Origin: a virus
Length of the DNA stretch: 64,000 nt
Direction: 5' to 3' (one strand)
Virus record (IMG/VR): IMGVR_UViG_3300024955_000001
Coordinates: 1-64,000 of that record
Below are positions 1 through 64,000 of the stretch, piece after piece (position 1 is the first letter of the stretch; each line of letters starts with the position of its first letter). The position numbers were made by a program, and so were the translations under genes. The notes beneath the pieces are model-generated. The model had not been told where the DNA came from and did no database searches. It worked only from the letters and a program-made list of their open reading frames with translations.

Positions 1-138
1 ATGCAAATTGCCACCTGGAATTTCAATTAGTGTTTCAGAGTGGGTCACAACGTCTCAGTAAGTATCGCAAACCGTTGTTTTCATTGGGTTTTTTGATTCA
101 CACTGTCGCACACTGATTCTCATTGGCGCATGAACTCC

Positions 139-174
139 GGGTAGCTAGGTGGGTAGCTACACTCCTAGCTACCC
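139..174 (+). promoter_or_regulatory. GGGTAGCTA repeat cluster and potential stem-loop directly 5' of the integrase RBS
   Basis: GGGTAGCTA occurs at 139-147 and 151-159 (direct) and as TAGCTACCC at 166-174 (inverted). Positions 151-174 form a 9-bp stem with a 6-nt loop, followed by an A-run, AAGGA and ATG 191. Confidence 0.4.
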
Positions 175-190
175 AAAAAAAGGACCGCCG

Positions 191-1468
191 ATGCCCAAAA
201 TCAGCCACACGCTCACCGACATACAGATCAAGCGCTGGATCTCGAAAGGTGAGGCGGTCGCCAAGTCGGACGGTGACGGGCTGACGTTCACACTCTCCAA
301 AGGCGGCACCGCCGCCTGGGTGCTCCGGTATCGCGTTCAGGGCGGACGCCGGCGCGAACTGACCATTGGCGGCTACCCAGACGTGACACTGGCAGCCGCC
401 CGCGAGAAGGCCCGCGCGCTGCGCGCCTCGATTGACGGGGGCGCCGATCCTGCGGCAGAAAAGCAGGAGCGCAAATCGCGCACCGCGGCGGCATGGACCG
501 TGCGTGACCTGATAGCCGACTACCGCGAGAAGGTGCTCCGGCCGGACGTATTTGCCGAGGACACCATCTACTACCGCAATGCGGACATCGATCAGGTGAT
601 CCTGCCGCGCCTGGGCTCCTGGCAGGTGGACAAGGTGAGCAGCATCGATGTCGTGAACGTCCTCAAGGAGAGCGGCCGGACATGGCTGATGACAAAGCGG
701 CTGCTCACCTCTATCTCCAAGGTGCTCGACCATGCCTGCGGGCTGACGCTCATTGCTGCCAACCCGTGCACGGGCATCAAGCTGTCCGCGATCAAGGGCC
801 CACGCCCCAAGACACGCCAGCGCGTCATGCTGGAGATCAAGGAGCTGCAGTCCCTGCTGCCAGGTATCGACTTCATTGGCCGCGAGAACGCCCTGGCTTT
901 CCGCATCCTGCTGGCTACCTGCGTGCGCGGGGTGGAGCTGGTCAAGGCCAAGAAGGAGCACCTGGATCTGGAAGCGGGCACCTGGTGGGTGCCCGCAGAG
1001 TCCGTCAAAACCCGCGCAGGCTTTCTAGTGCCCCTCGCGCCGGTCGTCGTTGACTGGTTCCACGAGCTGATCGCCCTGTCTGGCGACTCCGTGTACGTGC
1101 TGCCCACTCGCCGCGCCGACCGCTCCAAGGAGCTGGGTGATGTGCCTATCGGCCGCACGACCCTTTGGGCGGCGCTGCGGCGCGCGTTTGAGCGCGGCGA
1201 CATGGACATCCGCAAATTCACCCCCCACGACACGCGCAGCACGGCCAAGGGCCACCTCATGAACATGGGAGTGTCACGCGAAATCTCCGAGATTGCCCTG
1301 AACCATGCGCTCAAAGGCATGGAGGGTGTCTATGACGTGCGGGAGGAAATACCGGAGCGTCGCAGGGCCCTGAAACTGTGGGCCGACTACCTCGTGTCCT
1401 GCGAGAACACCGCCCCACCCAGCCGCGAGGGTCGGGCAAACGTGGTGCGCTTGCGCCGGGCAGCGTGA
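191..1468 (+). CDS. int: Tyrosine recombinase, P4-type phage integrase
   Basis: ORF 149..1468 trimmed to ATG 191. N-terminal arm-binding pattern (LTDIQIKRWISKG..DGDGLTFTLSKGGTAAWVLRYR). C-terminal catalytic box HDTRST...GVYD. Confidence 0.92.
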   Translation: MPKISHTLTDIQIKRWISKGEAVAKSDGDGLTFTLSKGGTAAWVLRYRVQGGRRRELTIGGYPDVTLAAAREKARALRASIDGGADPAAEKQERKSRTAAAWTVRDLIADYREKVLRPDVFAEDTIYYRNADIDQVILPRLGSWQVDKVSSIDVVNVLKESGRTWLMTKRLLTSISKVLDHACGLTLIAANPCTGIKLSAIKGPRPKTRQRVMLEIKELQSLLPGIDFIGRENALAFRILLATCVRGVELVKAKKEHLDLEAGTWWVPAESVKTRAGFLVPLAPVVVDWFHELIALSGDSVYVLPTRRADRSKELGDVPIGRTTLWAALRRAFERGDMDIRKFTPHDTRSTAKGHLMNMGVSREISEIALNHALKGMEGVYDVREEIPERRRALKLWADYLVSCENTAPPSREGRANVVRLRRAA

Positions 1469-1535
1469 GCTGGGGCGCATGACGGCGCCGAAATACCGCT
1501 GGCCAACTACGACAAGATACCTCCCACCTAAACAC

Positions 1536-1572
1536 AAAGCCCCGCCCGCATCACTGCGGCGGGGCTTTTTTA
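1536..1572. terminator. Bidirectional rho-independent terminator between convergent int and cargo genes
   Basis: AAA-GCCCCGCCCGC-ATCACT-GCGGCGGGGC-TTTTTT. Stem 1539-1565 with one bulged C, A-run on the 5' side and T-run on the 3' side. Confidence 0.8.
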
Positions 1573-1587
1573 TTGGCGCTCCGGTTT

Positions 1588-2580
1588 TCAGCGTGCCAAC
1601 TCGTCGCGCAGGCGGAAGCCAAGCAGCTCGTACACCTTGTCCTCTGCATGGGCGCGTGCCTCCTGGCGGCCACGCTCAGCGCTGTGCTGCGCCGGATCGA
1701 TGGCACCGTAGTTGACGCCGACCACCTTGGCGCCGTTGCGCAGCACCAGGACGCAGAACGTGAGCAGGCCCAAGGCTCCTTGTGCCGTGAAGGAAAACGG
1801 GCGGAGTACGCCGTCAGGGCTTGCCTCGTTGTATGCAGCGCCTGCCACACCGTCGAAGGCTGTGAAGTAGTGCTCGCTGACGATTTCGGCTTGCAGTGCT
1901 GCAGGCGTCACGCGCGGGCCTTTGCTGGCCTTGGCCTGGATCTCCTGCTCAATAGGCACGGTGAAACTTGCGCTACCGCACAAAAGGTCCATGTCTGCGC
2001 AGCCTTGCGCTCCCGCTAAAAGAGCATCTTCTTGGATCTTGTGGATGTTGTGACCCACAACGCCCCAGTCAGATGCGAGGCAATCATTCACGCTGGGCAC
2101 CCACGTGCTCACCGTGTTGTCCACGTTCTTGATCGCCATGTAGGCGTTGTAGGGGACCATGGCACCCTCGCCAAAGTGCGCCTTGGCCGCGCCTGTCTGC
2201 ACGGGGTAGCTCGCGGGTGGCACTAAATAGACGAACATGCCCTTCCCGTTCCAGCCAGTGCGGGCGATGCGCTGGCCACTCTTGATCGCATCGATGGCTT
2301 GCCCGAAGGTCATCCCGACCGCTGACACAGGCTTGTAGGTGCGCTCAAAAACATCCGCAGGGGACCAACTGATATACCCGGCGTGCCGCGAGTCGTTGGC
2401 CTTACCACCGTCCTGATACTCGACCAGATAGCCAGCATCGGAAGGGTTCTCGCCTGCTGGGTTCTCCCAGCCACGGTAGGCGTTGTATTCGCCACGCGTC
2501 ATTGGCGTGGCATGAAGGCGCTTGGTGCCTTCGTAGAGGGTTGAGGGGGTCATGGCGCTCAAAGGAAGTTGACTCGGCAT
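1588..2580 (-). CDS. Three-module phage protein: small N-terminal phage module, DUF2829-type core (Tad2 family fold), and N4-gp49/Sf6-gp66-like C-terminal module
   Basis: The core MTFGQAIDAIKSGQRIARTGWNGKGMFVYL...MPYNAYMAIKNVDNTVSTWVPSVNDCLASDW fits my memory of the DUF2829 signature. The C-terminus LTFCVLVLRNGAKVVGVNYGAIDPAQHSAERGRQEARAHAEDKVYELLGF looks gp49/gp66-like. Start is uncertain (2580 or ATG 2553). Confidence 0.75.
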   Translation of the reverse strand: MPSQLPLSAMTPSTLYEGTKRLHATPMTRGEYNAYRGWENPAGENPSDAGYLVEYQDGGKANDSRHAGYISWSPADVFERTYKPVSAVGMTFGQAIDAIKSGQRIARTGWNGKGMFVYLVPPASYPVQTGAAKAHFGEGAMVPYNAYMAIKNVDNTVSTWVPSVNDCLASDWGVVGHNIHKIQEDALLAGAQGCADMDLLCGSASFTVPIEQEIQAKASKGPRVTPAALQAEIVSEHYFTAFDGVAGAAYNEASPDGVLRPFSFTAQGALGLLTFCVLVLRNGAKVVGVNYGAIDPAQHSAERGRQEARAHAEDKVYELLGFRLRDELAR

Positions 2581-2603
2581 CCGGCCGAGGCGGGCCGGGT
2601 GGC

Positions 2604-3008
2604 TTAGAAGGCGGCGATGCGCTCGCCCAGGATCACGGACAGCTCGCGCATCACATCGAGCTGGCGGCGCAGGCGGGCCTGTTCTTCGGCCGGCAACGTG
2701 GTGAACACGGGATTGCCGCCGATGAAGGCATTGAGGCGGGTGATTTCGCCGTCGCGGGCGGCCTTCTCGTCAATGACTCGCTGCTGATGGGGAGGCACGG
2801 TGCTGGCGACAGGCTCAGGCATGTCGATAGCGCAGCGCACGAAGCAGTCCTTTGCCTCCAGCAGCTTGCGCATTCCGGCACTCTTCTCGGGGCCGTCAGG
2901 CAGCAGGGTTTCCATATCAAGTGCCAGCTCGCCGATGGGCTTGCTGACGGCCGCCAGCTTGGGCGGCAGGTGTGCGAAAGCGAAATACTTGTTGGTGGTG
3001 GATGGCAT
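2604..3008 (-). CDS. Hypothetical small helical phage protein, cargo partner of the DUF2829 gene
   Basis: 134-codon ORF with normal codon bias. N-terminus FAFAHLPP..LPDGPEKSAGMRKLLEAKDCFVRCAI. C-terminal helical segment RVIDEKAARDGEITRLNAFI..EEQARLRRQLDVMRELSVILGERIAAF. Confidence 0.7.
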   Translation of the reverse strand: MPSTTNKYFAFAHLPPKLAAVSKPIGELALDMETLLPDGPEKSAGMRKLLEAKDCFVRCAIDMPEPVASTVPPHQQRVIDEKAARDGEITRLNAFIGGNPVFTTLPAEEQARLRRQLDVMRELSVILGERIAAF

Positions 3009-3016
3009 GGTGGTAC

Positions 3017-3496
3017 TCAGGGGGTGGGCCCGGCATCCGGCCGGGGCGGGATCACTGGCCAGGCTTCTCGGAGGGTTCGCGCATCACCTGCGTGGCCATC
3101 AGCTTTTGGGACCAGCTCTGCATACGCCGCGCGGCAGTCGTTGAATACGACTCCGAGGGCAGTGGCGTACTCAAGGACGGCGCCGGGGGGAGCTGCAGCG
3201 AGGCGGCGGGCGGCGTCGGCGTTTTGGTCGCGCAGGCCGTCAGAAACACGGTGCAGACGGTCAATTTCAGTGCGCAAAAGCGCTTCACGATCACGGGCAG
3301 CATTGAGGGCTCCTTGGTAAGTCTTGTTGATGCCGCGCTCATCGGCACGGGCCTGGCTCACGGCGCCCAGGCGCTCATTGGTCTGCTCAAGACGGACCTC
3401 GGCCACGGCAGCATCCATGCGGGCGTCTTGGAATACCCAGGTGCCAACGGCGGCTGCCAGGGCTACGACCAGATGGGTTACGAGGGTGAGGTTCAC
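3017..3496 (-). CDS. i-spanin (Rz-like, DUF2514-type)
   Basis: N-terminal TM helix LVTHLVVALAAAVGTWVF followed by a coiled-coil periplasmic domain. The GTG start overlaps the upstream stop (GTGA). A lipoprotein ORF is embedded in another frame. Confidence 0.8.
   Translation of the reverse strand: MNLTLVTHLVVALAAAVGTWVFQDARMDAAVAEVRLEQTNERLGAVSQARADERGINKTYQGALNAARDREALLRTEIDRLHRVSDGLRDQNADAARRLAAAPPGAVLEYATALGVVFNDCRAAYAELVPKADGHAGDARTLREAWPVIPPRPDAGPTP
3052..3303 (-). CDS. o-spanin (Rz1-like) embedded within the i-spanin gene
   Basis: ORF 3052..3348 trimmed to ATG 3303. Signal MLPVIVKRFCALKLTVCTVFLTAC with lipobox LTAC. The mature part is Pro-rich (CATKTPTPPAASLQLPPAPSLSTPLP). Confidence 0.65.
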   Translation of the reverse strand: MLPVIVKRFCALKLTVCTVFLTACATKTPTPPAASLQLPPAPSLSTPLPSESYSTTAARRMQSWSQKLMATQVMREPSEKPGQ

Positions 3497-3627
3497 TGCG
3501 CGCCCCCAAAGAAGCGAGCGCGCAACGCACTACGGCGCCACTTCCCGCGAAGCCGCAAACTGCCCTCCCACACCAGGAACAGCACGGTGCCCGCCCATTT
3601 CAGGGCCCAATCGCGGAGCTTGGTCAT
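3493..3627 (-). CDS. 44-codon single-TM ORF inside the lysis cassette (below the ORF-track cutoff)
   Basis: Hand translation: MTKLRDWALKWAGTVLFLVWEGSLRLRGKWRRSALRARFFGGAQ. The ATG overlaps the upstream stop (TGATG). The stop overlaps the i-spanin GTG (GTGA). Confidence 0.45.
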   Translation of the reverse strand: MTKLRDWALKWAGTVLFLVWEGSLRLRGKWRRSALRARFFGGAQ

Positions 3628-3899
3628 CACGGCTGGGCCTCACATTCCTTGCTGTCGCGGTAGCCGTTGCGGGCCTCTGCATAGCAGGCGCGTGCTGCCG
3701 CATCGGCCTTTGCGCGGTCCTGGCCGCAGGCCTCAAGCACCTCGCCTGCGCGCAGATACCAGGCAGGTGCCAGGTCGGCCTCGGTCGAGGCGGTCTGCAG
3801 CAGCTCACAGGCGCTGTGCGTGGTGCCGACCGGGAGCACAGTGCAGCCAGCGCTCATTACACTGATCAAAACAATATAAATGAGTACATCGAGTTTCAT
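3627..3899 (-). CDS. Small lipoprotein in the lysis cassette, not spanin-like
   Basis: ORF 3627..3929 trimmed to ATG 3899 (ATGA overlap with the endolysin stop). Signal MKLDVLIYIVLISVMSAGC. The mature part has 4 further Cys and is not Pro-rich. Confidence 0.65.
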   Translation of the reverse strand: MKLDVLIYIVLISVMSAGCTVLPVGTTHSACELLQTASTEADLAPAWYLRAGEVLEACGQDRAKADAAARACYAEARNGYRDSKECEAQP

Positions 3900-4534
3900 T
3901 TCTGCACTCCGATCCGCCATGTGCGGCAAATCTCGTCGTTGGAATCGCCGCGCAGCTGCAGGCCTGGCAGCACGGTGGAAACGCCCTGCACCGTCCCACG
4001 GTTCCAGCGCGTGTTTTCTCGGCAGGCGCCTTCCCAGTCCCCGGCATTGGCCTTGCGGCGCATGGTGCTGAACTCCAGCGAACCGCCGCCCTTGTTGTGG
4101 ATGAAGTCCAAAAACGTAGCCTTCTGGAACGGGTCATAGCTGTCCCAGTAGGTCAGCAGGCGCTTGGCTTCGACCTCGTAGCCGATGTAGCGGCGCTTCT
4201 CCAGCCGATAGCAGTCGGCGGGGGTGTAGGTCCGGCTAGCAACCACCTCGGGCCCTGTCAAGCCATTGCAGACGGTGAGCGGCTGGCCCTTGCCCAGCTT
4301 GTCCACGTAGGGCACGCCGATGTGCCGTTTGCTGGATTCGTAGAAGCTCGCCATGACCATGGCGATGCGGATGGCATCGGAAACCTCGGGATCTGCGGCC
4401 ACTGCCTGGATGTAGGCGTTGGTGTTGGCCTCGCGGGTAGCGGCCTCGTCCACGTAGTAGGCCCCGCCACCGGCCCCCATCAGCATGACCAGGGCGACCA
4501 GGCTGGTACGAAGTTGGGCGGGAACGCGGCTCAC
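3896..4534 (-). CDS. Endolysin, phage lysozyme (GH24-like) with SAR-type N-terminal helix
   Basis: ORF 3896..4813 trimmed to GTG 4534 (GTGA overlap with the holin stop). Weakly hydrophobic Gly/Ala-rich helix SLVALVMLMGAGGGAYYV. Lysozyme pattern PYVDKLGKGQPLTVCNGLTG. Confidence 0.85.
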   Translation of the reverse strand: MSRVPAQLRTSLVALVMLMGAGGGAYYVDEAATREANTNAYIQAVAADPEVSDAIRIAMVMASFYESSKRHIGVPYVDKLGKGQPLTVCNGLTGPEVVASRTYTPADCYRLEKRRYIGYEVEAKRLLTYWDSYDPFQKATFLDFIHNKGGGSLEFSTMRRKANAGDWEGACRENTRWNRGTVQGVSTVLPGLQLRGDSNDEICRTWRIGVQK

Positions 4535-4806
4535 TTGTCGGCCCCTAGCTCGCCAAGCTCGGCCGGTTGTGTTGCACCGCGCTCCAGCTCGCGCCGCATG
4601 ATCTGCTGGCGCATGCGCTTCATCGGCAGCTCGTGCTTGATGTAGCCGTAAATCTGCACTGTCAACCAGGCAGCGGACAACACGCCCACGGCAAGGTTGA
4701 CAACGCCAAGGAAGGTGCCAATCCCAAGGAAGGCGGCCAGCCAGTTGACGATGGTCTTGGCCGTCATGGCGTTTTCGGGGTGCAGGATCTGGTCTTTCAT
4801 GACCAT
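4531..4806 (-). CDS. Holin (two TM helices, charged C-terminus), pinholin-like partner of the SAR endolysin
   Basis: MVMKDQ.. has two Met codons near the start. TM segments IVNWLAAFLGIGTFLGVV and LAVGVLSAAWLTVQIYGYI. Basic/acidic tail. Confidence 0.75.
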   Translation of the reverse strand: MVMKDQILHPENAMTAKTIVNWLAAFLGIGTFLGVVNLAVGVLSAAWLTVQIYGYIKHELPMKRMRQQIMRRELERGATQPAELGELGADK

Positions 4807-4838
4807 GGATCATTCCGGCGCGTCCCCAGTTGTCCCAA

Positions 4839-4850
4839 CCCTATACAGGG
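4839..4850 (-). repeat. Late-module motif copy 1 (coding strand CCCTGTATAGGG)
   Basis: Plus strand reads CCCTATACAGGG. Lies 32 nt upstream of holin ATG 4806. Confidence 0.6.
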
Positions 4851-4868
4851 CGGACAGAATGAAAGGCG

Positions 4869-5234
4869 CTACGAAGGGGTACCGCTGCTGCGCGAGGTGT
4901 AGCGCGGCTGGTTCGGCGGGTGGTACTCGCTCGGGTAGTTCTTGCGGTCGAACTCCTTGGTGTAGGCGTTCTTGCAATGGTCCGGGCCCTGCCAAAAGAA
5001 CAGGAGGTTGATGATGGGCATGAACAACTTGCCCAGCACCTTCCCGTCGCGGTGAGCGCGGTACGCGCGCGCAGACAGCGTTTCGTCCGCGTAGCTCACA
5101 GTGCCGTCCAGCGGCGGGATCAGGGCATTGACGAGCTGATCCACGCCAATGAACACCTGCTGCCCGTAGGCGAGAGCCAGTGCAGCGATGCGTTTAAGCC
5201 GACCGGGCGGCGTCGAACTGGAAACCTGCGTCAT
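4869..5234 (-). CDS. Hypothetical protein between the tail-fibre and lysis modules
   Basis: 121-codon ORF with normal codon bias. Overlaps the upstream gene by 41 nt. Confidence 0.6.
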   Translation of the reverse strand: MTQVSSSTPPGRLKRIAALALAYGQQVFIGVDQLVNALIPPLDGTVSYADETLSARAYRAHRDGKVLGKLFMPIINLLFFWQGPDHCKNAYTKEFDRKNYPSEYHPPNQPRYTSRSSGTPS

Positions 5235-5799
5235 TTGCTTCGTCCTCGATAGATGCGGGCCAACCCCCGCTGTAGTCGTAGCTGCCCGGGTCTGGGCTCG
5301 CTTCCATGGTCATCCGGTGGATCTCAGCCGCCATGAAAATGGCTGAGTCGCTGGCCGCCGTGGCCTGCACGATCTGGATTGCCAGATCACGGGTCATCAC
5401 CACAAACACGGGTTGGGGGACGAACGTCAGCGTCTTCCACTGCAGCCCGGGCGGAATCACGAGCGTGGCCGAGGTCAGCGCGAGCTGCTGGATGCGGCTC
5501 TTCTCGTCGCTGTGGAACCAGTGCGCCCCGACCTTGACGCCCAGGGCAGCGCGGCGGTCGCGCTCGGCTTTGATGGCCTCCCAGGCTGCGGCGCGGCGCT
5601 GCTCGATTGGCGGCGAGACATAGGACGCCTCCACCTCTGCAATCAGTGCCTCGTATGGAGCAGCCTGATCGCCCAGCACGGCGCGCAGTTGTCTCATGGC
5701 CGAATTGGAGTAGCCGTGGCGCAACTCCCCCTCGGCAGTGCTCCAAACTAGTTCAATGGATGGCGGGTCATCGCTCTTGAGTACATCAATGAGGATCAT
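5194..5799 (-). CDS. Tail-fibre assembly/chaperone-like protein (DUF4376-type segment)
   Basis: AAWEAIKAERDRRAALGVKVGAHWFHSDEKSRIQQL resembles the DUF4376 pattern. Located immediately after the fibre genes. Confidence 0.65.
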   Translation of the reverse strand: MILIDVLKSDDPPSIELVWSTAEGELRHGYSNSAMRQLRAVLGDQAAPYEALIAEVEASYVSPPIEQRRAAAWEAIKAERDRRAALGVKVGAHWFHSDEKSRIQQLALTSATLVIPPGLQWKTLTFVPQPVFVVMTRDLAIQIVQATAASDSAIFMAAEIHRMTMEASPDPGSYDYSGGWPASIEDEANDAGFQFDAARSA

Positions 5800-5801
5800 G
5801 G

Positions 5802-6422
5802 TCAGTACCCAGATGCGGTCCCGACAGTGCGGGCAAATGTGTTGCTCAATGCCTCATAGGCGCCATTTGTTGCGTTGAGCGTCACCTGCTGCGATGTCCA
5901 CCCCTCCCCGGCACCGGAGCCCATGCTGACCCCGAAGTTCAGAATGCCCGAGCCAACCCCCGACCCTTGCGAGCTAAGCGGAAAATCGATGGCCGTGCCG
6001 TTCTGGATCGATGCCAGTAGGTGCACCTGGTAGGCGAATGAACTGGTGCCATCGGCATTCGGAAAGCGGATGTCAACAAACGTCTGGCCGTTGGTGCCGT
6101 TGTCAACGACGCGCCAAAGATACGGATGCGCGTGACCGTAGTTGTACGAGCCGAGCAGTTCCACTTTGAGGATGCCGGAGCCGTAAGCAGCGCCCTGCGT
6201 GGTTTTTGCAAACGTCACTTTCAGCATCACATGGCGCGTCGGGATGACCAGGTAGAACTCGGCCATGTAGCCAGCGTTTGAGTTCGACATGGAGCACAGC
6301 CGGTACCAATTCCCGGCGAATGGCAGTAGCGTGCCTGTGAGCACTTTGTTGGCCACGAGCACATTCGGGCCAGACATCACATAGCCCTTATCGAACGAGA
6401 GATTGGCGCCGACGTGCTTCAT
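5802..6422 (-). CDS. Distal tail-fibre / receptor-binding candidate
   Basis: ORF 5802..6515 trimmed to ATG 6422 (ATGA overlap). Beta-rich, Gly/Ser/Asn-rich composition. Confidence 0.55.
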   Translation of the reverse strand: MKHVGANLSFDKGYVMSGPNVLVANKVLTGTLLPFAGNWYRLCSMSNSNAGYMAEFYLVIPTRHVMLKVTFAKTTQGAAYGSGILKVELLGSYNYGHAHPYLWRVVDNGTNGQTFVDIRFPNADGTSSFAYQVHLLASIQNGTAIDFPLSSQGSGVGSGILNFGVSMGSGAGEGWTSQQVTLNATNGAYEALSNTFARTVGTASGY

Positions 6423-7147
6423 CAGGCCACCACAAAGACGCGATATTGACCAACGGTTGGCGCTGTGGAGAAAGTGAGCTGGATCGTGTTGACCCCATTG
6501 GCCACCCAGTCGCACAGCACACCGGCATCGCTACTGACCTCTCGCACGCTCACGGAAACGTCCTTGGTGTTCAGGTTGTGGGTGACGGTGATGGTCGTGG
6601 CGGTGCCGTCACCAACAGTCGCACCCACTTTGCGCGCCACCACCGCAGTGTCGATGGCAATCACGCCGCCAGTGATGGCGGCAATGCCCAGCCCTGCCGT
6701 GTAGCTGGTGCCTCCGCCCACCTGCACCCAGACCAGCGCCGTAGTGCCCAGCGTGATGGGCGCATCGGTGGTCATCTTGAACTGGGCGTTGCCGTTGGTG
6801 GTGCCCTCGGACACGAACACCGTGGCTCCAAGCACCTCGGCGGCAATATCGAAGTCGGTGGCACGGGTCCAGCTGCCCGAGGCTGCCACGTAGATGCCGT
6901 TGGCGGAGCCGCTGGACTGGTCTTTCACCAGCACGCGGTCCCCAGCCACCACGCTCACGCCATCGATGGTCTGGGCGCCCGACAGGGTGATGTTGGCCGT
7001 GGTTGCCGCGCGCACTGGCTCTTTCCACTTGAAGCCCTGGGCCTGGGCATCGAGCTGGGCCTTCGTCACCGCGTCTTGCGGGTTCACAGCGTCCTGCAAA
7101 TTCGCCAGGCGGTTGCCGTTGGCGTCAAAGATATTGGTAATTTTCAT
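6422..7147 (-). CDS. Tail fibre protein
   Basis: N-terminal fibre motif NRLANLQDAVNPQDAVTKAQLD. GAGGAA RBS 7 nt upstream of ATG 7147. Confidence 0.7.
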   Translation of the reverse strand: MKITNIFDANGNRLANLQDAVNPQDAVTKAQLDAQAQGFKWKEPVRAATTANITLSGAQTIDGVSVVAGDRVLVKDQSSGSANGIYVAASGSWTRATDFDIAAEVLGATVFVSEGTTNGNAQFKMTTDAPITLGTTALVWVQVGGGTSYTAGLGIAAITGGVIAIDTAVVARKVGATVGDGTATTITVTHNLNTKDVSVSVREVSSDAGVLCDWVANGVNTIQLTFSTAPTVGQYRVFVVA

Positions 7148-7158
7148 GGTCTGATTCC

Positions 7159-7509
7159 TCAGTTGCAGTAGGCGTAGCCGATGTAGGGCGCCCCGTGGGT
7201 AACCTGCACGATGTCGGCGTCCACATACAGAACGTCAGCGGCGAGCAGATTGCCCAGGTGGTCAGTGACCGCGACGGAAGGGCGCCGCGACAAGTTGTGA
7301 GCCACTGTCCAGACAGCGGAAGGGATTGCCTGCGTGTGGGTGTATGTGGCACCGCCAGCTGGTCCCGGCGGGCCAGGAGGTCCTGGGGGGCCCTGCTCTG
7401 CAACAGCCACAACCTCCGTAATCTCAACCTCGTCAACGACAGTGCTTTCAACCTCGTCGATGACAACATCGGTCAGCACTTCCTCAACGCAAGCGCAGTT
7501 AGACGACAT
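7159..7509 (-). CDS. Small collagen-like fibre-associated protein
   Basis: Acidic V/E repeats (VIDEVESTVVDEVEITEVV) followed by GPPGPPGPPGPAGG. Confidence 0.6.
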   Translation of the reverse strand: MSSNCACVEEVLTDVVIDEVESTVVDEVEITEVVAVAEQGPPGPPGPPGPAGGATYTHTQAIPSAVWTVAHNLSRRPSVAVTDHLGNLLAADVLYVDADIVQVTHGAPYIGYAYCN

Positions 7510-7843
7510 GGGTTGAACCTTCGCGGATGCCTACGCTGCCAGCGGCAAACGGAGTGACATCGCCGCCTGGATGGTCGATCAGCAAGTCATAGGTGCCCCG
7601 CTCCCAATTGATAGCGCCTGTGACTTCGTCAGGGACAACGAGGTCCACCGTTCCATTCACACCGCCGAGAGTGATGAAGGCGGTCAAATCGAGCAGCAGT
7701 GCGCCTTCATCAGAACGGATCTGCATACGCGCTCCGCACCCTGTCAGGTCCACAGGGGTCCCGCTAGGCGTCTTCCAGCGCCAGCGCTTTCTGTAAGTGC
7801 CGCGCTTGTAGATCGTGAGGTTGCTCTTGATCGGCGTGTTCAT
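7499..7843 (-). CDS. Hypothetical virion/tail-associated protein
   Basis: ORF 7499..7879 (TTG) trimmed to ATG 7843 (MNTPIKSNLTIYKRG..). Confidence 0.6.
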   Translation of the reverse strand: MNTPIKSNLTIYKRGTYRKRWRWKTPSGTPVDLTGCGARMQIRSDEGALLLDLTAFITLGGVNGTVDLVVPDEVTGAINWERGTYDLLIDHPGGDVTPFAAGSVGIREGSTHVV

Positions 7844-7871
7844 GCCCTGCAGTTTTCCGGCTGCAGGGCAT
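7842..7871 (-). promoter_or_regulatory. Perfect 11-bp stem-loop covering the start codon of gene 7499..7843
   Basis: The mRNA reads AUGCCCUGCAG-CCGGAAAA-CUGCAGGGCAU. The A and U of start codon 7843 lie in the 3' arm. Confidence 0.5.
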
Positions 7872-7880
7872 GTGGACAAA

Positions 7881-7892
7881 CCCTATACCGGG
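7881..7892 (-). repeat. Late-module motif copy 2 (coding strand CCCGGTATAGGG)
   Basis: Abuts the TAA stop of the giant gene. Lies 37 nt upstream of ATG 7843. Confidence 0.6.
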
Positions 7893-10800
7893 TTACCCGT
7901 TCTCTCGTGCCATATCCCGCATCTGCTGGCGCAGCGCCTTGGGCGCCGTGTCTGCGATCCGGGCGGTGCGGTCCTTGCCCATTTCGCGCACGCGCTTCAT
8001 CACGTCCGGGATCTTCACCACGATGGGCTGGTCTGGGTTGTTGCGGTTCCAGGCCGCCAGGCGGTCGCGCACCCGCTGCAGGGCATCGTCATCCTTCTCA
8101 AAGACAGCCTGCGCCCACTGCGCCTTGATGTCATTGCTGGTCTGGATGTAGAAGCTCTTGGAGCGCTGCATGAAGGAGTTGGCCTCCTGCACCTCTGCGA
8201 CGGGCTTGGGCTGGAAGCCGATGGCCTTGGCAATCGCCTCGTCCAAGGTCGTGTCGATGACCTTGTAGCCCTTGGCGTCCTTGTAGATGCCGCTGGTCCC
8301 CATGTCGATGCCTTTGGCCAGGTTGCGCACCGCCGCTGGGGACACCTCCAGCGCCGCGCCGGCTACGTCGCCAGTCAGCAGCTTGCGCGCCCCAGTGAAG
8401 CCGCGCGCCACCAAGTCGCCCGCTGGGCCGGCCACCTCCAGCAGATCCCGCTCGCGGTTCTGCTTGGACAGCAGCAGGCCGGTACCGGGGATCAGGTTGC
8501 CCATGCCCAGGCGGCCCGACACGTCGATGGGGGCGCCAGGCAAGCCGGACACGCCCTGCTCCATGAAGTCGGCCAGCTCCTTGCCCACCACATCGCGCAG
8601 CGCCTGCTTGCGCCAGTGCTTGGTGCTGATGTTGTAGCCCATGAGCTGGCCGGCGCCGTCGATCAGATCCTCGGCGTCTTCCATGAACGGTAGGCCACCA
8701 GCACCACCCATCAGCAGCAGCATGGCCACTGCCCATCCCACAGCACGCTTGCCCTCGGGGCCTCCCTGTGTCCACATGCGGTGCATCAGCTCCAGATAGC
8801 TGACCGAATAGGTCTTGAAGGTGAACAGCGTTCCGCCGATGGTGCCGCGCGCCCACTTCGGCTTGTTGGCCTTGGAATACACGAACTGCGTTTCCTGCAC
8901 GGCGCGCTCGGCAAACTTCGCCGGATCGGCCATGCCCTGCTCCTTGGCGATGCGATAGGCGGCAATGAAGGTGCTGCGGCGGTTGAACTGCTCGGCCAGG
9001 GCGAAGGGCTGGCCCCATGCCACCTTGACGCGCTCCCAGTTGTTGGCCGCCGCAGCGCGGGCGTCGCCCAGCTTGGTACCGTCACCGGTGCGCAGCGAAC
9101 CCGCGCCCCGGGCCTGCGCCATCAGCTGGTGGATTTCCTGGGGCGACACGATGCCCTCGGCCTCGGCCGTTTGCAGCGCCTTGGCCAGGTCTGGCTCGTA
9201 GCCGCTGCGGCGGGTCATGTCGCGCACTGCAGCAGCCAGGTGCGAGGCGGCGCTGCGCATGCCCCCGAACTGGGACAGCCAGGGCATGGTGATCTGGAAT
9301 GGCTGGGTCATGTTGACCATGGCCGAAGCTACAGAGCCGCCCAGGTATTGCGCGAACAACATGCCGCGTACGGCTTGGCCTTCCTCCTGGGGATCTTGGA
9401 TGTAACTGCGCAGGCCCATGGCCACGTCGCGCAGCTCGCCCTGCTCCTTCGGGATGCCCTCGATGGCGGTTTCCAGCGTGCCCGCGTTCAGCCCCCCGGC
9501 CGCCAGGCGGGCATTGGAGTACACGAAGCTGGCCAGCACCCGGCCCACGTCCTCGCTGTATCCGCTGATGCCCTTGCGGTGGATCAGGCGCTTGAGCGCG
9601 CTGTGGTTGTTCTTGGCCAGCTGCAGGTAGGCCTGGAATGCCTTGTCCTTCGGGTCCGTGCCCTCACCGCTCAGGCCCAGCATTTGGCCGAAGTGCTCAA
9701 GGCTTTCCGGGGTGATGCCCTGGAACAGCTTGAATGCCTCGTCGCTCATGGTGCCCTGGGTGACTGTCGCGCCAGGGAATTCCTTCTCCATGGCGGCCTT
9801 CATCTTGTTGGACTCGTACATCGACTCAAACATGCCGAAATACTCGCGCGTGCCGTCCTTGCCCACCACGTCCACGGTGTAGCGGCCGAAGCGCGACAGC
9901 GGCGCGTAGCCGGCCTCCATCAGCGCCCGGGCGCGCTCGTAGCTCTTCACCACGGCGTTGTTCAGGCTCAGGATGCGGTCGGCCTGGTCGGGGGACTCGC
10001 GGGCTTCGGCCTGCAGCGTGTCCGTGATGAGCACCATCGCGTCTTCCACGGTGGCCTGGGCCAGGACCGCCTCGCGCAGATCGGCATAGCCGGCGCCCAT
10101 GGCGCGCAGCATGTCGGCACGTGCGGTCATGTCCAGCGAGCGATCAATCGCGGCCCGCGCTTCCTGGTACAGGCTCACCTGCTGGGCGTTCAGGCTGAAC
10201 AAATCTTTCAGCTCTTTTTCACTCCAGATCACGCCCGGCTTGAGGATAGTGCTATCAAATTTGTTATTGATGATGGTGTTGTACTGATCCACCGGCAGGC
10301 CGCGCCACGCCTTGAGCATCTGCTCCTGGATCTTGCCGGTGCGCAGCAGGATCTGCGCCTTCTCATCAGGCGTGGTGTTGCGGTACTTCGCATTCAGGGC
10401 CTCGGTGGTCACGGGCGTGCCGTCCACATCGCGCGCCCACAGCAGCGTGCCCTCAAACAATGGCTTGGCCACAGCCTGGTTGTCGGCAGCGGTGATGGGC
10501 TTTTTCTTGAGGTCGGCCAGCGTCTCCACCCGGGGCAGCAGGCGCGGCGCGCGGTCGGCGGCGTCGTTGCCCAGCATGGACACGTCATCAATGAAACGCT
10601 GCGCCGCTTCGTACACCGGCTTGAACACCGGCGAGCGCTCGGCCAGGTTGCGCATGGTGCCCACGGTCTTGTCCCACAGAGACACCTTGCCAGGATGGGT
10701 CAGCGTCTGGTGGATCTGCGCCAGTGCACTGTCTTTCAGGTCGGCCGTGCTGGAACGGCTGAAACGGATATCCGGGTCAGCGCTGCCAGCGTCGCTTGCA

Positions 10801-13800
10801 CGGCTCATCACCGGCTGGCCACCACGCGGCCCCCCGCCCGGCCCGCCGCGCACCACCCAGCCGCGTGCCGGCAGGATGTACGCTTGAATGATGTCGTTGT
10901 CCGTCAGGCGCAGACTTTGGAAGCCTGGCACGTGCTGGCGCAGGAAGTTGCGAATGGCGGAAATCGCCCGTTGCACAAAGGGCAGTTGGGGGGTCTTCTC
11001 GGCCATTTCTGCCAGAACTTCCTCAGCCGCTTCGCGCACGCTCAGGCTGTTCACCCCGCGCAGGCCGTATTCCCGCATCTTGGCGGCAACCTCGGCTTTG
11101 CGCATGGTAGCAAGCTGGTTCAGCACCTGATCCAGGTCGCGGCCGAACTTGCCGCGCAGCCCGTGGTGGCCCAGCACCTCGTGGTACAGCACGCGCGCCG
11201 CGTCGTTGGGCGTGTTCAGGCGAGAGGCCATCAGGTAAGCCTTGCCACGGTAGTAGAAGCCCTCTGGCGCTCCGCGCGCACCGCCGCTGCGCTGGCGCAG
11301 GTCAGCATTTCGTGCAGCTTCGGGGATTCGCTGGTCCTGCATGTCGAAGGCCACCACCACCTCGGGCGCATTCGGGCCCCATGCGGCGCGGATGGCGTCC
11401 ACTGTGCCGGACACTGAGGCGACAGCTTGGCGACGCGCGGCGTCGGAGTACACCGATGGTTGATCCATGGCCGCGAGGTAGGAGGCCATATCAAAATCGT
11501 CAGCCTGCGCAACACCAGCGGGAGCCTCGCGTCGGAATGCAGGCGCATCGCCCGCAGTTCCATCGCCCGCCTCGGATTCCTCGGGGGTCGTCGGGGCGGC
11601 ACTTTGGGCCTTGCCTTCCAGCAGGCCCACCAGCTCACGCAGGCGCTCACGCTTGGCGGTCAGCTCCCCAGCCTTGGGGAACGTCTGGTTCAGCTGTTGG
11701 CGCAGCGCGGGCAGTTCTGCCTTCGCCCGCGCAAGCTGGCGCTCCAGGTAGTCAGTGCTGCTGTTGGCCAGGCGGCCAATGTCATCGAACAGGTCTGTGA
11801 CCAGGTTGCGCACGTTGGCCGGCACAACGGACTGGTTGACCGCGAACGAATTCAATCCCCGGCTGGTCACGGTGGCGCCGTCAGCGTCCACCAGCGACAC
11901 CGAGGCGTCAATCTGGCCGCCACCCTTGCCGGTTTCGCGGGCCTGCGCGTCCAGCACCAGGTCATAGCCCAGCATGCTGCCCACGGTCGCGGTGCGCGAG
12001 TCGCCGGGCTGAATGCCCTTGGTCAGCTCGTTGAACTTGGCGGCCAGCTCACGCGCAGCAACGGTGTGCTGGGCGATCAGGCGCCCGTCAATGGTCACAT
12101 CGAACAAGGATGAGTCACCAAGGGCAGCGCCAATCGCGGTGTCGATGCCGTCCTTGTTGGTCAGGCGCGCACCATCCACAGAGATAGAGTACCGGGCCGT
12201 AGGCTTGCCGCCCTGCTGCTGCTCGATGGCCTCGTTCACGGCGGTCATCGCATCGCGCAGGTTGTCGTACTCCTTGCCCTCGATGGTCACACGGCGCTCT
12301 GCCTTGCGGGCGTCGGCCGCCTCCATGGCGGCGTTGGCCTTTTCCTTCTTGGCGCGCTCGTCGGCAATGCGGCCGGGATTGCGCTCGATGGCGCGCTCCG
12401 CGCTCTCCACGGCATCCTCGATACCGAACATGCGGCGGCGGAATGCACGCTCCTGCAGCTCCAGCGTGGTGATCTCGGATTCCGTCTTGACGCGCTCCAG
12501 CAGCAGGGGGTTGCCGGATGCCAGGGCCGCCATTTCGGCCATGCCCACGGCTTCCTCGTCATCGAACTCCATGGAAAACGCGCCGTCGTACTTGCGAATG
12601 CCGTTGATGGTGCGCAGCTTGGTCGCGTTCAAGTCCCACATCTTGGCGTCCACCGTGCGCTCGGTGGCGTAGGCCAGGATTTCCACCTCAAAGTCCGCGC
12701 GGAACATCGGGTTGGGCTTTTCAGCCGTTGGGGGCGTGCTGAACAGGTTACCTTGTCGGATCACCCGGCCCTCGCGCTGCTCGATGTCGCTGGGCTTCCA
12801 GGTCACGTCAACGTGGTGCAGAGCCACGGCACGCTGCTGCACGTTGGTACCTGCCCCCATGCGCGGGGTGGAGCCAATCAGGACACGCACCTTGCCGCCG
12901 TTCACGCTGTCAAAGAGCGCGGCTTTCTGCTCATCGTTGTTGGCCTCCTGCACGAAGCGGATCTCGTTGGCCGGGATGCCAGTGGCGATCAGGTTGTCCT
13001 TGATCTGCTGGTAGGCGCTCCAGGGCGAGGTCTGCGCCTGGCGCAGCTCTGCAATCTCCCGGGGGTCGTAGCGGTCCAGGGCTTCCTGGGCTTCGTCAAA
13101 AGCCTCCTGGTCATCAGCGCGCAGCGCGGCGTCGCGCTTGGCCACCAAGTCGTCATAGGCCTTGATGATGGCGTCATCGCCCTTGGACTTCGGCACGGAA
13201 CGGTCGAGGAACACCAGCTGCGTGCCCTGGTCGGCATCCCACTTGTCGTAGATGCGCTTGATGTTCTCGCTCACTACCTGCAGCTTCCCGCCTTCCTCGG
13301 TGCTGGTGCTGCGAGGGTCAACGGCGCGGATGTCCAGGGACAGCTTGCGCGCCCGGTCCATCAGGCGCAGGCGCTCGGCGTTGCGCTCATAGGGGTCTTC
13401 GATGCCGTCCAGGCCATCGAAGCCTTCCATCACATCTTTGAGGCCCTGCTCCTGGGCGGGGGTGGGCTTGATCGCCACCAGGTTGCGGTCTTTGCCCCCT
13501 GCCACCTTCGGCACTGGGAACTCGCGGCCTGGATTGTCCTCGGCGTAGAAGCGCTTGATGTCATCCAGGCTCACCGCATCGGTGACTTGGTAATACAAGT
13601 CCATCAGCGAACGCATGTTCGACCAGGTGCGGCCCAAGCGCGTGACCTGCTTGAGGCGGCCCGATTCGGTAGGCTCAAACGCTGGCGTTGCCTCCACGAA
13701 CTGCGCGCGGAAGGCATCGAAGTGGGACAGGCCCATGTCATCCAGCGAGTCGGCTGCCAGGTAGCGCAGCATCGTGAACATTTCCACGGCGCTGTTGCTG

Positions 13801-16800
13801 ATGGGCGTGCCCGTCAGGAAGGTGACGCTGCCCGTAGGCTGCTCGCGCAGCACGCGCACCTTGTTGTAAAGGTCGTTGGCCTTGCGCGATCCGGTCTTGT
13901 CGCCCATGCCACGCACACCCGTCAGGTTGGACGAGTAGTAGAGGTTCTTGAACTCGTGGGCTTCGTCCACGGTCAGGTCATCCACGCCCAGCTGCTCAAA
14001 GGTCAGCAGGCGGTCGCGCACGCCCTCTGCCAGGCGATCCATGCGGGCCTGAATCTTCTCGGCCAGGCGCTCGGCCTCCTTCACATTGAAGGGCTTGCGG
14101 CGCCCGTTGTCGGTACCGTCCTCGCGGGCCTGCTCCCAGGCGTCCTCGATGGCTGCCTGTGCCTGAGCCATTTCCAGCTCCAGGTAGCGGCTTTCCGTCT
14201 CCGGCGCAATGCCGATGAAGCCGAAGGACGAATGGGGCACGATCACGATGTCCCAGTCGCCCGTGGCGATCTTGCCGAACAGGCGGCGGCGGCGCTTGGC
14301 CTCGAAATCCTTCTTGCCAGCGGCCAGCACCTTGGCGCCAGGGTACAGGCGGTACACATCGGCCGCCCACTGCTCCACCAGGTGGTTGGGCACAGCCACC
14401 ATGGGCTTGCGGGACAGGCCCATGCGGCGGCGCTCCATCGCGCGGGCGATGGCCGTGAAGGTCTTGCCGGCCCCCACGGCATGATCGACCAGCATGAAGC
14501 GCTCGTAGATGCCGCGCCAGATGGCATTCATTTGGTGGCGGCGCATCTTGAGGATGGCGTCCGGCACCTTACCGGGCAGCTGCAGGTGCTGGCCGTTGAA
14601 CTGGCGCACCACGCGGGTGTTGAACTTCTCGTTGAACACGTCCACCAGGCGCTGGCGGCGCTCGCCGTTCTTGAAAACCCAGTCGCCAAACTCGGCCTCG
14701 ATCTCGCGCGCCTTGAGCCCGGCCAGGGCGGTGCGCTCCTTGTCGATGTAGGTGTTGCCGTCCGCGTCGCGGGCGGTGACGGTCACGGCCTTGCTGTTCA
14801 GGATGCGGGTGATGATGTAGTCAGCTGGCGCACCCTCGCTGCTCCAGTTGGACATGCTGGTGCGCTCGGCGCCATCCACGCTGACACTGAAACTGTTGGT
14901 CAGGGCCGAAAAGCTCACCCGCGCCTTGCCCCCCACCAGATGGCGCACGAAATCTGCATAGATCTCAGGGGGCACCCAGGTGGCGCCCATGGTCACGGCC
15001 ACGTTCTCTGCGGTCCAGTCTGCGGGAATGATCTTTTCCAACGCCTCGGCGTTCTTGGTCATGCCAGCGGCGCGCGCTGCGTTCAGCTTGCGCTTGACCA
15101 TGCCCGACAGGTAGGCGTCGGCCGTTTCCCACTGCCCCGTTTCAGGGTCTTTGAACACCAGCGGGTCGGCACCCTGCTGCAGCTGCTCGCCGGCCTGCTC
15201 TGGGCTGACGCCCAGCAGGTTGGCGATGCGCTCCATGTCCACGCGCCCAGATTCCGCCAGGGTGATTGCCAGGGCATCCGATGGAGTGGCGGCCTTGGTC
15301 GCTGGCTCATATTTGGGCACCACGCGCTCACGCAGGATAGGCGCTGGCGTGGCCTTCTCCTTCTGCGCCTCCAGCCCGGAGCGCGCGGCCTGCTCTGCAG
15401 TGCGCTCGGGTTGATAGTCCACCTCCAGCGCGGCTATCAGGCCGCCGTCCGGCATGGTCATCGCCAACTTCATGTTGGTGGAGCGCCCCACCGGTCCGTT
15501 GGCCTTCACGAATGCCTCGTAGGCAGCGGCCAGGCTCTTGCGGTTGCCCTCCATCACGGCGGGCACGGCGTCGGCGGTTTCCAGCACCAGCTGGCGTTTG
15601 AGCAGATCGCGCAGGCCGACCAGCCCGTTCAGGCGCTTCATGCCCAGCTTGCCAAGGCGCAGCTTTTCGGGCACGTCCTCGGGCTTGGCGTATACCTTGC
15701 GCTCGTACAGGTTCTTGCGCGTGGCCTCGCCCTTGGCGTTGGTCGCCTTGACGTTCTTGCCCTGCTCGTCCAGCACGGGCTCCAGAGAGTACCACTGGCC
15801 CTCCGCGTTCTGGCTCAGGGACTCGTGCCATGGGCTGTTCTCGTCAACATCCTGGTAGGCAAACTCGAAATCGCCCTCGGGTGTTTCGCGCTCAATCACG
15901 CGCTGCAGCTTCCCGTCAGGGGTAGCCTTGATGTGGCCGGCTTCCTCGTTGGCCACGGCAATGCGCAGCGCATCGCTCATGGACTTATGGCGGGATGCAG
16001 TGGCGTCCAGCACATCCTGCTGGAAGTTCTGGATGCCCTCGGGCAGGCGCTGCACTGCCTCGCTCAGTAGCTTGCCCAGCTCGGCCGGGTTGTCCAGGCG
16101 CACGGTAATGTCGGCACCATGCTGCATGGAGCCGGAGCGCTCCATGACGCCCAGGACGTTCGCCGGGTTCTCCGCGAAATAGGCGTTCACGTTCATGGGC
16201 TCGCCGCCCAGCGGATCGGGCACCTTGACCGTTTCGACCCAGGACGGCACCAGCGCGGCGGCGGCGGCGTCCGCGTCCTTCTTGTTGGCCTTGAGCTTGT
16301 TGTATTCCGTGATCGCGGCTTGCATCGCAGCCTGCTCGCCCGCATCCATTTTCTGGAAGATCAGGATGTCAGTCACCACCTCCGTTCGGGCGTTCTCCTT
16401 GAATGCCGTATCTGGCAGGCGGATTGCGGCCACCAGGCGCGCCTGTGCGGCCAGCGCCAAGCGGCTGCTCTTGTCCTGCGCGTCCATCAGGAAGCGCGAT
16501 ACCACCATGGCCTGAATGCCGCCAGGGCGCAGCGCATCCATCCCGGCCCGGAAAAACTGGTTGTGGATCGACACGCCCTGCAGCTCGGGCTTGAACTGGA
16601 AGCGCAGAGACTCGCTGCCGAACGGCGGGTTGCCGATGTTCAGCATGAAAGCGTTGTCGGCCACCGGCACCTTCTGGAAGCCGGAATGCAGGACCGTCGC
16701 CTGCGGATACAGGGCCTGCCCGATGCGCGCGGTCAGGCTGTCGTATTCGACACCCACGAACCGATTGGGCATGTCCTTTGGCGCCAGGCCCAGGAAGTTG

Positions 16801-19800
16801 CCGGAGCCCATCGAGGACTCCAGCACGAGTCCTCCACGGTAGCCCAGGCGGCGCACCATGTCCCACATGGCCGACACCACCGTCTGCGAGGTGTAGTGCG
16901 CGTTGCGGGTCGAACGACGCGCGGCGGTGTATTCCTCTTTGGTCAGCAGCTCGCGCAGTTCCTCACCGCGCGCCGTCCACTTGTCCTTGAACTGGCCGGA
17001 TGCGGGGTCGGGGAAAGCGTTGGCCAGGCCGCCCCAGCCCACATAGCGGGCCAGCATTGCCTGTTCTTCCGGTGTGGCGCGACGATTGGCCGCCTCGATG
17101 GCCTTGAGGGCGCGGATCGCGGCCAGGTTGTCATTGAACTTCTGAACCTCGCCACCCTTGCCCAGGCCCACCTCGTCGGTGATCTGGAAGTCGGCGGCGG
17201 GGATGTTAGGGGCGCTGGCCTCGCCCCCAGGGACAGCTACGCGCCCATCTGCTTGCGGTACTGGCTCTCCAGTTGCGCGAGTTCCTTGCGCTCCCACGGC
17301 TCCAGCTCGGCCTCGGGCTCGGGTTTTAGGAGCACGTACTGGCTCAGGGCCACTTCCTCCGCTTCGTGCTGGCGAAAGCCCTGCTCCATCAGCGACAGCA
17401 CTTCCTGCTGCGCCTGCTTGCCCGCTGTCTGCAGCGCCTGCTCCAGCTCCCCGCTCGCCTTCAGCGCGGCTACCTTCTTGGGCAGCCACTGCGTCCAGTG
17501 CTTGCGGGCTCTCGCTTCGTACAGTTGTGCGCTCATCGCTGGGGTTCTCCTGCTGTGCATTATCGGCCTCGGCCTGGTCGGCAGCAACAACCGCCTCGTG
17601 TTGTTCAATCTCGGCCTTCGTCTCCACGTCGATGACCGCGCGCTTGGTATCCGCGCCCGTCTTGCCCCCCGCCATTGCGATGTAGGCGCCCTGCAGGTGA
17701 TCCAGCGTCAGCGCATCGGCCGCGTCGTCGCCCAGGTTTGCGCGGATCTGATCCAAGGCGAACTTGGCCGAATCCTTGAACTTGTGGTATCCCAGGCGGA
17801 ATGCGGCATCCAGCACGCGTGTGAGCACTGGCAGCAGCTTTTGCTCCTGCTCGGGCACGATGTTCATGCGGGTGCCCTTGCCAAGGATGTCGCCCAGGTC
17901 GGCCAGGGCGTTCATCAGATCGGCCTGCGCGCGCACCTGATCGGCGCTGGGCTTCTTGGCAGTAGCAGGGGCCTTATTTGCTACTGAATTGGTAGCTACT
18001 GGAGCTTCTTTGGTGCTGGTACCGGCCTGATTCTCATCAGAAACATTGATGGCTTTTTCTGCGGCTGGCGCTGGGCTGGCAGCAGGCTTGGCCGCCTCGC
18101 TCTCGGCCGCCGTCATGAACTCGGGTTTCAGCTCGCCGCGCGACACCTGCATGCCCTGGCGCGTGGGGCGCAGGGACACGGTTTCCTCGATGCGCACGCC
18201 GCCCTGGGCGTACCAGCGCACGCCGTTCTTGTCCTGGCGGATCATCACGCCGTCAGCGCGGCGGCCGACGATGGTGTTTCCGTCCTTGTCCGCTTCTGAA
18301 TTAATAGCTGCTGGAGCAATAACGGCGCCGGTATTGGGCTGTTCCTTCTCTTTGTCCTGGCGGGTTACGGCGGCGGGGGCTGCGGTGGGCACAGCTTCGC
18401 CCGTAGGTGCCGTGTTGGCGGGGAGAAAAGAACGTTCGCCATTCGCCTTCTCGGCGGTCACAACGCCATCGCGCTCCATGCGATCCATCAGCGCATTGAC
18501 TTCGCCAAAGCCGATGCCCAGCGCAGCCTGAATAGCAGGGCGATTCACAGCGCCGGCGCTGCGCACCAACTCCACAGCCTTTGTGTAGGTCGCATCGTCC
18601 TTAGCGCCGGGCTCCATCGCAACCGCCAGCTTGCGCTGCACATCGCGGTTCAGGTCAGCCCACGCTGCGCGGTGGACGTTCTTGCGCACGATGGGCTTGA
18701 GATCCGCGCGCTGGGCCAGGGCCTGGCGTTCGGCCGTGGGCATGCGCGTCCAAGCATCGCCAGTGCTGGCTACGCGCTGAGCAGGGCCTTCTGCTTGCGG
18801 CGCAGCTTGCGCGCTTGGCGCTGGCGCCGTTTGCGCTCCAGGGTTCGCAGTCGGGGCGCCATCGGTCAGGCCTGCAGCGGCTGCTTGCTGCGCGCCATTC
18901 GCGCCTGGGCGTCCTTGAGCATCTGGTGCTCCACGTGCGACTGCTGGCGCTGCTCCGACTTGCGACGGTTGCGCGCTACCTTGCTGGGCTTGGGCGGCTT
19001 GAGGGCCATTGCGGTTTCCTTCTGTGGTTGCGGGAATGGTCAGATCAGCCGGCACTGGACCAGCGTCTTCGGTGAGGGAGGCAAAAGCGGCATCGGCGCG
19101 CTCTGCGCCGGGCACGCTGGCGCGCTGCTCTGCATCCAGCTCGGCCTGCAGCTCCTGCTGCTCACGCAGCGCACGGCGGCGGCCCAGCTCCTGGGCCAGT
19201 TGCATGCGGACCTCGCGCGACTGAGCGCCGCGGAAGGTGTTGGACAACTGGGCATCGCTCCAGCTCTCCATGGGCGAGCCCGGCGAAATTTCGCCAGTTT
19301 CCTGGTTTACGCCTTGCTGCGTGAGCGCTGGCTGCTCTTGTTTTTGATTGCCTTGGGCAGTTTTTTTGCCTTGCTTTTGCGCTACCTCGGCAGCCTGGGC
19401 CAGCGCAGCGGCCTGCTGCACTTGGTCTGAGGCGCCGGTATCGACAGCCAGCGCGGCACTGGCCGACAGTGGGCCGGCAGCAGGGTCCAAGCCCATGGCC
19501 ACGGAGCGCGGCACGGTCGCACCGGTGGACTGGTAAATCTCATCGTCAGGGCTTTGCACGGCGCGCGAGGCATCCATGGCAGCCTGGCGCTGCTCGGCGG
19601 CCTGGGCCTGCTGCTGCGCCAGCGCTGCCGCGCCATCGGGAGGCGCGGTCTGGGGCACGTTGGGATCGCCTTGCTCCTGCTGCTGCAGCGCCGCCAGTTG
19701 GGCGGCAAATGCCTGCTGGATACGCTCCATGCCGAGGTTGGGCGGCGCGGCGCCGGCGTCAGTGGGTGCGGCACCAGGTTGCTCGGAAGGCGACGCACCT

Positions 19801-20798
19801 GGTTCCGCTTTCGGCTGCTTGAAGCCGTGATAGCCGGAAGCTGCGCCACCCATGGCGCCGCCCGACAGCACGCCCATGACCGCTGCGGAATCCACATCCG
19901 TCAGCCAGTCCTTGCCAAGCGCCACGTTCTGGAAGATTTGCTCGGCCACGGACTGCGGCAGCTCTTCCAGGAAACCCTCGGAGATCGCGCCCTCAATCAC
20001 GCGGCGCGGAATGCTCTTGGCAGCCGCTTGCTGCACCAGAGGATTGACGGCGGCGGTAGCGGCATCGTCAGCGTTCTGCTTCGCCATGCCCTTGGTGCCC
20101 TGGGCCAGCATGGTTTCGGCGTCACCGATACCCAACTTGTTGGCCACGCGGCCGCCCAGCACGCCGAAGCCCGCCGTGGCCACGCCGGTTGCCGCTGCGA
20201 GCGCGGCCTGGGTGGGGGTCAGCAGCCCATCGGGAGTTTCCTGGCGGATCTGCTCGGCTGCGGAACCAGCTGCGGTGATGCCTTCGCCGGCCGCGCCCGC
20301 CAATGCAGCACCAGCGGCGCCCATCTGGCCCAGCTTTGTCGCGGCCATGAGTCCTCGCGCAGCGACGCCCCCAGCGCCCATGCTGGGCAACGACTCACCA
20401 ACGGCCGTCGCAATGAGGCTGGGGTTCTGAACGGCTGTAACGGCCTTGTCCACGATGCCATTGGCATCCTGAAACTTGCGTTGCGCCTCCTTGGTAGCGT
20501 CGGAGTGCCAGTCGTTGGCGATTTCCTTGGCCTGCTTGGGGCGAAAGCCCACAGAGCCACCCTCGTTCTCCAGGAACTTGCCCACCTCGCCGCCCGTGGG
20601 AATGTCGGCAATACCAACCAGGGCCTCGGGCACGCCAATGGCGCCCTTGACAGCTGTGGCAGCAACGTCCTTGATGGTGCCGCTCAGCGTACGCTTCGGC
20701 GAATCCGCTGCACCATCGAACTGGTCAAAGTAGTTCTTTCCTTTGCCACCCGGGCCGGCAGTTGAGGGGTCGAATTGATCAAAGAAGTTGGAGCTCAT
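7893..20798 (-). CDS. Giant (4,301-codon) polyvalent virion/ejection protein with N6-adenine methyltransferase, SNF2/DEAD-like helicase, zincin-like and PLxRFG modules (DarB-like class)
   Basis: Uninterrupted ORF. Motifs in order from the N-terminus:
- N-terminal FDQFD x2 and Gly-zipper region.
- FtsK-gamma-like winged helix, 18423-18599.
- MTase motif IV NPPF, 16620-16631 (LNIGNPPFG).
- Walker A AVGAGKT, about 14460-14480.
- DEAH, 13956-13967.
- QREGRVIRQGN, 12747-12779.
- YHEVLGHH, 11163-11183.
- PLSRFG, 9885-9902.
- C-terminal hydrophobic segments. Confidence 0.85.
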   Translation of the reverse strand: MSSNFFDQFDPSTAGPGGKGKNYFDQFDGAADSPKRTLSGTIKDVAATAVKGAIGVPEALVGIADIPTGGEVGKFLENEGGSVGFRPKQAKEIANDWHSDATKEAQRKFQDANGIVDKAVTAVQNPSLIATAVGESLPSMGAGGVAARGLMAATKLGQMGAAGAALAGAAGEGITAAGSAAEQIRQETPDGLLTPTQAALAAATGVATAGFGVLGGRVANKLGIGDAETMLAQGTKGMAKQNADDAATAAVNPLVQQAAAKSIPRRVIEGAISEGFLEELPQSVAEQIFQNVALGKDWLTDVDSAAVMGVLSGGAMGGAASGYHGFKQPKAEPGASPSEQPGAAPTDAGAAPPNLGMERIQQAFAAQLAALQQQEQGDPNVPQTAPPDGAAALAQQQAQAAEQRQAAMDASRAVQSPDDEIYQSTGATVPRSVAMGLDPAAGPLSASAALAVDTGASDQVQQAAALAQAAEVAQKQGKKTAQGNQKQEQPALTQQGVNQETGEISPGSPMESWSDAQLSNTFRGAQSREVRMQLAQELGRRRALREQQELQAELDAEQRASVPGAERADAAFASLTEDAGPVPADLTIPATTEGNRNGPQAAQAQQGSAQPSQVGAAPAVARGAPDAQGRPGANGAQQAAAAGLTDGAPTANPGAQTAPAPSAQAAPQAEGPAQRVASTGDAWTRMPTAERQALAQRADLKPIVRKNVHRAAWADLNRDVQRKLAVAMEPGAKDDATYTKAVELVRSAGAVNRPAIQAALGIGFGEVNALMDRMERDGVVTAEKANGERSFLPANTAPTGEAVPTAAPAAVTRQDKEKEQPNTGAVIAPAAINSEADKDGNTIVGRRADGVMIRQDKNGVRWYAQGGVRIEETVSLRPTRQGMQVSRGELKPEFMTAAESEAAKPAASPAPAAEKAINVSDENQAGTSTKEAPVATNSVANKAPATAKKPSADQVRAQADLMNALADLGDILGKGTRMNIVPEQEQKLLPVLTRVLDAAFRLGYHKFKDSAKFALDQIRANLGDDAADALTLDHLQGAYIAMAGGKTGADTKRAVIDVETKAEIEQHEAVVAADQAEADNAQQENPSDERTTVRSESPQALDAVAAQEGSRAEGERGAGAGAADSGQAGAAGSAVADGAGLSPARSGGSGPEPVRAPKTRARGRAGAVGAQGTRATGEPVPQADGRVAVPGGEASAPNIPAADFQITDEVGLGKGGEVQKFNDNLAAIRALKAIEAANRRATPEEQAMLARYVGWGGLANAFPDPASGQFKDKWTARGEELRELLTKEEYTAARRSTRNAHYTSQTVVSAMWDMVRRLGYRGGLVLESSMGSGNFLGLAPKDMPNRFVGVEYDSLTARIGQALYPQATVLHSGFQKVPVADNAFMLNIGNPPFGSESLRFQFKPELQGVSIHNQFFRAGMDALRPGGIQAMVVSRFLMDAQDKSSRLALAAQARLVAAIRLPDTAFKENARTEVVTDILIFQKMDAGEQAAMQAAITEYNKLKANKKDADAAAAALVPSWVETVKVPDPLGGEPMNVNAYFAENPANVLGVMERSGSMQHGADITVRLDNPAELGKLLSEAVQRLPEGIQNFQQDVLDATASRHKSMSDALRIAVANEEAGHIKATPDGKLQRVIERETPEGDFEFAYQDVDENSPWHESLSQNAEGQWYSLEPVLDEQGKNVKATNAKGEATRKNLYERKVYAKPEDVPEKLRLGKLGMKRLNGLVGLRDLLKRQLVLETADAVPAVMEGNRKSLAAAYEAFVKANGPVGRSTNMKLAMTMPDGGLIAALEVDYQPERTAEQAARSGLEAQKEKATPAPILRERVVPKYEPATKAATPSDALAITLAESGRVDMERIANLLGVSPEQAGEQLQQGADPLVFKDPETGQWETADAYLSGMVKRKLNAARAAGMTKNAEALEKIIPADWTAENVAVTMGATWVPPEIYADFVRHLVGGKARVSFSALTNSFSVSVDGAERTSMSNWSSEGAPADYIITRILNSKAVTVTARDADGNTYIDKERTALAGLKAREIEAEFGDWVFKNGERRQRLVDVFNEKFNTRVVRQFNGQHLQLPGKVPDAILKMRRHQMNAIWRGIYERFMLVDHAVGAGKTFTAIARAMERRRMGLSRKPMVAVPNHLVEQWAADVYRLYPGAKVLAAGKKDFEAKRRRRLFGKIATGDWDIVIVPHSSFGFIGIAPETESRYLELEMAQAQAAIEDAWEQAREDGTDNGRRKPFNVKEAERLAEKIQARMDRLAEGVRDRLLTFEQLGVDDLTVDEAHEFKNLYYSSNLTGVRGMGDKTGSRKANDLYNKVRVLREQPTGSVTFLTGTPISNSAVEMFTMLRYLAADSLDDMGLSHFDAFRAQFVEATPAFEPTESGRLKQVTRLGRTWSNMRSLMDLYYQVTDAVSLDDIKRFYAEDNPGREFPVPKVAGGKDRNLVAIKPTPAQEQGLKDVMEGFDGLDGIEDPYERNAERLRLMDRARKLSLDIRAVDPRSTSTEEGGKLQVVSENIKRIYDKWDADQGTQLVFLDRSVPKSKGDDAIIKAYDDLVAKRDAALRADDQEAFDEAQEALDRYDPREIAELRQAQTSPWSAYQQIKDNLIATGIPANEIRFVQEANNDEQKAALFDSVNGGKVRVLIGSTPRMGAGTNVQQRAVALHHVDVTWKPSDIEQREGRVIRQGNLFSTPPTAEKPNPMFRADFEVEILAYATERTVDAKMWDLNATKLRTINGIRKYDGAFSMEFDDEEAVGMAEMAALASGNPLLLERVKTESEITTLELQERAFRRRMFGIEDAVESAERAIERNPGRIADERAKKEKANAAMEAADARKAERRVTIEGKEYDNLRDAMTAVNEAIEQQQGGKPTARYSISVDGARLTNKDGIDTAIGAALGDSSLFDVTIDGRLIAQHTVAARELAAKFNELTKGIQPGDSRTATVGSMLGYDLVLDAQARETGKGGGQIDASVSLVDADGATVTSRGLNSFAVNQSVVPANVRNLVTDLFDDIGRLANSSTDYLERQLARAKAELPALRQQLNQTFPKAGELTAKRERLRELVGLLEGKAQSAAPTTPEESEAGDGTAGDAPAFRREAPAGVAQADDFDMASYLAAMDQPSVYSDAARRQAVASVSGTVDAIRAAWGPNAPEVVVAFDMQDQRIPEAARNADLRQRSGGARGAPEGFYYRGKAYLMASRLNTPNDAARVLYHEVLGHHGLRGKFGRDLDQVLNQLATMRKAEVAAKMREYGLRGVNSLSVREAAEEVLAEMAEKTPQLPFVQRAISAIRNFLRQHVPGFQSLRLTDNDIIQAYILPARGWVVRGGPGGGPRGGQPVMSRASDAGSADPDIRFSRSSTADLKDSALAQIHQTLTHPGKVSLWDKTVGTMRNLAERSPVFKPVYEAAQRFIDDVSMLGNDAADRAPRLLPRVETLADLKKKPITAADNQAVAKPLFEGTLLWARDVDGTPVTTEALNAKYRNTTPDEKAQILLRTGKIQEQMLKAWRGLPVDQYNTIINNKFDSTILKPGVIWSEKELKDLFSLNAQQVSLYQEARAAIDRSLDMTARADMLRAMGAGYADLREAVLAQATVEDAMVLITDTLQAEARESPDQADRILSLNNAVVKSYERARALMEAGYAPLSRFGRYTVDVVGKDGTREYFGMFESMYESNKMKAAMEKEFPGATVTQGTMSDEAFKLFQGITPESLEHFGQMLGLSGEGTDPKDKAFQAYLQLAKNNHSALKRLIHRKGISGYSEDVGRVLASFVYSNARLAAGGLNAGTLETAIEGIPKEQGELRDVAMGLRSYIQDPQEEGQAVRGMLFAQYLGGSVASAMVNMTQPFQITMPWLSQFGGMRSAASHLAAAVRDMTRRSGYEPDLAKALQTAEAEGIVSPQEIHQLMAQARGAGSLRTGDGTKLGDARAAAANNWERVKVAWGQPFALAEQFNRRSTFIAAYRIAKEQGMADPAKFAERAVQETQFVYSKANKPKWARGTIGGTLFTFKTYSVSYLELMHRMWTQGGPEGKRAVGWAVAMLLLMGGAGGLPFMEDAEDLIDGAGQLMGYNISTKHWRKQALRDVVGKELADFMEQGVSGLPGAPIDVSGRLGMGNLIPGTGLLLSKQNRERDLLEVAGPAGDLVARGFTGARKLLTGDVAGAALEVSPAAVRNLAKGIDMGTSGIYKDAKGYKVIDTTLDEAIAKAIGFQPKPVAEVQEANSFMQRSKSFYIQTSNDIKAQWAQAVFEKDDDALQRVRDRLAAWNRNNPDQPIVVKIPDVMKRVREMGKDRTARIADTAPKALRQQMRDMARENG
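17237..17536 (-). CDS. Embedded 99-codon ORF in the +1 frame of the giant gene
   Basis: ATG 17536 with AGGAG at 17547-17551; TAG at 17237-17239. Product MSAQLYEARARKHWTQWLPKKVAALKASGELEQALQTAGKQAQQEVLSLMEQGFRQHEAEEVALSQYVLLKPEPEAELEPWERKELAQLESQYRKQMGA. Hand-counted GC3 is about 86% in this frame versus about 37% in the giant frame over the same 300 nt. Confidence 0.6.
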   Translation of the reverse strand: MSAQLYEARARKHWTQWLPKKVAALKASGELEQALQTAGKQAQQEVLSLMEQGFRQHEAEEVALSQYVLLKPEPEAELEPWERKELAQLESQYRKQMGA

Positions 20799-20834
20799 CC
20801 ACCCACTGTCCAGCAGCGTGAGGAATGGGCAAAA

Positions 20835-20846
20835 CCCTATGCCGGG
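20835..20846 (-). repeat. Late-module motif copy 3 (coding strand CCCGGCATAGGG)
   Basis: Lies 36 nt upstream of the giant-gene ATG 20798. Confidence 0.6.
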
Positions 20847-20927
20847 CGATGAACGATTGGAGCTTTCGAATCTGCAGCGCCACTCTGATTGCGTACCCTG
20901 CTACATTCCTCACAGGAGGGAGAATCC

Positions 20928-21731
20928 ATGGAAGCCACTCAGGACAATCAGCCATCAACGCCCCTGCGCTTTGCCCGCCACATCGTTGGAATGATGATCT
21001 TGGCGCTGGCTTCACCCTACATCTGGTACAGCTCAGATAGCGTTGCAACCTGGGCCTCAACGTGGGTCACACCGCTGCTGATCGCGGGCGTAGCATTTGG
21101 GCTGTACCTACTGTTCTTCACCAAGCGTGCCAAGGAAGCATGGCCCGGTCGATTCTTTATGCTGGCCTGGGTGATGCTGGCCCTTGCGGTGGCCGGACCC
21201 TATCTAGAGAAGTTCAACCGGGAGCGAGCACAGTCAGCCGCATCGAATTCGCTATCAACACCGCCACAAACAGCAGTTGCACAGCCTCCCCTGAATCACT
21301 TTGACCAGTTCGACACAGCGAGTGCATCATCAAGGCAAGCATATGTGTCTCGTGTCAATGACCTGCGCCTCGCTGGCAAAAATGGATCCATACCAATATT
21401 GGATATACAAGCGCCTTCGGACGCTGACAAAGCTCTCAAGCCATGGTCGCCCCAGGATGTTGCTGCCGTGGAAAACACTCAAACGTGGTGGGTGGACGGC
21501 GAGGCGGTTTGGATGCACATCATGAATCGCTCCATCGCAAAGATCGACGCACTGCAATTTACATACGCGGCAGGAAATTGCGGTGCAGCACCGCCCTCTG
21601 ATCAGGCTTCCTACTTCGTGCGTCTGCAGCGCTCAGTAGAGCCTGGAGCTGAGGCTCTAGTGCGTTTCGCTGCAGTTAGTGAGTTCAAACCTGCGAATGG
21701 ATGTCTGACTATTGTGAAGGTGCTCGGCTAG
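20928..21731 (+). CDS. Antisense moron: 3-TM membrane protein with a ~170-aa predicted periplasmic C-terminal domain
   Basis: ORF 20889..21731 trimmed to ATG 20928 (GGAGGGAG RBS). It is the only plus-strand gene inside the late region and has visibly lower GC. TM helices IVGMMILALASPYIWY, WVTPLLIAGVAFGLYLLFF and FFMLAWVMLALAVAGPYL. Carries NHFDQFD at 21294-21314. Confidence 0.8.
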   Translation: MEATQDNQPSTPLRFARHIVGMMILALASPYIWYSSDSVATWASTWVTPLLIAGVAFGLYLLFFTKRAKEAWPGRFFMLAWVMLALAVAGPYLEKFNRERAQSAASNSLSTPPQTAVAQPPLNHFDQFDTASASSRQAYVSRVNDLRLAGKNGSIPILDIQAPSDADKALKPWSPQDVAAVENTQTWWVDGEAVWMHIMNRSIAKIDALQFTYAAGNCGAAPPSDQASYFVRLQRSVEPGAEALVRFAAVSEFKPANGCLTIVKVLG

Positions 21732-23683
21732 CCAAGCACCTTCTTGGCGGCCCCAGGGCCGAACTTTGCGTCAAATTCTGCAGCCTTCTTCGGGTCTGAT
21801 TTCAGAGCAGAAATGTGGCCCGCCTGCGGCGCAGGCCATTGCCCCCCCTGCCCCGCATCCACACGCTCAACCGCACCCGTCTGGGTGTTGTAGCGCATCA
21901 CACTACCCTCGGTAGTGGACCCATCAGCATTCTTCGTGGTCGGCGTCACCTGGAGCTTCCATGGCGATTCCGTCTTCTTGCCGGACAGGTCGCGGATCTG
22001 CTGTGCGATAGCGGCCTTTTCCTCGGGAGTCTTCGCAGCGTCGTAGCGCTCGCTCAGTTTCTCTTGGCGGTAACCCTGGCGAATGTCAAAGCCACGTGCC
22101 TCCGCCTCGGTTGCGGCGCGCTTTTCCTCGACGGCCGCTCGGCGGTTGTCGATCTGAAAACCGCGTGCCGAACGCTGGTCAGCACCGGACTGCTGCATGC
22201 CTTCTCGCTGGAGCGCAGAGTTCTCGCGCATGGCGGCCAGGTCCATGCCGGGCTGGGCCAGCTGCAGCGCCTGGTCATTTTTGAGCGCTGCTTGAAAGGC
22301 CAGGTTGTCAGGGCTGATCGCTGCGGCACGTGCGCCAATGCGCGACGGATCGTTGGTGATCGAGCTGGCGGACACTTGCGCGCTGCGAAGCGCGTTGCGT
22401 GCAGCCCAGTCATTGGTGGAGTTGCGCACCACAGGGGCCGTCACCTGGGCAGTAGGAGCCGGTGAGGCCAAGCCAGGCGCGAAGCCAACCGAACGGGGCG
22501 CAGAGAGCGCTTCCGCTGCCGCGTTGTTCTGCGCAGTAATTGGGCCGGTACTGAGAGGCTGTGCGGCGGGCGTGGCGGTGGGCTCCCCTACCGGTGCTGT
22601 GGCCGCAGTAGGAGGCTGCACCTGTGCAGGAGAGGCCGAAGGCATGGGCGGGGAAGCCGGCTTGACAGTAGCGGCGGCGGCTGGCGCCTGTGCCATGGAC
22701 GTGCCTGCAGCCCCAAAGAACTGCTTGCCGGCATCTACGACCGTAGGCGCAACAGCACGGAGCGCGCCGCCCACCACGTCATCAACAACAGCCGGCGCGT
22801 AGGCCAGTGCAGCGCGTGCGGTTTCCCCAGCGGCTGCGCCATACCGCCCTTGCTTGGCAAGATCACCGATGGCCTTGCCGGACTCGTTGAACACGGCGCG
22901 CGTGCCAGGCATGAAGCCAGCGGCGGCTGGTGCGGGGGTGGGTGTAATCTGGCTGGTGGTAGCCGCCTGCGGTGGGCTGGGAGGCATCGCTGGGCGAGTG
23001 GCAGCCGACTCCTGCGCGCCGCGCACGTACATGGCCGTCTGGTTGGCCATGCGCTGCTTTTCTTCATCCTGCACCAGCCCGCCATTGGCAAAGAACTGGC
23101 GCGGCTCTTCCGGCTGGGCTTGGGGCGCAAAGCCGCGCACCGGCTTGTGGGTTGCATCACGCATCACAGTCAGCACAGACTCACCCAGCGCCTGCACCTG
23201 TTCTGGTGGCAGCTCGAATTCCCCATTGCTCAGGCGCACCGGCACCGATTCCCCCTGCTCTTCCATCGCGCTATCGCCCACCTCGCCAAGCTCTTCCAGA
23301 GCCTCCGGGCCAATGGCCTGCGTGCTATCGGCGGGCATGATGAAGGTACCAGGGCGCTTTGCGGTTTCAATGGAATCACTGGTGCCAGTGCCGGGTCCAC
23401 GGATCAGGCCCCCCGCCTTGAACCCGCGCGGCTTGACCGTACCACCATCTTTCAGACCTGCAGCCTTCTCGCGGCGCGCCATTGCGCCCATGCCCATGTA
23501 GTCGCTCACGGCCGGAGCGGGCGCCGGTGCTGGAGCGGCCTGCTGCTTCTGGGCAGCTTCCTGCGCGGCTTGGGCGCGGTAAGCGGCAACGCGCGCATTG
23601 CGCTCTTCGTCCATGCCAAAGGCACGCTTGAGGCCTTGTACCAAGCCGCCGTCTGCAAATTTTTGGGGTTGAAAGCCTCGCAT
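21728..23683 (-). CDS. Internal virion/ejection protein (Ala/Pro/Gln-rich)
   Basis: ORF 21728..23737 trimmed to ATG 23683 (AAAGGAG RBS). Repeated GGL[VI] motifs and GPGTGTSDSI..LSNGEFELP. Confidence 0.7.
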   Translation of the reverse strand: MRGFQPQKFADGGLVQGLKRAFGMDEERNARVAAYRAQAAQEAAQKQQAAPAPAPAPAVSDYMGMGAMARREKAAGLKDGGTVKPRGFKAGGLIRGPGTGTSDSIETAKRPGTFIMPADSTQAIGPEALEELGEVGDSAMEEQGESVPVRLSNGEFELPPEQVQALGESVLTVMRDATHKPVRGFAPQAQPEEPRQFFANGGLVQDEEKQRMANQTAMYVRGAQESAATRPAMPPSPPQAATTSQITPTPAPAAAGFMPGTRAVFNESGKAIGDLAKQGRYGAAAGETARAALAYAPAVVDDVVGGALRAVAPTVVDAGKQFFGAAGTSMAQAPAAAATVKPASPPMPSASPAQVQPPTAATAPVGEPTATPAAQPLSTGPITAQNNAAAEALSAPRSVGFAPGLASPAPTAQVTAPVVRNSTNDWAARNALRSAQVSASSITNDPSRIGARAAAISPDNLAFQAALKNDQALQLAQPGMDLAAMRENSALQREGMQQSGADQRSARGFQIDNRRAAVEEKRAATEAEARGFDIRQGYRQEKLSERYDAAKTPEEKAAIAQQIRDLSGKKTESPWKLQVTPTTKNADGSTTEGSVMRYNTQTGAVERVDAGQGGQWPAPQAGHISALKSDPKKAAEFDAKFGPGAAKKVLG

Positions 23684-23739
23684 GGGGACTCCTTTATTCA
23701 TCTGGCCGGATTGTTGACACCAGCCAGGGGCCCGCAAAG

Positions 23740-23751
23740 CCCTATGCAGGG
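23740..23751 (-). repeat. Late-module motif copy 4 (coding strand CCCTGCATAGGG), within a longer hairpin
   Basis: CCGCAAACCCTGCATAGGGCTTTGCGG. Lies 56 nt upstream of ATG 23683. Confidence 0.6.
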
Positions 23752-23785
23752 TTTGCGGTTGCTGGAAAACAAGTGCCTGGCTCCT

Positions 23786-25633
23786 TTAGCCCGGCGAAGA
23801 GATCGCCGGTACCGTACCGGTCACATCGCCGCTGTAGCTGTAACTCACCCCCATGGACGCGCTGCCGCTGATGCCGGCATTCGCGTGCATCATGCTGTAG
23901 GCACTCGACGTGAGCTGTGCGTACACCTGCGTGCCGGCCTTGGCCGCATCGAGGCGCGCATTGTTGGTCTGGATGGCCGCGTCGTTGTTGATCTTGGCGG
24001 CCTGCATCGCCACCTGAACGCCCGCCTCGTACTGCTTCATGTTGGATTCCCAGACCTTGGTCTGCAGCTCGGCCTGCGCGCTGAGCGCCTGGGTTTGTGC
24101 ACGGAAGCCATCGAGCAGCGCCCCGGATTGCTTGCCCAGCGCCTCGATGCGGGTGCTTTCGGCCAGCACGCGGGCACGGTAGCCTTCCCACTCCCCCGTC
24201 TTGGCAGAAATCAGGGCCTGGTAGCGCGAGATCAGCGCGCGCGAGTGCTCGGCCTGCGCCCCCACCCGGATGCCGTACACCTGCGCCTTGGTCTTCCAAA
24301 TGTCGATCTTGGTTGCCTCGGCCTGCACGCTGGCCTTGTACGCTTCGACCTTGGAGGTTTCGGCGTTGACCTGGGCCACGTAGGCACGGATCTGCTCGCC
24401 CGCCGCGCCGATCTTGGCCTGCTCCAACTCCACCAGGGTCTTGGCCGCGCCCACCTGGGCCTCGTAAATCTTGACCTGCGACATGCCGGCCTCGATCTGG
24501 GCCTTGTACTGCTCCACCAGTACCTTGTTGATCTCGGCCTTGGCCAGCTCACCCTGCAGCTGCGCCTTGAACACCTCCACCTTGGCCAGCTGGCCGTCGA
24601 TGATGGTCTTGTAGACGCTGGCGTAGGTCTGGTAGCCCTGCAGCAGCCCCTTGAATTGCTCAATGGCCGCGTTGTGGATCTGGATGGCGTTGTCGGCCAG
24701 GGCTTTGGAGGCCTCGAAAGACAGCTGCTCCATCTGGTAGGAGTAGGTAATCAGCTGCTGCTCCAGCTGCATGCCGGCCGCGATGGCGGATTTCAGGTTC
24801 TCCTGCTCCAGGTCCGCCTGCTTGATTGCAATGTCGCGGGACAGGCCAGACAGCTTGTCGTAGTAGTCCCGCTGGGCATCGCGCAGCTGGGCCGCCAGCA
24901 CACCCGCGGGCAGGGAGAAACCGAAAGATTCACTGGTGCGCATCACCTCAGCCACGTTGGCCAAGGCAATCTGCGTCTCGCGGCCGCGCGCGCGGTCCCA
25001 GATGGCCAGCTCCACCGCAGGGTCCAAGCCGGTGCCACCGCTCATGCGGGCATCAAGCACCGCTTTCAGCTTGTCCAGCAGCTCGGAGGCGTACTCAGGC
25101 CCGCGCGCGTAGGAATACGGAGTGGGCGCGGCCAGCTCCAGCGTAGGCCGGTCGCCCAGGCTGTCGAGCCATTCGTCGTGCAGGTCGATGCCGCCGAAGG
25201 GCACGGCATTGATGCTCACGTAGGTGGGCACGGCAGGCATGCTCACCGTGGGCGCATCTGGGACCGCCACCGTCCCAATAGAGGGCACGGCCGGGATGTC
25301 TCCATAGCTGATGGCCGGGGCGGTGGGCAGGCTCAGGTCCGGCGCCACATCCGTGAAGTCGGAGATCGCCAAGTTCGGCGCGGCCTCGTTGAACAGGCTC
25401 GGCGCGTTGCCCAGAATGCCCGGATCAAAATTGATGGTGGGCATCGTCGGCGCCGTGGGCATGGCTGCGAGCGTGGGCGCCCCCAGCGTTGTCCATGTGA
25501 CGCTCAGGGTGGGCGGGGTGTAGATCGCGTTTTTCAGGCGATCCGAGAACGACACCAAACTCTGCTGCGCGCTCTGCGCATAGCCCTGGGCGAGGGCGAA
25601 GGTGTTGTTGACAAGTTCTGCTGCGCTGGCCAT
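23786..25633 (-). CDS. Virion/ejection protein with long coiled coil
   Basis: 615-codon ORF. Its central heptad-like region is rich in A/Q/K/E. Confidence 0.7.
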   Translation of the reverse strand: MASAAELVNNTFALAQGYAQSAQQSLVSFSDRLKNAIYTPPTLSVTWTTLGAPTLAAMPTAPTMPTINFDPGILGNAPSLFNEAAPNLAISDFTDVAPDLSLPTAPAISYGDIPAVPSIGTVAVPDAPTVSMPAVPTYVSINAVPFGGIDLHDEWLDSLGDRPTLELAAPTPYSYARGPEYASELLDKLKAVLDARMSGGTGLDPAVELAIWDRARGRETQIALANVAEVMRTSESFGFSLPAGVLAAQLRDAQRDYYDKLSGLSRDIAIKQADLEQENLKSAIAAGMQLEQQLITYSYQMEQLSFEASKALADNAIQIHNAAIEQFKGLLQGYQTYASVYKTIIDGQLAKVEVFKAQLQGELAKAEINKVLVEQYKAQIEAGMSQVKIYEAQVGAAKTLVELEQAKIGAAGEQIRAYVAQVNAETSKVEAYKASVQAEATKIDIWKTKAQVYGIRVGAQAEHSRALISRYQALISAKTGEWEGYRARVLAESTRIEALGKQSGALLDGFRAQTQALSAQAELQTKVWESNMKQYEAGVQVAMQAAKINNDAAIQTNNARLDAAKAGTQVYAQLTSSAYSMMHANAGISGSASMGVSYSYSGDVTGTVPAISSPG

Positions 25634-26068
25634 TTAGAGCCTCCGGGATTTGGTTTTGATGGAAGGGATCTCCATGCGGTCGATGCGGAAGAAGGCACCG
25701 GCCACGTTCTTGTAGGAGAACCCCAGGTAGTTCTCGCGGATGCCACGCCCAGGCACGCCACGCGAAACGCCATCTGGCAGGGACTGCACCGGGTAGGAAT
25801 AGGTATCGCTGGGTGTGTGCACCTGCAGCACCCCGTTACCCGCGCTCTGCATGGCGAAATAGACGCCCGACATCAGGCTCTTGGTGGTTTCGCCCCACAC
25901 CCGCTTGGGCGTGGTGATCGTGGCGTCAATGGGTTGCCCGGCGTCTGTATCGCCGCCGAGGGCGTAGAGCGCCACCGCAGAACCGGCGTGGGTCGGCGTG
26001 ATGGACTGGAAATCCCAGTCGTATTCACTCACCGCGCCGGTGAGGGTGTTCATGACGATGGTGGTCAT
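25634..26068 (-). CDS. Hypothetical virion protein
   Basis: 144-codon ORF, abutting its neighbours with no gap. Confidence 0.65.
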   Translation of the reverse strand: MTTIVMNTLTGAVSEYDWDFQSITPTHAGSAVALYALGGDTDAGQPIDATITTPKRVWGETTKSLMSGVYFAMQSAGNGVLQVHTPSDTYSYPVQSLPDGVSRGVPGRGIRENYLGFSYKNVAGAFFRIDRMEIPSIKTKSRRL

Positions 26069-26071
26069 GGT

Positions 26072-28159
26072 TCAAACCTTCTTGGTGATGTCCAGCGCGT
26101 GGGCAACCAGCGGCGGAATGTTGAGACTGCCATCCCACTCCTGCGCCAGCAGCTCGCGGATGATCTTGAGGTCGCCACTCCACAGCGGCGGCGACAGGAC
26201 GCCATTGGCGATGGGGAAAGCGGTTGGCGGCAGGCCCTCGAAAATGACCACGGCGAACGGGTTGTTGCCCGTGCCCGCCAACACTTCCTTGTCCCATACC
26301 CCCTCGTCCTTGAGCTTCTTGGGGTCCACCAGCTCGGGGACGCTCCAGGTCATGTCAGGCTTGCGCCGCAGCGTCTGCACCTTGCGCACGCGCACACGGC
26401 GCGGCCGGTCGGCACCATCGGGCGGCACAGGCGCGGGCGGCATGGTGTACCGGCCCAGGCTGGCGATCCATAGCGAATCGAAGCGGCGGATGTCAAAGCA
26501 CGGCGTCCAGATCCACAGCCCCGTGAACAGATCGAAAACCTCGTATTCCAGGTGCACCACAGTGAGCCGCGTGCCTGGCGGCACATACCCATCAGAGTTC
26601 ACCCGGGCGTCGTTGGTGGTGGCGCGCACCACGCCCGCAGCCAGGAACTGGTCATATTGCGAGCGCACGTCAAACGCCATCGTGCTCAGATCGTGGGGGC
26701 GCACCTCGGGCGGCTCTGCGTTGTGGAACGCGCGGTAGGCGGCAAACCGCTGATAGGTGCCGTTCGCCACCCAGCCGAACAGGCACTTCGGCATGGCGAA
26801 GTCGCGCCCCAGGGGGTGTGGTGCGTCGTGCCCAAACTGGGCCTCGTCAATCGGGTTGTCCGTGATCGGGTCAGGCACTATCGCCTGGCGATCAGCGCCC
26901 GTCACCGTGAAATCGAGATACCGGTCGATGTCATCGCCGTTCGGGCCCGATGCCGTCACCTCGCCCAGGGCAGGCAAGGTGCTTGCGGGCTTGGTCGCAA
27001 TATTCCAGGGGAACTCCAGCATGCGCGCGGCCAGGTGCGGGCTGCTCTGCACACCACCGTCCAGCCATTTGCGCAGCGCAGTCAGCTGGATTGCCCGCTG
27101 CTCGGCACGCAGCTCGGCCATGCCCGGGTACGGGCCCAGTGGTGGGTACATATCGTCAATGGCCTGGCAGGCATCGAGCCACGCCTGGTAGGTGGTGGCC
27201 AGCCACTCTTCGTGCGCAATGCCCCAGGCCTCCACAGCAGCCAAGTAGGCCGCCTCGTAGGTTGCATTCAGGGCTGCGGCGGCGGCCTCCTGCGACTGGT
27301 ATTCAGTCCACAGCGCGGCATTCACCGACACGGCAATCCCGGTCGCTCCGCCGGGCACGAAATCCTTGTACTGCGTTGCGCCAGAAAATGCGTTCGACCC
27401 TGTGCGGATGAAGAAATAGACGTTGGAATAAGGCCCAAGGTTTTCCCCTGGTGTGAAGTCGTCCGGGTTGGCGCCTGCGTTGTTGTATTCCGCGCTGTAG
27501 AACTTGTCCGGGTTCTCAGGGTCGGGCAACGCCATGGGCACGAGCGGCGCATTCACCAGGTCGAACAGGATGGAGCTGGTCCAGGTGAGCGAGCCATCCA
27601 GCGAATAGGTCTCTTCGCCGCCTGCGGTGATGGTGGAGCGATAGGTGATGTTCCGAAAGAAGCTGCCCGGCGCCTCGGGGAAAGACACCACCGCCCCGTA
27701 TTCCTGGCTGAACCGTACGCGCACGATGGGCGCGAACTGCCGCACCGGGAACGGGAGGTCGAACTCGGGCTCTTCGGGGTACGGCGGCTTTTCATCACCG
27801 CTCAGGTCGATGACGGGGCGATCAAAGATCGGCGCGAACCCCAGGTTCACGTAGGCCGGCACGGCAATGAAGGCCTTCCCACCACCGGCCACCGTTGCGG
27901 CAGGCCACACCATCACCCGGTCCTTGCCCTGAATGGACTCCATGAACACGCGCGTACCGTCCGCAAGCACACGGTTCTCGGTCAAGTGCTCACAAATGGA
28001 AGTCGTCTTGCGCTGGCAGAAGGTGGTGTACTCATGGATCACCAGCGCATGCTGTCGGTCGGTCATCACGCCCTCAACCACGATCAGGCGCGGCGGGGTG
28101 GCGCCAGTCACGGGCGCGCCCTCCAGCGTCATCCAGTTGTTGGGCGTGAGCTGGCTCAT
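26072..28159 (-). CDS. Large virion structural protein (tail/nozzle-type position)
   Basis: 695-codon ORF. ATGA coupling to the upstream gene. Confidence 0.7.
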   Translation of the reverse strand: MSQLTPNNWMTLEGAPVTGATPPRLIVVEGVMTDRQHALVIHEYTTFCQRKTTSICEHLTENRVLADGTRVFMESIQGKDRVMVWPAATVAGGGKAFIAVPAYVNLGFAPIFDRPVIDLSGDEKPPYPEEPEFDLPFPVRQFAPIVRVRFSQEYGAVVSFPEAPGSFFRNITYRSTITAGGEETYSLDGSLTWTSSILFDLVNAPLVPMALPDPENPDKFYSAEYNNAGANPDDFTPGENLGPYSNVYFFIRTGSNAFSGATQYKDFVPGGATGIAVSVNAALWTEYQSQEAAAAALNATYEAAYLAAVEAWGIAHEEWLATTYQAWLDACQAIDDMYPPLGPYPGMAELRAEQRAIQLTALRKWLDGGVQSSPHLAARMLEFPWNIATKPASTLPALGEVTASGPNGDDIDRYLDFTVTGADRQAIVPDPITDNPIDEAQFGHDAPHPLGRDFAMPKCLFGWVANGTYQRFAAYRAFHNAEPPEVRPHDLSTMAFDVRSQYDQFLAAGVVRATTNDARVNSDGYVPPGTRLTVVHLEYEVFDLFTGLWIWTPCFDIRRFDSLWIASLGRYTMPPAPVPPDGADRPRRVRVRKVQTLRRKPDMTWSVPELVDPKKLKDEGVWDKEVLAGTGNNPFAVVIFEGLPPTAFPIANGVLSPPLWSGDLKIIRELLAQEWDGSLNIPPLVAHALDITKKV

Positions 28160-29328
28160 TGCTGGGCCACCGCGATGTACTGGGGAATCCCATTGACCTT
28201 GCGGAAGGTGGCGGCTACCTCCCGCACGTCCGTGGTGTACCGATTGGCGCTCAGGTGCGACAGGCTGCCGCCATCGAAGCCCGCGACGATCTCGCCGCCT
28301 GCAATGCAGATCATGGCCCGGCCAGCACCTGCGCCGTCGCCCGCCTTGACCTGATCGCCGCTCACCGGCACGCCGGAACCCAGCACCACGCGGCCATCCA
28401 TGACCTTGTCGTAGGCCAGGGAGTCGAAGTCCACACCGCCCAGGAAAGCCAGCTCAGTGCCCGTCCCCACGTAGATCCCGCTCTTGACCGGCTCCACCAG
28501 GGTGATGTCGGAGCTGAACTGCTTGAAGTCCTTGCGGGGGTCGAACAATTCCCACTGGTGGGGGCGCGAGGCATAGAGCACCTTGCCCACCGCGATGAGG
28601 GCCCGGCCGCGCCAGAAGGCCAGGCAGATTCCCGCAGGTGCAGGCACTAACCCGTCCGTGGCATATGGGGTCACGAGCGCATCATTGGCGCCCAGATAGC
28701 TGAAACTGTTGGTCAGCGTGCTGCCCGCCAGGTGTGCGGATGTGCCATTGGCACCGGTCAGGTACACGTTGATCTTGTAGCCCTCCCGCTGTGGCAGGTT
28801 CATCAACAGCAGGCCGCCATCGGGCAATTGCACCGGCGCGCTCCACAGGCCCGCGCCTTCGAGGCCATCGAGCAGGCGCACATAGGTAAGGACGTAGCGA
28901 TACTCGCCGGGGTGCAATGCGCCGGCCACGGGCGATGCGGCACCTGCCCTATCAGGCTCTGGCACACCCCACTCGGTCGCCACCTTGCCATCGGTGAGCC
29001 CGCGGATCAGGCCGTTGGAAAACGCCGTGCGCCCATCGGGAAAATTGCAGTACCAGACCCGCGCACTGCCCAGGGCTGGGTGAAGGACTGTCTTGGCACT
29101 ATCGGGCGCAATGCCCACCAAGGCACCTTCTGCGGTGGCCAGCTTAAAGCCAACGCCTTCGTGCAAGTTCTTGTGGCACCCATCGGCCGCCACCGAATAC
29201 CCGCCGCGCCGCCACACCTCGCCCGTGAGCCCAATGTCCACGTTCGTTGCCACGGTCAAATCCGTGGTGTCCAGCCGCTCCTGAGGTACCACGTTGTTGA
29301 TGCCCGAAAACTTCTCCAGCGTCAGCAT
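28156..29328 (-). CDS. Virion structural protein
   Basis: 390-codon ORF with overlapping start and stop on both sides. Confidence 0.7.
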   Translation of the reverse strand: MLTLEKFSGINNVVPQERLDTTDLTVATNVDIGLTGEVWRRGGYSVAADGCHKNLHEGVGFKLATAEGALVGIAPDSAKTVLHPALGSARVWYCNFPDGRTAFSNGLIRGLTDGKVATEWGVPEPDRAGAASPVAGALHPGEYRYVLTYVRLLDGLEGAGLWSAPVQLPDGGLLLMNLPQREGYKINVYLTGANGTSAHLAGSTLTNSFSYLGANDALVTPYATDGLVPAPAGICLAFWRGRALIAVGKVLYASRPHQWELFDPRKDFKQFSSDITLVEPVKSGIYVGTGTELAFLGGVDFDSLAYDKVMDGRVVLGSGVPVSGDQVKAGDGAGAGRAMICIAGGEIVAGFDGGSLSHLSANRYTTDVREVAATFRKVNGIPQYIAVAQQ

Positions 29329-30512
29329 GGAAGGCTCCCCAGAACAATGCGGCCAAAGCGGCCGCGTCCGACGACAGGAAATGCGCGATAGGTCCAGCGC
29401 CCAGTCACAGCGCCCAGCTGACCACCACCAAACCCGCTGACCTCGTGCGATGAGCTGGCAAAGGCCCGTGGCTTGCCCAATGCACCGCCAGAGAACCCCG
29501 CTACGGGCTGGATCAGGACGGCGGTAGGCCGCCCCACGGCACCACGGTGCACGGGCTTGACGGCGCCCGCCATCGCCAGGCCGACAACACCAAAGGCGCC
29601 CGCCTGCAGTCCCTGCACTGGCAGGATCTGCGCAACCCGCACGGGGCCGAACGAGCCACTGCGCAGGCCTGTGACTTCGGGCTCTACCACGGCCGACATA
29701 GCCACAGCGCCAAAAGCACTGCCACGAATTCCCGCCACATAGCCCGCCTGGTTGGTGGGTCCGGTCACGCCACCGGGGACCGAGATCCAGCCGAAGCGGC
29801 CAGTCTTGAATCCCCGCACATTGGCGCCCTGGTTGGTGCGCAGCACCACGCGGCCAAATGCTGATGCGGCCTGCAGCCCAGACACATCGCCCTTTTGCAC
29901 CAGGCGCGGGCTGCCAAAGCTGGCCGACTTGAACCCTGAAATGATGGGCGGATAGTCAATGGTCGGCGTGCCCAGGGCCGCGCTCTTGAAGCCCGTCACC
30001 AGCAGCACCGGGTCAGACGATCCGAAGCCCGCTTCATAGCCTGCGGGAACCGTGCCCACAAAGGCCGATCCGCCAAAATTGGCAGTGATCTGCACCGGAC
30101 CGGATGCGTCCACCTGAGCGATGCACGGCCCCCAAGCTGGCGGCAGGCCCGGGTCGCGGGCCACGCTGGTCAGCGTTTTCCACACCGTGCCATTGCGAGT
30201 CACTACCAGGGTGCCGGCAGCCACATCAAAAGCAAAGCCCAGCACATCCCCCTCATCGAGGGTGCTGACACTGCCGGACCAAAACAGGCCCGACTCGGAG
30301 GCCGAATCGGCATCTACGCCGATCTTCAATGTGGAGCCCGAGGGGAACAGGTCGAGCGTGTATTGCCAATAGAACAGCCCATCATCCCTACCCGCCACGG
30401 TGCGAACACCGTTGGCGTAGTAGTTGGAGGTCGAGTAGATCAGCCCACCGCCTGAGATAGCGGCATTCGGGCCTGCGCCGCTGGCGTCCCAGGTGGTCGG
30501 GGTCAAGGGCAT
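29322..30512 (-). CDS. Virion protein with SPRY/concanavalin-like N-terminus and about 10 short G-[FL]-x-[ST]-x-x-FG repeats
   Basis: N-terminus GLFYWQYTL..LKIGVDA..GDVLGFAFDVAAGTLVVTRNG. Repeats include GFKSAALGTP, GFKSASFGSP, GFKTGRFGW, GIRGSAFGAV, GLRSGSFGPV, GLQAGAFGVV and GFSGGALGKP. Confidence 0.65.
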   Translation of the reverse strand: MPLTPTTWDASGAGPNAAISGGGLIYSTSNYYANGVRTVAGRDDGLFYWQYTLDLFPSGSTLKIGVDADSASESGLFWSGSVSTLDEGDVLGFAFDVAAGTLVVTRNGTVWKTLTSVARDPGLPPAWGPCIAQVDASGPVQITANFGGSAFVGTVPAGYEAGFGSSDPVLLVTGFKSAALGTPTIDYPPIISGFKSASFGSPRLVQKGDVSGLQAASAFGRVVLRTNQGANVRGFKTGRFGWISVPGGVTGPTNQAGYVAGIRGSAFGAVAMSAVVEPEVTGLRSGSFGPVRVAQILPVQGLQAGAFGVVGLAMAGAVKPVHRGAVGRPTAVLIQPVAGFSGGALGKPRAFASSSHEVSGFGGGQLGAVTGRWTYRAFPVVGRGRFGRIVLGSLPC

Positions 30513-30522
30513 GGCCGCCCTC

Positions 30523-30927
30523 TTAAAGCGAGTAGATCTTCAACGGGCCGTTGTCAAACTGGGGCGAAATGTCGCCGCCGTTGGTGGACAGCGGGAAGCC
30601 CGTCACCTCATCGATGTAGAAGATGAGGGGCGACGTGCCCGCCACGCCGGTGTCTTTGTAGATCACCAGTGCCTTGGCGGTGCTGCCCGCAGCGATGGAG
30701 GCCCACACAGGGTCATCTGCATCGAAGGTGCCATTGGCCACCACTTTGTTTGCAAGCGTCTGGTTGGTGCCGATAGTGTTGGCGCCCAGGTCCGAAAGGA
30801 ACTCGTGCACATCCAAAGATGGGGCGTAACCAATGCCGACCAGAGCAACCTTGAAGGGATCAGTTGCGAAATTGATTTGGGCCGTGAGGATGCGGTTCTT
30901 CCCCTTGGTGTAAACGTCGTTGGCCAT
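30523..30927 (-). CDS. Hypothetical virion protein
   Basis: 134-codon ORF with a strong GGAGGAAG RBS. Confidence 0.7.
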   Translation of the reverse strand: MANDVYTKGKNRILTAQINFATDPFKVALVGIGYAPSLDVHEFLSDLGANTIGTNQTLANKVVANGTFDADDPVWASIAAGSTAKALVIYKDTGVAGTSPLIFYIDEVTGFPLSTNGGDISPQFDNGPLKIYSL

Positions 30928-30983
30928 GGTGCTTCCTCCGATGGAAATAATGGATAGATGTGTCAGTCAGCCGCGCGCAGGGC

Positions 30984-31679
30984 TCACGGCAGAATCGCCT
31001 CGTTGTGGTGCGGGACATCCTCACGAGTGACGCGGCGCATGTCGCTGTCCGGCATCGGGCCAAAGTACGCGGTGAACGCGCGCTCGGCCTTCTCCGCGCG
31101 CACTGGGTCGTACACCTCGGAATCGGGTACGCTGAAAGCCCGGTGCAGAGCCCACTGAATCAGGTGCTCGTGGTGCGCGGCATGGATCTCGGGGGAAGCG
31201 GTATCGTTGTCGGCGGTCAGCTTCTTGAGAGGAAGGCGGTAGGCCTCAATGGTCAGCGTGCCGTCCTCACCTGGCACCGGCACGATGCGCACCGAAGTGT
31301 CGTTTTGCACCAGGTAGCGCTGCTCATCCCGGGTGTACTGCCAGTCGTCAGCATCGCGCCACTCCGGGTAGTTGGCGTCCAGCCACTCCCGCGACTTGAG
31401 CGAGAACTTGCAAGGGCGCCCACCTGCAGCGGCGGGACGGAAGCCGGTACGCACCAGCTCGTACACCGTGGGGTGCAGCTTGTAGGTATGGCGGCCAGCT
31501 ACGACCGCCACCTCACAAATGGCCGGGTTTGCATCCTCCACCAGCAGGCGGCCACGCACGGCGGCTTGGGCCTGGGCATCGTTCAGCCAGTCCGTGATGT
31601 CTTCGTCAGACCACAGGTACGGCTTCACTTTGTCTTCCGCCAGAACGCGGAAGCGGCGGATCAAATCGGCCAGCGTCAT
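30984..31679 (-). CDS. Head-tail adaptor / head-completion candidate
   Basis: 231-codon ORF in the adaptor position after the capsid genes (MTLADLIRRFRVLAEDKVKPYLWSDEDITDWLNDAQ). Confidence 0.55.
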   Translation of the reverse strand: MTLADLIRRFRVLAEDKVKPYLWSDEDITDWLNDAQAQAAVRGRLLVEDANPAICEVAVVAGRHTYKLHPTVYELVRTGFRPAAAGGRPCKFSLKSREWLDANYPEWRDADDWQYTRDEQRYLVQNDTSVRIVPVPGEDGTLTIEAYRLPLKKLTADNDTASPEIHAAHHEHLIQWALHRAFSVPDSEVYDPVRAEKAERAFTAYFGPMPDSDMRRVTREDVPHHNEAILP

Positions 31680-32143
31680 CAGTTGAGCCCGCCCTGCACC
31701 AGCGCTGTGACCTGGTTGCGCAGGTCATCGGCCTTGTCCTTCATGTCCAGCTTCACGCCGTAGTTCGCCTTGGCGAAGTCCGACAAGGCGTTCTTGGTCA
31801 TGTGCGACACCTCCAGCAGCGTCGCCTCGATCTGCTCGCTGGCCTGCTTCTCGCGCAGCAGCTGCTCGGTGGTTGCCTTTTGGGCCTGGGCCAGTGCAGC
31901 AGCGTTGTCGTCCTTGCTGTCATCGGTCTTAGAGGTCGGCTCCGTGCCCGCCTTGTCGGACTTCTCAGCCTTGGCGGCCTTCTTGGCGACAGCGGGCACG
32001 CGCTTGAACTCCAGGTAGCGCATCAGCAACTTGGCATCCACCTCGGACACCAGCTTTTCCTCGCCCGGCTCCCAAGCGTTACGCATGGGGGTACGGTCGG
32101 TGTACGGGGATGTGCCCTCGTAGCGGATCAACTCAAATTTCAT
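31679..32143 (-). CDS. Hypothetical head-module protein with a Lys/Ala/Asp-rich centre
   Basis: 154-codon ORF with a GGAGG RBS. ATGA coupling downstream. Confidence 0.65.
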   Translation of the reverse strand: MKFELIRYEGTSPYTDRTPMRNAWEPGEEKLVSEVDAKLLMRYLEFKRVPAVAKKAAKAEKSDKAGTEPTSKTDDSKDDNAAALAQAQKATTEQLLREKQASEQIEATLLEVSHMTKNALSDFAKANYGVKLDMKDKADDLRNQVTALVQGGLN

Positions 32144-32149
32144 TGGAGC

Positions 32150-32182
32150 CTCCAGAAAAGGAGACAGGCCGGTTTCCCGGCC
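32150..32182 (-). terminator. Hairpin with GAAA loop and U-rich tail after the decoration-like gene (attenuator candidate)
   Basis: The mRNA reads GGCCGG-GAAA-CCGGCC-UGUCUCCUUUUCU. Confidence 0.4.
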
Positions 32183-32191
32183 CGCCGTTCC

Positions 32192-32671
32192 TTACTTCAC
32201 GCCTTCGGCAATGCCGTAGATCACGACTTCGATTTCCGAAGCCTTGTCGTTGCCCACCGTCTTGACGGTCAGCAGCAGATTGGCATCCTTCGGCAGGACG
32301 ATGCTGGGGTTGGTGGTCGCATTGCGCAGACGGGCTGCGGTGGCGATAGCCAGGCCGGCGCCGAAGTAGTCCGCGTCCTGCGGCACAGCGGCGTCATCCA
32401 CTCCGTCCTTGTAGGCAAAGCCCAAGTCGCCGGTGGCAGTGGCCTTCATGCCCGTCACCACAGTGACCTGGCTGTCAATGAAACGGAAACCGGAGGGCAG
32501 ATGGCCCAGGTTCACGATGTCATTGGCAGCAATGGCCGCAGTGGAGTCGGAGTTGATGACGGCGCCAGTAGCGCCGGTTTTGACGACATAGCGCAGCGCC
32601 GTGAGATTGCCCCAGGGCGTATTGCCCAGGTGTACGCCGTAGCCGACGCTCTTGACTTTGATGGTTGCCAT
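32192..32671 (-). CDS. Capsid decoration-like / second head protein
   Basis: 159-codon beta-rich ORF directly after the major capsid gene, with a GGAGG RBS. Confidence 0.55.
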   Translation of the reverse strand: MATIKVKSVGYGVHLGNTPWGNLTALRYVVKTGATGAVINSDSTAAIAANDIVNLGHLPSGFRFIDSQVTVVTGMKATATGDLGFAYKDGVDDAAVPQDADYFGAGLAIATAARLRNATTNPSIVLPKDANLLLTVKTVGNDKASEIEVVIYGIAEGVK

Positions 32672-32708
32672 GGGTGGCCTCCGTTCTTGAATTGAGGGGG
32701 ATGGGGGC

Positions 32709-32727
32709 GGGGCGCACGTGGCGCCCC
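32709..32727 (-). other. 7-bp GC stem-loop just downstream of the major capsid gene (no U-tract)
   Basis: GGGGCGC-NNNNN-GCGCCCC, 10 nt after capsid stop 32738. Confidence 0.35.
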
Positions 32728-32737
32728 GCGTGGCCTA

Positions 32738-34033
32738 TCAGCGTTCGCCCGGGATGAGCTTCACCACGGTGTCGATGGCCATAGGGCCGATGTCGGTCCA
32801 GTGCTTGGTACCGTCGCCCTGGTCCACCGCAAAGCGCACCTTCTGCAGGCCCTGGATCACGCCGATCATCAGTTCGCGCTTGTCCTTGTGGTCGAAGGTT
32901 TCTTCGTTCCAGAAGAACGGCATGCCCGACAGGCCAGAGGCCGCGAAGGCTTGCATCAGCGACTGACCGCCCAGCAGGATCGCGCGGTCCACCGCGTGGG
33001 TGTTGGTGAACGACGCAGGCACCACGCACGAGCTTTCAGCTTCCGAGGTGAAGCTGTTGGCGTAGCGGATGGTGTTGCCCGCATAGAAGCGCACCGGCTT
33101 GGGCTGCTTGAGCAGCAGAATGCCGTTCCACAGACCAGCCTCGCCCAGGAACAGGGGGTGACGCTTCGCGTTCGATGCGCGGTTGAGGGCCGCCACCTGG
33201 AACTTGCGGAAAGCATCGTCCTGCGAGAAGGCGTGGTACTGCGCTGGGGACAGCAGCAGAGCGCGCAGAGGCTCATCCTCGGCAGCCACGTCGCCGGGAA
33301 TCTTCACGGCGGGAGGTGGCATCGCAATGGACTCGATGAGCGTGCGGATCGCGTCCACCACGGTCATGTTCAGGTCGTCAGTGGTTGCCAGCGATGCCTC
33401 GCCAGCGTTCACGGTGAAGGCCTTGACGCCGTTGGTGCCGTCCGCCATGTAGTGGCGGTTCTTGGTGGGAACCTTGACCGGGTTCACCAGCAGCTCAGCG
33501 AACTCGGGATCTTCCTCGGTGGGCAGGCGCCACTCGATGTTGTCGTGGAAACCACGAGCACCGGCCAAGTGGGTCAGGATCGACTGGTCGAGGTAGGCGT
33601 TGGCATCGGCCTGCGCCACTGGGCGTGCCAGCTTGGTGAAGTCCACAGCCGAACGCAGGTTCGTCATGGTGTCGCCCAGCTTCACGGGGATACGCGCCTG
33701 GTCAACGCGGGTGCGGGCCTTGTCGTACGCGAAGCCCTTGCCCTTACCCTCGGCCATGCGCGAGCCCATGATGGGGCGGCGCTTCGACGGCTGAACGAAG
33801 TGGAATTCCACCTCGTCACCCATGCCGCGAGACAAATCCATGCACTTCACGATGGGGAAATCGGAGCTGGACTGCTTGCGGATCATTTCCGCGACCTTGC
33901 CCTCGCCCTTGGGCAGAGGACCGGAGAGTTGGCCAAGGCGCGACAGGCGGTTTTCGGCCAGGGCAAACATGCCGGCAGACTGGACAAACTGCGCCTTATC
34001 GGAACCGGCCGGTACGTGGCTGTTCATGGTCAT
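32738..34033 (-). CDS. Major capsid protein (N4-gp56/DUF4043-like by recollection)
   Basis: ORF 32738..34048 trimmed to ATG 34033 (GAAGGAGG RBS). 431 aa, positioned after the scaffold gene. Confidence 0.8.
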   Translation of the reverse strand: MTMNSHVPAGSDKAQFVQSAGMFALAENRLSRLGQLSGPLPKGEGKVAEMIRKQSSSDFPIVKCMDLSRGMGDEVEFHFVQPSKRRPIMGSRMAEGKGKGFAYDKARTRVDQARIPVKLGDTMTNLRSAVDFTKLARPVAQADANAYLDQSILTHLAGARGFHDNIEWRLPTEEDPEFAELLVNPVKVPTKNRHYMADGTNGVKAFTVNAGEASLATTDDLNMTVVDAIRTLIESIAMPPPAVKIPGDVAAEDEPLRALLLSPAQYHAFSQDDAFRKFQVAALNRASNAKRHPLFLGEAGLWNGILLLKQPKPVRFYAGNTIRYANSFTSEAESSCVVPASFTNTHAVDRAILLGGQSLMQAFAASGLSGMPFFWNEETFDHKDKRELMIGVIQGLQKVRFAVDQGDGTKHWTDIGPMAIDTVVKLIPGER

Positions 34034-34090
34034 AGTGACCTCCTTCAATGGGACGGGGGCGGCTCATCACGAGCGGCCCGGTTTCAAAAA

Positions 34091-35134
34091 CTAAACGGCG
34101 TTCATCACGCGCTCGATCTGCTCGGGCGACATGTCTTGCATGCGCTCCAGGAGCGCATTGGGGTTGGTACCGGCCGAAGCCAGAACCTGTTGGGCGATGT
34201 CCTGGTGCTGCTCACCCGCGATCTCCGACAGCGAGTTGGGGACGCGGCGTTGCACCTCCGGTGCCTTGCCCTTGTCCTGAGCGGCAGGCGCTGCGGCCAT
34301 ACCGGTCTGCGCCTTGAACGTGTCAAAAACTTCGATAACTTGCGCAGCAGTGCCGCCCGTTTCCGGGTGGAGCACCGCATCCACGGCGCCGCGCTGGAAG
34401 CCCGGCAAGCCGTTGACCCAGGCCTTGAACTCAACCGACTGCACGATCTCGTTGGCATCGGGATGCTTTTCGTAGATCGCGCCGTAGTGCTCGTCCTTGA
34501 CCTCCTTGGCCTCGCGGTCCTTGATAGGCTTCAACTCGCGGGCGGCTTCTTCGCGCAGCTCGGCGCGAAGTTCCTCACGCAGCTCCTCGCGGGTGCGCCC
34601 CATCAGGGCGGCGATGCCCTTGGCGATGCCTTCCTCCGAGAAGTCACCGAACAGGGATGCATCCACACCCTGCCCCATGGCGGTCTTCGCGGCTTCAAGG
34701 TTCTGGTCGGCCTGGGTCTGCGCCTTCCCGGCATCCGCTCGGGCTTGGGCTTTGTCCTCGGCCTGTTCCAGGTTCGCCTGCTGCTTGGCGTTCAGCTCAG
34801 CCAGCTGTGCGCGCAGGGACTCGTTTTCACCTTCCAGAGACTTCACGCGCTCGCGTGACTGCTCCAACTTCTCGTAGGGAATGGTGTAAGCGCCAGACTT
34901 GCTGGCAATCGGCGCGCCCTTGGGCTCGTCGTCTTCGGTGGTACCAGCGCCGCCCGTGGCCTTGCCCTGGTCAGCCGCGCCGGTCTTGGCAGCATCCGCT
35001 GCGCCTTCGGCGTTGTTGTCCTTGGGGTCTTCCTGGGTGGTCGTGGTGGTGGTCGTACCTTCGCCAGCGCCATCGTCATCCAACGACTCGCCGCTGAGGG
35101 CCTTTTCAAGAAGTTCGGCAGGTGTGAGTGCCAT
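34091..35134 (-). CDS. Scaffolding protein
   Basis: Acidic, low-complexity N-terminus (TTTTTTTQEDPKD). Long coiled coil. Position between portal and capsid genes. Confidence 0.75.
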   Translation of the reverse strand: MALTPAELLEKALSGESLDDDGAGEGTTTTTTTQEDPKDNNAEGAADAAKTGAADQGKATGGAGTTEDDEPKGAPIASKSGAYTIPYEKLEQSRERVKSLEGENESLRAQLAELNAKQQANLEQAEDKAQARADAGKAQTQADQNLEAAKTAMGQGVDASLFGDFSEEGIAKGIAALMGRTREELREELRAELREEAARELKPIKDREAKEVKDEHYGAIYEKHPDANEIVQSVEFKAWVNGLPGFQRGAVDAVLHPETGGTAAQVIEVFDTFKAQTGMAAAPAAQDKGKAPEVQRRVPNSLSEIAGEQHQDIAQQVLASAGTNPNALLERMQDMSPEQIERVMNAV

Positions 35135-35243
35135 TTGCTGCGTGCTCCATCCCAGCTATCCGGCTGGGCCTGACTGGGCATGCGGTCGAGGGTTGGCCAG
35201 GGCCATCGCCCCGGCTTTCCGCTCTCCTGCTGCGGGATATGCG

Positions 35244-35285
35244 CCGCTTCACAGCGGTGCGGTTTCGCCCGGCGCTTCACAGCGG
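35244..35285 (-). promoter_or_regulatory. Twin CGCU-GUGA-AGCG hairpins in the scaffold 5' leader
   Basis: CCGCTTCACAGCGG at 35244-35257 and GCGCTTCACAGCGG at 35272-35285 (plus strand). Both carry GNRA loops on the mRNA strand. Confidence 0.45.
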
Positions 35286-35328
35286 GGGGCTTGGAACAAG
35301 TATTCCCAGGTGTGGCAAAAACCCTCTG

Positions 35329-35340
35329 CCCTATGCTGGG
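35329..35340 (-). repeat. Late-module motif copy 5 (coding strand CCCAGCATAGGG)
   Basis: Begins 7 nt after the terminator U-run. Lies 194 nt upstream of scaffold ATG 35134. Confidence 0.6.
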
Positions 35341-35346
35341 TAGGCG

Positions 35347-35372
35347 CAAAAAAGCCGCCTCAGTGGGCGGCT
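35347..35372 (-). terminator. Rho-independent terminator inside the head module
   Basis: The mRNA reads GCCGCC-CACUGA-GGCGGC-UUUUUU, 23 nt after stop 35395. Confidence 0.75.
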
Positions 35373-35394
35373 TTCTGGGGTTCGCGGTGGGCGC

Positions 35395-35685
35395 TTATGT
35401 GGACGGGCACATACGCCACAGCGGGGTCACGTTTGGGCGCTCGCGTTTGGCCATGCGCATGATGAAGGCCTTGGCCGCCACCAGCTTCACGCGCGGCTTG
35501 TCCTGGCTCGGGCTTGCCCGCTGCACTTCCACACTCATGCGGAAGCCATCGAGCACGAAGTCCCAGGCGCGGTGCACGGCGGCCACCACGTAGTCGCGAG
35601 AGGCAACGGCAGCCGAAACGAAGGCACCGGCTGCGGCTACGCAGGCAATGGCGGCGATGGCGAAAAGGCGAGAAGTGCGGGACAT
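35395..35685 (-). CDS. Small secreted/membrane protein, moron-like (motif upstream, terminator downstream)
   Basis: ORF 35395..35757 trimmed to ATG 35685 (AGGAG RBS). Signal-like N-terminus MSRTSRLFAIAAIACVAAAGAFVSAAVA. Confidence 0.6.
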   Translation of the reverse strand: MSRTSRLFAIAAIACVAAAGAFVSAAVASRDYVVAAVHRAWDFVLDGFRMSVEVQRASPSQDKPRVKLVAAKAFIMRMAKRERPNVTPLWRMCPST

Positions 35686-35779
35686 AGCTGGAACTCCTGT
35701 GATGGTGCCGTGGCTGCGGCGAAACCCTGACCGTTGCGGGTAGGGCCTCATGGTCAAGCCACGGCGCCGGATCGCTGCG

Positions 35780-35791
35780 CCCTATGCCGGG
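35780..35791 (-). repeat. Late-module motif copy 6 (coding strand CCCGGCATAGGG)
   Basis: The TAG inside the motif is the stop codon of gene 35782..36015. Lies 94 nt upstream of ATG 35685. Confidence 0.6.
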
Positions 35792-36015
35792 CGGCGACCA
35801 CAGATGCGCAGCGGGTACACATCCACAGTGACCTGCACATCGTTGTGGTCACGCACGTGGCAGATTGCGCGGCCTGGCTGAATGGTCCCTGCGCGGAAGT
35901 CCATGCGGTTGACCAGCTCCTGCAGCGCGTCATTGACGAATGGAGCGACGTGCGCCCCCTCGGTGCTACCGGTCACTGTCACGTCAATGCTCAGACGCAG
36001 TTCGGGGCCCATCAC
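35782..36015 (-). CDS. Hypothetical small protein
   Basis: 77-codon ORF overlapping the upstream stop. Confidence 0.55.
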   Translation of the reverse strand: MMGPELRLSIDVTVTGSTEGAHVAPFVNDALQELVNRMDFRAGTIQPGRAICHVRDHNDVQVTVDVYPLRICGRRPA

Positions 36016-36551
36016 TTTGCGCTCCCAGCCTTGCGGGCGGTCTTCGCAGCGGGCGTTACTTCCTTCTTGCCCGAAACGAGTGTCAGCACGGCGGGCGGTA
36101 CCGCGACGGTGATGATTTCCGAGTAGGAATGCTCCATGAAGCGCTCGTACACACAGACCATGAGGCCATCGTCATCCAGCCCGGCTGCCACCATGTCTTG
36201 CTTGCCGCCAACGATGCGCACGGGCTTGCCCACCAAATCCACAAACTGCTGCGCGTCCTGGTCGTTCACCTTGGCGAGAATGGAGCGCAGGGCACCAACT
36301 TCTTCTTTCAGCTCGGCTACGAATTGCAGAGAGCCCGCCTCTACGTTGGCTGCGTTGCGCTCCAGGTCATCAATACGACGCTCGACGCCTTTCACGCGCT
36401 CCGACAGGGCATCGGCAGACTTGATCGCACCCTGGTACGACTGAACCAGTCTGTCGCGCTCGCTGATGGCGCGACTCATGGCGGCATTGATGACGCTGTT
36501 CACCTTCTCCTCGATAGCTTCGAGGCTGGGCGTTTGTGGATTGGGTGGCAT
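36012..36551 (-). CDS. Hypothetical coiled-coil protein
   Basis: ORF 36012..36557 trimmed to ATG 36551 (AGGAG 5 nt upstream). Confidence 0.65.
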   Translation of the reverse strand: MPPNPQTPSLEAIEEKVNSVINAAMSRAISERDRLVQSYQGAIKSADALSERVKGVERRIDDLERNAANVEAGSLQFVAELKEEVGALRSILAKVNDQDAQQFVDLVGKPVRIVGGKQDMVAAGLDDDGLMVCVYERFMEHSYSEIITVAVPPAVLTLVSGKKEVTPAAKTARKAGSAK

Positions 36552-36608
36552 GAACACTCCTGGGTTGATGAGGGTTCGATGCTCAGTGCCACCCTAGGAA
36601 TGCCATAG

Positions 36609-36620
36609 CCCTATGCCGGT
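36609..36620 (-). repeat. Late-module motif copy 7 (coding strand ACCGGCATAGGG, one mismatch)
   Basis: Lies 5 nt after portal stop 36626 and 57 nt upstream of ATG 36551. Confidence 0.5.
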
Positions 36621-36625
36621 CGGAC

Positions 36626-38914
36626 TCACTGCGGCAGATTGTCGGCAAGGGCGGGTGTCTCGATCCCCTGCATGCCCTGCCCTGCCTCTTGTGGCACGGG
36701 CGGGAATTCCGGGCTGGTGTTCTCGCGCACGGCTGGCGCACCCTGCGCCTCGGCCTCTGGCGAAGCCGCAGCACCGCCACCGCCCTGGATGTATGGGCTC
36801 TTGATGTTCATGGCGGCCGTAACGTCCGGGGTAGGGAAATTCGGGTCCACGCCACCGGGGTTGGGCGGCTGGTATCCAGCGCCCTGCATCACCTTGTCCG
36901 CTATGGGCGCGATCATTGGCATCTGCGCCACTTGCGCTCCTGCTTGCATAGCAGAGAACGCAGCTTGCACGCCGGTTTGCACCGCTTGGGCCATCAGCTG
37001 CTTAATGCGCGCATCGCTCTCGGCCTCCTTCATGGCCACCTCGCGCTCCTTGAGGTCGTGCATCAGCTCCTGCTTGACCTGGTTACGGATGGCCTCGGGA
37101 TCGGCTTGGCCCTGGGCGTTGCGGATGGCCTCCACCACTTCCTTCTTGCGGGGCAAGTCCATCAGGTCGATCATGAACGGCATCACAACCTGCTGGATCT
37201 CGGGCGTGGCGGCCTTGATCGACTCGGACAGCGCGTTGAGCTGCTGGGCGCGGAAGCTGGAGGAGCTGGGCACATCCTCCAATGCAACCTTGAGGCGCGT
37301 GCGCTGTACGTCATTGCTCAGGAGCACGATGTTGGTGTGCGGGTCCACCTCGGGGCTGTTGAGCACCACCGTGCGCGGTGGGTTGAGCACGTCGCCCTCG
37401 ATCACCACCACCGTTTCCTCCTTGCCGATGTCTTCAATGATGAGGGCCGTCAGCATTTCGCCCACCAGCGCACGGGAGTCCTTGAAGTTGTCCATGAGGT
37501 CGGCCAGCGACACCTGGGACTGCTCCACCTGGGTCTGCTCCTGCACGCCGCTGGTGGCCGTGCCTTGCTGGCCCTGGAACGACGGTGTGACGCCCGACAC
37601 ACCAGCAGCAGCCGCGCGCGAGTCCTGCATGAGCTGGAAGTGCTGCGCGTTGAGCTGGAAGTCGCGGTTGCGCTCGAACTTCGCCCCTGGCTGCCCCATG
37701 TGGTCGGCGTCGAGCACAAAGTCTGCATCCACCCGGGATGCCATCTGCCGGAATTGCGCATCCGGCATTTTCACGGCGCCCTTGGTGCGGATCGTCTCCA
37801 CCGCCGACATGCCCCAGCGCAGCTTGGAAATCGTGCTGTTGAGGTTGTCCTGCGGGAAAAGCATGTCGCGCACCAGCCCGAAGGGGATGCCGGTCAGGTC
37901 TTCCTGGGCGGCGATGACGCGCACATAGGGGAAGTGCGGATGTGGGTACGGGCTCGGGCCATCGAACAGGCAATGCGGGCCCATCCAGTAGCTGCGGCGC
38001 ACCACGGGCAGCAGTTCCTCCACCAGCTTGCCACGGCCCAGCGACAGGGCTGCTTGGTGCAGCTGATTGGCCGGGTCGTACTTCACCGCGCGCCCGTCCT
38101 TCATCTTGAGCATCACGGTCGTCACCCAGCGCCGGTACCACAGCTCCGTGATACAGACGGTCTTGTTTTCCTCGTTGTAGTAGGCGTCCTCCACCGTGGT
38201 CCACGCCCGGTGTGCCTCGGCGGCAGCGTGCAGGCCGGTGGACTGTCCGCCCTCCAGCTCCTGGATGCCGAACTCCGCGATCCACTTGTCCGCCCCGTTC
38301 ATGATGATCGTGGCGTGATCGCGGAACATGCGCGCGGCGCGGGTGCGGCTGATCCAGCGGCGGCGGAAGAGCCAGCGAGCGTCCGACAGATCGGGCTCGA
38401 TGGCCTTCATGTCCCACCAAATCTCGTTGCGGTGGATGTAGCGGCACTTGTAGGGGAACTCCAGCGAGTTGCTGGCGCGCGCAACCTCGACCCAGCCGAT
38501 GCCCACAGCGCAGGCAGGCTTGAACGCAGCCGACAACGCGCGATCCGCCTTGGAGTGGCGCTCGGCCTGGTTCAGCTTGAAGTTCAGCGCATCGGCCACG
38601 TCCTGGCCGCCCGGGTCGCCGTCCGGCGTCACGCGCCAGTCGGTGCGCGTCTTGGCCTCCATGCCGCACACGGCGCGGATGGCGGGGCCAATGATGTTTT
38701 CCTTGGCGGGCGGGATGCCCATGTCCTTCAGCTTGCGCAGCAGCTCAGTGCTCAGCTGGTTGCCATCGGCGTAGTCAGCCTCCTTGTCGGCCTGGGCGCG
38801 CCATGGCGGCTGGGCCAGGCTCTCGCGCACGATGGAGGCGAACTCATCACGGGTGATGGGCTCGTCCCGGCCGTCCTGCAGCTCGTAGTTTGTGAGGGGT
38901 TGGGTAGCGTTCAT
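36626..38914 (-). CDS. Portal protein
   Basis: ORF 36626..39100 trimmed to ATG 38914 (MNATQPLTNYELQDGRD..). 762 aa, directly after TerL. Confidence 0.8.
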   Translation of the reverse strand: MNATQPLTNYELQDGRDEPITRDEFASIVRESLAQPPWRAQADKEADYADGNQLSTELLRKLKDMGIPPAKENIIGPAIRAVCGMEAKTRTDWRVTPDGDPGGQDVADALNFKLNQAERHSKADRALSAAFKPACAVGIGWVEVARASNSLEFPYKCRYIHRNEIWWDMKAIEPDLSDARWLFRRRWISRTRAARMFRDHATIIMNGADKWIAEFGIQELEGGQSTGLHAAAEAHRAWTTVEDAYYNEENKTVCITELWYRRWVTTVMLKMKDGRAVKYDPANQLHQAALSLGRGKLVEELLPVVRRSYWMGPHCLFDGPSPYPHPHFPYVRVIAAQEDLTGIPFGLVRDMLFPQDNLNSTISKLRWGMSAVETIRTKGAVKMPDAQFRQMASRVDADFVLDADHMGQPGAKFERNRDFQLNAQHFQLMQDSRAAAAGVSGVTPSFQGQQGTATSGVQEQTQVEQSQVSLADLMDNFKDSRALVGEMLTALIIEDIGKEETVVVIEGDVLNPPRTVVLNSPEVDPHTNIVLLSNDVQRTRLKVALEDVPSSSSFRAQQLNALSESIKAATPEIQQVVMPFMIDLMDLPRKKEVVEAIRNAQGQADPEAIRNQVKQELMHDLKEREVAMKEAESDARIKQLMAQAVQTGVQAAFSAMQAGAQVAQMPMIAPIADKVMQGAGYQPPNPGGVDPNFPTPDVTAAMNIKSPYIQGGGGAAASPEAEAQGAPAVRENTSPEFPPVPQEAGQGMQGIETPALADNLPQ

Positions 38915-38924
38915 GGTCGTCGCC

Positions 38925-40664
38925 TCATGTGCGCCAGTCGGGTGCTGGCGGCATTTCAAATTCGTCATCGGTGCCGTATCCGTCTTCGGATGGCTGGTAC
39001 AGGCCGGACTCCTTGGCCTGGGCCCACTGGCGCAGGGCGTCAGCGCCCTCGGTGCAGCCGTTGGACTTGTCGGGTTCGTCCAGGAACTTGGCCAGGGCAT
39101 GGCTGTATTTCTTGCGATACCCGCGCAGGCGCTCCAGGCCGAACGCGCATGCGTCCTTGTCGAACCAGGCCCCGCGCATGTGCTTGCGCAGGGTGTTCAC
39201 GCCGGTGATGAGCTGGGTGACGCGCGGCACGATCACGAACTTGTGCCCCGGCATTAGCTGCTGAAGCTGCTGCTTGGTGCTGCGGTTCGTATCACCCAGA
39301 CGCTTGTGGTCCGCGTCGTGCGGCAGGTAGTGCTTGCCGAAGACATAGCCCAGGCTCTGCAGGTGCCGCACGTAGTGCCGCAGGTCTTCGTCGTGCTCTT
39401 CGTAGTAGTTGATGAACCGGTCCTCGCCGCGCAGCTGCTGGGCAAACCAGATGGCGCACCCGTCGCTGTTGCCGATGTCCCAGAACGTGTAAACGGGCAG
39501 GTCCAGCACTGGCACAGCGGTGATGCCGCCGCGCTTGGTCAGCTCGGTGATCGCCTTGGTGAGGTAGTGGCCCTCGGTGGACTGCTGGAAGGCCTCGCGC
39601 GGGGTTGAGGGGTACTCCTGCCACATGCGCTCTTCCCGCCCCGGGAAGTCGGCAGCCTGGGTCGCCGCGTACCAAGCCCGCTGTTCCATGTCCAGCGTGG
39701 TACCGGCCTCCACCTCGATGTCATCGAAGTATTTATGCAGGGCATCCGGCACCACCACCGCGCTCGCGTCCATGCGATAACTGGGCTCCTGCCACCACGC
39801 ATAGAAGTGGAAACGGTAGTCCCGCTCCGTGAGTCTCTGGTGGGCGTGGTGCAAGGCCTCGGCCCGCGTGCACAGCTCGTAGAACTCCCCGTTCGCCCCT
39901 TCGGCGGTGGACTCGATCACCAGGACGCCAGACAGCGGCACAGCCGGGATGGAGCCGGTCATCACCTCCTTGGCCTTGTGCGGGAACTTGGCGCAGATCT
40001 TCCCGAACTCGGACACGTGCAGCCGGTGGATCGTGCCGCCCCGCACGCTGGTGGCCACGCGCATGCTGCTGTTGTTGTGCGCGAAGCGGATTTCCTTCGT
40101 GCTCGCGCGGGCCAGGGGGAAGCGCTCGCGGATTTCCTCCGGCAGGTGGTCGTAGGCAAAGATCACCTTGTCCCGGAAGATGGATTCAGCCGTCTCCCGG
40201 TCCTGGGCGATCATCCCGCAGCGCTTATTCCCATTGAACAGGGCCTCATCCAGCCACAGGATGGCAATCAGGGTCGTGAAGCCCAGTTGGCGGGCCTTGA
40301 GGATGATGTTGCGGTGCCACAGGCGCTTGATGAATCGGCGCTGCGCACGATTGGGGATGAACGGCTTGACGAACGACTCGCCCTCGTCAATGACCTCGCC
40401 CTTCTCGTTCTTTACCGGGTCGCCCTTGACGATGATCTGGTACAGCGCACCACTGAACAGGCGCCACTCCGGGTCGGCAAGGCAGCGCTCCAGCTCTTCC
40501 GCGTCGGCGGGCATGCGCACCGCTGGTTGCACGCGCACGCGCTTGAGGTCGCGCGGCTCGTGCGGCCAAATCTTGGTGTCCAGGCTAGACGCCTCATCGC
40601 CTGGGCCTGCAACCCATACGTTGTCGTCCTCTTCCTCGCGCTGAACCTGGGGAGCCTTTGCCAT
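38925..40664 (-). CDS. terL: Terminase large subunit
   Basis: ORF 38925..40865 trimmed to ATG 40664. ATPase and nuclease regions (ILKARQLGFTTL.., VIESTAEG..). Confidence 0.88.
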   Translation of the reverse strand: MAKAPQVQREEEDDNVWVAGPGDEASSLDTKIWPHEPRDLKRVRVQPAVRMPADAEELERCLADPEWRLFSGALYQIIVKGDPVKNEKGEVIDEGESFVKPFIPNRAQRRFIKRLWHRNIILKARQLGFTTLIAILWLDEALFNGNKRCGMIAQDRETAESIFRDKVIFAYDHLPEEIRERFPLARASTKEIRFAHNNSSMRVATSVRGGTIHRLHVSEFGKICAKFPHKAKEVMTGSIPAVPLSGVLVIESTAEGANGEFYELCTRAEALHHAHQRLTERDYRFHFYAWWQEPSYRMDASAVVVPDALHKYFDDIEVEAGTTLDMEQRAWYAATQAADFPGREERMWQEYPSTPREAFQQSTEGHYLTKAITELTKRGGITAVPVLDLPVYTFWDIGNSDGCAIWFAQQLRGEDRFINYYEEHDEDLRHYVRHLQSLGYVFGKHYLPHDADHKRLGDTNRSTKQQLQQLMPGHKFVIVPRVTQLITGVNTLRKHMRGAWFDKDACAFGLERLRGYRKKYSHALAKFLDEPDKSNGCTEGADALRQWAQAKESGLYQPSEDGYGTDDEFEMPPAPDWRT

Positions 40665-40665
40665 G

Positions 40666-41673
40666 TCAGCTCCCGTCGTCGGGCTCGTCGGGCTCGTCGG
40701 GCCGCATAGGCATGCTGGACGCTGGGCGCTCAGGGTCATCCGCAACGGGCTTGAACCCATTGCCACTGCCCGATGCAATGCGCTGCAGCAGGGATGCGAG
40801 CGGATCGGTCTTCTGGTCGTTGTCCTTCTCGTAGAGGCCCAGATGGCGGAAGAGCTTTTCCGCATAGGGCGACTTGTCGTGCGTCTTCACCTCGATGCCG
40901 AACTGCGTCTGCTTGGCTCCTGCGTAGAGCGCAGCGCCCTTCTCGCTCAGGTAGCGGGTGTCCTTGAGCACCACGCGCGCATGGCCGTCGCCGCCGCACT
41001 CGGGGCACTCGGCGTGTGGGGCGCGCAGGGGGTTGAATCCGATGCCGCCTTGCTCATCGAACTCGGCGGGGTTGTTGCCCTTCTCCACCCACTTCTCGCG
41101 GTCGCGGTTCATTTCGCCCACGGTGCGCTGCCACTTGTGGCCCTCGCCGTAGCAGCAGCGGCAGCAGCCGGTTTTGAGCTCCACCAGCTCGCGGGTGTCA
41201 GCCGTGACGATGTTCCACGCCTCACGCAGGACGCCATCGGCGGTGATCTGGGTGCGCTCCTGCTGCTCCTTGCGGGCGGCGTTCAGGGCGCGCTGGATAC
41301 TAAGTTTTGCTAAGAGCTGGGAGCCCTGCTCATTGGCCGTGTGCGGGCTGTACCCGGCACGAATGGCGGCCTGGGTGGCGTTCATGTCCACCATGTACTC
41401 ATCGACAAAGCGCTGCTGCTTGTCGGTCAGTACGGTTTCGGTGGGGGTGATGGTGGGCGCCGGTTCCGGCTGGGGTGTGGCTTGCGCCTTGGCCTTCGCC
41501 TTCGGAGGTGGTGGTGCCTTGGCGGGTTTGGCGCTTGCTGCGGGCGCCTTCTTGGCCGGTGCTGCCTTGCGCGCAGGCGTGACTGAGCCTGCGGCCTTCT
41601 TGGGGGCTGCAGGCTTGGTGGGGGTCTTCTTACTGGGGGGTGCGGACTTCTTGCCCGCTGGGGGTTTGGCCAT
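40666..41673 (-). CDS. terS: Terminase small subunit with a Lys/Ala/Pro-rich histone-H1-like N-terminal extension and a Cys4 insert
   Basis: LTDKQQRFVDEYMVDMNATQAAIRAGYSPHTANEQGSQLL is the Terminase_2-type HTH. Residues 1-75 are KPAA/KKAP low complexity. Cys4 insert reads CCRCC..CPEC. Confidence 0.8.
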   Translation of the reverse strand: MAKPPAGKKSAPPSKKTPTKPAAPKKAAGSVTPARKAAPAKKAPAASAKPAKAPPPPKAKAKAQATPQPEPAPTITPTETVLTDKQQRFVDEYMVDMNATQAAIRAGYSPHTANEQGSQLLAKLSIQRALNAARKEQQERTQITADGVLREAWNIVTADTRELVELKTGCCRCCYGEGHKWQRTVGEMNRDREKWVEKGNNPAEFDEQGGIGFNPLRAPHAECPECGGDGHARVVLKDTRYLSEKGAALYAGAKQTQFGIEVKTHDKSPYAEKLFRHLGLYEKDNDQKTDPLASLLQRIASGSGNGFKPVADDPERPASSMPMRPDEPDEPDDGS

Positions 41674-41710
41674 GCCCGGGAGTCTTCCGGGGCATGGGGG
41701 ATTGGCCTAA

Positions 41711-41722
41711 CCCTATGCTGGG
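41711..41722 (-). repeat. Late-module motif copy 8 (coding strand CCCAGCATAGGG)
   Basis: Lies 37 nt upstream of terS ATG 41673. Confidence 0.6.
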
Positions 41723-41754
41723 CCGCGCAGTGGGCGGCCTGGGGGTGGTGTGGG

Positions 41755-41940
41755 TTACTGGTCTGGTAGCTCGTCCAGCTTGGTACGCACCCACTCGGCG
41801 CCGCCCAGGGCTTTGAGCTTTGCCTTGTGCGCTGGGCTCAGGCGTAGTGGCACAACAACCTTGAGCTCTTCGGCGGGCTTGGGCTTTCGGCCCTGGCCTC
41901 GGTCGTTGGGTGGGCGCTTGGGTTTGCTCTCGGTCGTCAT
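41755..41940 (-). CDS. Small basic protein, possible DNA-binding
   Basis: 61 codons, Lys/Arg/Pro-rich N-terminus. Confidence 0.5.
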   Translation of the reverse strand: MTTESKPKRPPNDRGQGRKPKPAEELKVVVPLRLSPAHKAKLKALGGAEWVRTKLDELPDQ

Positions 41941-41964
41941 GGGCGCAATCCTACTGGGTGGCAG

Positions 41965-42462
41965 TCATTCCTGGATGGGCGTGGCGCTCCACACCACGGC
42001 GCCGATGAAGATTTCGGCGCTGTACGGATCATCTGGGTCCACGTTGCGGATGGCGCGCAACTCGGTCTTGAACCCCTCGGCGGCTTGGTCGTGGTTCTCG
42101 GCGGTCAGCAGCAACAGGGTGTCCTCATCGTCGCCGCGCAGGCGGCCGGTCACGGCGTAGTGGCGCTGGCCGGTGGGTTGGGCTTGCTCCAGGGTGCGCT
42201 CGGCTCTATCGGCGCGGTCCTGCTCGCTCTGGAATGCGGCCAGCATGCCCGGCCCAGTCTCCAGGGCTTCGGTGCTGATTCCCTCGCAAGCGTTCCAGCA
42301 CGCGGCCAAGCGGCGCAGGTTGGCCTGCTGGCGGGCTTCCATCTGTCTGCCGTTCACCAGCATGCTCATGAACCACTCGCCCTGGTCGTCCAGCAGGGTG
42401 TAGCTGTTGGCATTGCCGTTGGCGCGATGCGTGAGGCGTGTGGATGTGTGGGTGATGGTCAT
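41965..42462 (-). CDS. Hypothetical protein
   Basis: ORF 41965..42486 trimmed to ATG 42462 (GGAG 8 nt upstream). Confidence 0.6.
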   Translation of the reverse strand: MTITHTSTRLTHRANGNANSYTLLDDQGEWFMSMLVNGRQMEARQQANLRRLAACWNACEGISTEALETGPGMLAAFQSEQDRADRAERTLEQAQPTGQRHYAVTGRLRGDDEDTLLLLTAENHDQAAEGFKTELRAIRNVDPDDPYSAEIFIGAVVWSATPIQE

Positions 42463-42466
42463 GGTG

Positions 42467-42781
42467 TCAAGCTCCAATGGCGTCAAGGTGGGCGCGCAGC
42501 TCGTCGGCCAGTTTGTCCCGGCCTTGCTGGTCCCCGGTGGTCATGGCGTTGCGGGCCTTGGGGTCCAACATGATGTTCTCCAGGGCAGCACAGGCCACGC
42601 TCGCAAGATCAAGCGTCTTGGTCACGGCGGCGATTTCCTGCTCGATGCGGGACCGCTCCAGCTCGGCGGATTCCAGGTCTTCCTGGGTGTAAAAGTTGTG
42701 CCGGTCATCGCGGATGTTCTGGATGCGCTCCGCGATCTGCTCGCGGGCGGCGTTGAACAGGTTTGAGAAGTCGATAGGCAT
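42467..42781 (-). CDS. Hypothetical protein
   Basis: ORF 42467..42796 trimmed to ATG 42781 (GAAGGAG RBS). Confidence 0.6.
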   Translation of the reverse strand: MPIDFSNLFNAAREQIAERIQNIRDDRHNFYTQEDLESAELERSRIEQEIAAVTKTLDLASVACAALENIMLDPKARNAMTTGDQQGRDKLADELRAHLDAIGA

Positions 42782-42792
42782 GGCGGGCTCCT

Positions 42793-43056
42793 TCACTCCG
42801 CGGCTGCGTCGAGATCATCGGTGTCCAGGTCGGTGAACTCGGTGATACCGCTGATGATGTTTTCCATGAGGTCGATGGCGGCTTGGGCCTTCTGACCCTT
42901 CTCCCCCTCCTGCAGGCTCTCTGGCATGTTGTCCAGGTAGTCCTGTTCCTCGTTGAGAACATCCTGCAGGTCGGTCATGAGCGTGCTGGCTTGATCCTGC
43001 AGCTCGCTCATGCGGTCGCGCAGCTCGGCCAGTTTGGTGCGGCGTTGTTTGTTCAT
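42793..43056 (-). CDS. Hypothetical acidic coiled-coil protein
   Basis: 87-codon ORF with overlapping stop and start. Confidence 0.6.
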   Translation of the reverse strand: MNKQRRTKLAELRDRMSELQDQASTLMTDLQDVLNEEQDYLDNMPESLQEGEKGQKAQAAIDLMENIISGITEFTDLDTDDLDAAAE

Positions 43057-43376
43057 GCTGCGGCGCCTTCCTTGGCCGCGTAGTGGGCGCGCGCGGCGGC
43101 CAGGGTTTCCTCGATCTTGCTCAGGGCCAACTGGTGCAGCTCGCGCACCGTCTTTTCAGTGCAGCGCGCGCCCTTGTAGACCGTGCGGGCGCTGTAGTCG
43201 CCAAACATATCCCAGGTCAGGAACCCGTCTTTGTTGTCGGTGTTGACCACTGCGCGCGTGACCATTCCGCCATTCGTCTTGCCAGTGCTCACGATCAGCA
43301 CGCGGTTTGCCGCTCCCATTTCGATAGCGGTCTTTGCTTCCCAGCCGTCGCGGCCCTTGCCAATTTGCATTTCCAT
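43053..43376 (-). CDS. Hypothetical protein, first gene after the late-promoter candidate
   Basis: ORF 43053..43385 trimmed to ATG 43376 (AAGGAG 8 nt upstream). Confidence 0.6.
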   Translation of the reverse strand: MEMQIGKGRDGWEAKTAIEMGAANRVLIVSTGKTNGGMVTRAVVNTDNKDGFLTWDMFGDYSARTVYKGARCTEKTVRELHQLALSKIEETLAAARAHYAAKEGAAA

Positions 43377-43407
43377 TTCAATCACTCCTTGGGGTTGGTG
43401 TGATTGA

Positions 43408-43437
43408 ATTATGTATTACCCAAATCAACTCAGTCAA
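43408..43437 (-). promoter_or_regulatory. Sigma70-like promoter candidate for the late region (TTGACT-18-CATAAT)
   Basis: -35 at 43432-43437 and -10 at 43408-43413 (minus strand), in the only AT-rich gap of this region. Confidence 0.5.
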
Positions 43438-43458
43438 CTGTTTTCCGTATTTCTTTTT

Positions 43459-44175
43459 TCAAACGCTCGCACGCGGCGCTTGGGAGAACAGATCAGCATG
43501 GCGCTCCACAAACCGGCGCAGGAACTCTAGGCCCCGCCCGGTCACGCGCGCCACGCGGCTGAGCTGGCGCCCGCGCGTGTTCGTGTCGAAGGTGTGCAGC
43601 GATTCCTTGAAGTAGCCTTGGGCCACGTAGCGCGCGGCCGGGGCGTTGTCGGGCAGGATCACGCCCTTCTGGCGCAAAGCCTTCTCCAGCTTGCGCACGG
43701 GCACGCCGATGGTTTTGGCCGCGTCACGGACCAGCACCGTGCCGTCCGAGTTCAGCATGGCGTCGGCGTACACCACCTTCGGGCGGGCTGCCTCCAGCGC
43801 GGCCTGCTGCAGTTCAATCTGCTCCTGCTGCTCGGCAGCCAGGCGCAGGGCCTGGGCGAAGGTCTTGGGGACGCCCTGCCCATCCTCCAGCTCCTGCCAG
43901 CGAGCAATGATGCGGCTGCGCAGCTGCAGGCTGTAGCCGGACACCAGCACCAGCGTTTCGTGCTTGGGCAGCGCCAGGATGGGGTAAAGCTGTCCGTTCT
44001 GGATGTCACGGTGGGTCTGCTCAAATTTGAGCACCCCCCGGGGGCCGTGAAGTTCCACCAGCATGGCGCGCGCATCGCGCAGCACGTTGCGGTGCTCCTT
44101 GCCCGTGAGCGCGGCGATCTCCCGCGTGCTCATCGTCAGTGGCTGGCCTGCGGCCATGGTCATCAGCGTGTTCAT
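43459..44175 (-). CDS. Rha-family regulator fused to a KilAC/ANT-type antirepressor domain
   Basis: N-terminus MSTREIAALTGKEHRNVLRDARAM. C-terminus KVVYADAMLNSDGTVLVRDAAK. Confidence 0.8.
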   Translation of the reverse strand: MNTLMTMAAGQPLTMSTREIAALTGKEHRNVLRDARAMLVELHGPRGVLKFEQTHRDIQNGQLYPILALPKHETLVLVSGYSLQLRSRIIARWQELEDGQGVPKTFAQALRLAAEQQEQIELQQAALEAARPKVVYADAMLNSDGTVLVRDAAKTIGVPVRKLEKALRQKGVILPDNAPAARYVAQGYFKESLHTFDTNTRGRQLSRVARVTGRGLEFLRRFVERHADLFSQAPRASV

Positions 44176-44774
44176 GCCTTGGTCCCTTCACGAAAAACGG
44201 CGTCTTCGGGGCCGGTGAAGCCCAACAGATCCTGCTGGCGCGCGTCCAGCTTCCCTTGCAGCAAATCGCGCATGGATTTCAGCTCGCGGCCCTGCGCCTC
44301 CACCTTGGCCGCCAGCTCGGTCGCCAGATAGAGGTGCTGGTTGGTGCTGTTGATGAGGATGGCCTGCCCCGCAGAGCCCACGGACAGCATGGACAGGGCA
44401 CGGTCCTCGTCCGGCGTCAGGTGGAGCACGACATCGGGGACGCCCTTGCGGCCCGTGATTTCGATCATCACGTAGCCGCTATCCAGGATCGTCTTGCTGA
44501 TGTTGCGCTTTGGCGGGTAAGTCTCCACCAGCTCGTAAATGCCACGCAGCAGGCGCTTGAGGCGGTTGTCATCGACCAGCGCGCGCAGGCGGTCGTCCAC
44601 GATGGACAGTTTCAGCCCGGTGAGCTCGGCCACCGTCTCGCGCGTGGCGATCTGATCCACACTCCGCAGGTCGCGCACCGCGCAGTACACGCGCTCCGTG
44701 CTCGGGATCGGCTTCGTGGGCTCGATGGGCTCAGCCCCTGGGGTGGCAATCTGTTGCTGGGTGGTTTCGGTCAT
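44172..44774 (-). CDS. Hypothetical protein
   Basis: ORF 44172..44816 trimmed to ATG 44774. Confidence 0.6.
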   Translation of the reverse strand: MTETTQQQIATPGAEPIEPTKPIPSTERVYCAVRDLRSVDQIATRETVAELTGLKLSIVDDRLRALVDDNRLKRLLRGIYELVETYPPKRNISKTILDSGYVMIEITGRKGVPDVVLHLTPDEDRALSMLSVGSAGQAILINSTNQHLYLATELAAKVEAQGRELKSMRDLLQGKLDARQQDLLGFTGPEDAVFREGTKA

Positions 44775-45301
44775 GCTTCCTCGTCTTCGGTGAACTGCGG
44801 GATTCCTGCGGGCCAAAGGCCCATGGTGTTGAGCTGGTGGCGGGTCTGGGCAGCCATGGCGCGGCCCAGTGCCACATGCGCCTCACGGCCACCGGTCACC
44901 AGGCGGTACTGGTCGAAAGCAACGTGGCAGCCCTCGATGCCGGGGCGGGTGCAGCACAGGGGCATGGCGCGGCGGTCGTCCACCTTCTGGCCTTTGCCCT
45001 TGCCCGCGTTCTCGTGGGCGTGCTGGCTGTAGCCTGCGACCTGGCAGTGCGCGCACGGCAGGCTGGCCACGGCGCGGCGGTATTTCTCGCTGCGCAGCGG
45101 GGTGTCTTTGAGCACGGGAGTGGAGCAGGCGACCGCGCAGGCAATCACCGAAGCTCGCGGAGTGGCCGAAGCCATGGCGCGCGCTGCGCGTTCTTCCAGG
45201 CGCTGGTCCCGAAGCATGAAGACCGATGGACCTAGGGAACGGGTCTTGAATATCGTGCGGGCCATGGCCGTGCGCTTGAGGGGGGTACGACGGGTCAGCA
45301 C
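44771..45301 (-). CDS. YbcO-like (DUF1364-type) putative nuclease, nin-region protein
   Basis: YRRAVASLPCAHCQVAGYSQHAH..PLCCTRPGIEGCHVAFD is a Cys/His pattern. Confidence 0.55.
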   Translation of the reverse strand: MLTRRTPLKRTAMARTIFKTRSLGPSVFMLRDQRLEERAARAMASATPRASVIACAVACSTPVLKDTPLRSEKYRRAVASLPCAHCQVAGYSQHAHENAGKGKGQKVDDRRAMPLCCTRPGIEGCHVAFDQYRLVTGGREAHVALGRAMAAQTRHQLNTMGLWPAGIPQFTEDEEA

Positions 45302-45552
45302 GGCACACCCCCATCGGACAGGGCATCTGCCTCCAGCTCGCGTTCGGCCAGGGCCACCACGTCACCGGCAATCTGACGGCGGTACCGCACGGTGGCCGTG
45401 AGCAGGTAGCGGCGCTGGGCGGGCGTGAGCGCCTGGGCATCGGGCAGCGCGGCGCGTGCTGCCATGTCCTTGGCGAAGCGCTTGGTACCGATGCCGGGCT
45501 TGAAGCAGCACGCGGCCAGAGCGCGGGCCAGGGTCTTCTCGTTCTCTGTCAC
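45295..45552 (-). CDS. Hypothetical protein
   Basis: ORF 45295..45600 trimmed to GTG 45552 (GTGA overlap, GGAAGGAG RBS). Confidence 0.55.
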   Translation of the reverse strand: MTENEKTLARALAACCFKPGIGTKRFAKDMAARAALPDAQALTPAQRRYLLTATVRYRRQIAGDVVALAERELEADALSDGGVPC

Positions 45553-45881
45553 CGGGTGGCTCCTTCCAAGCGGCGGTTGTTGGCGTTCTCGCTGCGCCAC
45601 ACCTCAACACGGAGCTGTGCGGCGGTCAGGCGCCAGCGCAGTGCTTCCTCCACGCGCACGGCCTCGCGCAGGCCTTCGAGCAGCGCGATGTATTCGGGGT
45701 GGCTGTAGGCGTACTGCTCGCGGGCCGCCACGGCTTTTTCCTGGCAGGCGTTCATCAGCAGCGCCTTCTTGCTCTTGCGGAAGTGCTCCAGGTGCACGCG
45801 GTCGGCCTTGGCCTGGGCGTATTTGCGCGAGTGCTCGATGAGGAAATCGACGGCGCGCTGTGGGTCCACGGTTTCGCTCAT
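45549..45881 (-). CDS. Hypothetical helical protein
   Basis: 110-codon ORF coupled on both sides. Confidence 0.6.
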   Translation of the reverse strand: MSETVDPQRAVDFLIEHSRKYAQAKADRVHLEHFRKSKKALLMNACQEKAVAAREQYAYSHPEYIALLEGLREAVRVEEALRWRLTAAQLRVEVWRSENANNRRLEGATR

Positions 45882-46261
45882 CGGCGGCCCCTCCAGTCCT
45901 GGCCCGTAACCTTGCGAAGGTGGGCCATGTGGTCTTTGGGATTGAGGCGCGGGGCGCGATACACGAGGGGGCTGATCGGCTTCAACTCGGTGAAGTGCAA
46001 TCCGTTCACGAACCCCAACAAATCCCGTTCGCCATCGGTCAGCGCATCGCGGTCGCGCACTTGGAGGACTCGCACCAGGGCTACCCCGTCCTCGTCACGC
46101 GTGAATTCGGCGATGGCAGTACGGTCCACCTCGCGGGCCATGTCCACGGCAAGTTGCGGCGGGATGACCAGAACAAAGGGCTTACGCGGCGCACGTAGCT
46201 CCGCTTCAATGAGTTCCCGCATGTGGTCGATGGCCTCGATGACAGTGAACTCGTCATTCAT
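45878..46261 (-). CDS. Hypothetical protein
   Basis: ORF 45878..46417 trimmed to ATG 46261 (MNDEFTVIEAIDH..). Confidence 0.55.
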   Translation of the reverse strand: MNDEFTVIEAIDHMRELIEAELRAPRKPFVLVIPPQLAVDMAREVDRTAIAEFTRDEDGVALVRVLQVRDRDALTDGERDLLGFVNGLHFTELKPISPLVYRAPRLNPKDHMAHLRKVTGQDWRGRR

Positions 46262-46484
46262 GACCGACCTCCGCGAACAGATCCAGGGTCTGCGGGTCCG
46301 GGCGGCGAAGGCCCGCGCTCGGACGCCCCAGGCGCAGCACGCCCGACTTCTTGCGCGCCAGCTCCAGCAAGCCAGCCTTGCGCGCGCAGGTGGGCCCAAT
46401 GGGCAGAGCGCCGACAAACACAGCGGCGGCCAGCATGGGGCGATTGCAGAAAGCGCACTTCACCGGGCGCTCCTGTATGGCCAC
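46254..46484 (-). CDS. Hypothetical small protein
   Basis: 76-codon ORF (MAIQERPVKCAFCNRPM..). Confidence 0.5.
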   Translation of the reverse strand: MAIQERPVKCAFCNRPMLAAAVFVGALPIGPTCARKAGLLELARKKSGVLRLGRPSAGLRRPDPQTLDLFAEVGHE

Positions 46485-46888
46485 GCCACCATGGCCGCAT
46501 CGCGCTCATGCTGGTTGCTGCTGTGCGTCCAGCCCGTGTAGACGGCGAAGTTCTCGGCCCCGCGCTTCGGGCCCTTGGCCGTTGGGCTGATGCCGTGCGC
46601 CGGCACACCCAGCTCACTGCACACCTCCGTAATGAGGCGGCACCATGCATCGACCTGCCCCAGGCTGCGCGCGGTGGCCAGCGCTGCGCCGTAGGCACCC
46701 TTGGTGCGCGCGTTCCAGGTGCGAGTCTCCAGGCGCGAGTCCTCAAAGACCACGCGCGCAGGCATCATTTCGCGGATCGTGCGCTCGATCTCCACTGGCT
46801 TGATGGTGTCCAGGTGCACGAGCTGGCCGTCCACAAAATGCGCCACGCCCGTGCTGGCGCCGGGGTCCATGCCAAGAATCAGGCTCAT
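46460..46888 (-). CDS. RuvC-like Holliday-junction resolvase
   Basis: N-terminus MSLILGMDPGASTGVA, with acidic residues spaced as in the RuvC fold. Confidence 0.7.
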   Translation of the reverse strand: MSLILGMDPGASTGVAHFVDGQLVHLDTIKPVEIERTIREMMPARVVFEDSRLETRTWNARTKGAYGAALATARSLGQVDAWCRLITEVCSELGVPAHGISPTAKGPKRGAENFAVYTGWTHSSNQHERDAAMVAWPYRSAR

Positions 46889-47421
46889 GGGCGGCCTCCT
46901 GCGATCAGGGCAGAAAACAGCCCGTTGTCCGCACGCACCGCGATGGATTCACCCCGGCGATACTTGCTCAACACCGAAGTGCTCACCCCCAGTTCCTCGG
47001 CCAGCTCAACGCCGGTCTTCTTGCTCGTCTGCACGTACAGGATCTGCTCCGGGTTCAGGAGAGCCCGCTGGCGCCCTATCGCCCGATTCGCAAGGATGCG
47101 ATTTGTCTGCCCCTTCAACTTACCTGTGCGCTGCAGCCAGGCGCCATAGTCGGCCACCTTTGTGCACTTGATGTGTGCCGGGTTGCAGCAGGCAAGCTCA
47201 TCGCAGGTACCAAACACGCGATAGCCCTCCGGCACGGCCTGCTCGTTGAGGCAATGCCATACCGCGCGCATGCCGCACTGGGTCCGCATTCCTCCATCGG
47301 CGCGGGTGTAGTCCGGCGCGTAGATATTGGGGCGGCCGTCATGGCGCAGAGCGCCGCGCCACAGCCAGTGCCCGTCCTCAGTGATGACGCAGCGGCCCTT
47401 GATCTCTTCAATGGTTCTCAC
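46885..47421 (-). CDS. Degenerate HNH_3-like zinc module plus C-terminal HTH (possible regulator)
   Basis: GHWLWRG...VFGTCDELACCNPAHI (catalytic His position replaced). HTH reads GVELAEELGVSTSVLSKYRRG. Confidence 0.55.
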   Translation of the reverse strand: MRTIEEIKGRCVITEDGHWLWRGALRHDGRPNIYAPDYTRADGGMRTQCGMRAVWHCLNEQAVPEGYRVFGTCDELACCNPAHIKCTKVADYGAWLQRTGKLKGQTNRILANRAIGRQRALLNPEQILYVQTSKKTGVELAEELGVSTSVLSKYRRGESIAVRADNGLFSALIAGGRP

Positions 47422-47747
47422 TGTGCACCGCCCTTCTCGCGGGCGAAGCGCAACTTGCCCAGCACGTTGCGCTCCAGCTTGCCGTGGCGGATCAGCGCCT
47501 GCACGTGGAAGTCGGCCGCACCGTCCGACACCCAGCCGAAGTGCTCACGGATGCACTTGATGGTCGGCAACTGATCGTTCTCAGCGAAGAATTCGCGTGC
47601 GTATGCCAGCACATCCAGGTTGCGAGGCGTTGGCTGGCCGTCCGGCGCACGACGGCCCGGTGGCTTGGCCTTGCCTCGCAACGGGGCCTTACCGCGCAGC
47701 GTGGCAGCGATGGCGTTGGCCTCCTGCATGAAATTGCTCACTGCCAT
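47418..47747 (-). CDS. LexA-N-terminal-like winged-helix protein
   Basis: LDVLAYAREFFAENDQLPTIKCIREHFGWVSDGAADFHVQALIRHGKLER. Confidence 0.55.
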   Translation of the reverse strand: MAVSNFMQEANAIAATLRGKAPLRGKAKPPGRRAPDGQPTPRNLDVLAYAREFFAENDQLPTIKCIREHFGWVSDGAADFHVQALIRHGKLERNVLGKLRFAREKGGAQ

Positions 47748-48208
47748 GCTGCCCGCCCTTCCAGGCCCAGGGCCTGGCGTGCGCTCTGCAGCGTGAACGG
47801 CAGGATCTTGTCTCCGGCCTCGGCGCGCTGAACGATGGTGCGGGCCCAGCCCTTCTCGTCGGCCTTGGGCGCCAGCGCCTGCTTGAGTTCCAGTTGCTTT
47901 GCCACCTGCGCCGACACCACCGCCTCATCCGCCTTGGGCGCGGGCAGCGCCTTGAACACGGGCGGTGGGCACAGGTTGGCGATCTTCTTGAGCTGGCCCA
48001 CGTTCGTAGGGCAGCGCTCCGGCAGGTGGCGCAGGGCGTACCGAAGCGGCTCCAGGTTGTTGGCGTAGCCGCTCAGTTCCTCGGCCCAGTCGGCTTTGAC
48101 GAATGCCATGTCCATGCCATCCCACTGGCGCAGCCACTCGTGGCCATAGCGCACAGTGAGCTTGTCGAAAATGGCGTCGATGACGACCATGAATTCAGGG
48201 CTTGTCAT
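47738..48208 (-). CDS. Lambda P-like replication (helicase-loader) protein
   Basis: IDAIFDKLTVRYGHEWLRQW..VKADWAEEL..NVGQLKKIANLC resembles the N-terminal part of lambda P. Position directly after the O-like gene. Confidence 0.55.
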   Translation of the reverse strand: MTSPEFMVVIDAIFDKLTVRYGHEWLRQWDGMDMAFVKADWAEELSGYANNLEPLRYALRHLPERCPTNVGQLKKIANLCPPPVFKALPAPKADEAVVSAQVAKQLELKQALAPKADEKGWARTIVQRAEAGDKILPFTLQSARQALGLEGRAAWQ

Positions 48209-49260
48209 GCTGCTGCTCCTTCAATGCGCGGCGCGGCCTCGCGCGCCTGAACGTCGATGACCGGCCCTCCAGCCATGAAGCGCTGGGCAGCCTCAAAGCC
48301 GCTCTCTGCGCCGGGGGCCTTGCGGGCAACGCCCGGGGCGACTTCCTCCATGCGCTGGCGGGCAGCGCGCTGGGCAAAGGTTTCGGTGGGTGCGTCAGGC
48401 GCTGGGGGCCCACCAGCGGTGCCGGTTTGGCACTGGGTTGCCCACTTCTCTGCGTCCGACAGCAGCAGCTTTACGGGGTGCATCTGCTTGACCACGAAAG
48501 GCTCCTGCACCTTGGCGACGTAGTGGTAAGCCACGCGGGGGGCGCGCTCGACGCCCACGCGGTCGATGAACTGGCTCACCTGACCGGCCACGGTGGCATT
48601 CCACACGGGCCATGCGCCGTAGCGGGTGTGGTACGCGATGGCGTAGGCGCACCATGCGTCGTGGGTTTTGGTCTTGCTGCCGGGGTAGCGCAGATCGGCA
48701 GGGATTTCATGGACGACACCCTTCTTGTCCGTCACCCGCATCGGCTCGACCACGGCGTCAGCCTTGGTCGTAATATTCTTTGTAGTAGTCTTTGTAGTAG
48801 TCTTTGTATCTATACAGTCATCGGTGCAATTTGCACTGATCGATTGGTGCAACTTGCCCTGTTCCATCGGTGCAGATTGCCCTGTTCCATTGGTGCAATT
48901 TGCACCGATGCATTGGTGCAAATTGCCCGCTTCCATCAGTGCAATTTGCGCGTAGTCGATGGTGTAGTAGTTGGTCCGGTCGCGGCCGACTTCGGACAGC
49001 TTTTCGACCTTCACCAGCCCCTTGGATTTGAGGGCGGCAAGCGTGCGCTTGATCGTGTCTTGCGACCAAAATGGGAACTGCTCGTGCCAGCGCTCCAGGG
49101 AGTTGAAAACCCAGCGGCTACCGGCGTGCTCAACCCCGCCACCCTTCTTCTTGATCCAGTAGTGGATCTGCTGGAGCACGATGGCCTCATTCAAGCCGAT
49201 GAGGGCCGCGAGCTTGCGGTTCACCAGCAGGATTTCGTCTTTGCTGAACAAAAGGCTCAT
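48205..49260 (-). CDS. Lambda O-like replication initiator (winged-helix N-terminus) with the origin inside its coding region
   Basis: N-terminus LLVNRKLAALIGLNEAIVLQQIHYWI..WSQDTIKRTLAALKSKGLV. Contains the iterons and an AT-rich tract. Confidence 0.75.
   Translation of the reverse strand: MSLLFSKDEILLVNRKLAALIGLNEAIVLQQIHYWIKKKGGGVEHAGSRWVFNSLERWHEQFPFWSQDTIKRTLAALKSKGLVKVEKLSEVGRDRTNYYTIDYAQIALMEAGNLHQCIGANCTNGTGQSAPMEQGKLHQSISANCTDDCIDTKTTTKTTTKNITTKADAVVEPMRVTDKKGVVHEIPADLRYPGSKTKTHDAWCAYAIAYHTRYGAWPVWNATVAGQVSQFIDRVGVERAPRVAYHYVAKVQEPFVVKQMHPVKLLLSDAEKWATQCQTGTAGGPPAPDAPTETFAQRAARQRMEEVAPGVARKAPGAESGFEAAQRFMAGGPVIDVQAREAAPRIEGAAA
48771..48951. repeat. Origin of replication: AT-rich tract with 12-bp tandem repeat plus six 23-bp-phased iterons
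   Basis: TCTTTGTAGTAG repeated about 2.7 times (48777-48808). Iterons GGTGCAAnTTGCnC start at 48823, 48846, 48869, 48892, 48915 and 48938. Confidence 0.8.
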
Positions 49261-49266
49261 CAGTCC

Positions 49267-49458
49267 CTACCCCCGCACCACGGCGCGGCGTCCGCCCTGG
49301 CGGCTCACAGCCAGCTCGCGCCCGTGCTGTGCAGCCTGCAGAGCACGCGCCGCGTGGTGCTCCGGCGTGTCAGCCAGCGCGGAATGTGTGTTGGTGTGCC
49401 CTACGCGGCGAAAGCCGGGCGGTTGATTCAAGGGCTTTGCGCGGTTCCAGAGGCTCAT
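49267..49458 (-). CDS. Hypothetical small protein
   Basis: 63-codon ORF with ATGA coupling to the upstream gene. Composition is only moderately protein-like. Confidence 0.35.
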   Translation of the reverse strand: MSLWNRAKPLNQPPGFRRVGHTNTHSALADTPEHHAARALQAAQHGRELAVSRQGGRRAVVRG

Positions 49459-49874
49459 CAGCGCCCTCCGATTTCGCGGCCCGCAAATGGCACTGCCATC
49501 TGCTCACGAATGTCCATAGCATCAGCGTCATGCAATGCTTTTTCAGCCGCCATCAACGTGTAGGTTTTGCCATGCACCCATGCGTAGGCGCAGTCGCGCA
49601 GCGCTGCGGAGGCCTCCTGGTGGCGCATGGCCGCCTTGCGGGAGAACAGCTCTGCGGTGCCTTCGTCCAGCCAGGTCTTGATGGGGGTGTCCAGCTTGCC
49701 CATGGGGCCGTGGGGGCGTCCACGGGCAAACACTGGCCCATCTTGGGCTTCGGCGTCGAGGTGTTCCTCAACGTCCGCGAGAACGCGAGTCACGCCATCG
49801 GGGGGGAGCTGGGCCAGCAGTGCGCGGATCTGGTCCGCAATGTCCTGCTCTTGGCGGTTCAAGGAGTCGGCCAT
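49458..49874 (-). CDS. Hypothetical early protein (cII position)
   Basis: 138-codon ORF immediately after the cro-like gene. Confidence 0.6.
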   Translation of the reverse strand: MADSLNRQEQDIADQIRALLAQLPPDGVTRVLADVEEHLDAEAQDGPVFARGRPHGPMGKLDTPIKTWLDEGTAELFSRKAAMRHQEASAALRDCAYAWVHGKTYTLMAAEKALHDADAMDIREQMAVPFAGREIGGR

Positions 49875-50147
49875 TTACGCGGCCTCCTTCGCTTGTGTGG
49901 CGGCTCCGTTGCGCAAGTACGCCCAATCGACATCAGGGTGCAAGCGCTCGCACTGAACTCCGGTCAGGCGCTCAATGAACGGGCACATTTCTGCTGGCGC
50001 TCGCTGATCGCGGTTGACCCAGTTCCAAACCCGAGCCTGGGAAACCGGGCTGGGCGCCAGTGCTGACAGCTTTTCGGCCAGCGCAGATTGACCGCCAGCG
50101 AGCTTCACCGCTTCGATCAATGCATCAACAGGTGTTGTGTTACTCAT
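49875..50147 (-). CDS. cro: Cro/YdaS-like HTH repressor
   Basis: AVKLAGGQSALAEKLSALAPSPVSQARVWNWVNR. Divergent from cI. Confidence 0.75.
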   Translation of the reverse strand: MSNTTPVDALIEAVKLAGGQSALAEKLSALAPSPVSQARVWNWVNRDQRAPAEMCPFIERLTGVQCERLHPDVDWAYLRNGAATQAKEAA

Positions 50148-50203
50148 CCCTTGAGAATAACACTTGTTGATTTAGGCATCAACCCTTGTTTTCAACATTT
50201 GTT
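50125..50203. promoter_or_regulatory. OR-like operator cluster: four TCAAC-N3-TGTT sites
   Basis: Sites at 50125-50136, 50159-50170 (reverse orientation), 50179-50190 and 50192-50203. Confidence 0.6.
50154..50182 (-). promoter_or_regulatory. PR-like promoter (TTGATG-17-TATTCT) giving an essentially leaderless cro mRNA
   Basis: -35 at 50177-50182 and -10 at 50154-50159. Only 6 nt separate the -10 from ATG 50147. Confidence 0.5.
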
Positions 50204-50216
50204 TTAGGCTAGAGCA

Positions 50217-50975
50217 ATGAAATTCGGAGAGCGGCTGGATGCAGCCTTAAAACACTTGGGTTGGGGCCCTTCTGACCTTGCGGGCCGCACCTCCGTTGCT
50301 ATGCCGACGATCAGCGCGATAACTACGCGCGGCAGTGACAGGACAAACTACAAGGAGGATCTGATTCGCGGCTTCCCTGCGGACAAGATCAGCCATGAAT
50401 GGCTGCGCTCAGAGTTGGGCAGCATGATCCCCGCTGCCGCGCTGGATTCACAAGGAGTGGCCACCAACATCCTTGCTCCAGCACCAGCACCTCACGAGGC
50501 TCCGTCTGGAGCACCGGGCGCCCCTCCTGATTTGGTCATCGCCGAGTACGATACGGGTGGCGGCATGGACACCACCGGGCGCCTGATGCTGGACGACCAG
50601 CCAGGCATCATCAAGAGTTGGCGCGTGTCTCACGATTGGCTGCGCCTGAATGTTCCATCCCATACTGGCGTTCGCAACCTCTGCATCGTTACTGGCTTTG
50701 GGCCATCCATGCGGCCCATGTTCAACCCCGGCGACCCGCTGCTGGTGGACATTGGCGTGAAGACCGTGACCCACGAGGGCGTATATTTCTTCCGCGTCGG
50801 TGACGAAGGGTTTATCAAAATGATCCAGCGTGTGCCAGACCCTCATGGGGACGGCGTGATGCTGAATATCATTTCCAAGAACCCGGACTACCCCCCTTAC
50901 CCTATGTCACCCAAGAATCCGCATTTCGAGATTTTGGGCAAGGTACTGACGGTGTGGCGCAGCGAACAGTATTGA
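50217..50975 (+). CDS. cI: CI-like repressor, HTH plus S24 (LexA-type) autopeptidase
   Basis: N-terminal HTH. C-terminus VTGFGPSMRPMFNPGDPLLVD..EGFIKMIQR provides the Ser/Lys dyad. Confidence 0.88.
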   Translation: MKFGERLDAALKHLGWGPSDLAGRTSVAMPTISAITTRGSDRTNYKEDLIRGFPADKISHEWLRSELGSMIPAAALDSQGVATNILAPAPAPHEAPSGAPGAPPDLVIAEYDTGGGMDTTGRLMLDDQPGIIKSWRVSHDWLRLNVPSHTGVRNLCIVTGFGPSMRPMFNPGDPLLVDIGVKTVTHEGVYFFRVGDEGFIKMIQRVPDPHGDGVMLNIISKNPDYPPYPMSPKNPHFEILGKVLTVWRSEQY

Positions 50976-51265
50976 GCCTGGCAAAACCGACACTCATGCT
51001 GTTCGCTGTGCTTTGCGCATGGCCACAGATGGCTGGCGCAAGAACAGAGCGCGACCGTTCCCAGGTGCGCGCGTTCCGCGCCGAGCACCCGTGCCCAGCC
51101 ACTGGCCGCACGCGCGGCGCCTGTCCGGGGTGGCATGTGGATCATGTGATTGCGCTATGTGCTGGAGGTGCTGACAGGCCCAACAACATGCAGTGGATCA
51201 CGAGAGAGGACCACCGCTTTAAGACCTTGGTAGATGTGAGAGAGTGCCGAAAAGACCGCCGATAG
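50972..51265 (+). CDS. Small HNH endonuclease with an N-terminal signal peptide, co-oriented with cI
   Basis: TTG 50972 (TTGA overlap with the cI stop) or ATG 50996. Signal LAKPTLMLFAVLCAWPQMAGA. HNH core GWHVDHVIALCAGGADRPNNMQWITREDHRFKT. Confidence 0.7.
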   Translation: MSLAKPTLMLFAVLCAWPQMAGARTERDRSQVRAFRAEHPCPATGRTRGACPGWHVDHVIALCAGGADRPNNMQWITREDHRFKTLVDVRECRKDRR

Positions 51266-51299
51266 GCGCCCAGAGGCCCACAACTCGTTGCCACAACAC

Positions 51300-51322
51300 A
51301 ACCGCCCGTGAGGCGGTTTTTT
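51300..51322 (+). terminator. Rho-independent terminator of the immunity operon
   Basis: AACCGCC-CGTGA-GGCGGTT-TTTTG. Confidence 0.8.
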
Positions 51323-51363
51323 GTTGCCCGTCTGAGCCGATAGTTTCCCGAAATTCAATGAAA

Positions 51364-51415
51364 TCAACGAATGTTAAAAACACTTGTTGACCGCACAATC
51401 AACACTTGTTATATT
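51364..51415 (+). promoter_or_regulatory. PL-like promoter (TTGACC-17-TATATT) overlapped by three TCAAC-N3-TGTT operators
   Basis: -35 at 51387-51392 and -10 at 51410-51415. Operators at 51364-51375, 51379-51390 (reverse orientation) and 51399-51410. Confidence 0.65.
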
Positions 51416-51421
51416 TCGCCT

Positions 51422-51964
51422 ACGCCGTCAACAACGGCTCAGGTGGGTGGATCGGCGCACACCGGAGGCTCTTTCAAAAAATGCACGCCGATGTTGCTGG
51501 CCCCACCTGCGGGGCCTTCGTCCGGCGAAAGAGCACCTTCGGGCATGGGCCGAAGCTATGCGCCGCCGAGATCCGAGGCGGTTCCCAGTCCGCCGAAGCG
51601 CGGTAAACGGGATGGGAACCCCGCAAGGGGCTGACACCACGGAAACGGTGCTGCATGTTGATGCAGCGACACGGCTACCAGATGCCGGGATGCCCTCGCA
51701 AGAGGGCCATCACGCAGGTGGATTGGAGCAATGTGACTCGCCGCAGGATCAAGCGGAAAGAGAGCACCAGCCCACCGTCGTGATGGCGCCGCCATCAATC
51801 CATACGGGCAAAAGCCACTTCACAAACTTTGGACGGTGCGTGAATCCCCCGGCGAGTAGCCCACCCATTCCTCCCTTTGACAACAGAACCAGTGCATGCC
51901 CTGCGGGCAGGTCATGCGCGGGGTTTGTTGCCGCCTGCCCCAGCGGCGTTTGACAAGGAACCAT
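51422..51964 (+). ncRNA. ~540-nt hairpin-rich untranslated leader (candidate cis-antiterminator or structured RNA)
   Basis: No ORF here has convincing codon bias. BoxA-like GCTCTTTCAAAA at 51468-51479. Hairpins:
- 51499-51516.
- 51537-51555.
- 51619-51630 (CCCC-GCAA-GGGG).
- 51651-51666.
- 51692-51707 (GCCCTC-GCAA-GAGGGC).
- 51782-51796.
- 51894-51917. Confidence 0.4.
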
Positions 51965-52384
51965 ATGAAGACCTCCCTGATCGCCTTGGCAGCTGTCGCA
52001 GCCATGGCCATGGCCGCGTGCGGCGACAAAGAAGTGCCGTTCGACCGGCTGGAAGAAGCCCGGCAGACGGCCAAGGCCAATGCCGAGTTCAACGCGGCGC
52101 TCTACAAGGCGCAGAACCCGCGTTTCACCTCGGACTTCACCATCGTGAGCCGCAGCGACGACATGCAATCGCCCAACTGCCCCCAGGGCGACGGCTGGGC
52201 AGAGCTGTCCATCATGCGTGTCGAAGGCAAGCAGGTGGACAAGACGGTGCTGATGTGCTCCACGTTCTCGCAAAGCGTGGGCTGCTACCGCAAGGAAGAC
52301 TTCGACAAGAACACCAACCTTGCGAAGCAAAACGGAACCTGCAATTCGCAAGCGCCCTTCCCCGTCCCCCGCATCGGCAAGTAG
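51965..52384 (+). CDS. Early lipoprotein
   Basis: ORF 51896..52384 trimmed to ATG 51965. Signal MKTSLIALAAVAAMAMAAC, followed by a 120-aa mature domain with 4 Cys. Confidence 0.75.
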   Translation: MKTSLIALAAVAAMAMAACGDKEVPFDRLEEARQTAKANAEFNAALYKAQNPRFTSDFTIVSRSDDMQSPNCPQGDGWAELSIMRVEGKQVDKTVLMCSTFSQSVGCYRKEDFDKNTNLAKQNGTCNSQAPFPVPRIGK

Positions 52385-52387
52385 CCA

Positions 52388-52498
52388 ATGGCGCTCATCA
52401 CCACGCTGATAGGCGGTGGGCTGGCCGCCTGGACGGCTGCGATCTTCTACGCGGCCTATCGCCTTGGCCGGTGGGTGGAGCGCCGCCGCCGCACCTGA
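52388..52498 (+). CDS. 36-aa single-TM ORF following the lipoprotein gene
   Basis: Hand translation: MALITTLIGGGLAAWTAAIFYAAYRLGRWVERRRRT. Starts 3 nt after the lipoprotein stop. No clear RBS. Confidence 0.4.
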   Translation: MALITTLIGGGLAAWTAAIFYAAYRLGRWVERRRRT

Positions 52499-52635
52499 CA
52501 CAACCATCCATGCCTCGCGTGCGGGGCATTGGTGGGACACGTCCCGAACCTTTCCAACCGCGCCGGGGGTGTCTCCTCCCTCCCTCCTTTGTGTTCCCCC
52601 GGCAGGCCCCGCAAGGGCAGCGGTTTTTTCTCCCC

Positions 52636-52659
52636 AGCCCGCACCACGCGGGCTTTTTT
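52636..52659 (+). terminator. Strong rho-independent terminator after the lipoprotein cassette
   Basis: AGCCCGC-ACCAC-GCGGGCT-TTTTT. A weaker GCAA-loop hairpin with a T6 run lies just upstream, at about 52597-52630. Confidence 0.8.
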
Positions 52660-52675
52660 ACGCCCAGGAGGCGCA

Positions 52676-52873
52676 ATGCAAAACGTACACACCACTGTGC
52701 AGCCGCTGCTGCGCATCCCTGGCGCACCGCCGCCGATTTCCGAGCAGGAGCTGCAGCGCCTGCGCAGCAAGGCCTGGGCCGATGTGGCGGCACTGGAGGC
52801 CAGCGATCCCCGCTACCACCGCGCGCTGGTCGATCAGGTCCAGCACAACGCGCACATGGGGGTGTGGTCGTGA
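52676..52873 (+). CDS. Hypothetical small protein
   Basis: AGGAGG RBS and ATG 52676 (MQNVHTTVQPLL..). Confidence 0.6.
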   Translation: MQNVHTTVQPLLRIPGAPPPISEQELQRLRSKAWADVAALEASDPRYHRALVDQVQHNAHMGVWS

Positions 52874-53109
52874 GCACGAAGACATTCATCCACGCCGACA
52901 ACGCACTGGCACGCCTGAAAGCGGAAATGTCGGCCGAAATGCAGCGCGCGGCAGAGCCCGCCATTCAACAGGCAGTAGCGCAAGCAGAGAAGGCCATCCG
53001 CGAGCGGGTTGGAGCCATGTGTATCGCCCTGATCGAAAAGGATTTCTCGGTGCAGAGATACGGCGAGAACCTGCAAATCACCGTGCGCGGCTTTGGGAGC
53101 GAGAAGTGA
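52870..53109 (+). CDS. Hypothetical small protein
   Basis: GTG 52870 (GTGA overlap); VSTKTFIHADNALARLKAEM.. Confidence 0.5.
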   Translation: MSTKTFIHADNALARLKAEMSAEMQRAAEPAIQQAVAQAEKAIRERVGAMCIALIEKDFSVQRYGENLQITVRGFGSEK

Positions 53110-53285
53110 TCGACCCCATCAACTCCCCGCACTTCACCAGCACCAGCCGCGATGCCCTTGCCGCATCCCAGGAAGCACAGGCTGAAACCAAGCGCCGCAA
53201 TGAAGCCGCCACCCAGCGCCAGAGAGAGGCTGCGGCCATTGGCGCGGATCTGGACCCGGACGCACTTGAACAAGGAGAACCCTGA
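53106..53285 (+). CDS. Hypothetical small protein
   Basis: GTG 53106 (GTGA overlap); VIDPINSPHFTSTSRD.. Confidence 0.45.
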   Translation: MIDPINSPHFTSTSRDALAASQEAQAETKRRNEAATQRQREAAAIGADLDPDALEQGEP

Positions 53286-53533
53286 TGCCCCCCTTTGAAA
53301 ACCTCAAGGCTTTTTTCTGTATCGCCGCAGCAGTTCTGTTGACCTCGTATCTCTTGGGCGGCAGCTACCTGCTGGACGGCCCCGCAGACTGGGAATCCGA
53401 GGCCGACAACGCTGCAAACCTGCGGGATGCACTGGCACAGGCGCAGCAAGAGCGCCCCGACCTTTGGACGCCCGAGCGCCGCGCTCGCGCTGATGTTGCA
53501 GCCGGAATGGTGGCGCGGGGCGTGCAGCCATGA
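53285..53533 (+). CDS. Small membrane protein
   Basis: TM helix FFCIAAAVLLTSYLLGGSYLL. ATGA coupling. Confidence 0.6.
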   Translation: MPPFENLKAFFCIAAAVLLTSYLLGGSYLLDGPADWESEADNAANLRDALAQAQQERPDLWTPERRARADVAAGMVARGVQP

Positions 53534-54114
53534 AAGAGCGCCCCCTTCCCTTCAAAGTGCCAATGGTGCGCGCCACGCTGAGCGACATCAAGTTGATGAC
53601 GCGGCGGATCGTGAAAGGCGCAGCCCTGGACTGGCTTGAACGCGATGGCTTCACGCCTGAGTTCGTGGCGCTGCCCGAAAATGCAATGTGCCCCTACGGC
53701 GTCCCCGGCGACCGCTTACGGGTGCGTGAGGCGTGGCGCACAGTTTCTGCCGTGGATCACCTGCCACCACGCGAGCTGACCCCGGCACATCGCATTTGGT
53801 ACGAGGCCGACGCCCCGCACCAGCCTGGATTCGGGAAGCTGCGCCCGAGCATGTTCATGCCCCGCTGGGTCAGCCGCATCACCCTGGAAATCACCCGCGT
53901 GCGCGTGGAGCGGCTGCAGGACATCAGCGACGCCGATTGCGTTGACGAGGGCTGTGGCGCACTGCCATCCGCCATCGGCTGCCCCATGACCAGCGCCCCA
54001 GGCGAGACGATCCCGCGCGCCATGTTTCGCGCGCTGTGGGAATCCATCAACGGTCCAGGCAGCTGGGACGCCAACCCCTGGGTGTGGGTAGTCGAGTTTC
54101 GGAGGCTGCCGTGA
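53530..54114 (+). CDS. ASCH-like phage protein
   Basis: KLRPSMFMPRWVSRITLEITRVRVERLQDISDADCVDEG pattern. Confidence 0.55.
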   Translation: MKERPLPFKVPMVRATLSDIKLMTRRIVKGAALDWLERDGFTPEFVALPENAMCPYGVPGDRLRVREAWRTVSAVDHLPPRELTPAHRIWYEADAPHQPGFGKLRPSMFMPRWVSRITLEITRVRVERLQDISDADCVDEGCGALPSAIGCPMTSAPGETIPRAMFRALWESINGPGSWDANPWVWVVEFRRLP

Positions 54115-54296
54115 AGGTCATCAAGCAAGGCAAGCTGCCAGACGAGCAGATTCACCGCGAAACCTGCGGCCACTGCAAGAGCGAGCTGGAATTCAAGCAC
54201 TCCGAGGTGCAGTGGTCACCAGATCCACGCGATGGCGCCCGTTGGTTCGTCATCTGCCCGGTGTGCACACGGCATGTCTGGGGTAGCTCCAAATGA
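54111..54296 (+). CDS. Small zinc-ribbon protein
   Basis: GTG 54111 after GGAGG. Motif CGHC..CPVC. Confidence 0.55.
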   Translation: MKVIKQGKLPDEQIHRETCGHCKSELEFKHSEVQWSPDPRDGARWFVICPVCTRHVWGSSK

Positions 54297-54514
54297 TCCA
54301 GCTCGCCCTCGCATTCTTCGGGCTGACCGCCCTCTACATGGCCACGGGAAACAACGCGCGAGCCCGGCGCTGGGCGCCCATCGTAGGCCTGTGCGGGCAG
54401 CCTTTCTGGATCACCTTTGCGCTGCAGTCATCGGCCTGGGGCCTGCTGGCCCTATCCGTCGCCTACAGCGCTGTCTATCTGCGTGGCGCCTGGGTGCAGT
54501 GGAAGAAGCCATGA
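54293..54514 (+). CDS. Small 2-3 TM membrane protein
   Basis: 73-codon hydrophobic ORF. Confidence 0.6.
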   Translation: MIQLALAFFGLTALYMATGNNARARRWAPIVGLCGQPFWITFALQSSAWGLLALSVAYSAVYLRGAWVQWKKP

Positions 54515-54609
54515 AAACAGTCCTGCTCCTGGCCGCCGCCCTGTTCTTTTTCCACGCCGCTGCCCTGGCCTTCTACATGGCCTGGGTTCACCAACCATTC
54601 ATTCCGTGA
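54511..54609 (+). CDS. 32-aa single-TM ORF
   Basis: MKTVLLLAAALFFFHAAALAFYMAWVHQPFIP. ATGA coupling. Confidence 0.4.
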   Translation: MKTVLLLAAALFFFHAAALAFYMAWVHQPFIP

Positions 54610-54616
54610 GGTTCAC

Positions 54617-55456
54617 ATGAACGATGCCGCAACTGCAACCGCCGATGGGCTGACATTGACGCCCCTTGAAACGCATCCGACCCCCGTGCAGCAACGCTCC
54701 ACCGAGGTGACCCGCTCTGATTCTTCGGCGCTGACGCAGGCCATCATTTCCGCAGCACACGACCCCAGTGTGAACATAGAGAAGATGGAGAGGCTGCTCG
54801 GAATGCACGAGCACATCGCAGCTCGGGATGCTGAGCAGCAATTCAACGCGGCCATGGCCGCAGCCCAAAGCCGCATGGGCCGTGTGTCTGCAGATGCCGT
54901 CAACCCGCAGACCCGCAGCCTTTACGCCTCCTATGCACAGCTGGACCGCCACATCCGGCCGATCTACACAAGCCATGGGTTTGCCTTGAGCTTTGACCAG
55001 GCCGATGGAGCGCCTGACGGTCATATCCGGGTGCTTTGCTATGTGTCGCACATCGCCGGTCATACCCGCACTTACCGGTGCGACATACCTGCAGATGGCA
55101 AGGGAGCCAAGGGCGGCGACGTGATGACCAAAACGCACGCCGTGGGCTCAGGCAAGACCTACGCCAAACGCTACTTGCTCAAAGACATCTTCAACGTGGC
55201 CGTTGGCGAGGACGACGACGACGGGAACAGCGCTGGCAACGGCCAGGGGCCCGAAAAAACGATGCTGGAGCAGTGGACCGAGAAGGTCAAATCCACCAAG
55301 ACGCGCGCAGTGCTCACCGACGTGATGCGCCAAGCCCGAAAGACCTTCCAGGATGCGAAGGACTTTGAGGGCTACCAGTCGCTGATGCAAATCATCACCC
55401 AGCACGGCAACAGCCTGCCCGCTGACCCGCAACAGACGCGACGTGCCCATGCGTGA
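54617..55456 (+). CDS. erf: ERF-family single-strand annealing protein
   Basis: LYASYAQLDRHIRPIY..GFAL.. and GSGKTYAKRYLLKDIFNVAVGEDDDD. Confidence 0.75.
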   Translation: MNDAATATADGLTLTPLETHPTPVQQRSTEVTRSDSSALTQAIISAAHDPSVNIEKMERLLGMHEHIAARDAEQQFNAAMAAAQSRMGRVSADAVNPQTRSLYASYAQLDRHIRPIYTSHGFALSFDQADGAPDGHIRVLCYVSHIAGHTRTYRCDIPADGKGAKGGDVMTKTHAVGSGKTYAKRYLLKDIFNVAVGEDDDDGNSAGNGQGPEKTMLEQWTEKVKSTKTRAVLTDVMRQARKTFQDAKDFEGYQSLMQIITQHGNSLPADPQQTRRAHA

Positions 55457-56183
55457 CATTCGTTTCCGCTGCTCCAGCCTGGGTCACCTGATGACGGAGC
55501 CGCGCACCAGGGCCGAGGGCGATCTGTCCATGGGCGCGCGCTCCTACATCCGCCAGCTGGTCAAGGAAGAACTGTTCAGCGTGGAGTTTGAGGTGTCCAG
55601 CAAGGAAACCGACAAGGGCATTGCGGTGGAGAACACCGCCATCGCCCTGCTGAACAAGGTGCGCGGCCTGAATCTGGCGAAGAACACCGAGCGCCGCCGC
55701 AACGAGTGGATCACCGGCGAGTGCGACCTGTTCGACGCTCCCCGGCGCCGTGGGCACGACATCAAAGCACCATGGTCCCTCAAGACCTTCCCGGCATGGA
55801 CCGTTGACGCCATCGACCCGCTCTACGACTGGCAAATGCGCGGCTACATGATGCTCTGGGATGCCGACGAGTGGGAAGTGAACTACGTGATGGTGAACAC
55901 CCCGCACGAGCTGATCCGCAACGAGCCCATGGATCAGCACCTGGTTGACCACATCCCGCCACAGCACCGATTGACCACCTGGGTCATTGAACGCGACTTC
56001 CAGAAGGAATCGCTCATCCGCCACCGCTGTGAGGCTGCCAGCGCGTACTACGAGCAGCTGATCCGCGAGTTTGACGACACACACCGCATGGACGTGATCG
56101 ACGTTCAGGCCAAGGTTGTCACCCCACCCCCACAACTTTCCAGCACAGCCGCCTCGCGCGTGCTGCTGCCAACCCTTTTCTGA
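55443..56183 (+). CDS. PD-(D/E)XK exonuclease (YqaJ/lambda-Exo-like)
   Basis: CSSLGHLMTEP.., GIAVENTAIALL, GECDLF..GHDIKAPW. Confidence 0.7.
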   Translation: MPMRDIRFRCSSLGHLMTEPRTRAEGDLSMGARSYIRQLVKEELFSVEFEVSSKETDKGIAVENTAIALLNKVRGLNLAKNTERRRNEWITGECDLFDAPRRRGHDIKAPWSLKTFPAWTVDAIDPLYDWQMRGYMMLWDADEWEVNYVMVNTPHELIRNEPMDQHLVDHIPPQHRLTTWVIERDFQKESLIRHRCEAASAYYEQLIREFDDTHRMDVIDVQAKVVTPPPQLSSTAASRVLLPTLF

Positions 56184-56192
56184 GGAGATTTC

Positions 56193-57302
56193 ATGACTGA
56201 AACCGCAACCCCCACCACCGCCGTGGCGCAACAGCAGGCCACCAACATCGCGGCCAAGCCTATGTCCATCAAGGACACGGTGCTGGCCCAGTTCAAGGAC
56301 ACCGAGGCAGGGCTGACCGCCATGGCGGAGAAGTACCGCGACGTGGTTTACAGCGTAGCCGACTCAAAGGGCATGGCCGACGCTAAGGCGGCCCGCGCGG
56401 ATCTGCGCGACAACGGCCGGCGCATGCTGACCCGCACCGAGGCCTCCGTGAAAGCGGACGTGAACGAACTCAAGAAGGTGATGGGCGACGAAGTGGAGCG
56501 CCTGATCGCCATCGTGAAGCCGGTCGAAGATGCCATTGATGCCCAGATCAAGGCCGAGGAAAAGCGCAAGGCCGATGAGAAGGCCGAGCGCGACCGCGAG
56601 GAGGCCGAGCGTGTCGGCGCCCATCGCGCCAACATCGAACAGCTCAAGGCCTACGTGGAGCAGGCCGAGGGCCAGCCGGTGGAAGTGATCGAGAACGCCA
56701 TTGCCACCCTGGGCGCAATGACCTTTGGCGAGGAATGGGAGGAATTCGCCAAGGAAGCCGAGGCAGCATGCCTCGCCACCGTGCAGCGCCTGCTGGCCAT
56801 GGTCGAGAGCGAAAAGACCCGTATCGAAAACGCCCGCCTGCAAAAAGAACTTGAAGAAGCCCGCGCCAAGCTGGCCGCCCAGGCACCCGCGCCAGCCCCT
56901 GCCCCGGTGGAGCCACCCGCAGCAGCACCAGCCGCGGATTACACGGCGTTCGAGGTAGAGCCATGGGGTGGGCCCACCGCAGATCAGATAGTGCAGCCTG
57001 CGGCCGAGCAAGTTGACCCGCTCGCCCCGGCCCGCCAGCGCGTGAGCAGTTGGGCCGCCGCCCGCAACGCCCCCGCGCCCGCGCCTGTTCAGGAAGCAGC
57101 AGCTCCCGGCCTCAAGCTGGGCACGATCAATGAGCGCCTGGGCGGCGCCATCACCACCAGCGCCGAGGGCTTGCGCATCCTGGGCTTTGAACCTGCTGGC
57201 AAGGTGGGCGCCCATGGCGTGTACCGCGAGGCCGATTTCCCTCTGATCCTGGCCGCCATGGTGCGCCACATCGAGGCCGTGCAGGCTAAGGCAGCCGCGT
57301 AA
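56193..57302 (+). CDS. Coiled-coil phage protein (DUF1351-like)
   Basis: 369-codon ORF with a charged coiled-coil centre. Confidence 0.6.
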   Translation: MTETATPTTAVAQQQATNIAAKPMSIKDTVLAQFKDTEAGLTAMAEKYRDVVYSVADSKGMADAKAARADLRDNGRRMLTRTEASVKADVNELKKVMGDEVERLIAIVKPVEDAIDAQIKAEEKRKADEKAERDREEAERVGAHRANIEQLKAYVEQAEGQPVEVIENAIATLGAMTFGEEWEEFAKEAEAACLATVQRLLAMVESEKTRIENARLQKELEEARAKLAAQAPAPAPAPVEPPAAAPAADYTAFEVEPWGGPTADQIVQPAAEQVDPLAPARQRVSSWAAARNAPAPAPVQEAAAPGLKLGTINERLGGAITTSAEGLRILGFEPAGKVGAHGVYREADFPLILAAMVRHIEAVQAKAAA

Positions 57303-57352
57303 CTATCCCGGGACCGATCCAGACCTTTCACTCCAGCACCCAACACCACCAA

Positions 57353-57375
57353 AGCCCGCCGCGTGCGGGCTTTCT
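57353..57375 (+). terminator. Terminator-like hairpin (weak U-tract)
   Basis: AGCCCGC-CGCGT-GCGGGCT-TTCT. Confidence 0.5.
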
Positions 57376-57394
57376 CATGCCCCAAGGAGCATCC

Positions 57395-57679
57395 ATGAGC
57401 GACACGACTGACCCGAACAAGCCCGGTGTGCACCGCGCTACCAAAGAAATCAAGACTGGCGGCGCAGGCGATCTGGCTGACAAGGTCATTGACCTGATGA
57501 ACGAGTGCTCTGACGCACATGGCGTATTCACCGCTCTCTACGGCGTGCTGTATGCCGCTGGCTCTGCAATGGCTTGCGCTGGTGTAGCCCTGGATGAGCG
57601 GATAGACCTGCGCCAGCAGTTGAACCCTTTGTTCTCTGGTTACGACGACCAGCGCGCAAGCCGGGCCAAGAAACACTGA
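57395..57679 (+). CDS. Hypothetical protein
   Basis: AAGGAG RBS and ATG 57395. Confidence 0.6.
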   Translation: MSDTTDPNKPGVHRATKEIKTGGAGDLADKVIDLMNECSDAHGVFTALYGVLYAAGSAMACAGVALDERIDLRQQLNPLFSGYDDQRASRAKKH

Positions 57680-57694
57680 TCTCACCACCCCACC

Positions 57695-57720
57695 GGCCCG
57701 CCCTCTGCGGGTCTTTTTTT
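57695..57720 (+). terminator. Rho-independent terminator
   Basis: GGCCCGC-CCTCT-GCGGGTC-TTTTTTT. Confidence 0.75.
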
Positions 57721-57742
57721 GCCTATCTCAAGGAGAACCTCA

Positions 57743-58234
57743 ATGTCCGCAACCTCTACCCGCCCTCCCATGAGCGCCATGCTGGCAGCCCTGCTGCTGG
57801 CAGACATCATCGCCTCCATTCCCGACACCGCCCCTGGTGCCGATGGTCTTCCCCCTGGCCTCAAGGAACTGCTGTCAGCCAAGTGCGATGACCCCACCTG
57901 CGACGCCTGCCACCCGACCACGGCGGGCGAGCAGAAGGTGAATGCCGCCGCTGAAGCGGCAGAAGAAACCGAGCACCGACACGTCAGCGCCGCTGTCGAG
58001 ATCCCGCCCGATGTGGCCGAGCTGGTGGGCATGGCCAAGCCCGGCTTCGACCCTGACAGCCTGGAAGGCCACACCCGCCTGCTGGCAGCCGCTTTCATCA
58101 TCAACGTGCGCAAGTTGGGCGAGCAGCCGGTGAACACCTTCCCCAAGGCCGCCGCCACCATGAGCGGCATCCGCTACGTGGAGAACACCGTTCTCGCCGC
58201 GCTGTCCACCTTCGCCACCCTGGCAGGCAAGTAA
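57743..58234 (+). CDS. Hypothetical protein
   Basis: AAGGAG RBS and ATG 57743. Confidence 0.6.
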   Translation: MSATSTRPPMSAMLAALLLADIIASIPDTAPGADGLPPGLKELLSAKCDDPTCDACHPTTAGEQKVNAAAEAAEETEHRHVSAAVEIPPDVAELVGMAKPGFDPDSLEGHTRLLAAAFIINVRKLGEQPVNTFPKAAATMSGIRYVENTVLAALSTFATLAGK

Positions 58235-58263
58235 GCCCTCGCCGCCGCCCCATTCCCGCAACC

Positions 58264-58291
58264 GGCCCGCCACTGTGCGGGCCATTTTTTT
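58264..58291 (+). terminator. Rho-independent terminator
   Basis: GGCCCGC-CACTGT-GCGGGCC-ATTTTTTT. Confidence 0.8.
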
Positions 58292-58301
58292 GGAGTGACC
58301 C

Positions 58302-58718
58302 ATGAGTACCACACTCAAATCGCCCACGCTGCAGACCAAGCGCAAGCCGTTCACCGACTTCTTCAAGCAGCTGGATTTCGGCAACCTGGAGCAGGAAGCC
58401 ACCGACGCGCTGCAGGACATCGTGCACGCGGCCACGCAGACCGGCAAAGCTGGTGAGCTGACCATCAAAGTCAAGCTGAAACCCATCGGCACCACCGGCC
58501 AGGTGGAGCTGGAGGCCGATGTGAAGGCCAAAGTACCGCAGCCCACGCGCGGCAAGACCCTCATGTTCGCCACGCCTGACAACAACCTGCAGCGCGAGAA
58601 CCCCCGCCAAACCACGCTGGACGGCCTGCGCACCGCCGACCAGGAAGCCGCCGCTCGAACCGAGCTGCGCACGGCGCCCGCCGCCGACGACGCGCAACCC
58701 CTGCGCGCCGTCCACTGA
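58302..58718 (+). CDS. Hypothetical protein
   Basis: 138-codon ORF. Confidence 0.6.
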   Translation: MSTTLKSPTLQTKRKPFTDFFKQLDFGNLEQEATDALQDIVHAATQTGKAGELTIKVKLKPIGTTGQVELEADVKAKVPQPTRGKTLMFATPDNNLQRENPRQTTLDGLRTADQEAAARTELRTAPAADDAQPLRAVH

Positions 58719-58757
58719 TCCCCATTCCATCAACCCGTTCCAACCAGGAGAAAACCC

Positions 58758-59564
58758 ATGGGACAACAAGAGAAAACTGAAACCGAAGCCCGCGACGAGC
58801 TGGCCGCGTGCAATCAGGGCGGCTACCAGTTTGCTGGCACCCCCGGATTCATCCTGCCCGAGGGCTATGAATTCAAGGAGCTGTCTCACCTGCTCCCAGC
58901 GCCGACCCGCAAAAAGGGCACCACCACGCTGAACGACGCAGAGAGCTTCATCGCCGTGGTCAACGACCAAAAGGCGGAAAGCAGAACGCGCCTGTTCAGC
59001 ACCATCGACCCGCCAACCTTCACCGCCGTGTTCAACCACATCGGCGCCGAAGCCGGTTGGGGCGACCACCGTGCGCGCTACAACGCGCCGCTGTCGCCCG
59101 AGTGGAAGGCATGGAACGGCATGAACGGCGTTCACAAGTCCCAGGTGGAGCTGGCCCAGTTCATCGAAAACAACCTGGTGGACGTGGTGAACCCGGACGG
59201 CGCCACCCTGCTGGAAATCTGCCGCACCCTGGAAGCCAAGAAGAAGGTGAACTTCGCCAGCGCCATCCGCCTGTCGGACGGCTCGCACCAGTTCACCTAC
59301 GAGGAAGACGTTCAGGGCACCGCGCAGAAGGGTCAGCTCAAGGTGCCCGAGGAATTCATCATCGGCATCCCGGTGTTTGAAAACGGCGCCAAGTGGCAGC
59401 TGAATGTGCGCCTGCGCTACCGCATTCAAGACGGTGGCCGCCTGACCATGTGGATCGAACTGATCCGCCCGCACAAGACCATCGAGGCCGCCGTGGCAGA
59501 GCTGCGCAAGCAGATCGCTGACGAAACCAAGCTGCCGATCCTCAACGGCACCCCCAACACCTAA
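58758..59564 (+). CDS. DUF2303 (YfdQ-like) protein
   Basis: Overall pattern ..ESFIAVVNDQK..RLFS..FTAVFNH..W.DHRARY.. Confidence 0.6.
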   Translation: MGQQEKTETEARDELAACNQGGYQFAGTPGFILPEGYEFKELSHLLPAPTRKKGTTTLNDAESFIAVVNDQKAESRTRLFSTIDPPTFTAVFNHIGAEAGWGDHRARYNAPLSPEWKAWNGMNGVHKSQVELAQFIENNLVDVVNPDGATLLEICRTLEAKKKVNFASAIRLSDGSHQFTYEEDVQGTAQKGQLKVPEEFIIGIPVFENGAKWQLNVRLRYRIQDGGRLTMWIELIRPHKTIEAAVAELRKQIADETKLPILNGTPNT

Positions 59565-59650
59565 ACCCCAAGCCCCGCCCGCCACCCGCGGGCAGGCCGG
59601 GCCATGAGCACAGGGCGCGCGGCGCTCTGTCCTGATTGCCTGGAGAACCC

Positions 59651-60241
59651 ATGGAACGACGACAGAGAGACATCCACACCATGGCCGAGCAAGCCGGCCT
59701 TTCCCCCGTGCGCTACGAGCGCAAAGCCAACCGGGCCACGCTGCTGTGCCTGGCAGAGAACGGCGCGGAGCGCGTTTTCAGCATCAGCATGGGCACACGC
59801 AGCGACGCACGCGGCGACTTGAACGAGCTGAGCGCCATGAAGCGCTTCGCCCGCGAAAACGCCCTGCCATTGCCCGTCACCACCAATCGAACCACCCCCA
59901 AACCCGACGCCATCACCATGACCAAAACCACCGCCCAAGCCGCGCTCGATCCCGTTGCCTTCTACCGCGCCTGCGAATGGCTCAAAGGCCAAAAAATGTC
60001 CGCGTTCTCCAGCCTGGAAGGGCTGACGTTGCAGGCCGCGCAGCATGTCGGTACCGCTGTGACCGAGGCAGACATGAAGCTGGTGATGACCACTCTGAAC
60101 GTGCAGGAGCCAGCGCTCTGGCACGAACCCAAAGACCCACAGGCCATCCTCGTGCGCGAGCTGTCCACGATCATGAAGAAGCTGGGCGAGACACCCTCCC
60201 CCGCCTTCGACCGATTGGCTGCGAGCCTGCTGCGGGTATGA
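59651..60241 (+). CDS. Hypothetical protein
   Basis: ORF 59636..60241 trimmed to ATG 59651 (GGAG 5 nt upstream). ATG 59681 is an alternative start. Confidence 0.55.
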   Translation: MERRQRDIHTMAEQAGLSPVRYERKANRATLLCLAENGAERVFSISMGTRSDARGDLNELSAMKRFARENALPLPVTTNRTTPKPDAITMTKTTAQAALDPVAFYRACEWLKGQKMSAFSSLEGLTLQAAQHVGTAVTEADMKLVMTTLNVQEPALWHEPKDPQAILVRELSTIMKKLGETPSPAFDRLAASLLRV

Positions 60242-60888
60242 GCCGCCCCGATCACTACGCCACGCTGGGCGTGGCACCTGATGCCAGCTTGGACGACATC
60301 AAGCGGGCATACCGCCGCGCCGCGCGCCACGCACACCCAGACCGTGGCGGAAGCCATGAGCGCATGCAGGCCCTGAACGCAGCCAAGGACGTTCTGACCG
60401 ACCCCGCCCGGCGCGCACGGTACGACGCCGGGGAAGACGGCCAGGCCACAACCGAGGAAGAAGGCGCCCGAGAGCTGATCCGCAAACTGTTCGCGGAGGC
60501 GGTGGACATCAACAAGGATGACCCTGTGGAAGGTGTGCGCGAAGCGCTGCAGGCCGGCCGCGCCGGTGCCGCTATGAAGACCTCCATAGCACGCCAGTCC
60601 ATCAGGCGCCTTGAGGCCCAGCGCGACCGCGTGAAGCCCAAGACCGAGCGCAACGTGTACCTGGACGTGATCGAGTCGCGCATCGCAGGTGAGCGCGCCC
60701 TGATCGCCGCCATGGAAGCCACGGAGCGCACGGCCAAGCTGGCGCTTGAAATTCTGGCCGCCGAATACGAGCGCGGGACGGGCGTGGAACGCACTCAGCG
60801 CATGTACCCCGACACACCACGCAGTCACTTTGCCGATGCCCTTGGCTACAGCTTCTTGGGCCGCGAACAGACACGGAGAGGATTCTGA
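60238..60888 (+). CDS. J-domain (DnaJ-like) protein
   Basis: ATG 60238 (ATGA overlap). DHYATLGVAPDASLDDIKRAYRRAARHAHPDRGG, with HPD at 60334-60342. Confidence 0.8.
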   Translation: MSRPDHYATLGVAPDASLDDIKRAYRRAARHAHPDRGGSHERMQALNAAKDVLTDPARRARYDAGEDGQATTEEEGARELIRKLFAEAVDINKDDPVEGVREALQAGRAGAAMKTSIARQSIRRLEAQRDRVKPKTERNVYLDVIESRIAGERALIAAMEATERTAKLALEILAAEYERGTGVERTQRMYPDTPRSHFADALGYSFLGREQTRRGF

Positions 60889-62018
60889 TGACCACCACAA
60901 CGAACCATGATCTGGCCCAGCGCCTGCGCGACGCCTGCACATCGGTGCGCGCCAAGAGCTACCCACTGGCCGACCTGATTCCGCTGATGCAGCAGGCGGC
61001 CGATGCACTATCGCGGCCAGTGATCAAACTGGGGGCAGCTCCCGACGAACTGCCGGAGCACGTCACCGATGCGGTGGCGACCGCCCTGGGCGATGCCTAC
61101 GACTGCACGCGCGTCTGGCAAGCGTGGAGCCACGGCACCATGAGCAGCGATGACTTCCGCCTAGTAGCGGAGGATGGTGAGCGAGTGGCGGAAATTGCCA
61201 AAGCTGCCATCGACGCAGACCGCACAGCGCGGGCAATGCCCAGCGAGGGCGTGGTGCGCGCGCTCTGGATTGCCTATGGTGGCGAGTTCCATGGCCCGAC
61301 CATTGAAACAGGCACCATGCCCGAGGCGAAGCTGCTGCCGTTCCTGCAGTCGCTGGCGGCCAACGCGGGCGGTACGACCGGGGCCGAGCTGCAGCTGCTG
61401 CACACCCTGCTCTATACGGCGCAGCGCTGTACCGGAGAGGTGCAAAAGCAGGCGATCAACGACGCCAGGATCGTACTGGCGCGCATGCGTGCCGGGCATG
61501 GAGGCTCTGCGGTTTGCGCGACCTGCAACGACAACGGCATGATCGGTGGTCCGAGCTACCACCAGCCGGACGAAGGCGGCGTACCCTGCCCCGAATGCTC
61601 CACCCAGGCAGCCCCAACAGAGCAGCAGGCCTACGACATGGGCGCGAAGGGCGCCCCGGCCACGGACGCCGAGCGCCTGCTTTTTGAGGCATGGATGCGT
61701 GGGCACTGCTGGGCTCTGTGCGCAACGTGGGATGGGAAGGGCTATCGGAGCGATGCTGAGCAAGGCGGCAACATCGACCCACGGGCAATGAACACGCGCC
61801 AACTTTGGGCCGCATGGCGCGACCGTGCAGCGCTCGCCGCCCCACAACAGCCTGCAGTAGCAGCGGGGCGTGAGCAGATTGCAGAAGCCGCATTGTGCAA
61901 GGTGCTGGCTGCGGTGCAGCGCTACCTGCCACCAGACGGCCCGAATGCCAACGACACGCTGTCCGAAATCATCGAAATCGTTGACCCCTGGCCGCTGGGC
62001 CCTCTGGAGAAATCATGA
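60888..62018 (+). CDS. Hypothetical multi-domain protein with a CxxC..CxxC knuckle
   Basis: CATCNDNGMIGG..CPEC at 61515-61598. ATGA-type coupling to the J-domain gene. Confidence 0.65.
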   Translation: MTTTTNHDLAQRLRDACTSVRAKSYPLADLIPLMQQAADALSRPVIKLGAAPDELPEHVTDAVATALGDAYDCTRVWQAWSHGTMSSDDFRLVAEDGERVAEIAKAAIDADRTARAMPSEGVVRALWIAYGGEFHGPTIETGTMPEAKLLPFLQSLAANAGGTTGAELQLLHTLLYTAQRCTGEVQKQAINDARIVLARMRAGHGGSAVCATCNDNGMIGGPSYHQPDEGGVPCPECSTQAAPTEQQAYDMGAKGAPATDAERLLFEAWMRGHCWALCATWDGKGYRSDAEQGGNIDPRAMNTRQLWAAWRDRAALAAPQQPAVAAGREQIAEAALCKVLAAVQRYLPPDGPNANDTLSEIIEIVDPWPLGPLEKS

Positions 62019-62275
62019 GTACCAAGACCATTCCAGCGCAAACCATCAAGACCTGCGACCGCTGCGGCGTCACGATGGATCGGGGCAACTCTCGCCAAGA
62101 GGGGAAGCTAACGCTCAATGCCCACGCGCTGGACATGCACGGTCATGCCTGCGCCGACGCAACACGCAAGTTCGATCTGTGTGATTCGTGCCTGTACAGC
62201 GTTGCAAAGGCAATCGACTCGGCCATGAAGCCCCTCCCCCCTGCTTCATCTACTGAGGGAGAGCGGAATGGGTGA
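62015..62275 (+). CDS. Small Cys-rich (zinc-finger-like) protein
   Basis: CDRC..CDSC motif. Confidence 0.55.
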   Translation: MSTKTIPAQTIKTCDRCGVTMDRGNSRQEGKLTLNAHALDMHGHACADATRKFDLCDSCLYSVAKAIDSAMKPLPPASSTEGERNG

Positions 62276-62573
62276 ACTCAAGGACAACGAGAAGGCCTAC
62301 GACGAAGAAATCGCCCCGGCCCTGCTCGCGCTTGGCAAGCGCTGCGAGGAACTTGGGATGCCGTTTTTAGCTGTCGCTGAGTGGGCGCCTGGTCAGATCG
62401 GGCGCACCGAAGCGTCACCGCCAGAAACAGGCCTCGCTTTCAGAATCATCCAGTACGCAGCCCGCGCGACCCCCAACTTCGACAGCTTGGCGATCAACCT
62501 GATCCGCTACTGCCGCACCAACAACATCGACACCAGCGCGAGCATGTTTCTGTCTCGCTTTTCCAAGGATTGA
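62268..62573 (+). CDS. Hypothetical protein
   Basis: 101-codon ORF. Confidence 0.55.
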   Translation: MGELKDNEKAYDEEIAPALLALGKRCEELGMPFLAVAEWAPGQIGRTEASPPETGLAFRIIQYAARATPNFDSLAINLIRYCRTNNIDTSASMFLSRFSKD

Positions 62574-62576
62574 GCC

Positions 62577-63317
62577 ATGACCAACACCACCGTATCGGCA
62601 GAACTGCCGGAAGCGCTGCGACTGGCTGATGCTATTGACCCGTTCGTGCGCAAAGAAAGACCTGACCATCTGACTTCCAAGGTTGCGGCAGACGAACTGC
62701 GCCGCCTCCACGCCCAGGTCGAGGCACTCAGCGCAGCGCAGGCAGGGGTGCCTAGCGATGCGATGGTGGAAGCCTACCTGCAGGCCCAGCGGCGCGCATG
62801 CGAAGAAGCCGACCGTTATTGGGGTGGTCCGAGCATTGGCGCCCTACACACCAACACCGTGCGCGATGCGTGCCGTGCTGGCCTGAAAGCCGCGCTCGCC
62901 GCAGCACCCCAGCCCAGCCCATCCCCTGCGCCAGCCCAGCCGGGGCAGGAGGGGGAGCGCGACTACCCGCCGCTGCCTGAGCCTGACCTCGGCATGCCAT
63001 GGCGCGTGAATGCAAAGTCCGATGGCGCTGCGCATTCCTCTGGCTTCACATACACCCAGATGCGCGCCTACGTTGACGCCGACCGCGCAGCCCGTGCCGC
63101 ACCACAGCCAGCAACGGCAGATGCGGTGGATGCGCGAATCACTGCAATTGAGCAGGCAATCCGCGACTACCACTATGCGCTGGACACTCGGCAGCATGGC
63201 GGCGTGGCGCAGGATCGGGCGTTCAACGCGATCAGCAACGCCATGGGCATGCACTGGACGCAGGGCGAGGAATCGGCGCGCCGCGCCCTGTCCGCGCAAC
63301 CCGGAGGCACGTCATGA
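62577..63317 (+). CDS. Hypothetical protein
   Basis: 246-codon ORF. Confidence 0.6.
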   Translation: MTNTTVSAELPEALRLADAIDPFVRKERPDHLTSKVAADELRRLHAQVEALSAAQAGVPSDAMVEAYLQAQRRACEEADRYWGGPSIGALHTNTVRDACRAGLKAALAAAPQPSPSPAPAQPGQEGERDYPPLPEPDLGMPWRVNAKSDGAAHSSGFTYTQMRAYVDADRAARAAPQPATADAVDARITAIEQAIRDYHYALDTRQHGGVAQDRAFNAISNAMGMHWTQGEESARRALSAQPGGTS

Positions 63318-63901
63318 GCGAGCAAGGCGAACTGCTGGAACTGGTGCACACACCGATCCGCCCGCCGCGCGCTGGCACACCAGGAGAGGGTATCTATCTG
63401 CAGCTATGGCAGGACTACATGGCCGCCGATCCAAACCGCCTGCACACCATCCTCTGGAGCACGGGCAGTAGTGTTGGCCAGCGCGAGGCCTCGGTGTGCG
63501 CGTCGTTCATGACTTTCATGGGATGCAACTGCGGGAGCGGCTTCACGCACGCTGCCGAGCAGATGCTGACTATCGGCGTTCAGAGCAGTCCATCGACCAG
63601 CGCCGAAGGGCGTTTCCTGATGGCCTGGGCGCTGGAAAACAGGCGCCATCGCGGTGTCGATGGTGGCATCCGCACCATCGAGGCAATGCTGGCGAAGTCT
63701 GATGCTTTCGTGTCCACGTCCTTTGACCGCCGAGTGGATTGGGATGCGTTCTCTGACATCACCACCACCGACTACGACACCGTGGAATGCATGGTTGCCT
63801 GGTGGGCTTGCCGTGACGCCACAGAAATGCGTTCCATCGCCAAGCCAATGATCGAGGCCGAGAACAAACGGATTCAGAGCCGTCTTTTCAAGCATCAATA
63901 A
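63314..63901 (+). CDS. Hypothetical protein
   Basis: 195-codon ORF with ATGA coupling. Confidence 0.6.
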   Translation: MSEQGELLELVHTPIRPPRAGTPGEGIYLQLWQDYMAADPNRLHTILWSTGSSVGQREASVCASFMTFMGCNCGSGFTHAAEQMLTIGVQSSPSTSAEGRFLMAWALENRRHRGVDGGIRTIEAMLAKSDAFVSTSFDRRVDWDAFSDITTTDYDTVECMVAWWACRDATEMRSIAKPMIEAENKRIQSRLFKHQ

Positions 63902-63924
63902 ACCGCTCAACACGAGGACCACCA

Positions 63925-64000
63925 ATGTCCATTGAACTTGTGCAAGCAATCGGCACGTACATCGTCAGTCCTATCTGCGGGCTGGTGGCTCTTGCAATCA
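63925..64000 (+). CDS. Partial ORF (5' end only), hydrophobic N-terminus
   Basis: GAGGA RBS and ATG 63925 (MSIELVQAIGTYIVSPICGLVALAI..). Truncated by the window edge. Confidence 0.45.
   Translation, partial: MSIELVQAIGTYIVSPICGLVALAI

Follow-up and report, generated by a model that had tools for sequence, protein, structure and literature searches.

A conserved 12-nt motif as the putative upstream half of eight late promoters in an Acidovorax prophage

The window analyzed here (64,000 nucleotides, positions 1 to 64,000 of IMG/VR record IMGVR_UViG_3300024955_000001) carries a repeated 12-nt motif that, judged from the sequence, is best read as the upstream half of eight complete late promoters of the sigma-70 type in an Acidovorax prophage. 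We consider it likely that this 12-mer serves as the activator box in a family of phage late promoters read by host sigma-70 RNA polymerase. The preliminary description had reported eight copies in one orientation, and a scan of the window confirmed seven exact copies of CCCNGYATAGGG (4839, 7881, 20835, 23740, 35329, 35780, and 41711) and one single-mismatch copy, ACCGGCATAGGG, at 36609, all eight on the minus strand. The chance expectation for exact CCCNGYATAGGG was 0.07, and none of 100 shuffles contained seven or more matches. The motif had a sharp edge: at two mismatches, 36 sites were counted in the window and 34 were expected by chance. A weight-matrix scan of both window strands returned the same eight sites and no further strong ones.

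The earlier box-to-start distances (37, 57, 94, 194, 56, 36, 37, and 32 nt) matched the ORF table and sequences, and the gene identities downstream agreed with the late modules proposed in that description: terS–terL–portal; a pair of small ORFs of the head region; one small ORF; the scaffold and capsid genes; an internal or ejection-type protein of 650 aa; the 4301-aa gene; genes of head-decoration-like and tail-fibre-like type; and an endolysin together with a small ORF. Since a consensus sigma-70 scan found no canonical promoter in the late region, another driver of late transcription is required.

The sequences flanking the motif had been described as not conserved, which proved wrong. With numbering from the box's first base (position 1), a −10-like hexamer, nAnnnT, occupied positions 37–42, exactly 24 nt after the box and at no other offset, in all eight window copies (P=4e-13). 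The box (consensus CCCnGYATAGGG, positions 1–12) is usually followed by TT(n)G(n)C at positions 13–18, a weak −35-like element, then by an 18-nt spacer of no fixed sequence, the hexamer (consensus rACACT), which is a non-consensus −10 retaining the critical A(−11) and T(−7), and usually a predicted CA start dinucleotide at positions 49–50, 7–8 nt beyond the hexamer. Given this layout with the hexamer and CA start, the centre of the box would fall near −43, abutting the −35 position, as do the sites of class-II-type activators such as Mu C. Among the options listed earlier, a phage-specific late promoter or activator site was the one supported, in the more specific form of the upstream box of a bipartite promoter, and the other readings were not. 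The predicted elements are as follows.

41673..41722, minus strand: promoter P1 (terS–terL–portal); box CCCAGCATAGGG at 41711-41722, then TTAGGC; −10 AAGACT at 41681-41686
36571..36620, minus strand: promoter P2; box ACCGGCATAGGG at 36609-36620, one mismatch; −10 GAGCAT at 36579-36584
35742..35791, minus strand: promoter P3; box CCCGGCATAGGG at 35780-35791; −10 GACCAT at 35750-35755
35348..35374, minus strand: intrinsic terminator; AAAGCCGCC-CACUGA-GGCGGCUUUUUU, GGCGGC arm followed by U6; −19.2 kcal/mol, z = −3.8
35291..35340, minus strand: promoter P4 (scaffold, major capsid, and virion genes to ~23786); box CCCAGCATAGGG at 35329-35340; −10 AATACT at 35299-35304
23702..23751, minus strand: promoter P5; box CCCTGCATAGGG at 23740-23751; −10 AACAAT at 23710-23715
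20798..20846, minus strand: promoter P6 (4301-aa gene, 7893-20798); box CCCGGCATAGGG at 20835-20846, then TTTTGC; −10 GACAGT at 20805-20810
7843..7892, minus strand: promoter P7; box CCCGGTATAGGG at 7881-7892, then TTTGTC; −10 AAAACT at 7851-7856; ATG at 7843 (predicted leaderless)
4800..4850, minus strand: promoter P8 (lysis); box CCCTGTATAGGG at 4839-4850, then TTGGGA; −10 AATGAT at 4809-4814

The P2 box begins 5 nt past the portal stop codon, and the P7 box lies directly behind the stop codon of the giant gene. P2 and P5 are leadered, with AGGAG ahead of the ATG at 36557 and AAGGAG ahead of the ATG at 23683, respectively, the latter opening gene 21728-23683 (phrog_11341). P3 has a long structured leader, with the small ORF starting near 35685. 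P4 is predicted to start at CAAGCC, and its 194-nt spacing leads to the scaffold gene at 35134, with scaffold-like and capsid genes lying downstream; this CAAGC start region is kept in relatives. The terminator noted previously is real and ends 7 nt before the 35329 box, a terminator-then-promoter layout that is kept in many relatives and in phage F116. Phrog_1084, head-decoration-like, and tail-fibre-like genes follow P7, and an 89-aa ORF and the endolysin gene follow P8. Orthologous copies of P2 were found in loci L003, L006, L084, and L090 and of P3 in L003, L006, and L084; a P1-type promoter is also kept upstream of terS in relatives, and the holin genes of F116 and AP1 are preceded by a P8-type promoter.

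The YATAGGG end of the box, which the preliminary description had likened to phage RNA polymerase start sites, is similar to T7-group promoters from −4 to +3, and the box could accordingly be imagined as the core promoter of a phage single-subunit (T7-like) or virion-borne (N4-like) RNA polymerase starting at the GGG. F116-type giant virion proteins moreover have a C-terminal domain in common with N4 gp50 (PMC5217972). We nevertheless judge this reading exceedingly improbable: neither the 4301-aa protein nor any other examined ORF showed an RNA polymerase domain, there is no conservation upstream of the box, where the T7-type specificity region sits, and early rather than late genes would be the expected targets of a virion polymerase. 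It would also leave unexplained the conserved nAnnnT 25–30 nt further down and the accumulation of ATGs 37–38 nt after the box.

An ATG coincided with the predicted +1 in four of the eight window copies, which leads to a prediction of leaderless mRNAs. The predicted +1 of P1 is the A of the terS ATG (41673), the ATG of P6 (20798) lies 7 nt beyond the hexamer, and P8 is predicted to start at ATG 4800, in frame with the ATG at 4806 chosen in the preliminary description, or 1 nt before it. Among 111 unique promoters of relatives, 54 had an ATG at positions 49–51 (35 of them at position 50), and every other ATG offset accounted for 7 or fewer. Of these ATGs at 49–51, 53 opened ORFs of at least 50 codons, only 2 of which had a Shine–Dalgarno-like 4-mer upstream. 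The N-terminal peptide of TerS was conserved starting from the ATG at the predicted +1, and leaderless equivalents of P6 were present in L006 (21149) and L077 (20126). About half of the late transcription units are hence predicted to yield leaderless mRNAs; transcripts of terS, the giant gene, the 7843 gene, and the lysis cassette would begin at the AUG or one base before it and undergo leaderless translation.

Some 90 related phage loci, Pseudomonas phage F116 and Acidovorax phage AP1 among them, showed the same architecture, on the gene strand only. When both strands of related phages were counted (81 loci), weight-matrix matches were strongly gene-strand-biased (196 versus 17). In a regex scan, all unique promoters (56 of type A, 77 of type B, and 13 of type C) lay on the gene strand and none on the opposite one, and all 24 type-A copies in 12 independent prophages from named genomes were gene-strand copies. 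These types are three variants of the central 4 bp of the box, which across relatives reads CCC-N4-TAGGG (type B, CCCTATAGGG). In 48 unique copies from relatives, A38, A40, and T42 were present in 45, 38, and 46 copies, respectively, with CA at 49–50. Genomes of this group, in Beta- and Gammaproteobacteria, carry 3–8 such promoters each. AP1 has the same factor and promoter module with a different virion module, pointing to portability.

The 12-mer is most likely a docking site for an uncharacterised phage DNA-binding protein, for which the sequence offers one candidate.

44172..44774, minus strand: candidate cognate activator; 200 aa from Met15 of ORF 44172-44816; phrog_8117

This factor, which is without annotation, is the only early protein kept in nearly all relatives. 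In F116 and many prophages, its gene is the last early gene and ends 40–220 nt before the terS box; in the window, 2.4 kb containing Ant and five small ORFs separate it from P1, which counts against the assignment. Factor identity predicted the box type with an AUC of 0.953, whereas identities of portal, capsid, and TerL gave 0.55, 0.56, and 0.57, although this co-variation is partly confounded by shared ancestry and redundant loci. The class-specific residues of the factor fall in its winged-helix domain (residue 37 and wing 72–84). The residue-to-base code is not simple, since L010 and L014 have type-A boxes and a factor only 39–40% identical, and L023 and L077 combine a type-B-like wing with mostly type-A boxes. 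The regulators suggested earlier found no support beside this conserved, co-varying candidate: 46885-47421 encodes an HNH endonuclease and 43459-44175 an Ant/Rha anti-repressor, and each is missing from many motif-bearing relatives.

That the box co-varies with a DNA-binding protein of the winged-helix type would be unexplained if the motif acted as RNA, either as a processing site or as the target of an RNA-binding regulator (boxB-like, CsrA-like, or an endonuclease), with cutting of the conserved ACA-containing hexamer in a hairpin loop immediately 5' of the AUG producing leaderless mRNAs. Every copy is transcribed by read-through from upstream, and CsrA-like proteins are encoded by relatives such as F116, BcepMigl, and UAM5. 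The hexamer of leaderless-type copies is bracketed by an inverted repeat, and since the arms of this repeat differ between lineages, the pairing looks maintained; however, leadered copies without this repeat conserve the hexamer just as well. The boxB-like CCC/GGG hairpin proposed for the 12-mer turned out to be negligible, its −2.7 to −3.4 kcal/mol being matched by shuffles, and is broken in the ACC copy, and the type-B box could not fold as RNA, as its loop would be 2 nt. With no GGA motif for CsrA and no Rfam family match at any copy, we regard an RNA element as very improbable.

The candidate activator matched no Pfam or NCBIfam family. It is predicted to comprise a disordered N-terminus, a winged helix-turn-helix (residues 25–84), a small beta domain (91–119), and a 55-residue helix (121–175). 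In the AlphaFold model (pLDDT 74), the winged helix-turn-helix superposes on the DNA-binding domains of IdeR/DtxR at 1.4-1.5 A over 61 residues. Because structure comparison of the remainder matched nothing known, the activator role is argued from position and logic only.

This protein might instead be a sigma-like or RNA polymerase-retargeting factor, or a host alternative sigma might read box and hexamer together. The two conserved blocks at rigid spacing are sigma-promoter-like, the C-terminal two-thirds of the protein has no structural relative, and the hexamer consensus GACACT differs from TATAAT; its lack of T(−12) also counts against activation of a sigma-70 promoter. Nonetheless, such an alternative holoenzyme seems unlikely. 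The centres of box and hexamer are 33 bp apart, ~10 bp more than in any sigma-70-family −35/−10 pair, and the sigma-70 region 2 signature, A(−11) and T(−7), is retained in the hexamer. The model shows an N-terminal winged helix and no sigma-2-like or sigma-4-like helical domains, and the 200-aa protein had no sigma matches in Pfam or NCBIfam. The box type differs between phages of one host genus, which argues against a host factor.

A negative or architectural role of the box-bound protein, as a repressor or insulator keeping late promoters silent pending a further signal, or in partition or packaging, is distinctly unlikely in our estimation. The best structural matches (IdeR, ROK, GntR, and LexA) and the frequency of repressors among winged-helix proteins would suit repression, and the description of F116 as non-integrative (PMC5217972) makes a DNA binder of the partition type conceivable. 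However, the box lies upstream of the −35 and not over the −35, −10, or start, where repressors usually bind; weak −35-like and non-consensus −10 elements call for activation; and the rigid box–hexamer spacing would be meaningless for partition or packaging.

In the preferred reading, that of an activator box, the early rightward operon, controlled by CI/Cro, would supply the winged-helix factor, which, probably dimerising through its long helix, would bind the partly dyad-symmetric box (CCC...GGG). The bound factor would then bring in or stabilise RNA polymerase at promoters that are too weak by themselves, turning on together the eight units for packaging, head, virion, giant protein, fibres, and lysis. 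The system is best read as a new phage late activator family and the promoter regulon it controls, operating in the manner of Mu C or P2 Ogr; we found no published description of it in the literature.

Mu Mor and C sites are centred near −43.5, overlapping or abutting the −35 region, and the same geometry is suggested here (~−43). Mu C is a phage-encoded dimeric activator of several dispersed late promoters (namely lys, I, P, and mom) that have non-consensus −10/−35 elements and use host RNA polymerase (PMC4461284). As with Mu C, an earlier-made phage protein, here the candidate, would serve one promoter per functional module, including lysis. Unlike Mu, the present system has eight promoters rather than four, about half of its units are predicted to be leaderless, and the box sequence differs; the candidate, with a winged helix preceding a C-terminal long helix and no Pfam, NCBIfam, or structural match, is not a Mor/C family member. 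P2 Ogr, P4 Delta, and 186 B are small activators of four dispersed late promoters (packaging, head, tail, and lysis operons) that lack a good −35 and have a partial-dyad site upstream, features shared by the promoters described here. Ogr-type proteins, however, are zinc-finger proteins recognising TGT-N12-ACA near −55, whereas here the protein is of the winged-helix type and the site lies near −43; no Ogr/Delta match was found among the window proteins scanned against Pfam or NCBIfam.

In Gram-positive phages, a protein of the Ltr superfamily binds, with cognate specificity, to a repeat upstream of terS and acts as the switch for packaging and lysis genes (PMC3753634). The gene position of this superfamily (RinA, ArpU, LtrC, and DUF1492) and of TP901-1 Alt is identical to that of the factor in F116 and many relatives. 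Ltr proteins, however, are ~15 kDa and unrelated in sequence to the factors found here, which have 150–200 aa and a different predicted fold, and a single promoter drives their whole late cluster, in contrast to the 3–8 per genome here. The lambda Q system likewise has its regulator as the last early gene and its late genes in one long co-oriented block, but Q acts at one late promoter and reads through terminators, whereas here each module has a promoter, one of them directly after a terminator; domain searches of the Pfam/NCBIfam type gave no Q-family match among the window proteins scanned. The predicted leaderless starts resemble that of lambda cI from PRM, which begins at the A of the AUG and has no Shine–Dalgarno sequence; in lambda this concerns one regulatory gene, whereas here it would extend to about half of the late units, including terS and the 4301-codon gene.

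The 12-mer CCCNGYATAGGG, hereafter the box, occurs seven times without mismatch in the 64-kb window (G+C content, 64%), always on the minus strand (4839, 7881, 20835, 23740, 35329, 35780, and 41711), against an expectation of 0.07 copies from dinucleotide-preserving shuffles. Allowing one mismatch added a single site, ACCGGCATAGGG at 36609, and allowing two returned 36 sites against 34 expected, which is chance level; the 12-mer is thus sharply defined. The minus strand also carries the late region, comprising terS, terL, and the genes for the portal, a scaffold-like protein, the major capsid protein, and a 4301-aa protein, together with fibre-like and head-decoration-like genes and the endolysin gene. 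The distances from box to next start codon reported in the preliminary description agreed with the window sequence, and the terminator placed there 7 nt before the 35329 copy was confirmed by folding, which was needed since a consensus terminator scanner overlooked it.

We aligned the eight window copies, and then 48 non-identical copies from related phages, using the box as the anchor (position 1 is its first C). The flanking sequence had been described as not conserved, which proved wrong, as conserved blocks were present downstream of the box at positions 13–14, 37–42, and 49–50. In the 48-copy alignment, T was conserved at 13–14 and CA at 49–50, and no conservation was seen upstream of position 0. 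The hexamer at 37–42 carried A38 in 45, A40 in 38, and T42 in 46 of the 48 copies, with the consensus rACACT (commonest forms GACACT, AACACT, and AAGACT). In the window, nAnnnT lay at exactly 37–42 in all eight copies with no other offset enriched (P = 4e-13; background frequency of nAnnnT, 2.9%). Sigma-70-family −10 elements are characterised by A in the second and T in the sixth position, and a CA 7–8 nt downstream is a typical start. This combination would place the 12-mer at about −49 to −38, centred near −43. The −35 consensus was poor, positions 13–18 matching TT(n)G(n)C at best and position 13 being C in four of the eight window copies; this weak −35-like element appears to adjoin the downstream end of the box. 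A consensus scan detected no canonical sigma-70 promoter in the late-region intervals 1–9000 and 22001–42000, and a weight matrix combining the 3′ half of the box with the hexamer, applied to both strands of the window, gave strong matches at exactly the eight sites. We consider it very probable that these sites are late promoters with the 12-mer as an upstream box.

Other readings of the element were also considered. Two −10 assignments, an extended −10 and the 12-mer in the −10 role, were dropped when the real hexamer was found 24 nt downstream. Inspection of the sequence led us to reject a sigma-54 element (GG-N10-GC), as some copies lack G at box position 4 and the spacing deviates by 1–2 nt, and a CsrA-binding site was rejected since the box contains no GGA. 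A promoter for a T7-like single-subunit RNA polymerase, in keeping with the earlier suggestion of a phage polymerase start site, fails as well. Promoters of the T7 group have a conserved block of about 17–23 bp that extends upstream of the start, with initiation at GGG, whereas here the upstream side of the box is unconserved and the conserved blocks (13–14, 37–42, and 49–50) all lie downstream. No polymerase domain was found in the giant ORF or the other ORFs scanned, a search that a very divergent enzyme could escape.

A portal-based search of IMG/VR yielded 80 related loci (portal identity, 53–89%). About 27 of them contained the exact 12-mer, in every case on the gene strand; it lay before terS, after the portal gene, or before the scaffold/capsid block, often straight after a terminator. 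The remaining loci carried a variant at the equivalent position with unchanged downstream spacing. All variants are 12-mers of the form CCC-N4-TAGGG and fall into three types by their central part: nGYA in type A (the window type), CCT(G/A/C) in type B (for example, CCCCCTGTAGGG and the palindromic CCCTATAGGG), and CGGC or nGC in type C. A supposed 2-bp indel between types A and B was dropped, since type B is also a 12-mer with C at positions 1–2. Types B and C also keep the hexamer with A(−11) and T(−7) at a fixed distance from the box. On the gene strand, unique promoters with the hexamer in place numbered 56 for type A, 77 for type B, and 13 for type C, whereas the opposite strand had none; weight-matrix matches in the relatives numbered 196 on the gene strand and 17 on the other. 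A generic host repeat of the REP type fails, as orientation and placement were strict and no opposite-strand copy occurred in the window or in about 1.7 Mb of related loci, prophage flanks included.

Pseudomonas phage F116 carries three promoters with the box CCCCCTGTA(A/G)GG, one each ahead of terS, the scaffold gene (there following a terminator), and the holin gene. Acidovorax phage AP1, which has a different virion module (tape measure and baseplate), carries five. The Lessievirus and Gervaisevirus relatives BcepMigl and UAM5 had neither the motif nor the candidate activator described below; they share only terL at the DNA level and are uninformative. Literature searches, whose scope did not extend to the 2005 F116 genome paper, found no account of the box sequences or of late regulation in F116-like phages.

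In four window copies an ATG occupies positions 49–51, at the predicted start of transcription, and an inverted repeat brackets the hexamer in three of them, as well as in relatives:

41673, minus strand: ATG at positions 49–51, terS
20798, minus strand: ATG at positions 49–51, giant gene
7843, minus strand: ATG at positions 49–51, gene at 7843
4800, minus strand: ATG at positions 49–51, lysis cassette, 6 nt downstream of the previously assigned ATG and in frame with it
41673–41700: hexamer-bracketing inverted repeat
7843–7870: hexamer-bracketing inverted repeat
20798–20815: hexamer-bracketing inverted repeat

No Shine–Dalgarno sequence precedes these four leaderless-type starts, and AGGAG or AAGGAG precedes the start codon in three copies with long leaders (36609, 35780, and 23740). 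Across all loci, 54 of 111 unique promoters had an ATG with its A at positions 49–51 (35 at position 50), and 53 of these ATGs opened an ORF of at least 50 codons; no other offset between 30 and 99 accounted for more than seven. In the relatives, the N-terminal TerS peptide MAKPPAGKK... is conserved from the leaderless ATG onward. An ATG pile-up of this kind would be difficult to account for if transcription did not begin there, and it lends independent support to the −10 assignment. Hexamer spacing and pile-up together predict +1 at 49–50 and a box centre near −43. SD-like 4-mers preceded 2 of 53 leaderless starts; the comparison is crude, as automatic start-calling yielded them for only 18 of 90 leadered promoters, which makes the contrast unreliable. 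Across all loci, TT at 13–14 was found in 47 of 52 leaderless-type promoters versus 45 of 94 leadered ones (Fisher P = 1e-7). Within the window the split is complete, with TT in each of the four leaderless copies and C at position 13 in each of the four leadered ones. The association may reflect promoter strength classes or common ancestry of the terS promoters.

The 3′ arm of the inverted repeat ends at or just before the ATG, as in CATGCCCCGG-AAGACT-CCCGGGCATG, and the arms vary by lineage (CCCGG/CCGGG, GGCCGG/CCGGCC, GCGCGCGG/TCGCGCGC, and ACCCGGA/TCCGGGT). The best stem around the hexamer averaged 4.7 bp in leaderless-type promoters, compared with 3.4 bp in leadered promoters and 3.6 bp in shuffles. 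Such a repeat could hide the AUG on read-through transcripts.

Several deposited gene starts differ from the predicted ones. In F116 (L083), the predicted leaderless terS ATG at 7581 lies 75 nt upstream of the annotated start (7656) and in frame with it. In AP1 (L096), four of the five promoters are of the leaderless type; at three of the genes (18338, 41633, and 45292) the annotated start falls within the promoter, 9–21 nt ahead of the leaderless ATG predicted here, and one gene (32940) begins exactly at the predicted +1. The deposited start codons of F116 terS and several AP1 genes are probably misplaced, the leaderless ATGs being used instead.

The giant ORF (4301 aa; 7893–20798, minus strand) is predicted to be translated from a leaderless mRNA. 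Its product contains an FtsK-gamma domain (residues 733–790) and SNF2/ResIII/helicase-C signatures (2083–2683), and is comparable to the DarB-like giant virion protein annotated in Lessievirus BcepMigl. An 880-nt stretch of lower G+C content (0.60; 20847–21727) separates the ejection-type gene from the 20835 promoter and contains a 280-aa ORF on the opposite strand (20889–21731) with only a weak 7TM-like match. This stretch may be an inverted moron, which would account for the presence of a separate promoter for the giant gene.

Every early protein of the window was profiled against the related loci. The product of ORF 44172–44816 (minus strand) was the sole early-region protein present almost everywhere, and we refer to it as the factor. 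The regulators that had been proposed earlier, the HNH protein (46885–47421) and the Ant/Rha protein (43459–44175), were both patchy among motif-bearing loci and were rejected. A 61-aa ORF just upstream of the 41711 promoter (41755–41940), possibly ribbon-helix-helix-like by eye, was rejected because it occurred in only four relatives and did not track box type. A 200-aa "hypothetical protein" of Acidovorax sp. ACV02 is 99% identical to the factor; this match sets the true start at Met15 (44774) and identifies the host group. The factor belongs to phrog_8117, a PHROG of unknown function, and an exhaustive profile search gave 494 clusters at 50% identity, nearly all of 150–200 aa. No Pfam or NCBIfam family matched the factor, its F116 homolog F116p37, or 38 diverse members, and neither sequence nor profile searches found a PDB relative.

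An AlphaFold model of the factor (pLDDT 74) consists of a disordered N-terminus, a winged helix-turn-helix (residues 25–84), a small beta domain, and a 55-residue helix. In this model, the N-terminal domain is a three-helix bundle with a beta-hairpin wing (helices 25–38, 45–52, and 56–68; strands 72–74 and 79–82), the arrangement expected of a winged helix-turn-helix. Foldseek superposed IdeR/DtxR on it with an rmsd of 1.4–1.5 Å over 59–62 residues and matched ROK, GntR, and LexA-type domains to the winged helix alone; no full-length match was found in the PDB or BFVD.

F116p37, which is 41% identical to the factor, is encoded by the last early gene, directly before terS, ending 125 nt before its annotated start, and the same position is seen in many prophages. 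In the related loci L086, L088, and L093, only 40–90 nt separate the factor stop codon from the box. The gap is 2.4 kb in the window, with inserted ORFs. This segment (41723–44171) encodes the Ant/Rha anti-repressor and five small ORFs; since the factor gene abuts the terS promoter in most relatives, it resembles a moron block inserted at this point. Within it, a 110-aa ORF (43053–43385) is preceded by a near-consensus sigma-70 promoter (TTGACT-18-CATAAT; 43437–43408, minus strand).

Factor identity to the window protein was mostly at least 50% in type-A loci, 37–50% in type-B loci, and 25–37% in type-C loci. It separated type A from the rest with an AUC of 0.953, compared with 0.55, 0.56, and 0.57 for portal, capsid protein, and TerL identity. 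Among structural-module lineages at about 53% portal identity, both type-A and type-B phages were present, and the boxes embedded in their structural genes matched the factor in every case. Residues that distinguish the classes map to the DNA-binding domain. At residue 37, type A has R and type B has H; the wing sequences are LKRLLRGxYELVE (type A), xxRVQRGV(Y/F)VPA (type B), and ISRE-PxSYKPL (type C). As judged by these comparisons, box type follows the factor. Twelve prophages in named genomes, found through the factor, provide an independent replicate of the pairing: ten had type-A boxes, and all 24 copies were on the gene strand, a set biased towards type A because the scan used a close factor alignment (A1), the diverse one (A2) being too divergent. 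They came from Acidovorax, Paracidovorax citrulli, Comamonas, Ottowia, Ideonella, and Comamonadaceae and Rhodocyclaceae MAGs. Two loci are intermediate: L023 and L077 have a factor with H at residue 37 and a type-B wing (RGVYVPV), yet carry the type-A boxes CCCTGTATAGGG and CCCGGTATAGGG, as well as one type-B box each (ACCCCTGTAGGG in L023 and CCCCCTATAGGG in L077). L010 and L014 show the opposite case, with type-A boxes and a factor of only 39–40% identity that nevertheless has an A-like wing (RGNYEIV).

This co-variation with a DNA-binding domain also bears on models in which the box acts as RNA, such as a boxB/nut-like hairpin (the preliminary description noted a boxB-like shape), and these models fail. 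The 12-mer can be folded at −2.7 to −3.4 kcal/mol, but 24–32 of 200 shuffles folded equally well, the ACC copy breaks a pair, and the palindromic type-B box cannot form a loop, leaving no stable conserved stem-loop; nor was there an Rfam match at the box copies. A sigma-like role for the factor is possible, but it agrees poorly with the 33-bp centre-to-centre spacing and with the fold. A repressor or a non-transcriptional role does not fit the box position or the rigid coupling of box and hexamer.

An early rightward operon encodes, in order, a Cro-like protein (49875–50147), an O-like replication protein, a resolvase, the HNH protein, and then the factor, opposite a CI-like repressor gene (50217–50975). 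We propose that this operon would supply the winged-helix factor. A factor dimer would bind the box, which has partial dyad symmetry, at about −43, in a class-II-like arrangement; sigma-70 RNA polymerase would thereby be activated at the eight promoters, which would otherwise be weak and each of which serves one late module. One of them directly follows a terminator, where it would restart transcription, and another follows the 880-nt lower-GC stretch with the opposite-strand ORF. Four elements of this proposal are inferences: that the factor binds the box, that it activates and does not repress, which sigma factor takes part, and where transcription starts. We consider the full statement, with the factor as activator of the box promoters, likely.

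In logic, the closest known systems are Mu C and P2 Ogr. Mu C acts at four late promoters with non-consensus elements (PMC4461284), but the factor is not a member of the Mor/C family (Pfam Mor) by sequence, nor of the Ogr family, having no Pfam or NCBIfam match. The Ltr activators of Gram-positive phages (PMC3753634) are closest in gene position; however, the factor does not belong to the Ltr superfamily (RinA/ArpU/LtrC/DUF1492) by sequence, and Ltr serves a single promoter for the whole late cluster, compared with eight promoters in the window, three in F116, and five in AP1. Lambda Q likewise acts at one late promoter with a Q-binding element, as opposed to eight promoter copies here, and no Q-family match was found among the window early ORFs. 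We classify the system as a familiar regulatory strategy with an undescribed protein family and promoter type and unusually systematic leaderless starts.

If correct, this would identify the late-gene regulon, and the master switch that controls it, in a large and hitherto unstudied group of temperate phages, which includes F116-like Pseudomonas aeruginosa transducing phages and prophages of plant-pathogenic Acidovorax and Paracidovorax and of Comamonas, Ottowia, and relatives, and for which no late regulator is annotated. It would assign a function to a protein family lacking a Pfam entry, correct gene starts (F116 terS and several AP1 genes), and point to leaderless mRNAs as a regular vehicle of late-gene expression in Gram-negative hosts, in which they are considered rare. 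Ready-made orthogonal activator–promoter pairs for high-GC Proteobacteria would be available from the three natural specificity classes of box and protein. A bolder reading, which we regard as doubtful, is that box, winged-helix protein, and leaderless starts form a dedicated late-expression channel coupling promoter identity to translatability. TerS, the giant protein, and the lysis genes would then be translated solely from transcripts starting exactly at box promoters, since the lack of a Shine–Dalgarno sequence and the hairpin just 5′ of the AUG would prevent translation when early or upstream transcripts read through. With the factor, a new class of phage late-gene specificity factors, spread across Burkholderiales and Pseudomonas phages, would have its founding member, and the central-4-bp recognition code could be reprogrammed to give orthogonal promoter/activator pairs.

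We also detected the Rfam Burkholderiales-2 RNA motif (RF02917) at 51487–51561 on the minus strand (91 bits; gathering score, 67.9); it falls within the immunity region, some 500 nt away from the gene for the CI-like repressor.

What the first reader, a model, noticed from the sequence alone, without database searches (positions are those of the whole stretch)
20715..21731. Antisense, lower-GC membrane-protein moron carrying the same N-x-FDQFD motif as the N-terminus of the adjacent giant ejection protein
Gene 20928..21731 is the only plus-strand gene within ~40 kb of minus-strand late genes. It has noticeably lower GC and a strong GGAGGGAG RBS.

It encodes three TM helices. The positive-inside rule places the ~170-aa C-terminal domain, which has two Cys, in the periplasm.

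The periplasmic linker contains LNHFDQFD (21294-21314). The giant protein starts MSSNFFDQFD....KNYFDQFD (20769-20789 and 20715-20735). The second giant copy and the moron copy share a perfect 16-nt match, ACTTTGACCAGTTCGA (20716-20731 inverted versus 21298-21313).

Hypothesis: in the lysogen this protein displays a decoy of the ejection protein's N-terminal motif in the periplasm. It could then block DNA or protein ejection by superinfecting relatives, that is, superinfection exclusion. Alternatively, it competes for the same host partner.

Caveat: one random 16-mer match somewhere in a 64-kb window is not very improbable. The in-frame, adjacent, motif-level coincidence is what makes this notable.
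Basis: partly seen in the sequence, partly recalled or inferred. Interest (0 to 1): 0.7.

Follow-up and report, generated by a model that had tools for sequence, protein, structure and literature searches.

The report
Prophage membrane protein mimicking ejection-protein tip
A small prophage gene encodes a membrane-anchored protein that shows, on the periplasmic side, a copy of the short peptide at the tip of the phage's own giant injected protein; relatives do the same with at least ten other peptide types, which points to an undescribed way of blocking infection by related phages.

Summary
FDQFD occurs three times in the six-frame translation of the window (0.0016 expected). Two copies lie at the N-terminus of the 4301-aa giant protein and one in the linker of the antisense, low-GC, three-TM protein.

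The window is a temperate F116-like podophage. The first 33-46 residues of such giants form a hypervariable cassette. It usually holds two copies of one short aromatic/acidic motif, and there are at least 14 motif classes. The next domain is 73-87% conserved.

Opposite-strand accessory genes in the ejection-protein module encode two unrelated envelope-targeted scaffolds. One is the window's three-TM anchor; the other is a signal-peptide, four-cysteine domain. Their tails carry one to four motifs from the same vocabulary.

In 17 of 20 loci where both proteins could be read, a tail motif matches that phage's own cassette, whatever its class (permutation on 18 of these loci: 0 of 100,000). The match holds at protein level only; synonymous codons differ.

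The best reading is superinfection exclusion by short-motif mimicry of the ejection-protein tip. This is inferred, not shown, and the binding partner is unknown. I found no paper describing it. The family-B gene is unannotated in the cultured Pseudomonas phages LKA5 and phiC725A, which makes the idea testable.

The parts
20928..21731 (+). Gene for a 267-aa motif-display protein: three-TM anchor, disordered linker with NHFDQFD, and a C-terminal beta-rich domain with two conserved Cys.
   Evidence: GC 0.553 and GC3 0.57 against about 0.8 for neighbours. 197 representative clusters share one or both modules.
20915..20922 (+). Shine-Dalgarno sequence GGAGGGAG, 5 nt before the ATG.
   Evidence: CAGGAGG is invariant in the upstream alignment of four homologous loci.
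20897..20909 (+). Conserved box CCTGCTACATTCC just upstream of the RBS. A candidate promoter or operator element; function not shown.
   Evidence: Conserved in the window, L001 and L007 while the rest of the spacer is not. The simple sigma-70 scan found no promoter in the spacer.
20985..21206 (+). Three predicted transmembrane helices (aa 20-35, 47-64, 76-93). This is the conserved anchor module of display family A.
   Evidence: Positive-inside counts over 52 members favour N-in, C-out.
21207..21323 (+). Pro/Ala/Gln-rich linker (aa 94-132), predicted disordered.
   Evidence: AF2 pLDDT is below 50 for residues 100-131. Length and sequence vary among homologues.
21294..21314 (+). Displayed motif N-H-F-D-Q-F-D.
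   Evidence: Kept as N[FY]FDQFD in P0002 and P0003, whose phages also have FDQFD giants.
21324..21728 (+). C-terminal beta-rich domain (aa 133-267) with invariant Cys218 and Cys259. It is an independent module also found behind other membrane anchors. Its role is unknown.
   Evidence: AF2 pLDDT about 85. No significant PDB fold match. Found with DnaJ+TM, DUF2569 and DUF2628 anchors.
7893..20798 (-). Giant 4301-aa polyvalent internal/ejection protein. It has an FtsK-gamma wHTH domain, an NPPF motif read by eye as an N6-methyltransferase signature, an SNF2-type helicase, an HExxH motif and a C-terminal PLxRFG domain.
   Evidence: The methyltransferase and HExxH readings come from inspecting the translation, not from a family hit. 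Homologues in F116-like phages are annotated as structural or internal virion protein.
20691..20798 (-). Hypervariable N-terminal cassette of the giant (aa 1-36) with two motif copies.
   Evidence: Cassette identity to relatives is 17-35%, against 73-87% for the next 114 aa. Relatives carry other duplicated motifs.
20769..20789 (-). Cassette motif copy 1, N-F-F-D-Q-F-D.
20715..20735 (-). Cassette motif copy 2, N-Y-F-D-Q-F-D. It contains the 16-nt inverted match to 21298-21313.
20349..20690 (-). Conserved helical domain that follows the cassette (IGVPEALVGIADIPTGG.VGKFLENEGG...). Used as the anchor to fetch 98 related loci.
7932..9911 (-). PLxRFG ('tail-700') C-terminal domain of the giant (aa 3630-4289).
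   Evidence: NCBIfam NF032893, E = 1.9e-238.
21728..23683 (-). 651-aa virion-module protein, convergent with the display gene with a 4-nt overlap. It starts MRGFQP and contains GPGTGTSD. Together with the giant gene it defines the 'slot' that holds the display gene.
   Evidence: The same slot holds display genes in L027, L111, L120, L137, L151, L156, L161 and L183.
20833..20846 (.). Conserved box (plus strand AACCCTATGCCGGG, minus strand CCCGGCATAGGGTT) about 35-50 nt upstream of the giant's start codon. Function unknown.
50217..50975 (+). CI/LexA-type repressor, on the same strand and with the same low GC as the display gene. Context only: shows the phage is temperate.
   Evidence: PHROG 4, E = 4.5e-25. 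GC 0.57 in this kilobase.
149..1468 (+). Integrase. Context only: shows the phage is temperate.
   Evidence: PHROG 1, E = 2.9e-51.

Best explanation
Gene 20928-21731 belongs to a previously undescribed, modular family of prophage 'motif-display' proteins.

Predicted anatomy: a three-helix anchor sits in the inner membrane, N-terminus inside. It exposes to the periplasm a disordered linker carrying NHFDQFD, followed by a disulfide-bonded beta domain.

The motif copies the duplicated motif at the extreme N-terminus of the phage's giant ejected protein.

Proposed mechanism (inferred):
1. The gene is expressed from the prophage.
2. A related phage ejects its internal proteins, and the giant's N-terminal cassette must engage a class-specific partner at or near the inner membrane.
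3. The tethered copy competes for that partner, or co-assembles with the incoming cassette.
4. The DNA-delivery conduit is not completed and the superinfecting genome stays out.

Giants escape by swapping cassettes. Display proteins respond by carrying arrays of motifs of their own and of foreign classes.

Shown here: the mimicry, its specificity, its selection at the protein level, and the extracytoplasmic targeting signals.

Inferred: expression in the lysogen, exclusion, and the partner.
For: 1. Non-random motif. Three FDQFD against 0.0016 expected.

2. N[FY]FDQFD is a widespread N-terminal signature. About 100 of these place the motif at residues 5-8 of large proteins. These include P22 gp16-type ejection proteins and LPD-domain polyvalent proteins.

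3. F116-like giants have a hypervariable cassette, usually two copies of one motif, abutting a domain that is 73-87% identical.

4. Cognate tails:
- L137: PWNQY/PWKRY versus SPWNKY.
- L161 and L232: NPFSDPNYG versus NPF[KR]DPNYGKE.
- L151: FDPTSA versus FHFDPSTA.
- L156 and L183: KPFDGxLDGE versus LKPF[HT]GKLDGE.
- L165: DWWKSGATP versus EWWKRGSTP.
- L171: SWLDKGSTLV versus KWLDGVSTVV.
- L200 (P. aeruginosa): KPWEEF versus KKPWEEY.
- L157, L111, L046, L017, L034, L001 and L004 also match.

5. Permutation test on 18 loci. The own-pair score sum is 725 against 447±42 for shuffled pairings, reached in 0 of 100,000. With a single FDQFD locus kept, 475 against 287±33, again 0 of 100,000.

6. Two non-homologous scaffolds converge on the same tails. 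Family B has a Sec-type signal peptide and four Cys. The tails therefore act outside the cytoplasm. Family A topology agrees.

7. A vocabulary defined from the giants alone gives 102 hits in 156 family representatives. Shuffled sequences give 7.4±2.7. The rate is 2.74 per 1000 aa, against 0.045 per 1000 aa in other ORFs of the loci. Eighteen proteins carry two or more classes.

8. Synonymous codons differ between tail and cassette. Selection is on the peptide.

9. Moron-like traits:
- Opposite strand in 20 of 21 cases, from my tally of the strands listed.
- Low GC3.
- Accessory presence: 5 of 14 KPWEEF loci.
- A temperate genome with repressor and integrase.

10. Precedent. P22 SieA is a three-TM inner-membrane protein encoded on the opposite strand next to ejection gene 16. 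It blocks DNA injection, and escape mutations map to ejection proteins gp16 and gp20 (PMC10883804).
Against: - There is no expression or phenotype data.
- No promoter was recognised by the simple scan.
- Three of 20 loci are not cognate. L166/L007 and L138 carry motifs of other classes. L235 has no clear motif.
- The partner is unknown, and it is hard to picture one for 14 or more classes.
- About half of the family representatives show no motif from my 14 regexes. Some are fragments, and some may carry classes I did not define.
- The Lys/Arg count after TM3 (1.85) weakens the topology call for family A taken alone.
- That the giant is ejected rests on homology and annotation, not on data for this phage.
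Confidence: 0.6

Rival explanations
1. Superinfection sensor or trap. The motif associates with itself (like binds like). The display protein captures the incoming giant's cassette. It then either simply tethers it or signals across the membrane, for example to delay lysis as T4 RI does, or to trigger induction or abortive infection.
For: - The cassette swaps freely next to a conserved domain.
- FDQFD sits on three unrelated protein bodies. The partner is therefore not in the same protein. Homotypic binding would need no co-evolving partner.
- Giants carry two copies.
- The anchor has conserved cytoplasmic segments (RFARHxVG, RAKxAWP).
- Some relatives have a cytoplasmic DnaJ domain (P0019).
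Against: - There is no evidence that these acidic, aromatic peptides self-associate.
- Family B has no membrane or cytoplasmic part to signal with.
- AF2 shows no pairing of the two copies (low confidence).
Confidence: 0.12
2. The molecular mimicry is the same, but it serves the lytic cycle. The protein is made during infection so that progeny, or secondary infecting kin, do not waste ejection on already infected cells or debris (compare T5 Llp).
For: The periplasmic display and cognate (self) specificity fit equally well. No lysogen expression data exist.
Against: The gene is antisense to the late operon and is read through by it. It lies on the same strand and has the same low GC as the repressor. 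P22 sieA, in the equivalent position, is prophage-expressed (PMC10883804).
Confidence: 0.1
3. Both proteins share the motif only because both are handled by the same host envelope pathway (a chaperone, protease or sorting factor). There is no interference between them.
For: Many classes are aromatic-x-x-aromatic or acidic, which is reminiscent of chaperone- or PDZ-binding peptides.
Against: A host pathway would impose one motif per host. In fact at least 7 classes occur in Comamonadaceae prophages alone. The tail matches the cassette of its own phage. Tails often carry several different classes.
Confidence: 0.05
4. The tail is cytoplasmic and the motif is a capsid- or portal-targeting signal. 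The small protein would then be a membrane-bound assembly factor or competitor during morphogenesis.
For: N-terminal targeting peptides for internal proteins exist in other phages (T4 capsid targeting sequence; from my own knowledge). The family A topology is only predicted.
Against: Family B carries the same tails behind a cleavable signal peptide and four Cys. The window protein's domain has two invariant Cys. The positive-inside count favours C-out.
Confidence: 0.03
5. The match is chance, or a DNA-level artefact: a recent inverted duplication, gene conversion, or an invertible switch between the two 16-nt repeats.
For: There is an exact 16-nt inverted repeat 570 bp apart. Repeated 16-mers are not rare in the window.
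Against: - The peptide is expected 0.0016 times.
- In 12 other loci the tail and cassette motifs use different synonymous codons, with exact runs of only 3-11 nt.
- Cognate pairs also occur when the genes are 2.7 kb or more apart (LKA5, L001).
- The permutation test gave 0 of 100,000.
Confidence: 0.02

Closest known systems
P22 SieA (superinfection exclusion A; PMC10883804)
   Same: - Prophage accessory gene on the strand opposite to, and next to, the ejection-protein genes of a P22-portal-type podophage.
- Small inner-membrane protein with three TM helices.
- Blocks DNA injection; escape mutations map to ejection proteins.
   Different: - No sequence similarity (BLASTP E = 1.8).
- SieA has no periplasmic tail or domain. 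Its conserved motif is predicted to be cytoplasmic.
- No copy of an ejection-protein peptide has been reported in it.
- SieA types do not differ in specificity, whereas these tails are class-specific.
Filamentous-phage g3p (pIII) N-terminal domains, which cause superinfection resistance and colicin tolerance by occupying TolA (from my own knowledge)
   Same: A piece of the phage's own entry protein, shown in the periplasm of the infected cell, blocks the step that the incoming protein needs.
   Different: That case involves folded domains with a known host partner, from an ssDNA phage. It is not a short linear motif, has no hypervariable classes, and has no separate dedicated gene.
Ltp of S. 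thermophilus phage TP-J34 (PMC3952083) and HK97 gp15 (from my own knowledge)
   Same: Prophage-encoded, envelope-exposed proteins that stop DNA entry by acting on the tape-measure or ejection machinery.
   Different: They have different folds and hosts, and no motif mimicry.
Colicin N-terminal intrinsically disordered translocation domains carrying TolB, TolA or TonB boxes (from my own knowledge)
   Same: A disordered N-terminus of an imported macromolecule carries short linear motifs, sometimes duplicated, that capture periplasmic partners. This is an analogy for the giant's cassette.
   Different: No sequence match to the known boxes. These are bacteriocins, not phage proteins. The partners here are unknown.
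Large polyvalent proteins of phages and conjugative elements (Pfam LPD families; Iyer et al. 2017, from my own knowledge) and the NCBIfam PLxRFG 'tail-700' domain
   Same: The giant is multi-enzymatic and has the PLxRFG domain. Other FDQFD carriers have LPD1, LPD5, LPD38 and MuF_C domains.
   Different: As far as I could find, the N-terminal duplicated-motif cassette and its mimicry have not been described for them.
HXS system (PMC13128918)
   Same: A periplasmic effector with short repeats that stops phage DNA entry.
   Different: It is host-encoded, matured by radical-SAM enzymes, and proposed to bind DNA electrostatically. It does not mimic phage peptides.

Membership tests
P22 SieA family | Sequence homology to SieA types A, B or C, including the motif FxRYPxEAxxFNK. 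| tested here: not met
   BLASTP against P22 SieA gave E = 1.8. No such motif in the translation.
P22 SieA family | Three-TM inner-membrane protein encoded on the opposite strand beside the ejection-protein genes. | tested here: met
   The TM helices are a prediction only.
P22 SieA family | Blocks DNA injection by related phages without affecting adsorption. | not testable with these tools
   Needs plating, adsorption and DNA-entry assays.
Phage moron (independently expressed accessory gene inside a late operon) | Composition different from its neighbours, and present or absent among close relatives. | tested here: met
   GC3 is 0.57 against about 0.8. The slot is empty in many relatives. The family-B gene is present in 5 of 14 KPWEEF loci.
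Phage moron (independently expressed accessory gene inside a late operon) | Its own promoter and terminator. | tested here: inconclusive
   No sigma-70-like promoter was found in the 129-bp spacer, and there is no terminator: the gene overlaps the convergent gene by 4 nt. A conserved box sits upstream of the RBS.
Display family A (defined here: three-TM anchor plus periplasmic tail carrying cassette motifs) | Homology of the anchor module (consensus ..ARHxVGM..ALANP..W..TW..PL..FGLY.LFF..RAK.AWP..FF.LAWVLL). | tested here: met
   Profile search found 197 clusters, 107 with E below 1e-10. Consensus. phmmer hits in L137, L151, L156, L161, L166 and L183.
Display family A (defined here: three-TM anchor plus periplasmic tail carrying cassette motifs) | A tail motif from the giants' cassette vocabulary that matches the phage's own giant. 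| tested here: met
   NHFDQFD against N[FY]FDQFD x2. The own-pair score ranks first of 18.
NCBIfam NF041602, VF_A0006 four-cysteine family (concerns display family B, not the window gene) | Score above the curated cut-off of 65 bits. | tested here: not met
   The L111 protein scores 43.6 bits, E = 1.9e-11. It is related but below the cut-off. The window protein has no hit.
PLxRFG-domain giant virion proteins of F116-like phages (Hollowayvirus) | NF032893 domain at the C-terminus, and a position in the structural module after the head-closure gene. | tested here: met
   793 bits against a cut-off of 100. Head closure Hc3, portal and major head protein lie upstream. DNA similarity to F116, H66 and LKA5.
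Ejection (E/pilot) proteins of podophages | Packaged in the virion and released into the cell envelope at infection. | not testable with these tools
   Indirect evidence only. Homologues are annotated as structural or internal virion proteins. The FDQFD N-terminus is shared with P22 gp16 homologues.

The most novel reading that the evidence does not exclude
Temperate podophages carry a combinatorial exclusion repertoire built on peptide mimicry. The tip of the giant ejected protein is an exchangeable two-copy 'address' peptide needed for genome delivery. Prophages display arrays of such peptides in the periplasm, on interchangeable scaffolds, to exclude phages that carry the same address. This would drive an arms race of cassette swapping, possibly through like-binds-like capture rather than competition for a host receptor.
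Probability: 0.5. Interest if true: 0.9.

Novelty: new variant of a known kind. Interest (0 to 1): 0.85.

Why it matters
If true, this gives a readable specificity code for superinfection exclusion among a large group of temperate podophages. One could predict from sequence which prophage excludes which phage, and re-programme it by swapping 7-11 residues.

It also reveals a functional element of giant and gp16-type ejection proteins: a hypervariable, duplicated N-terminal peptide. That offers an entry point to the poorly understood first steps of podophage DNA delivery.

It adds two unannotated gene families to prophage defence. One is present but missed in the cultured Pseudomonas aeruginosa phages LKA5, phiC725A, E220, F1Pa and JBD90. 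This matters for phage-therapy host-range prediction.

Tried and rejected
- **Known families for the small protein.** Pfam, PHROGs, NCBIfam and PADLOC gave nothing significant. tblastn against GenBank phages gave no match.
- **Fold of the C-terminal domain.** Foldseek against PDB gave no hit with E at or below 0.001.
- **Homology to P22 SieA.** None.
- **Exact motif sharing in slot ORFs.** A longest-common-substring test was too strict and found nothing. Reading the tails and ungapped BLOSUM scoring showed the matches.
- **A second mimicked motif.** The MxGF[QKH]P N-terminus of the 669-aa-like protein is conserved, but display proteins never copy it (0 hits).
- **Promoter search.** The scan was uninformative.
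- **AF2 of giant residues 1-200.** The cassette is coil with one-turn helices, pLDDT 57-64, and the two copies do not pair. Not decisive.
- **Invertible switch or gene conversion.** Rejected on synonymous codon differences and on cognate genes that lie far apart.
- **Literature.** Searches for FDQFD, PLxRFG, ejection-protein mimicry, JBD90, and F116 with superinfection found no description of this.
- **Partner.** I could not identify it. It is not in the same protein, because FDQFD occurs on three unrelated bodies. It is not host-taxon specific (note).

Full report
**1. Observation**

The plus-strand ORF 20928-21731 encodes 267 aa and is preceded by GGAGGGAG. Its GC is 0.553 and its GC3 is 0.57. 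Neighbouring genes have a GC3 of about 0.8.

It lies between two minus-strand virion genes. One is a 4301-aa giant ORF (7893-20798). The other is a 651-aa protein (21728-23683) whose stop codon overlaps the small gene's by 4 nt.

FDQFD occurs exactly three times in the six-frame translation of the 64 kb. Two copies are at residues 6-10 and 24-28 of the giant. One is at residues 125-129 of the small protein. Composition predicts 0.0016 occurrences.

The 16-nt inverted DNA identity is exact. However, repeated 16-mers are not rare in this window: 19 distinct ones, against about 5 in shuffles.

**2. Genomic setting**

The window is a temperate podophage of the F116 (Hollowayvirus) type. The evidence:
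- Integrase, a CI/LexA-like repressor, terminase, a P22-type portal, the major head protein and head closure Hc3.
- DNA similarity of the giant gene to Pseudomonas phages F116, H66, LKA5 and phiC725A.

The giant carries these features:
- an FtsK-gamma domain;
- an NPPF motif, which I read by eye as a methyltransferase signature (no family hit);
- an SNF2-type helicase;
- an HExxH motif;
- a C-terminal PLxRFG domain (NF032893, 793 bits).

This is the polyvalent internal-protein type.

The closest homologue of the small protein is from Alicycliphilus denitrificans. The host is therefore probably a member of the Comamonadaceae.

**3. The small protein**

No library names it.

AF2 with five sequences gives three helices in the anchor, a disordered linker (residues 100-131, pLDDT below 50) that contains the motif, and a confident beta-rich domain at 133-267. 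That domain has no PDB fold match.

Cys218 and Cys259 are invariant.

Over 52 family members, Lys+Arg counts are 2.06 (N-terminus), 0.40 (loop 1), 3.37 (loop 2) and 1.85 (after TM3). This favours N-in, C-out.

A profile search of 1.84 billion representatives found 197 clusters. The anchor and the beta domain are independent modules. Most anchor-bearing proteins are 100-160 aa, that is, an anchor plus a short tail.

**4. The motif on large proteins**

In about 100 of them the motif sits at residues 5-8 of a large protein (550 to more than 3000 aa). It is usually present in two or three copies 13-30 residues apart, followed by polar, Pro- or Ala-rich sequence.

The carriers include homologues of the P22 ejection protein gp16, such as Proteus phage vB_BPM-V3. 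They also include LPD-domain polyvalent proteins.

The motif is thus a short linear motif at the tip of injected proteins with unrelated bodies. The held paper library has no phage-related mention of it.

**5. A hypervariable cassette**

I used the conserved domain that follows the motif to fetch 98 F116-like loci.

In nearly all of them, the 33-46 residues before that domain hold two copies of one short aromatic/acidic motif, and the motif differs between phages. Examples:
- NFFDQFD, NAFDEFD, KPWEEF, GPWNQY, DWSQF
- TFSYEDA, SEIDDILKGAP, PFDGxLD, NPFSDPNYG, FDPSTA
- DWWKSGA, DWEKG, TWGENDK, WLDQxST, YLTDEEIGF, DLFDEL

Cassette identity to the window's is 17-35%. The next 114 residues are 73-87% identical.

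**6. Cognate mimicry**

Accessory genes sit around the 651-aa-like gene, almost always on the opposite strand. From the strands listed, I count 20 of 21.

They encode one of two scaffolds:
- Family A is the window's three-TM anchor.
- Family B is an unrelated domain of about 95 aa with a Sec-type signal peptide (for example MHKTILAFFLALPVVVQA/AN) and four Cys. It is related to NF041602 but scores below its cut-off.

The tails carry the cassette motif of the same phage:

| Locus | Giant cassette | Display tail |
|---|---|---|
| L137 | GPWNQY / GPWKRY | SPWNKYQGQ* |
| L161 | NPFSDPNYG | DNPFKDPNYGKE |
| L151 | IEFDPTSA / FAFDPDTA | FHFDPSTARKV |
| L156 | IKPFDGSLDGE | LKPFHGKLDGE* |
| L183 | LKPFDGTLDGE | LKPFTGKLDGE* |
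| L165 | NDWWKSGATP | KEWWKRGSTP |
| L171 | SWLDKGSTLV | KWLDGVSTVV |
| L157 | QPFSGALDGE | RPFSGKLDHE |
| L200 and relatives (P. aeruginosa) | KPWEEF | KKPWEEY |
| L111, L046, L017, L034, L001, L004, window | FDQFD type | FDQFD type |

Several tails add a second motif of a foreign class. L183 adds EWWKS, L165 adds PFTGQLD and L156 adds SEVERFLSDAP.

L138 and L166/L007 carry only foreign classes.

As a prospective test I looked up three further homologues:
- P0007 (tail NPFRDPNYGKE): its giant has NPFSDPAYG / NPFSNPDYGKE. Cognate.
- P0006: no clear motif, and its giant is of FDPxTA type. Not cognate.
- P0009: the giant lies off the contig, so this could not be tested.

In total, 17 of 20 loci are cognate.

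**7. Statistics and controls**

*Pairing test on 18 loci.* The best ungapped BLOSUM62 score between tail and cassette sums to 725 for true pairs. Permuted pairs give 447±42, with a maximum of 658. The true sum was reached in 0 of 100,000 permutations. With a single FDQFD locus kept, the figures are 475 against 287±33, again 0 of 100,000.

*Vocabulary test.* Fourteen regular expressions written from the giants alone hit the 156 display-family representatives 102 times. Seventy-four proteins have at least one hit, and 18 have two or more classes. Shuffled sequences give 7.4±2.7 hits. The rate is 2.74 per 1000 aa, against 0.045 per 1000 aa in other ORFs of the loci.

*DNA level.* Codons for identical residues agree only about 40% of the time. 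Exact runs are 3-11 nt outside the window. The peptide is what is conserved, not a recent DNA copy.

**8. Interpretation**

Three things hold together:
- two unrelated export or anchor devices carry the same kind of tail;
- the tails match the phage's own cassette;
- the genes look like prophage morons.

The tails must therefore act outside the cytoplasm, on something specific to the cassette class.

The only time a giant's N-terminus is outside the cytoplasm is during ejection. The simplest mechanism is interference with that step in superinfecting relatives, that is, superinfection exclusion by motif mimicry.

P22 SieA is a positional and architectural precedent. It has three TM helices, is encoded on the opposite strand beside gene 16, and blocks injection; escape mutations lie in gp16 and gp20 (PMC10883804). 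There is no sequence similarity, and no mimicry is known for SieA.

Hypervariable cassettes and multi-motif tails look like the two sides of an arms race.

**9. What is not known**

- **Expression.** The simple scan found no promoter. A box, CCTGCTACATTCC, is conserved upstream of the RBS.
- **Phenotype.** None has been measured.
- **Partner.**
  - Class-specific matching excludes one common host site.
  - Free cassette swapping, and FDQFD on three unrelated bodies, argue against a pocket in the same protein.
  - Classes are not host-taxon specific.
  - Homotypic association, several host hubs, or a co-transferred phage partner all remain open.
- **Beta domain.** The role of the window protein's beta domain is unknown. 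It also occurs behind other anchors, with the motif before or after it.

**10. Novelty**

I found no description of the cassette, the two display families or the mimicry.

The family-B gene is unannotated in LKA5, phiC725A, E220 and F1Pa. JBD90 also carries it, but that record has no annotation at all. It is present in 5 of 14 KPWEEF-type P. aeruginosa loci. This gives a direct experimental system.

I class the finding as a new variant of a known kind: exclusion at the DNA-entry step, by a new and readable molecular logic.

Noticed in passing
window 21728-23683 (-); homologues in L004, L133-L225: The 651-aa protein and all its homologues start M-[RYHQF]-G-F-[QKH]-[PKA], then ..[FY]A[DN]GG.V.., then GPGTGTSD. 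This N-terminus is conserved rather than hypervariable. Display proteins never copy it (0 hits in 156 representatives).
   Followed up: partly
window 20833-20846; L004, L135, L137, L151, L156, L159, L183 about 35-50 nt upstream of the giant start: A conserved DNA box, CCGGCATAGGG on the giant's strand, precedes the giant's start codon in many loci, whether or not a slot gene is present. It could be a translation or late-transcript element.
   Followed up: partly
L231 = NC_073675.1 (phage LKA5) 45458-45811, complement; also phiC725A, F1Pa, E220, JBD90, Atpa001: The family-B display gene (118 aa, tail KKPWEEYQN) lies in an 'intergenic' gap between gp56 and gp57. It is not annotated in most GenBank records. 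LKA5 lists only predicted promoters and terminators there.
   Followed up: yes
L199 and L201 (IMG genome 2913042868): Two F116-like prophages in one genome share the KPWEEF cassette, and neither carries the display gene. This fits exclusion but is a single anecdote.
   Followed up: partly
L138 1739-2434(-), L165 1459-2124(-), L171 1201-1899(+); P0006, P0007, P0034, P0060, P0065, P0081: A third recurrent module, HY..IYAAHPDADA..S..F..W.., is inserted between the scaffold and the tail in long display proteins of both families. Its function is unknown.
   Followed up: no
P0019; L046 1714-2268(-): Some relatives have a cytoplasmic DnaJ (J) domain, TM segments, NYFDQFD and the beta domain. A DnaJ-like ORF also sits in the slot of L046. 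This hints at coupling to DnaK.
   Followed up: no
L133/L157 3072-3395(-), L233 2467-2930(-), L150/L180/L162, L163 2738-3607(-): The same slot holds other cargo in other phages: HicAB plus KilA-N, a small two-gene pair, DUF4124-like secreted proteins (one with QFSDEDFSPP), and a ClpP/SppA-like protein. It is a hot spot for accessory genes.
   Followed up: no
L129/L197 (phage F116, NC_006552) giant p59 start: The annotated N-terminus of F116 p59 (..STASNWWREAVGGVRWRDEEEGRG) lacks the KPWEEF x2 cassette of its close relatives H66 and LKA5. This may be a different cassette, a frameshift or a mis-set start.
   Followed up: no
window 50001-51000: The second low-GC kilobase of the window (0.57) is the CI/LexA-like repressor gene. 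It is on the same strand as the display gene.
   Followed up: yes
L016, L018, L025, L037, L057, L063, L065, L098; PQ539422 12822-15038: P22 gp16 homologues with a 245-aa N-terminal extension carry NFFDQFD at residues 3-9 and again at about 113-121, after a 'VLIPTVSDDGRI' domain. The close relative Proteus phage Brookers lacks the extension.
   Followed up: partly
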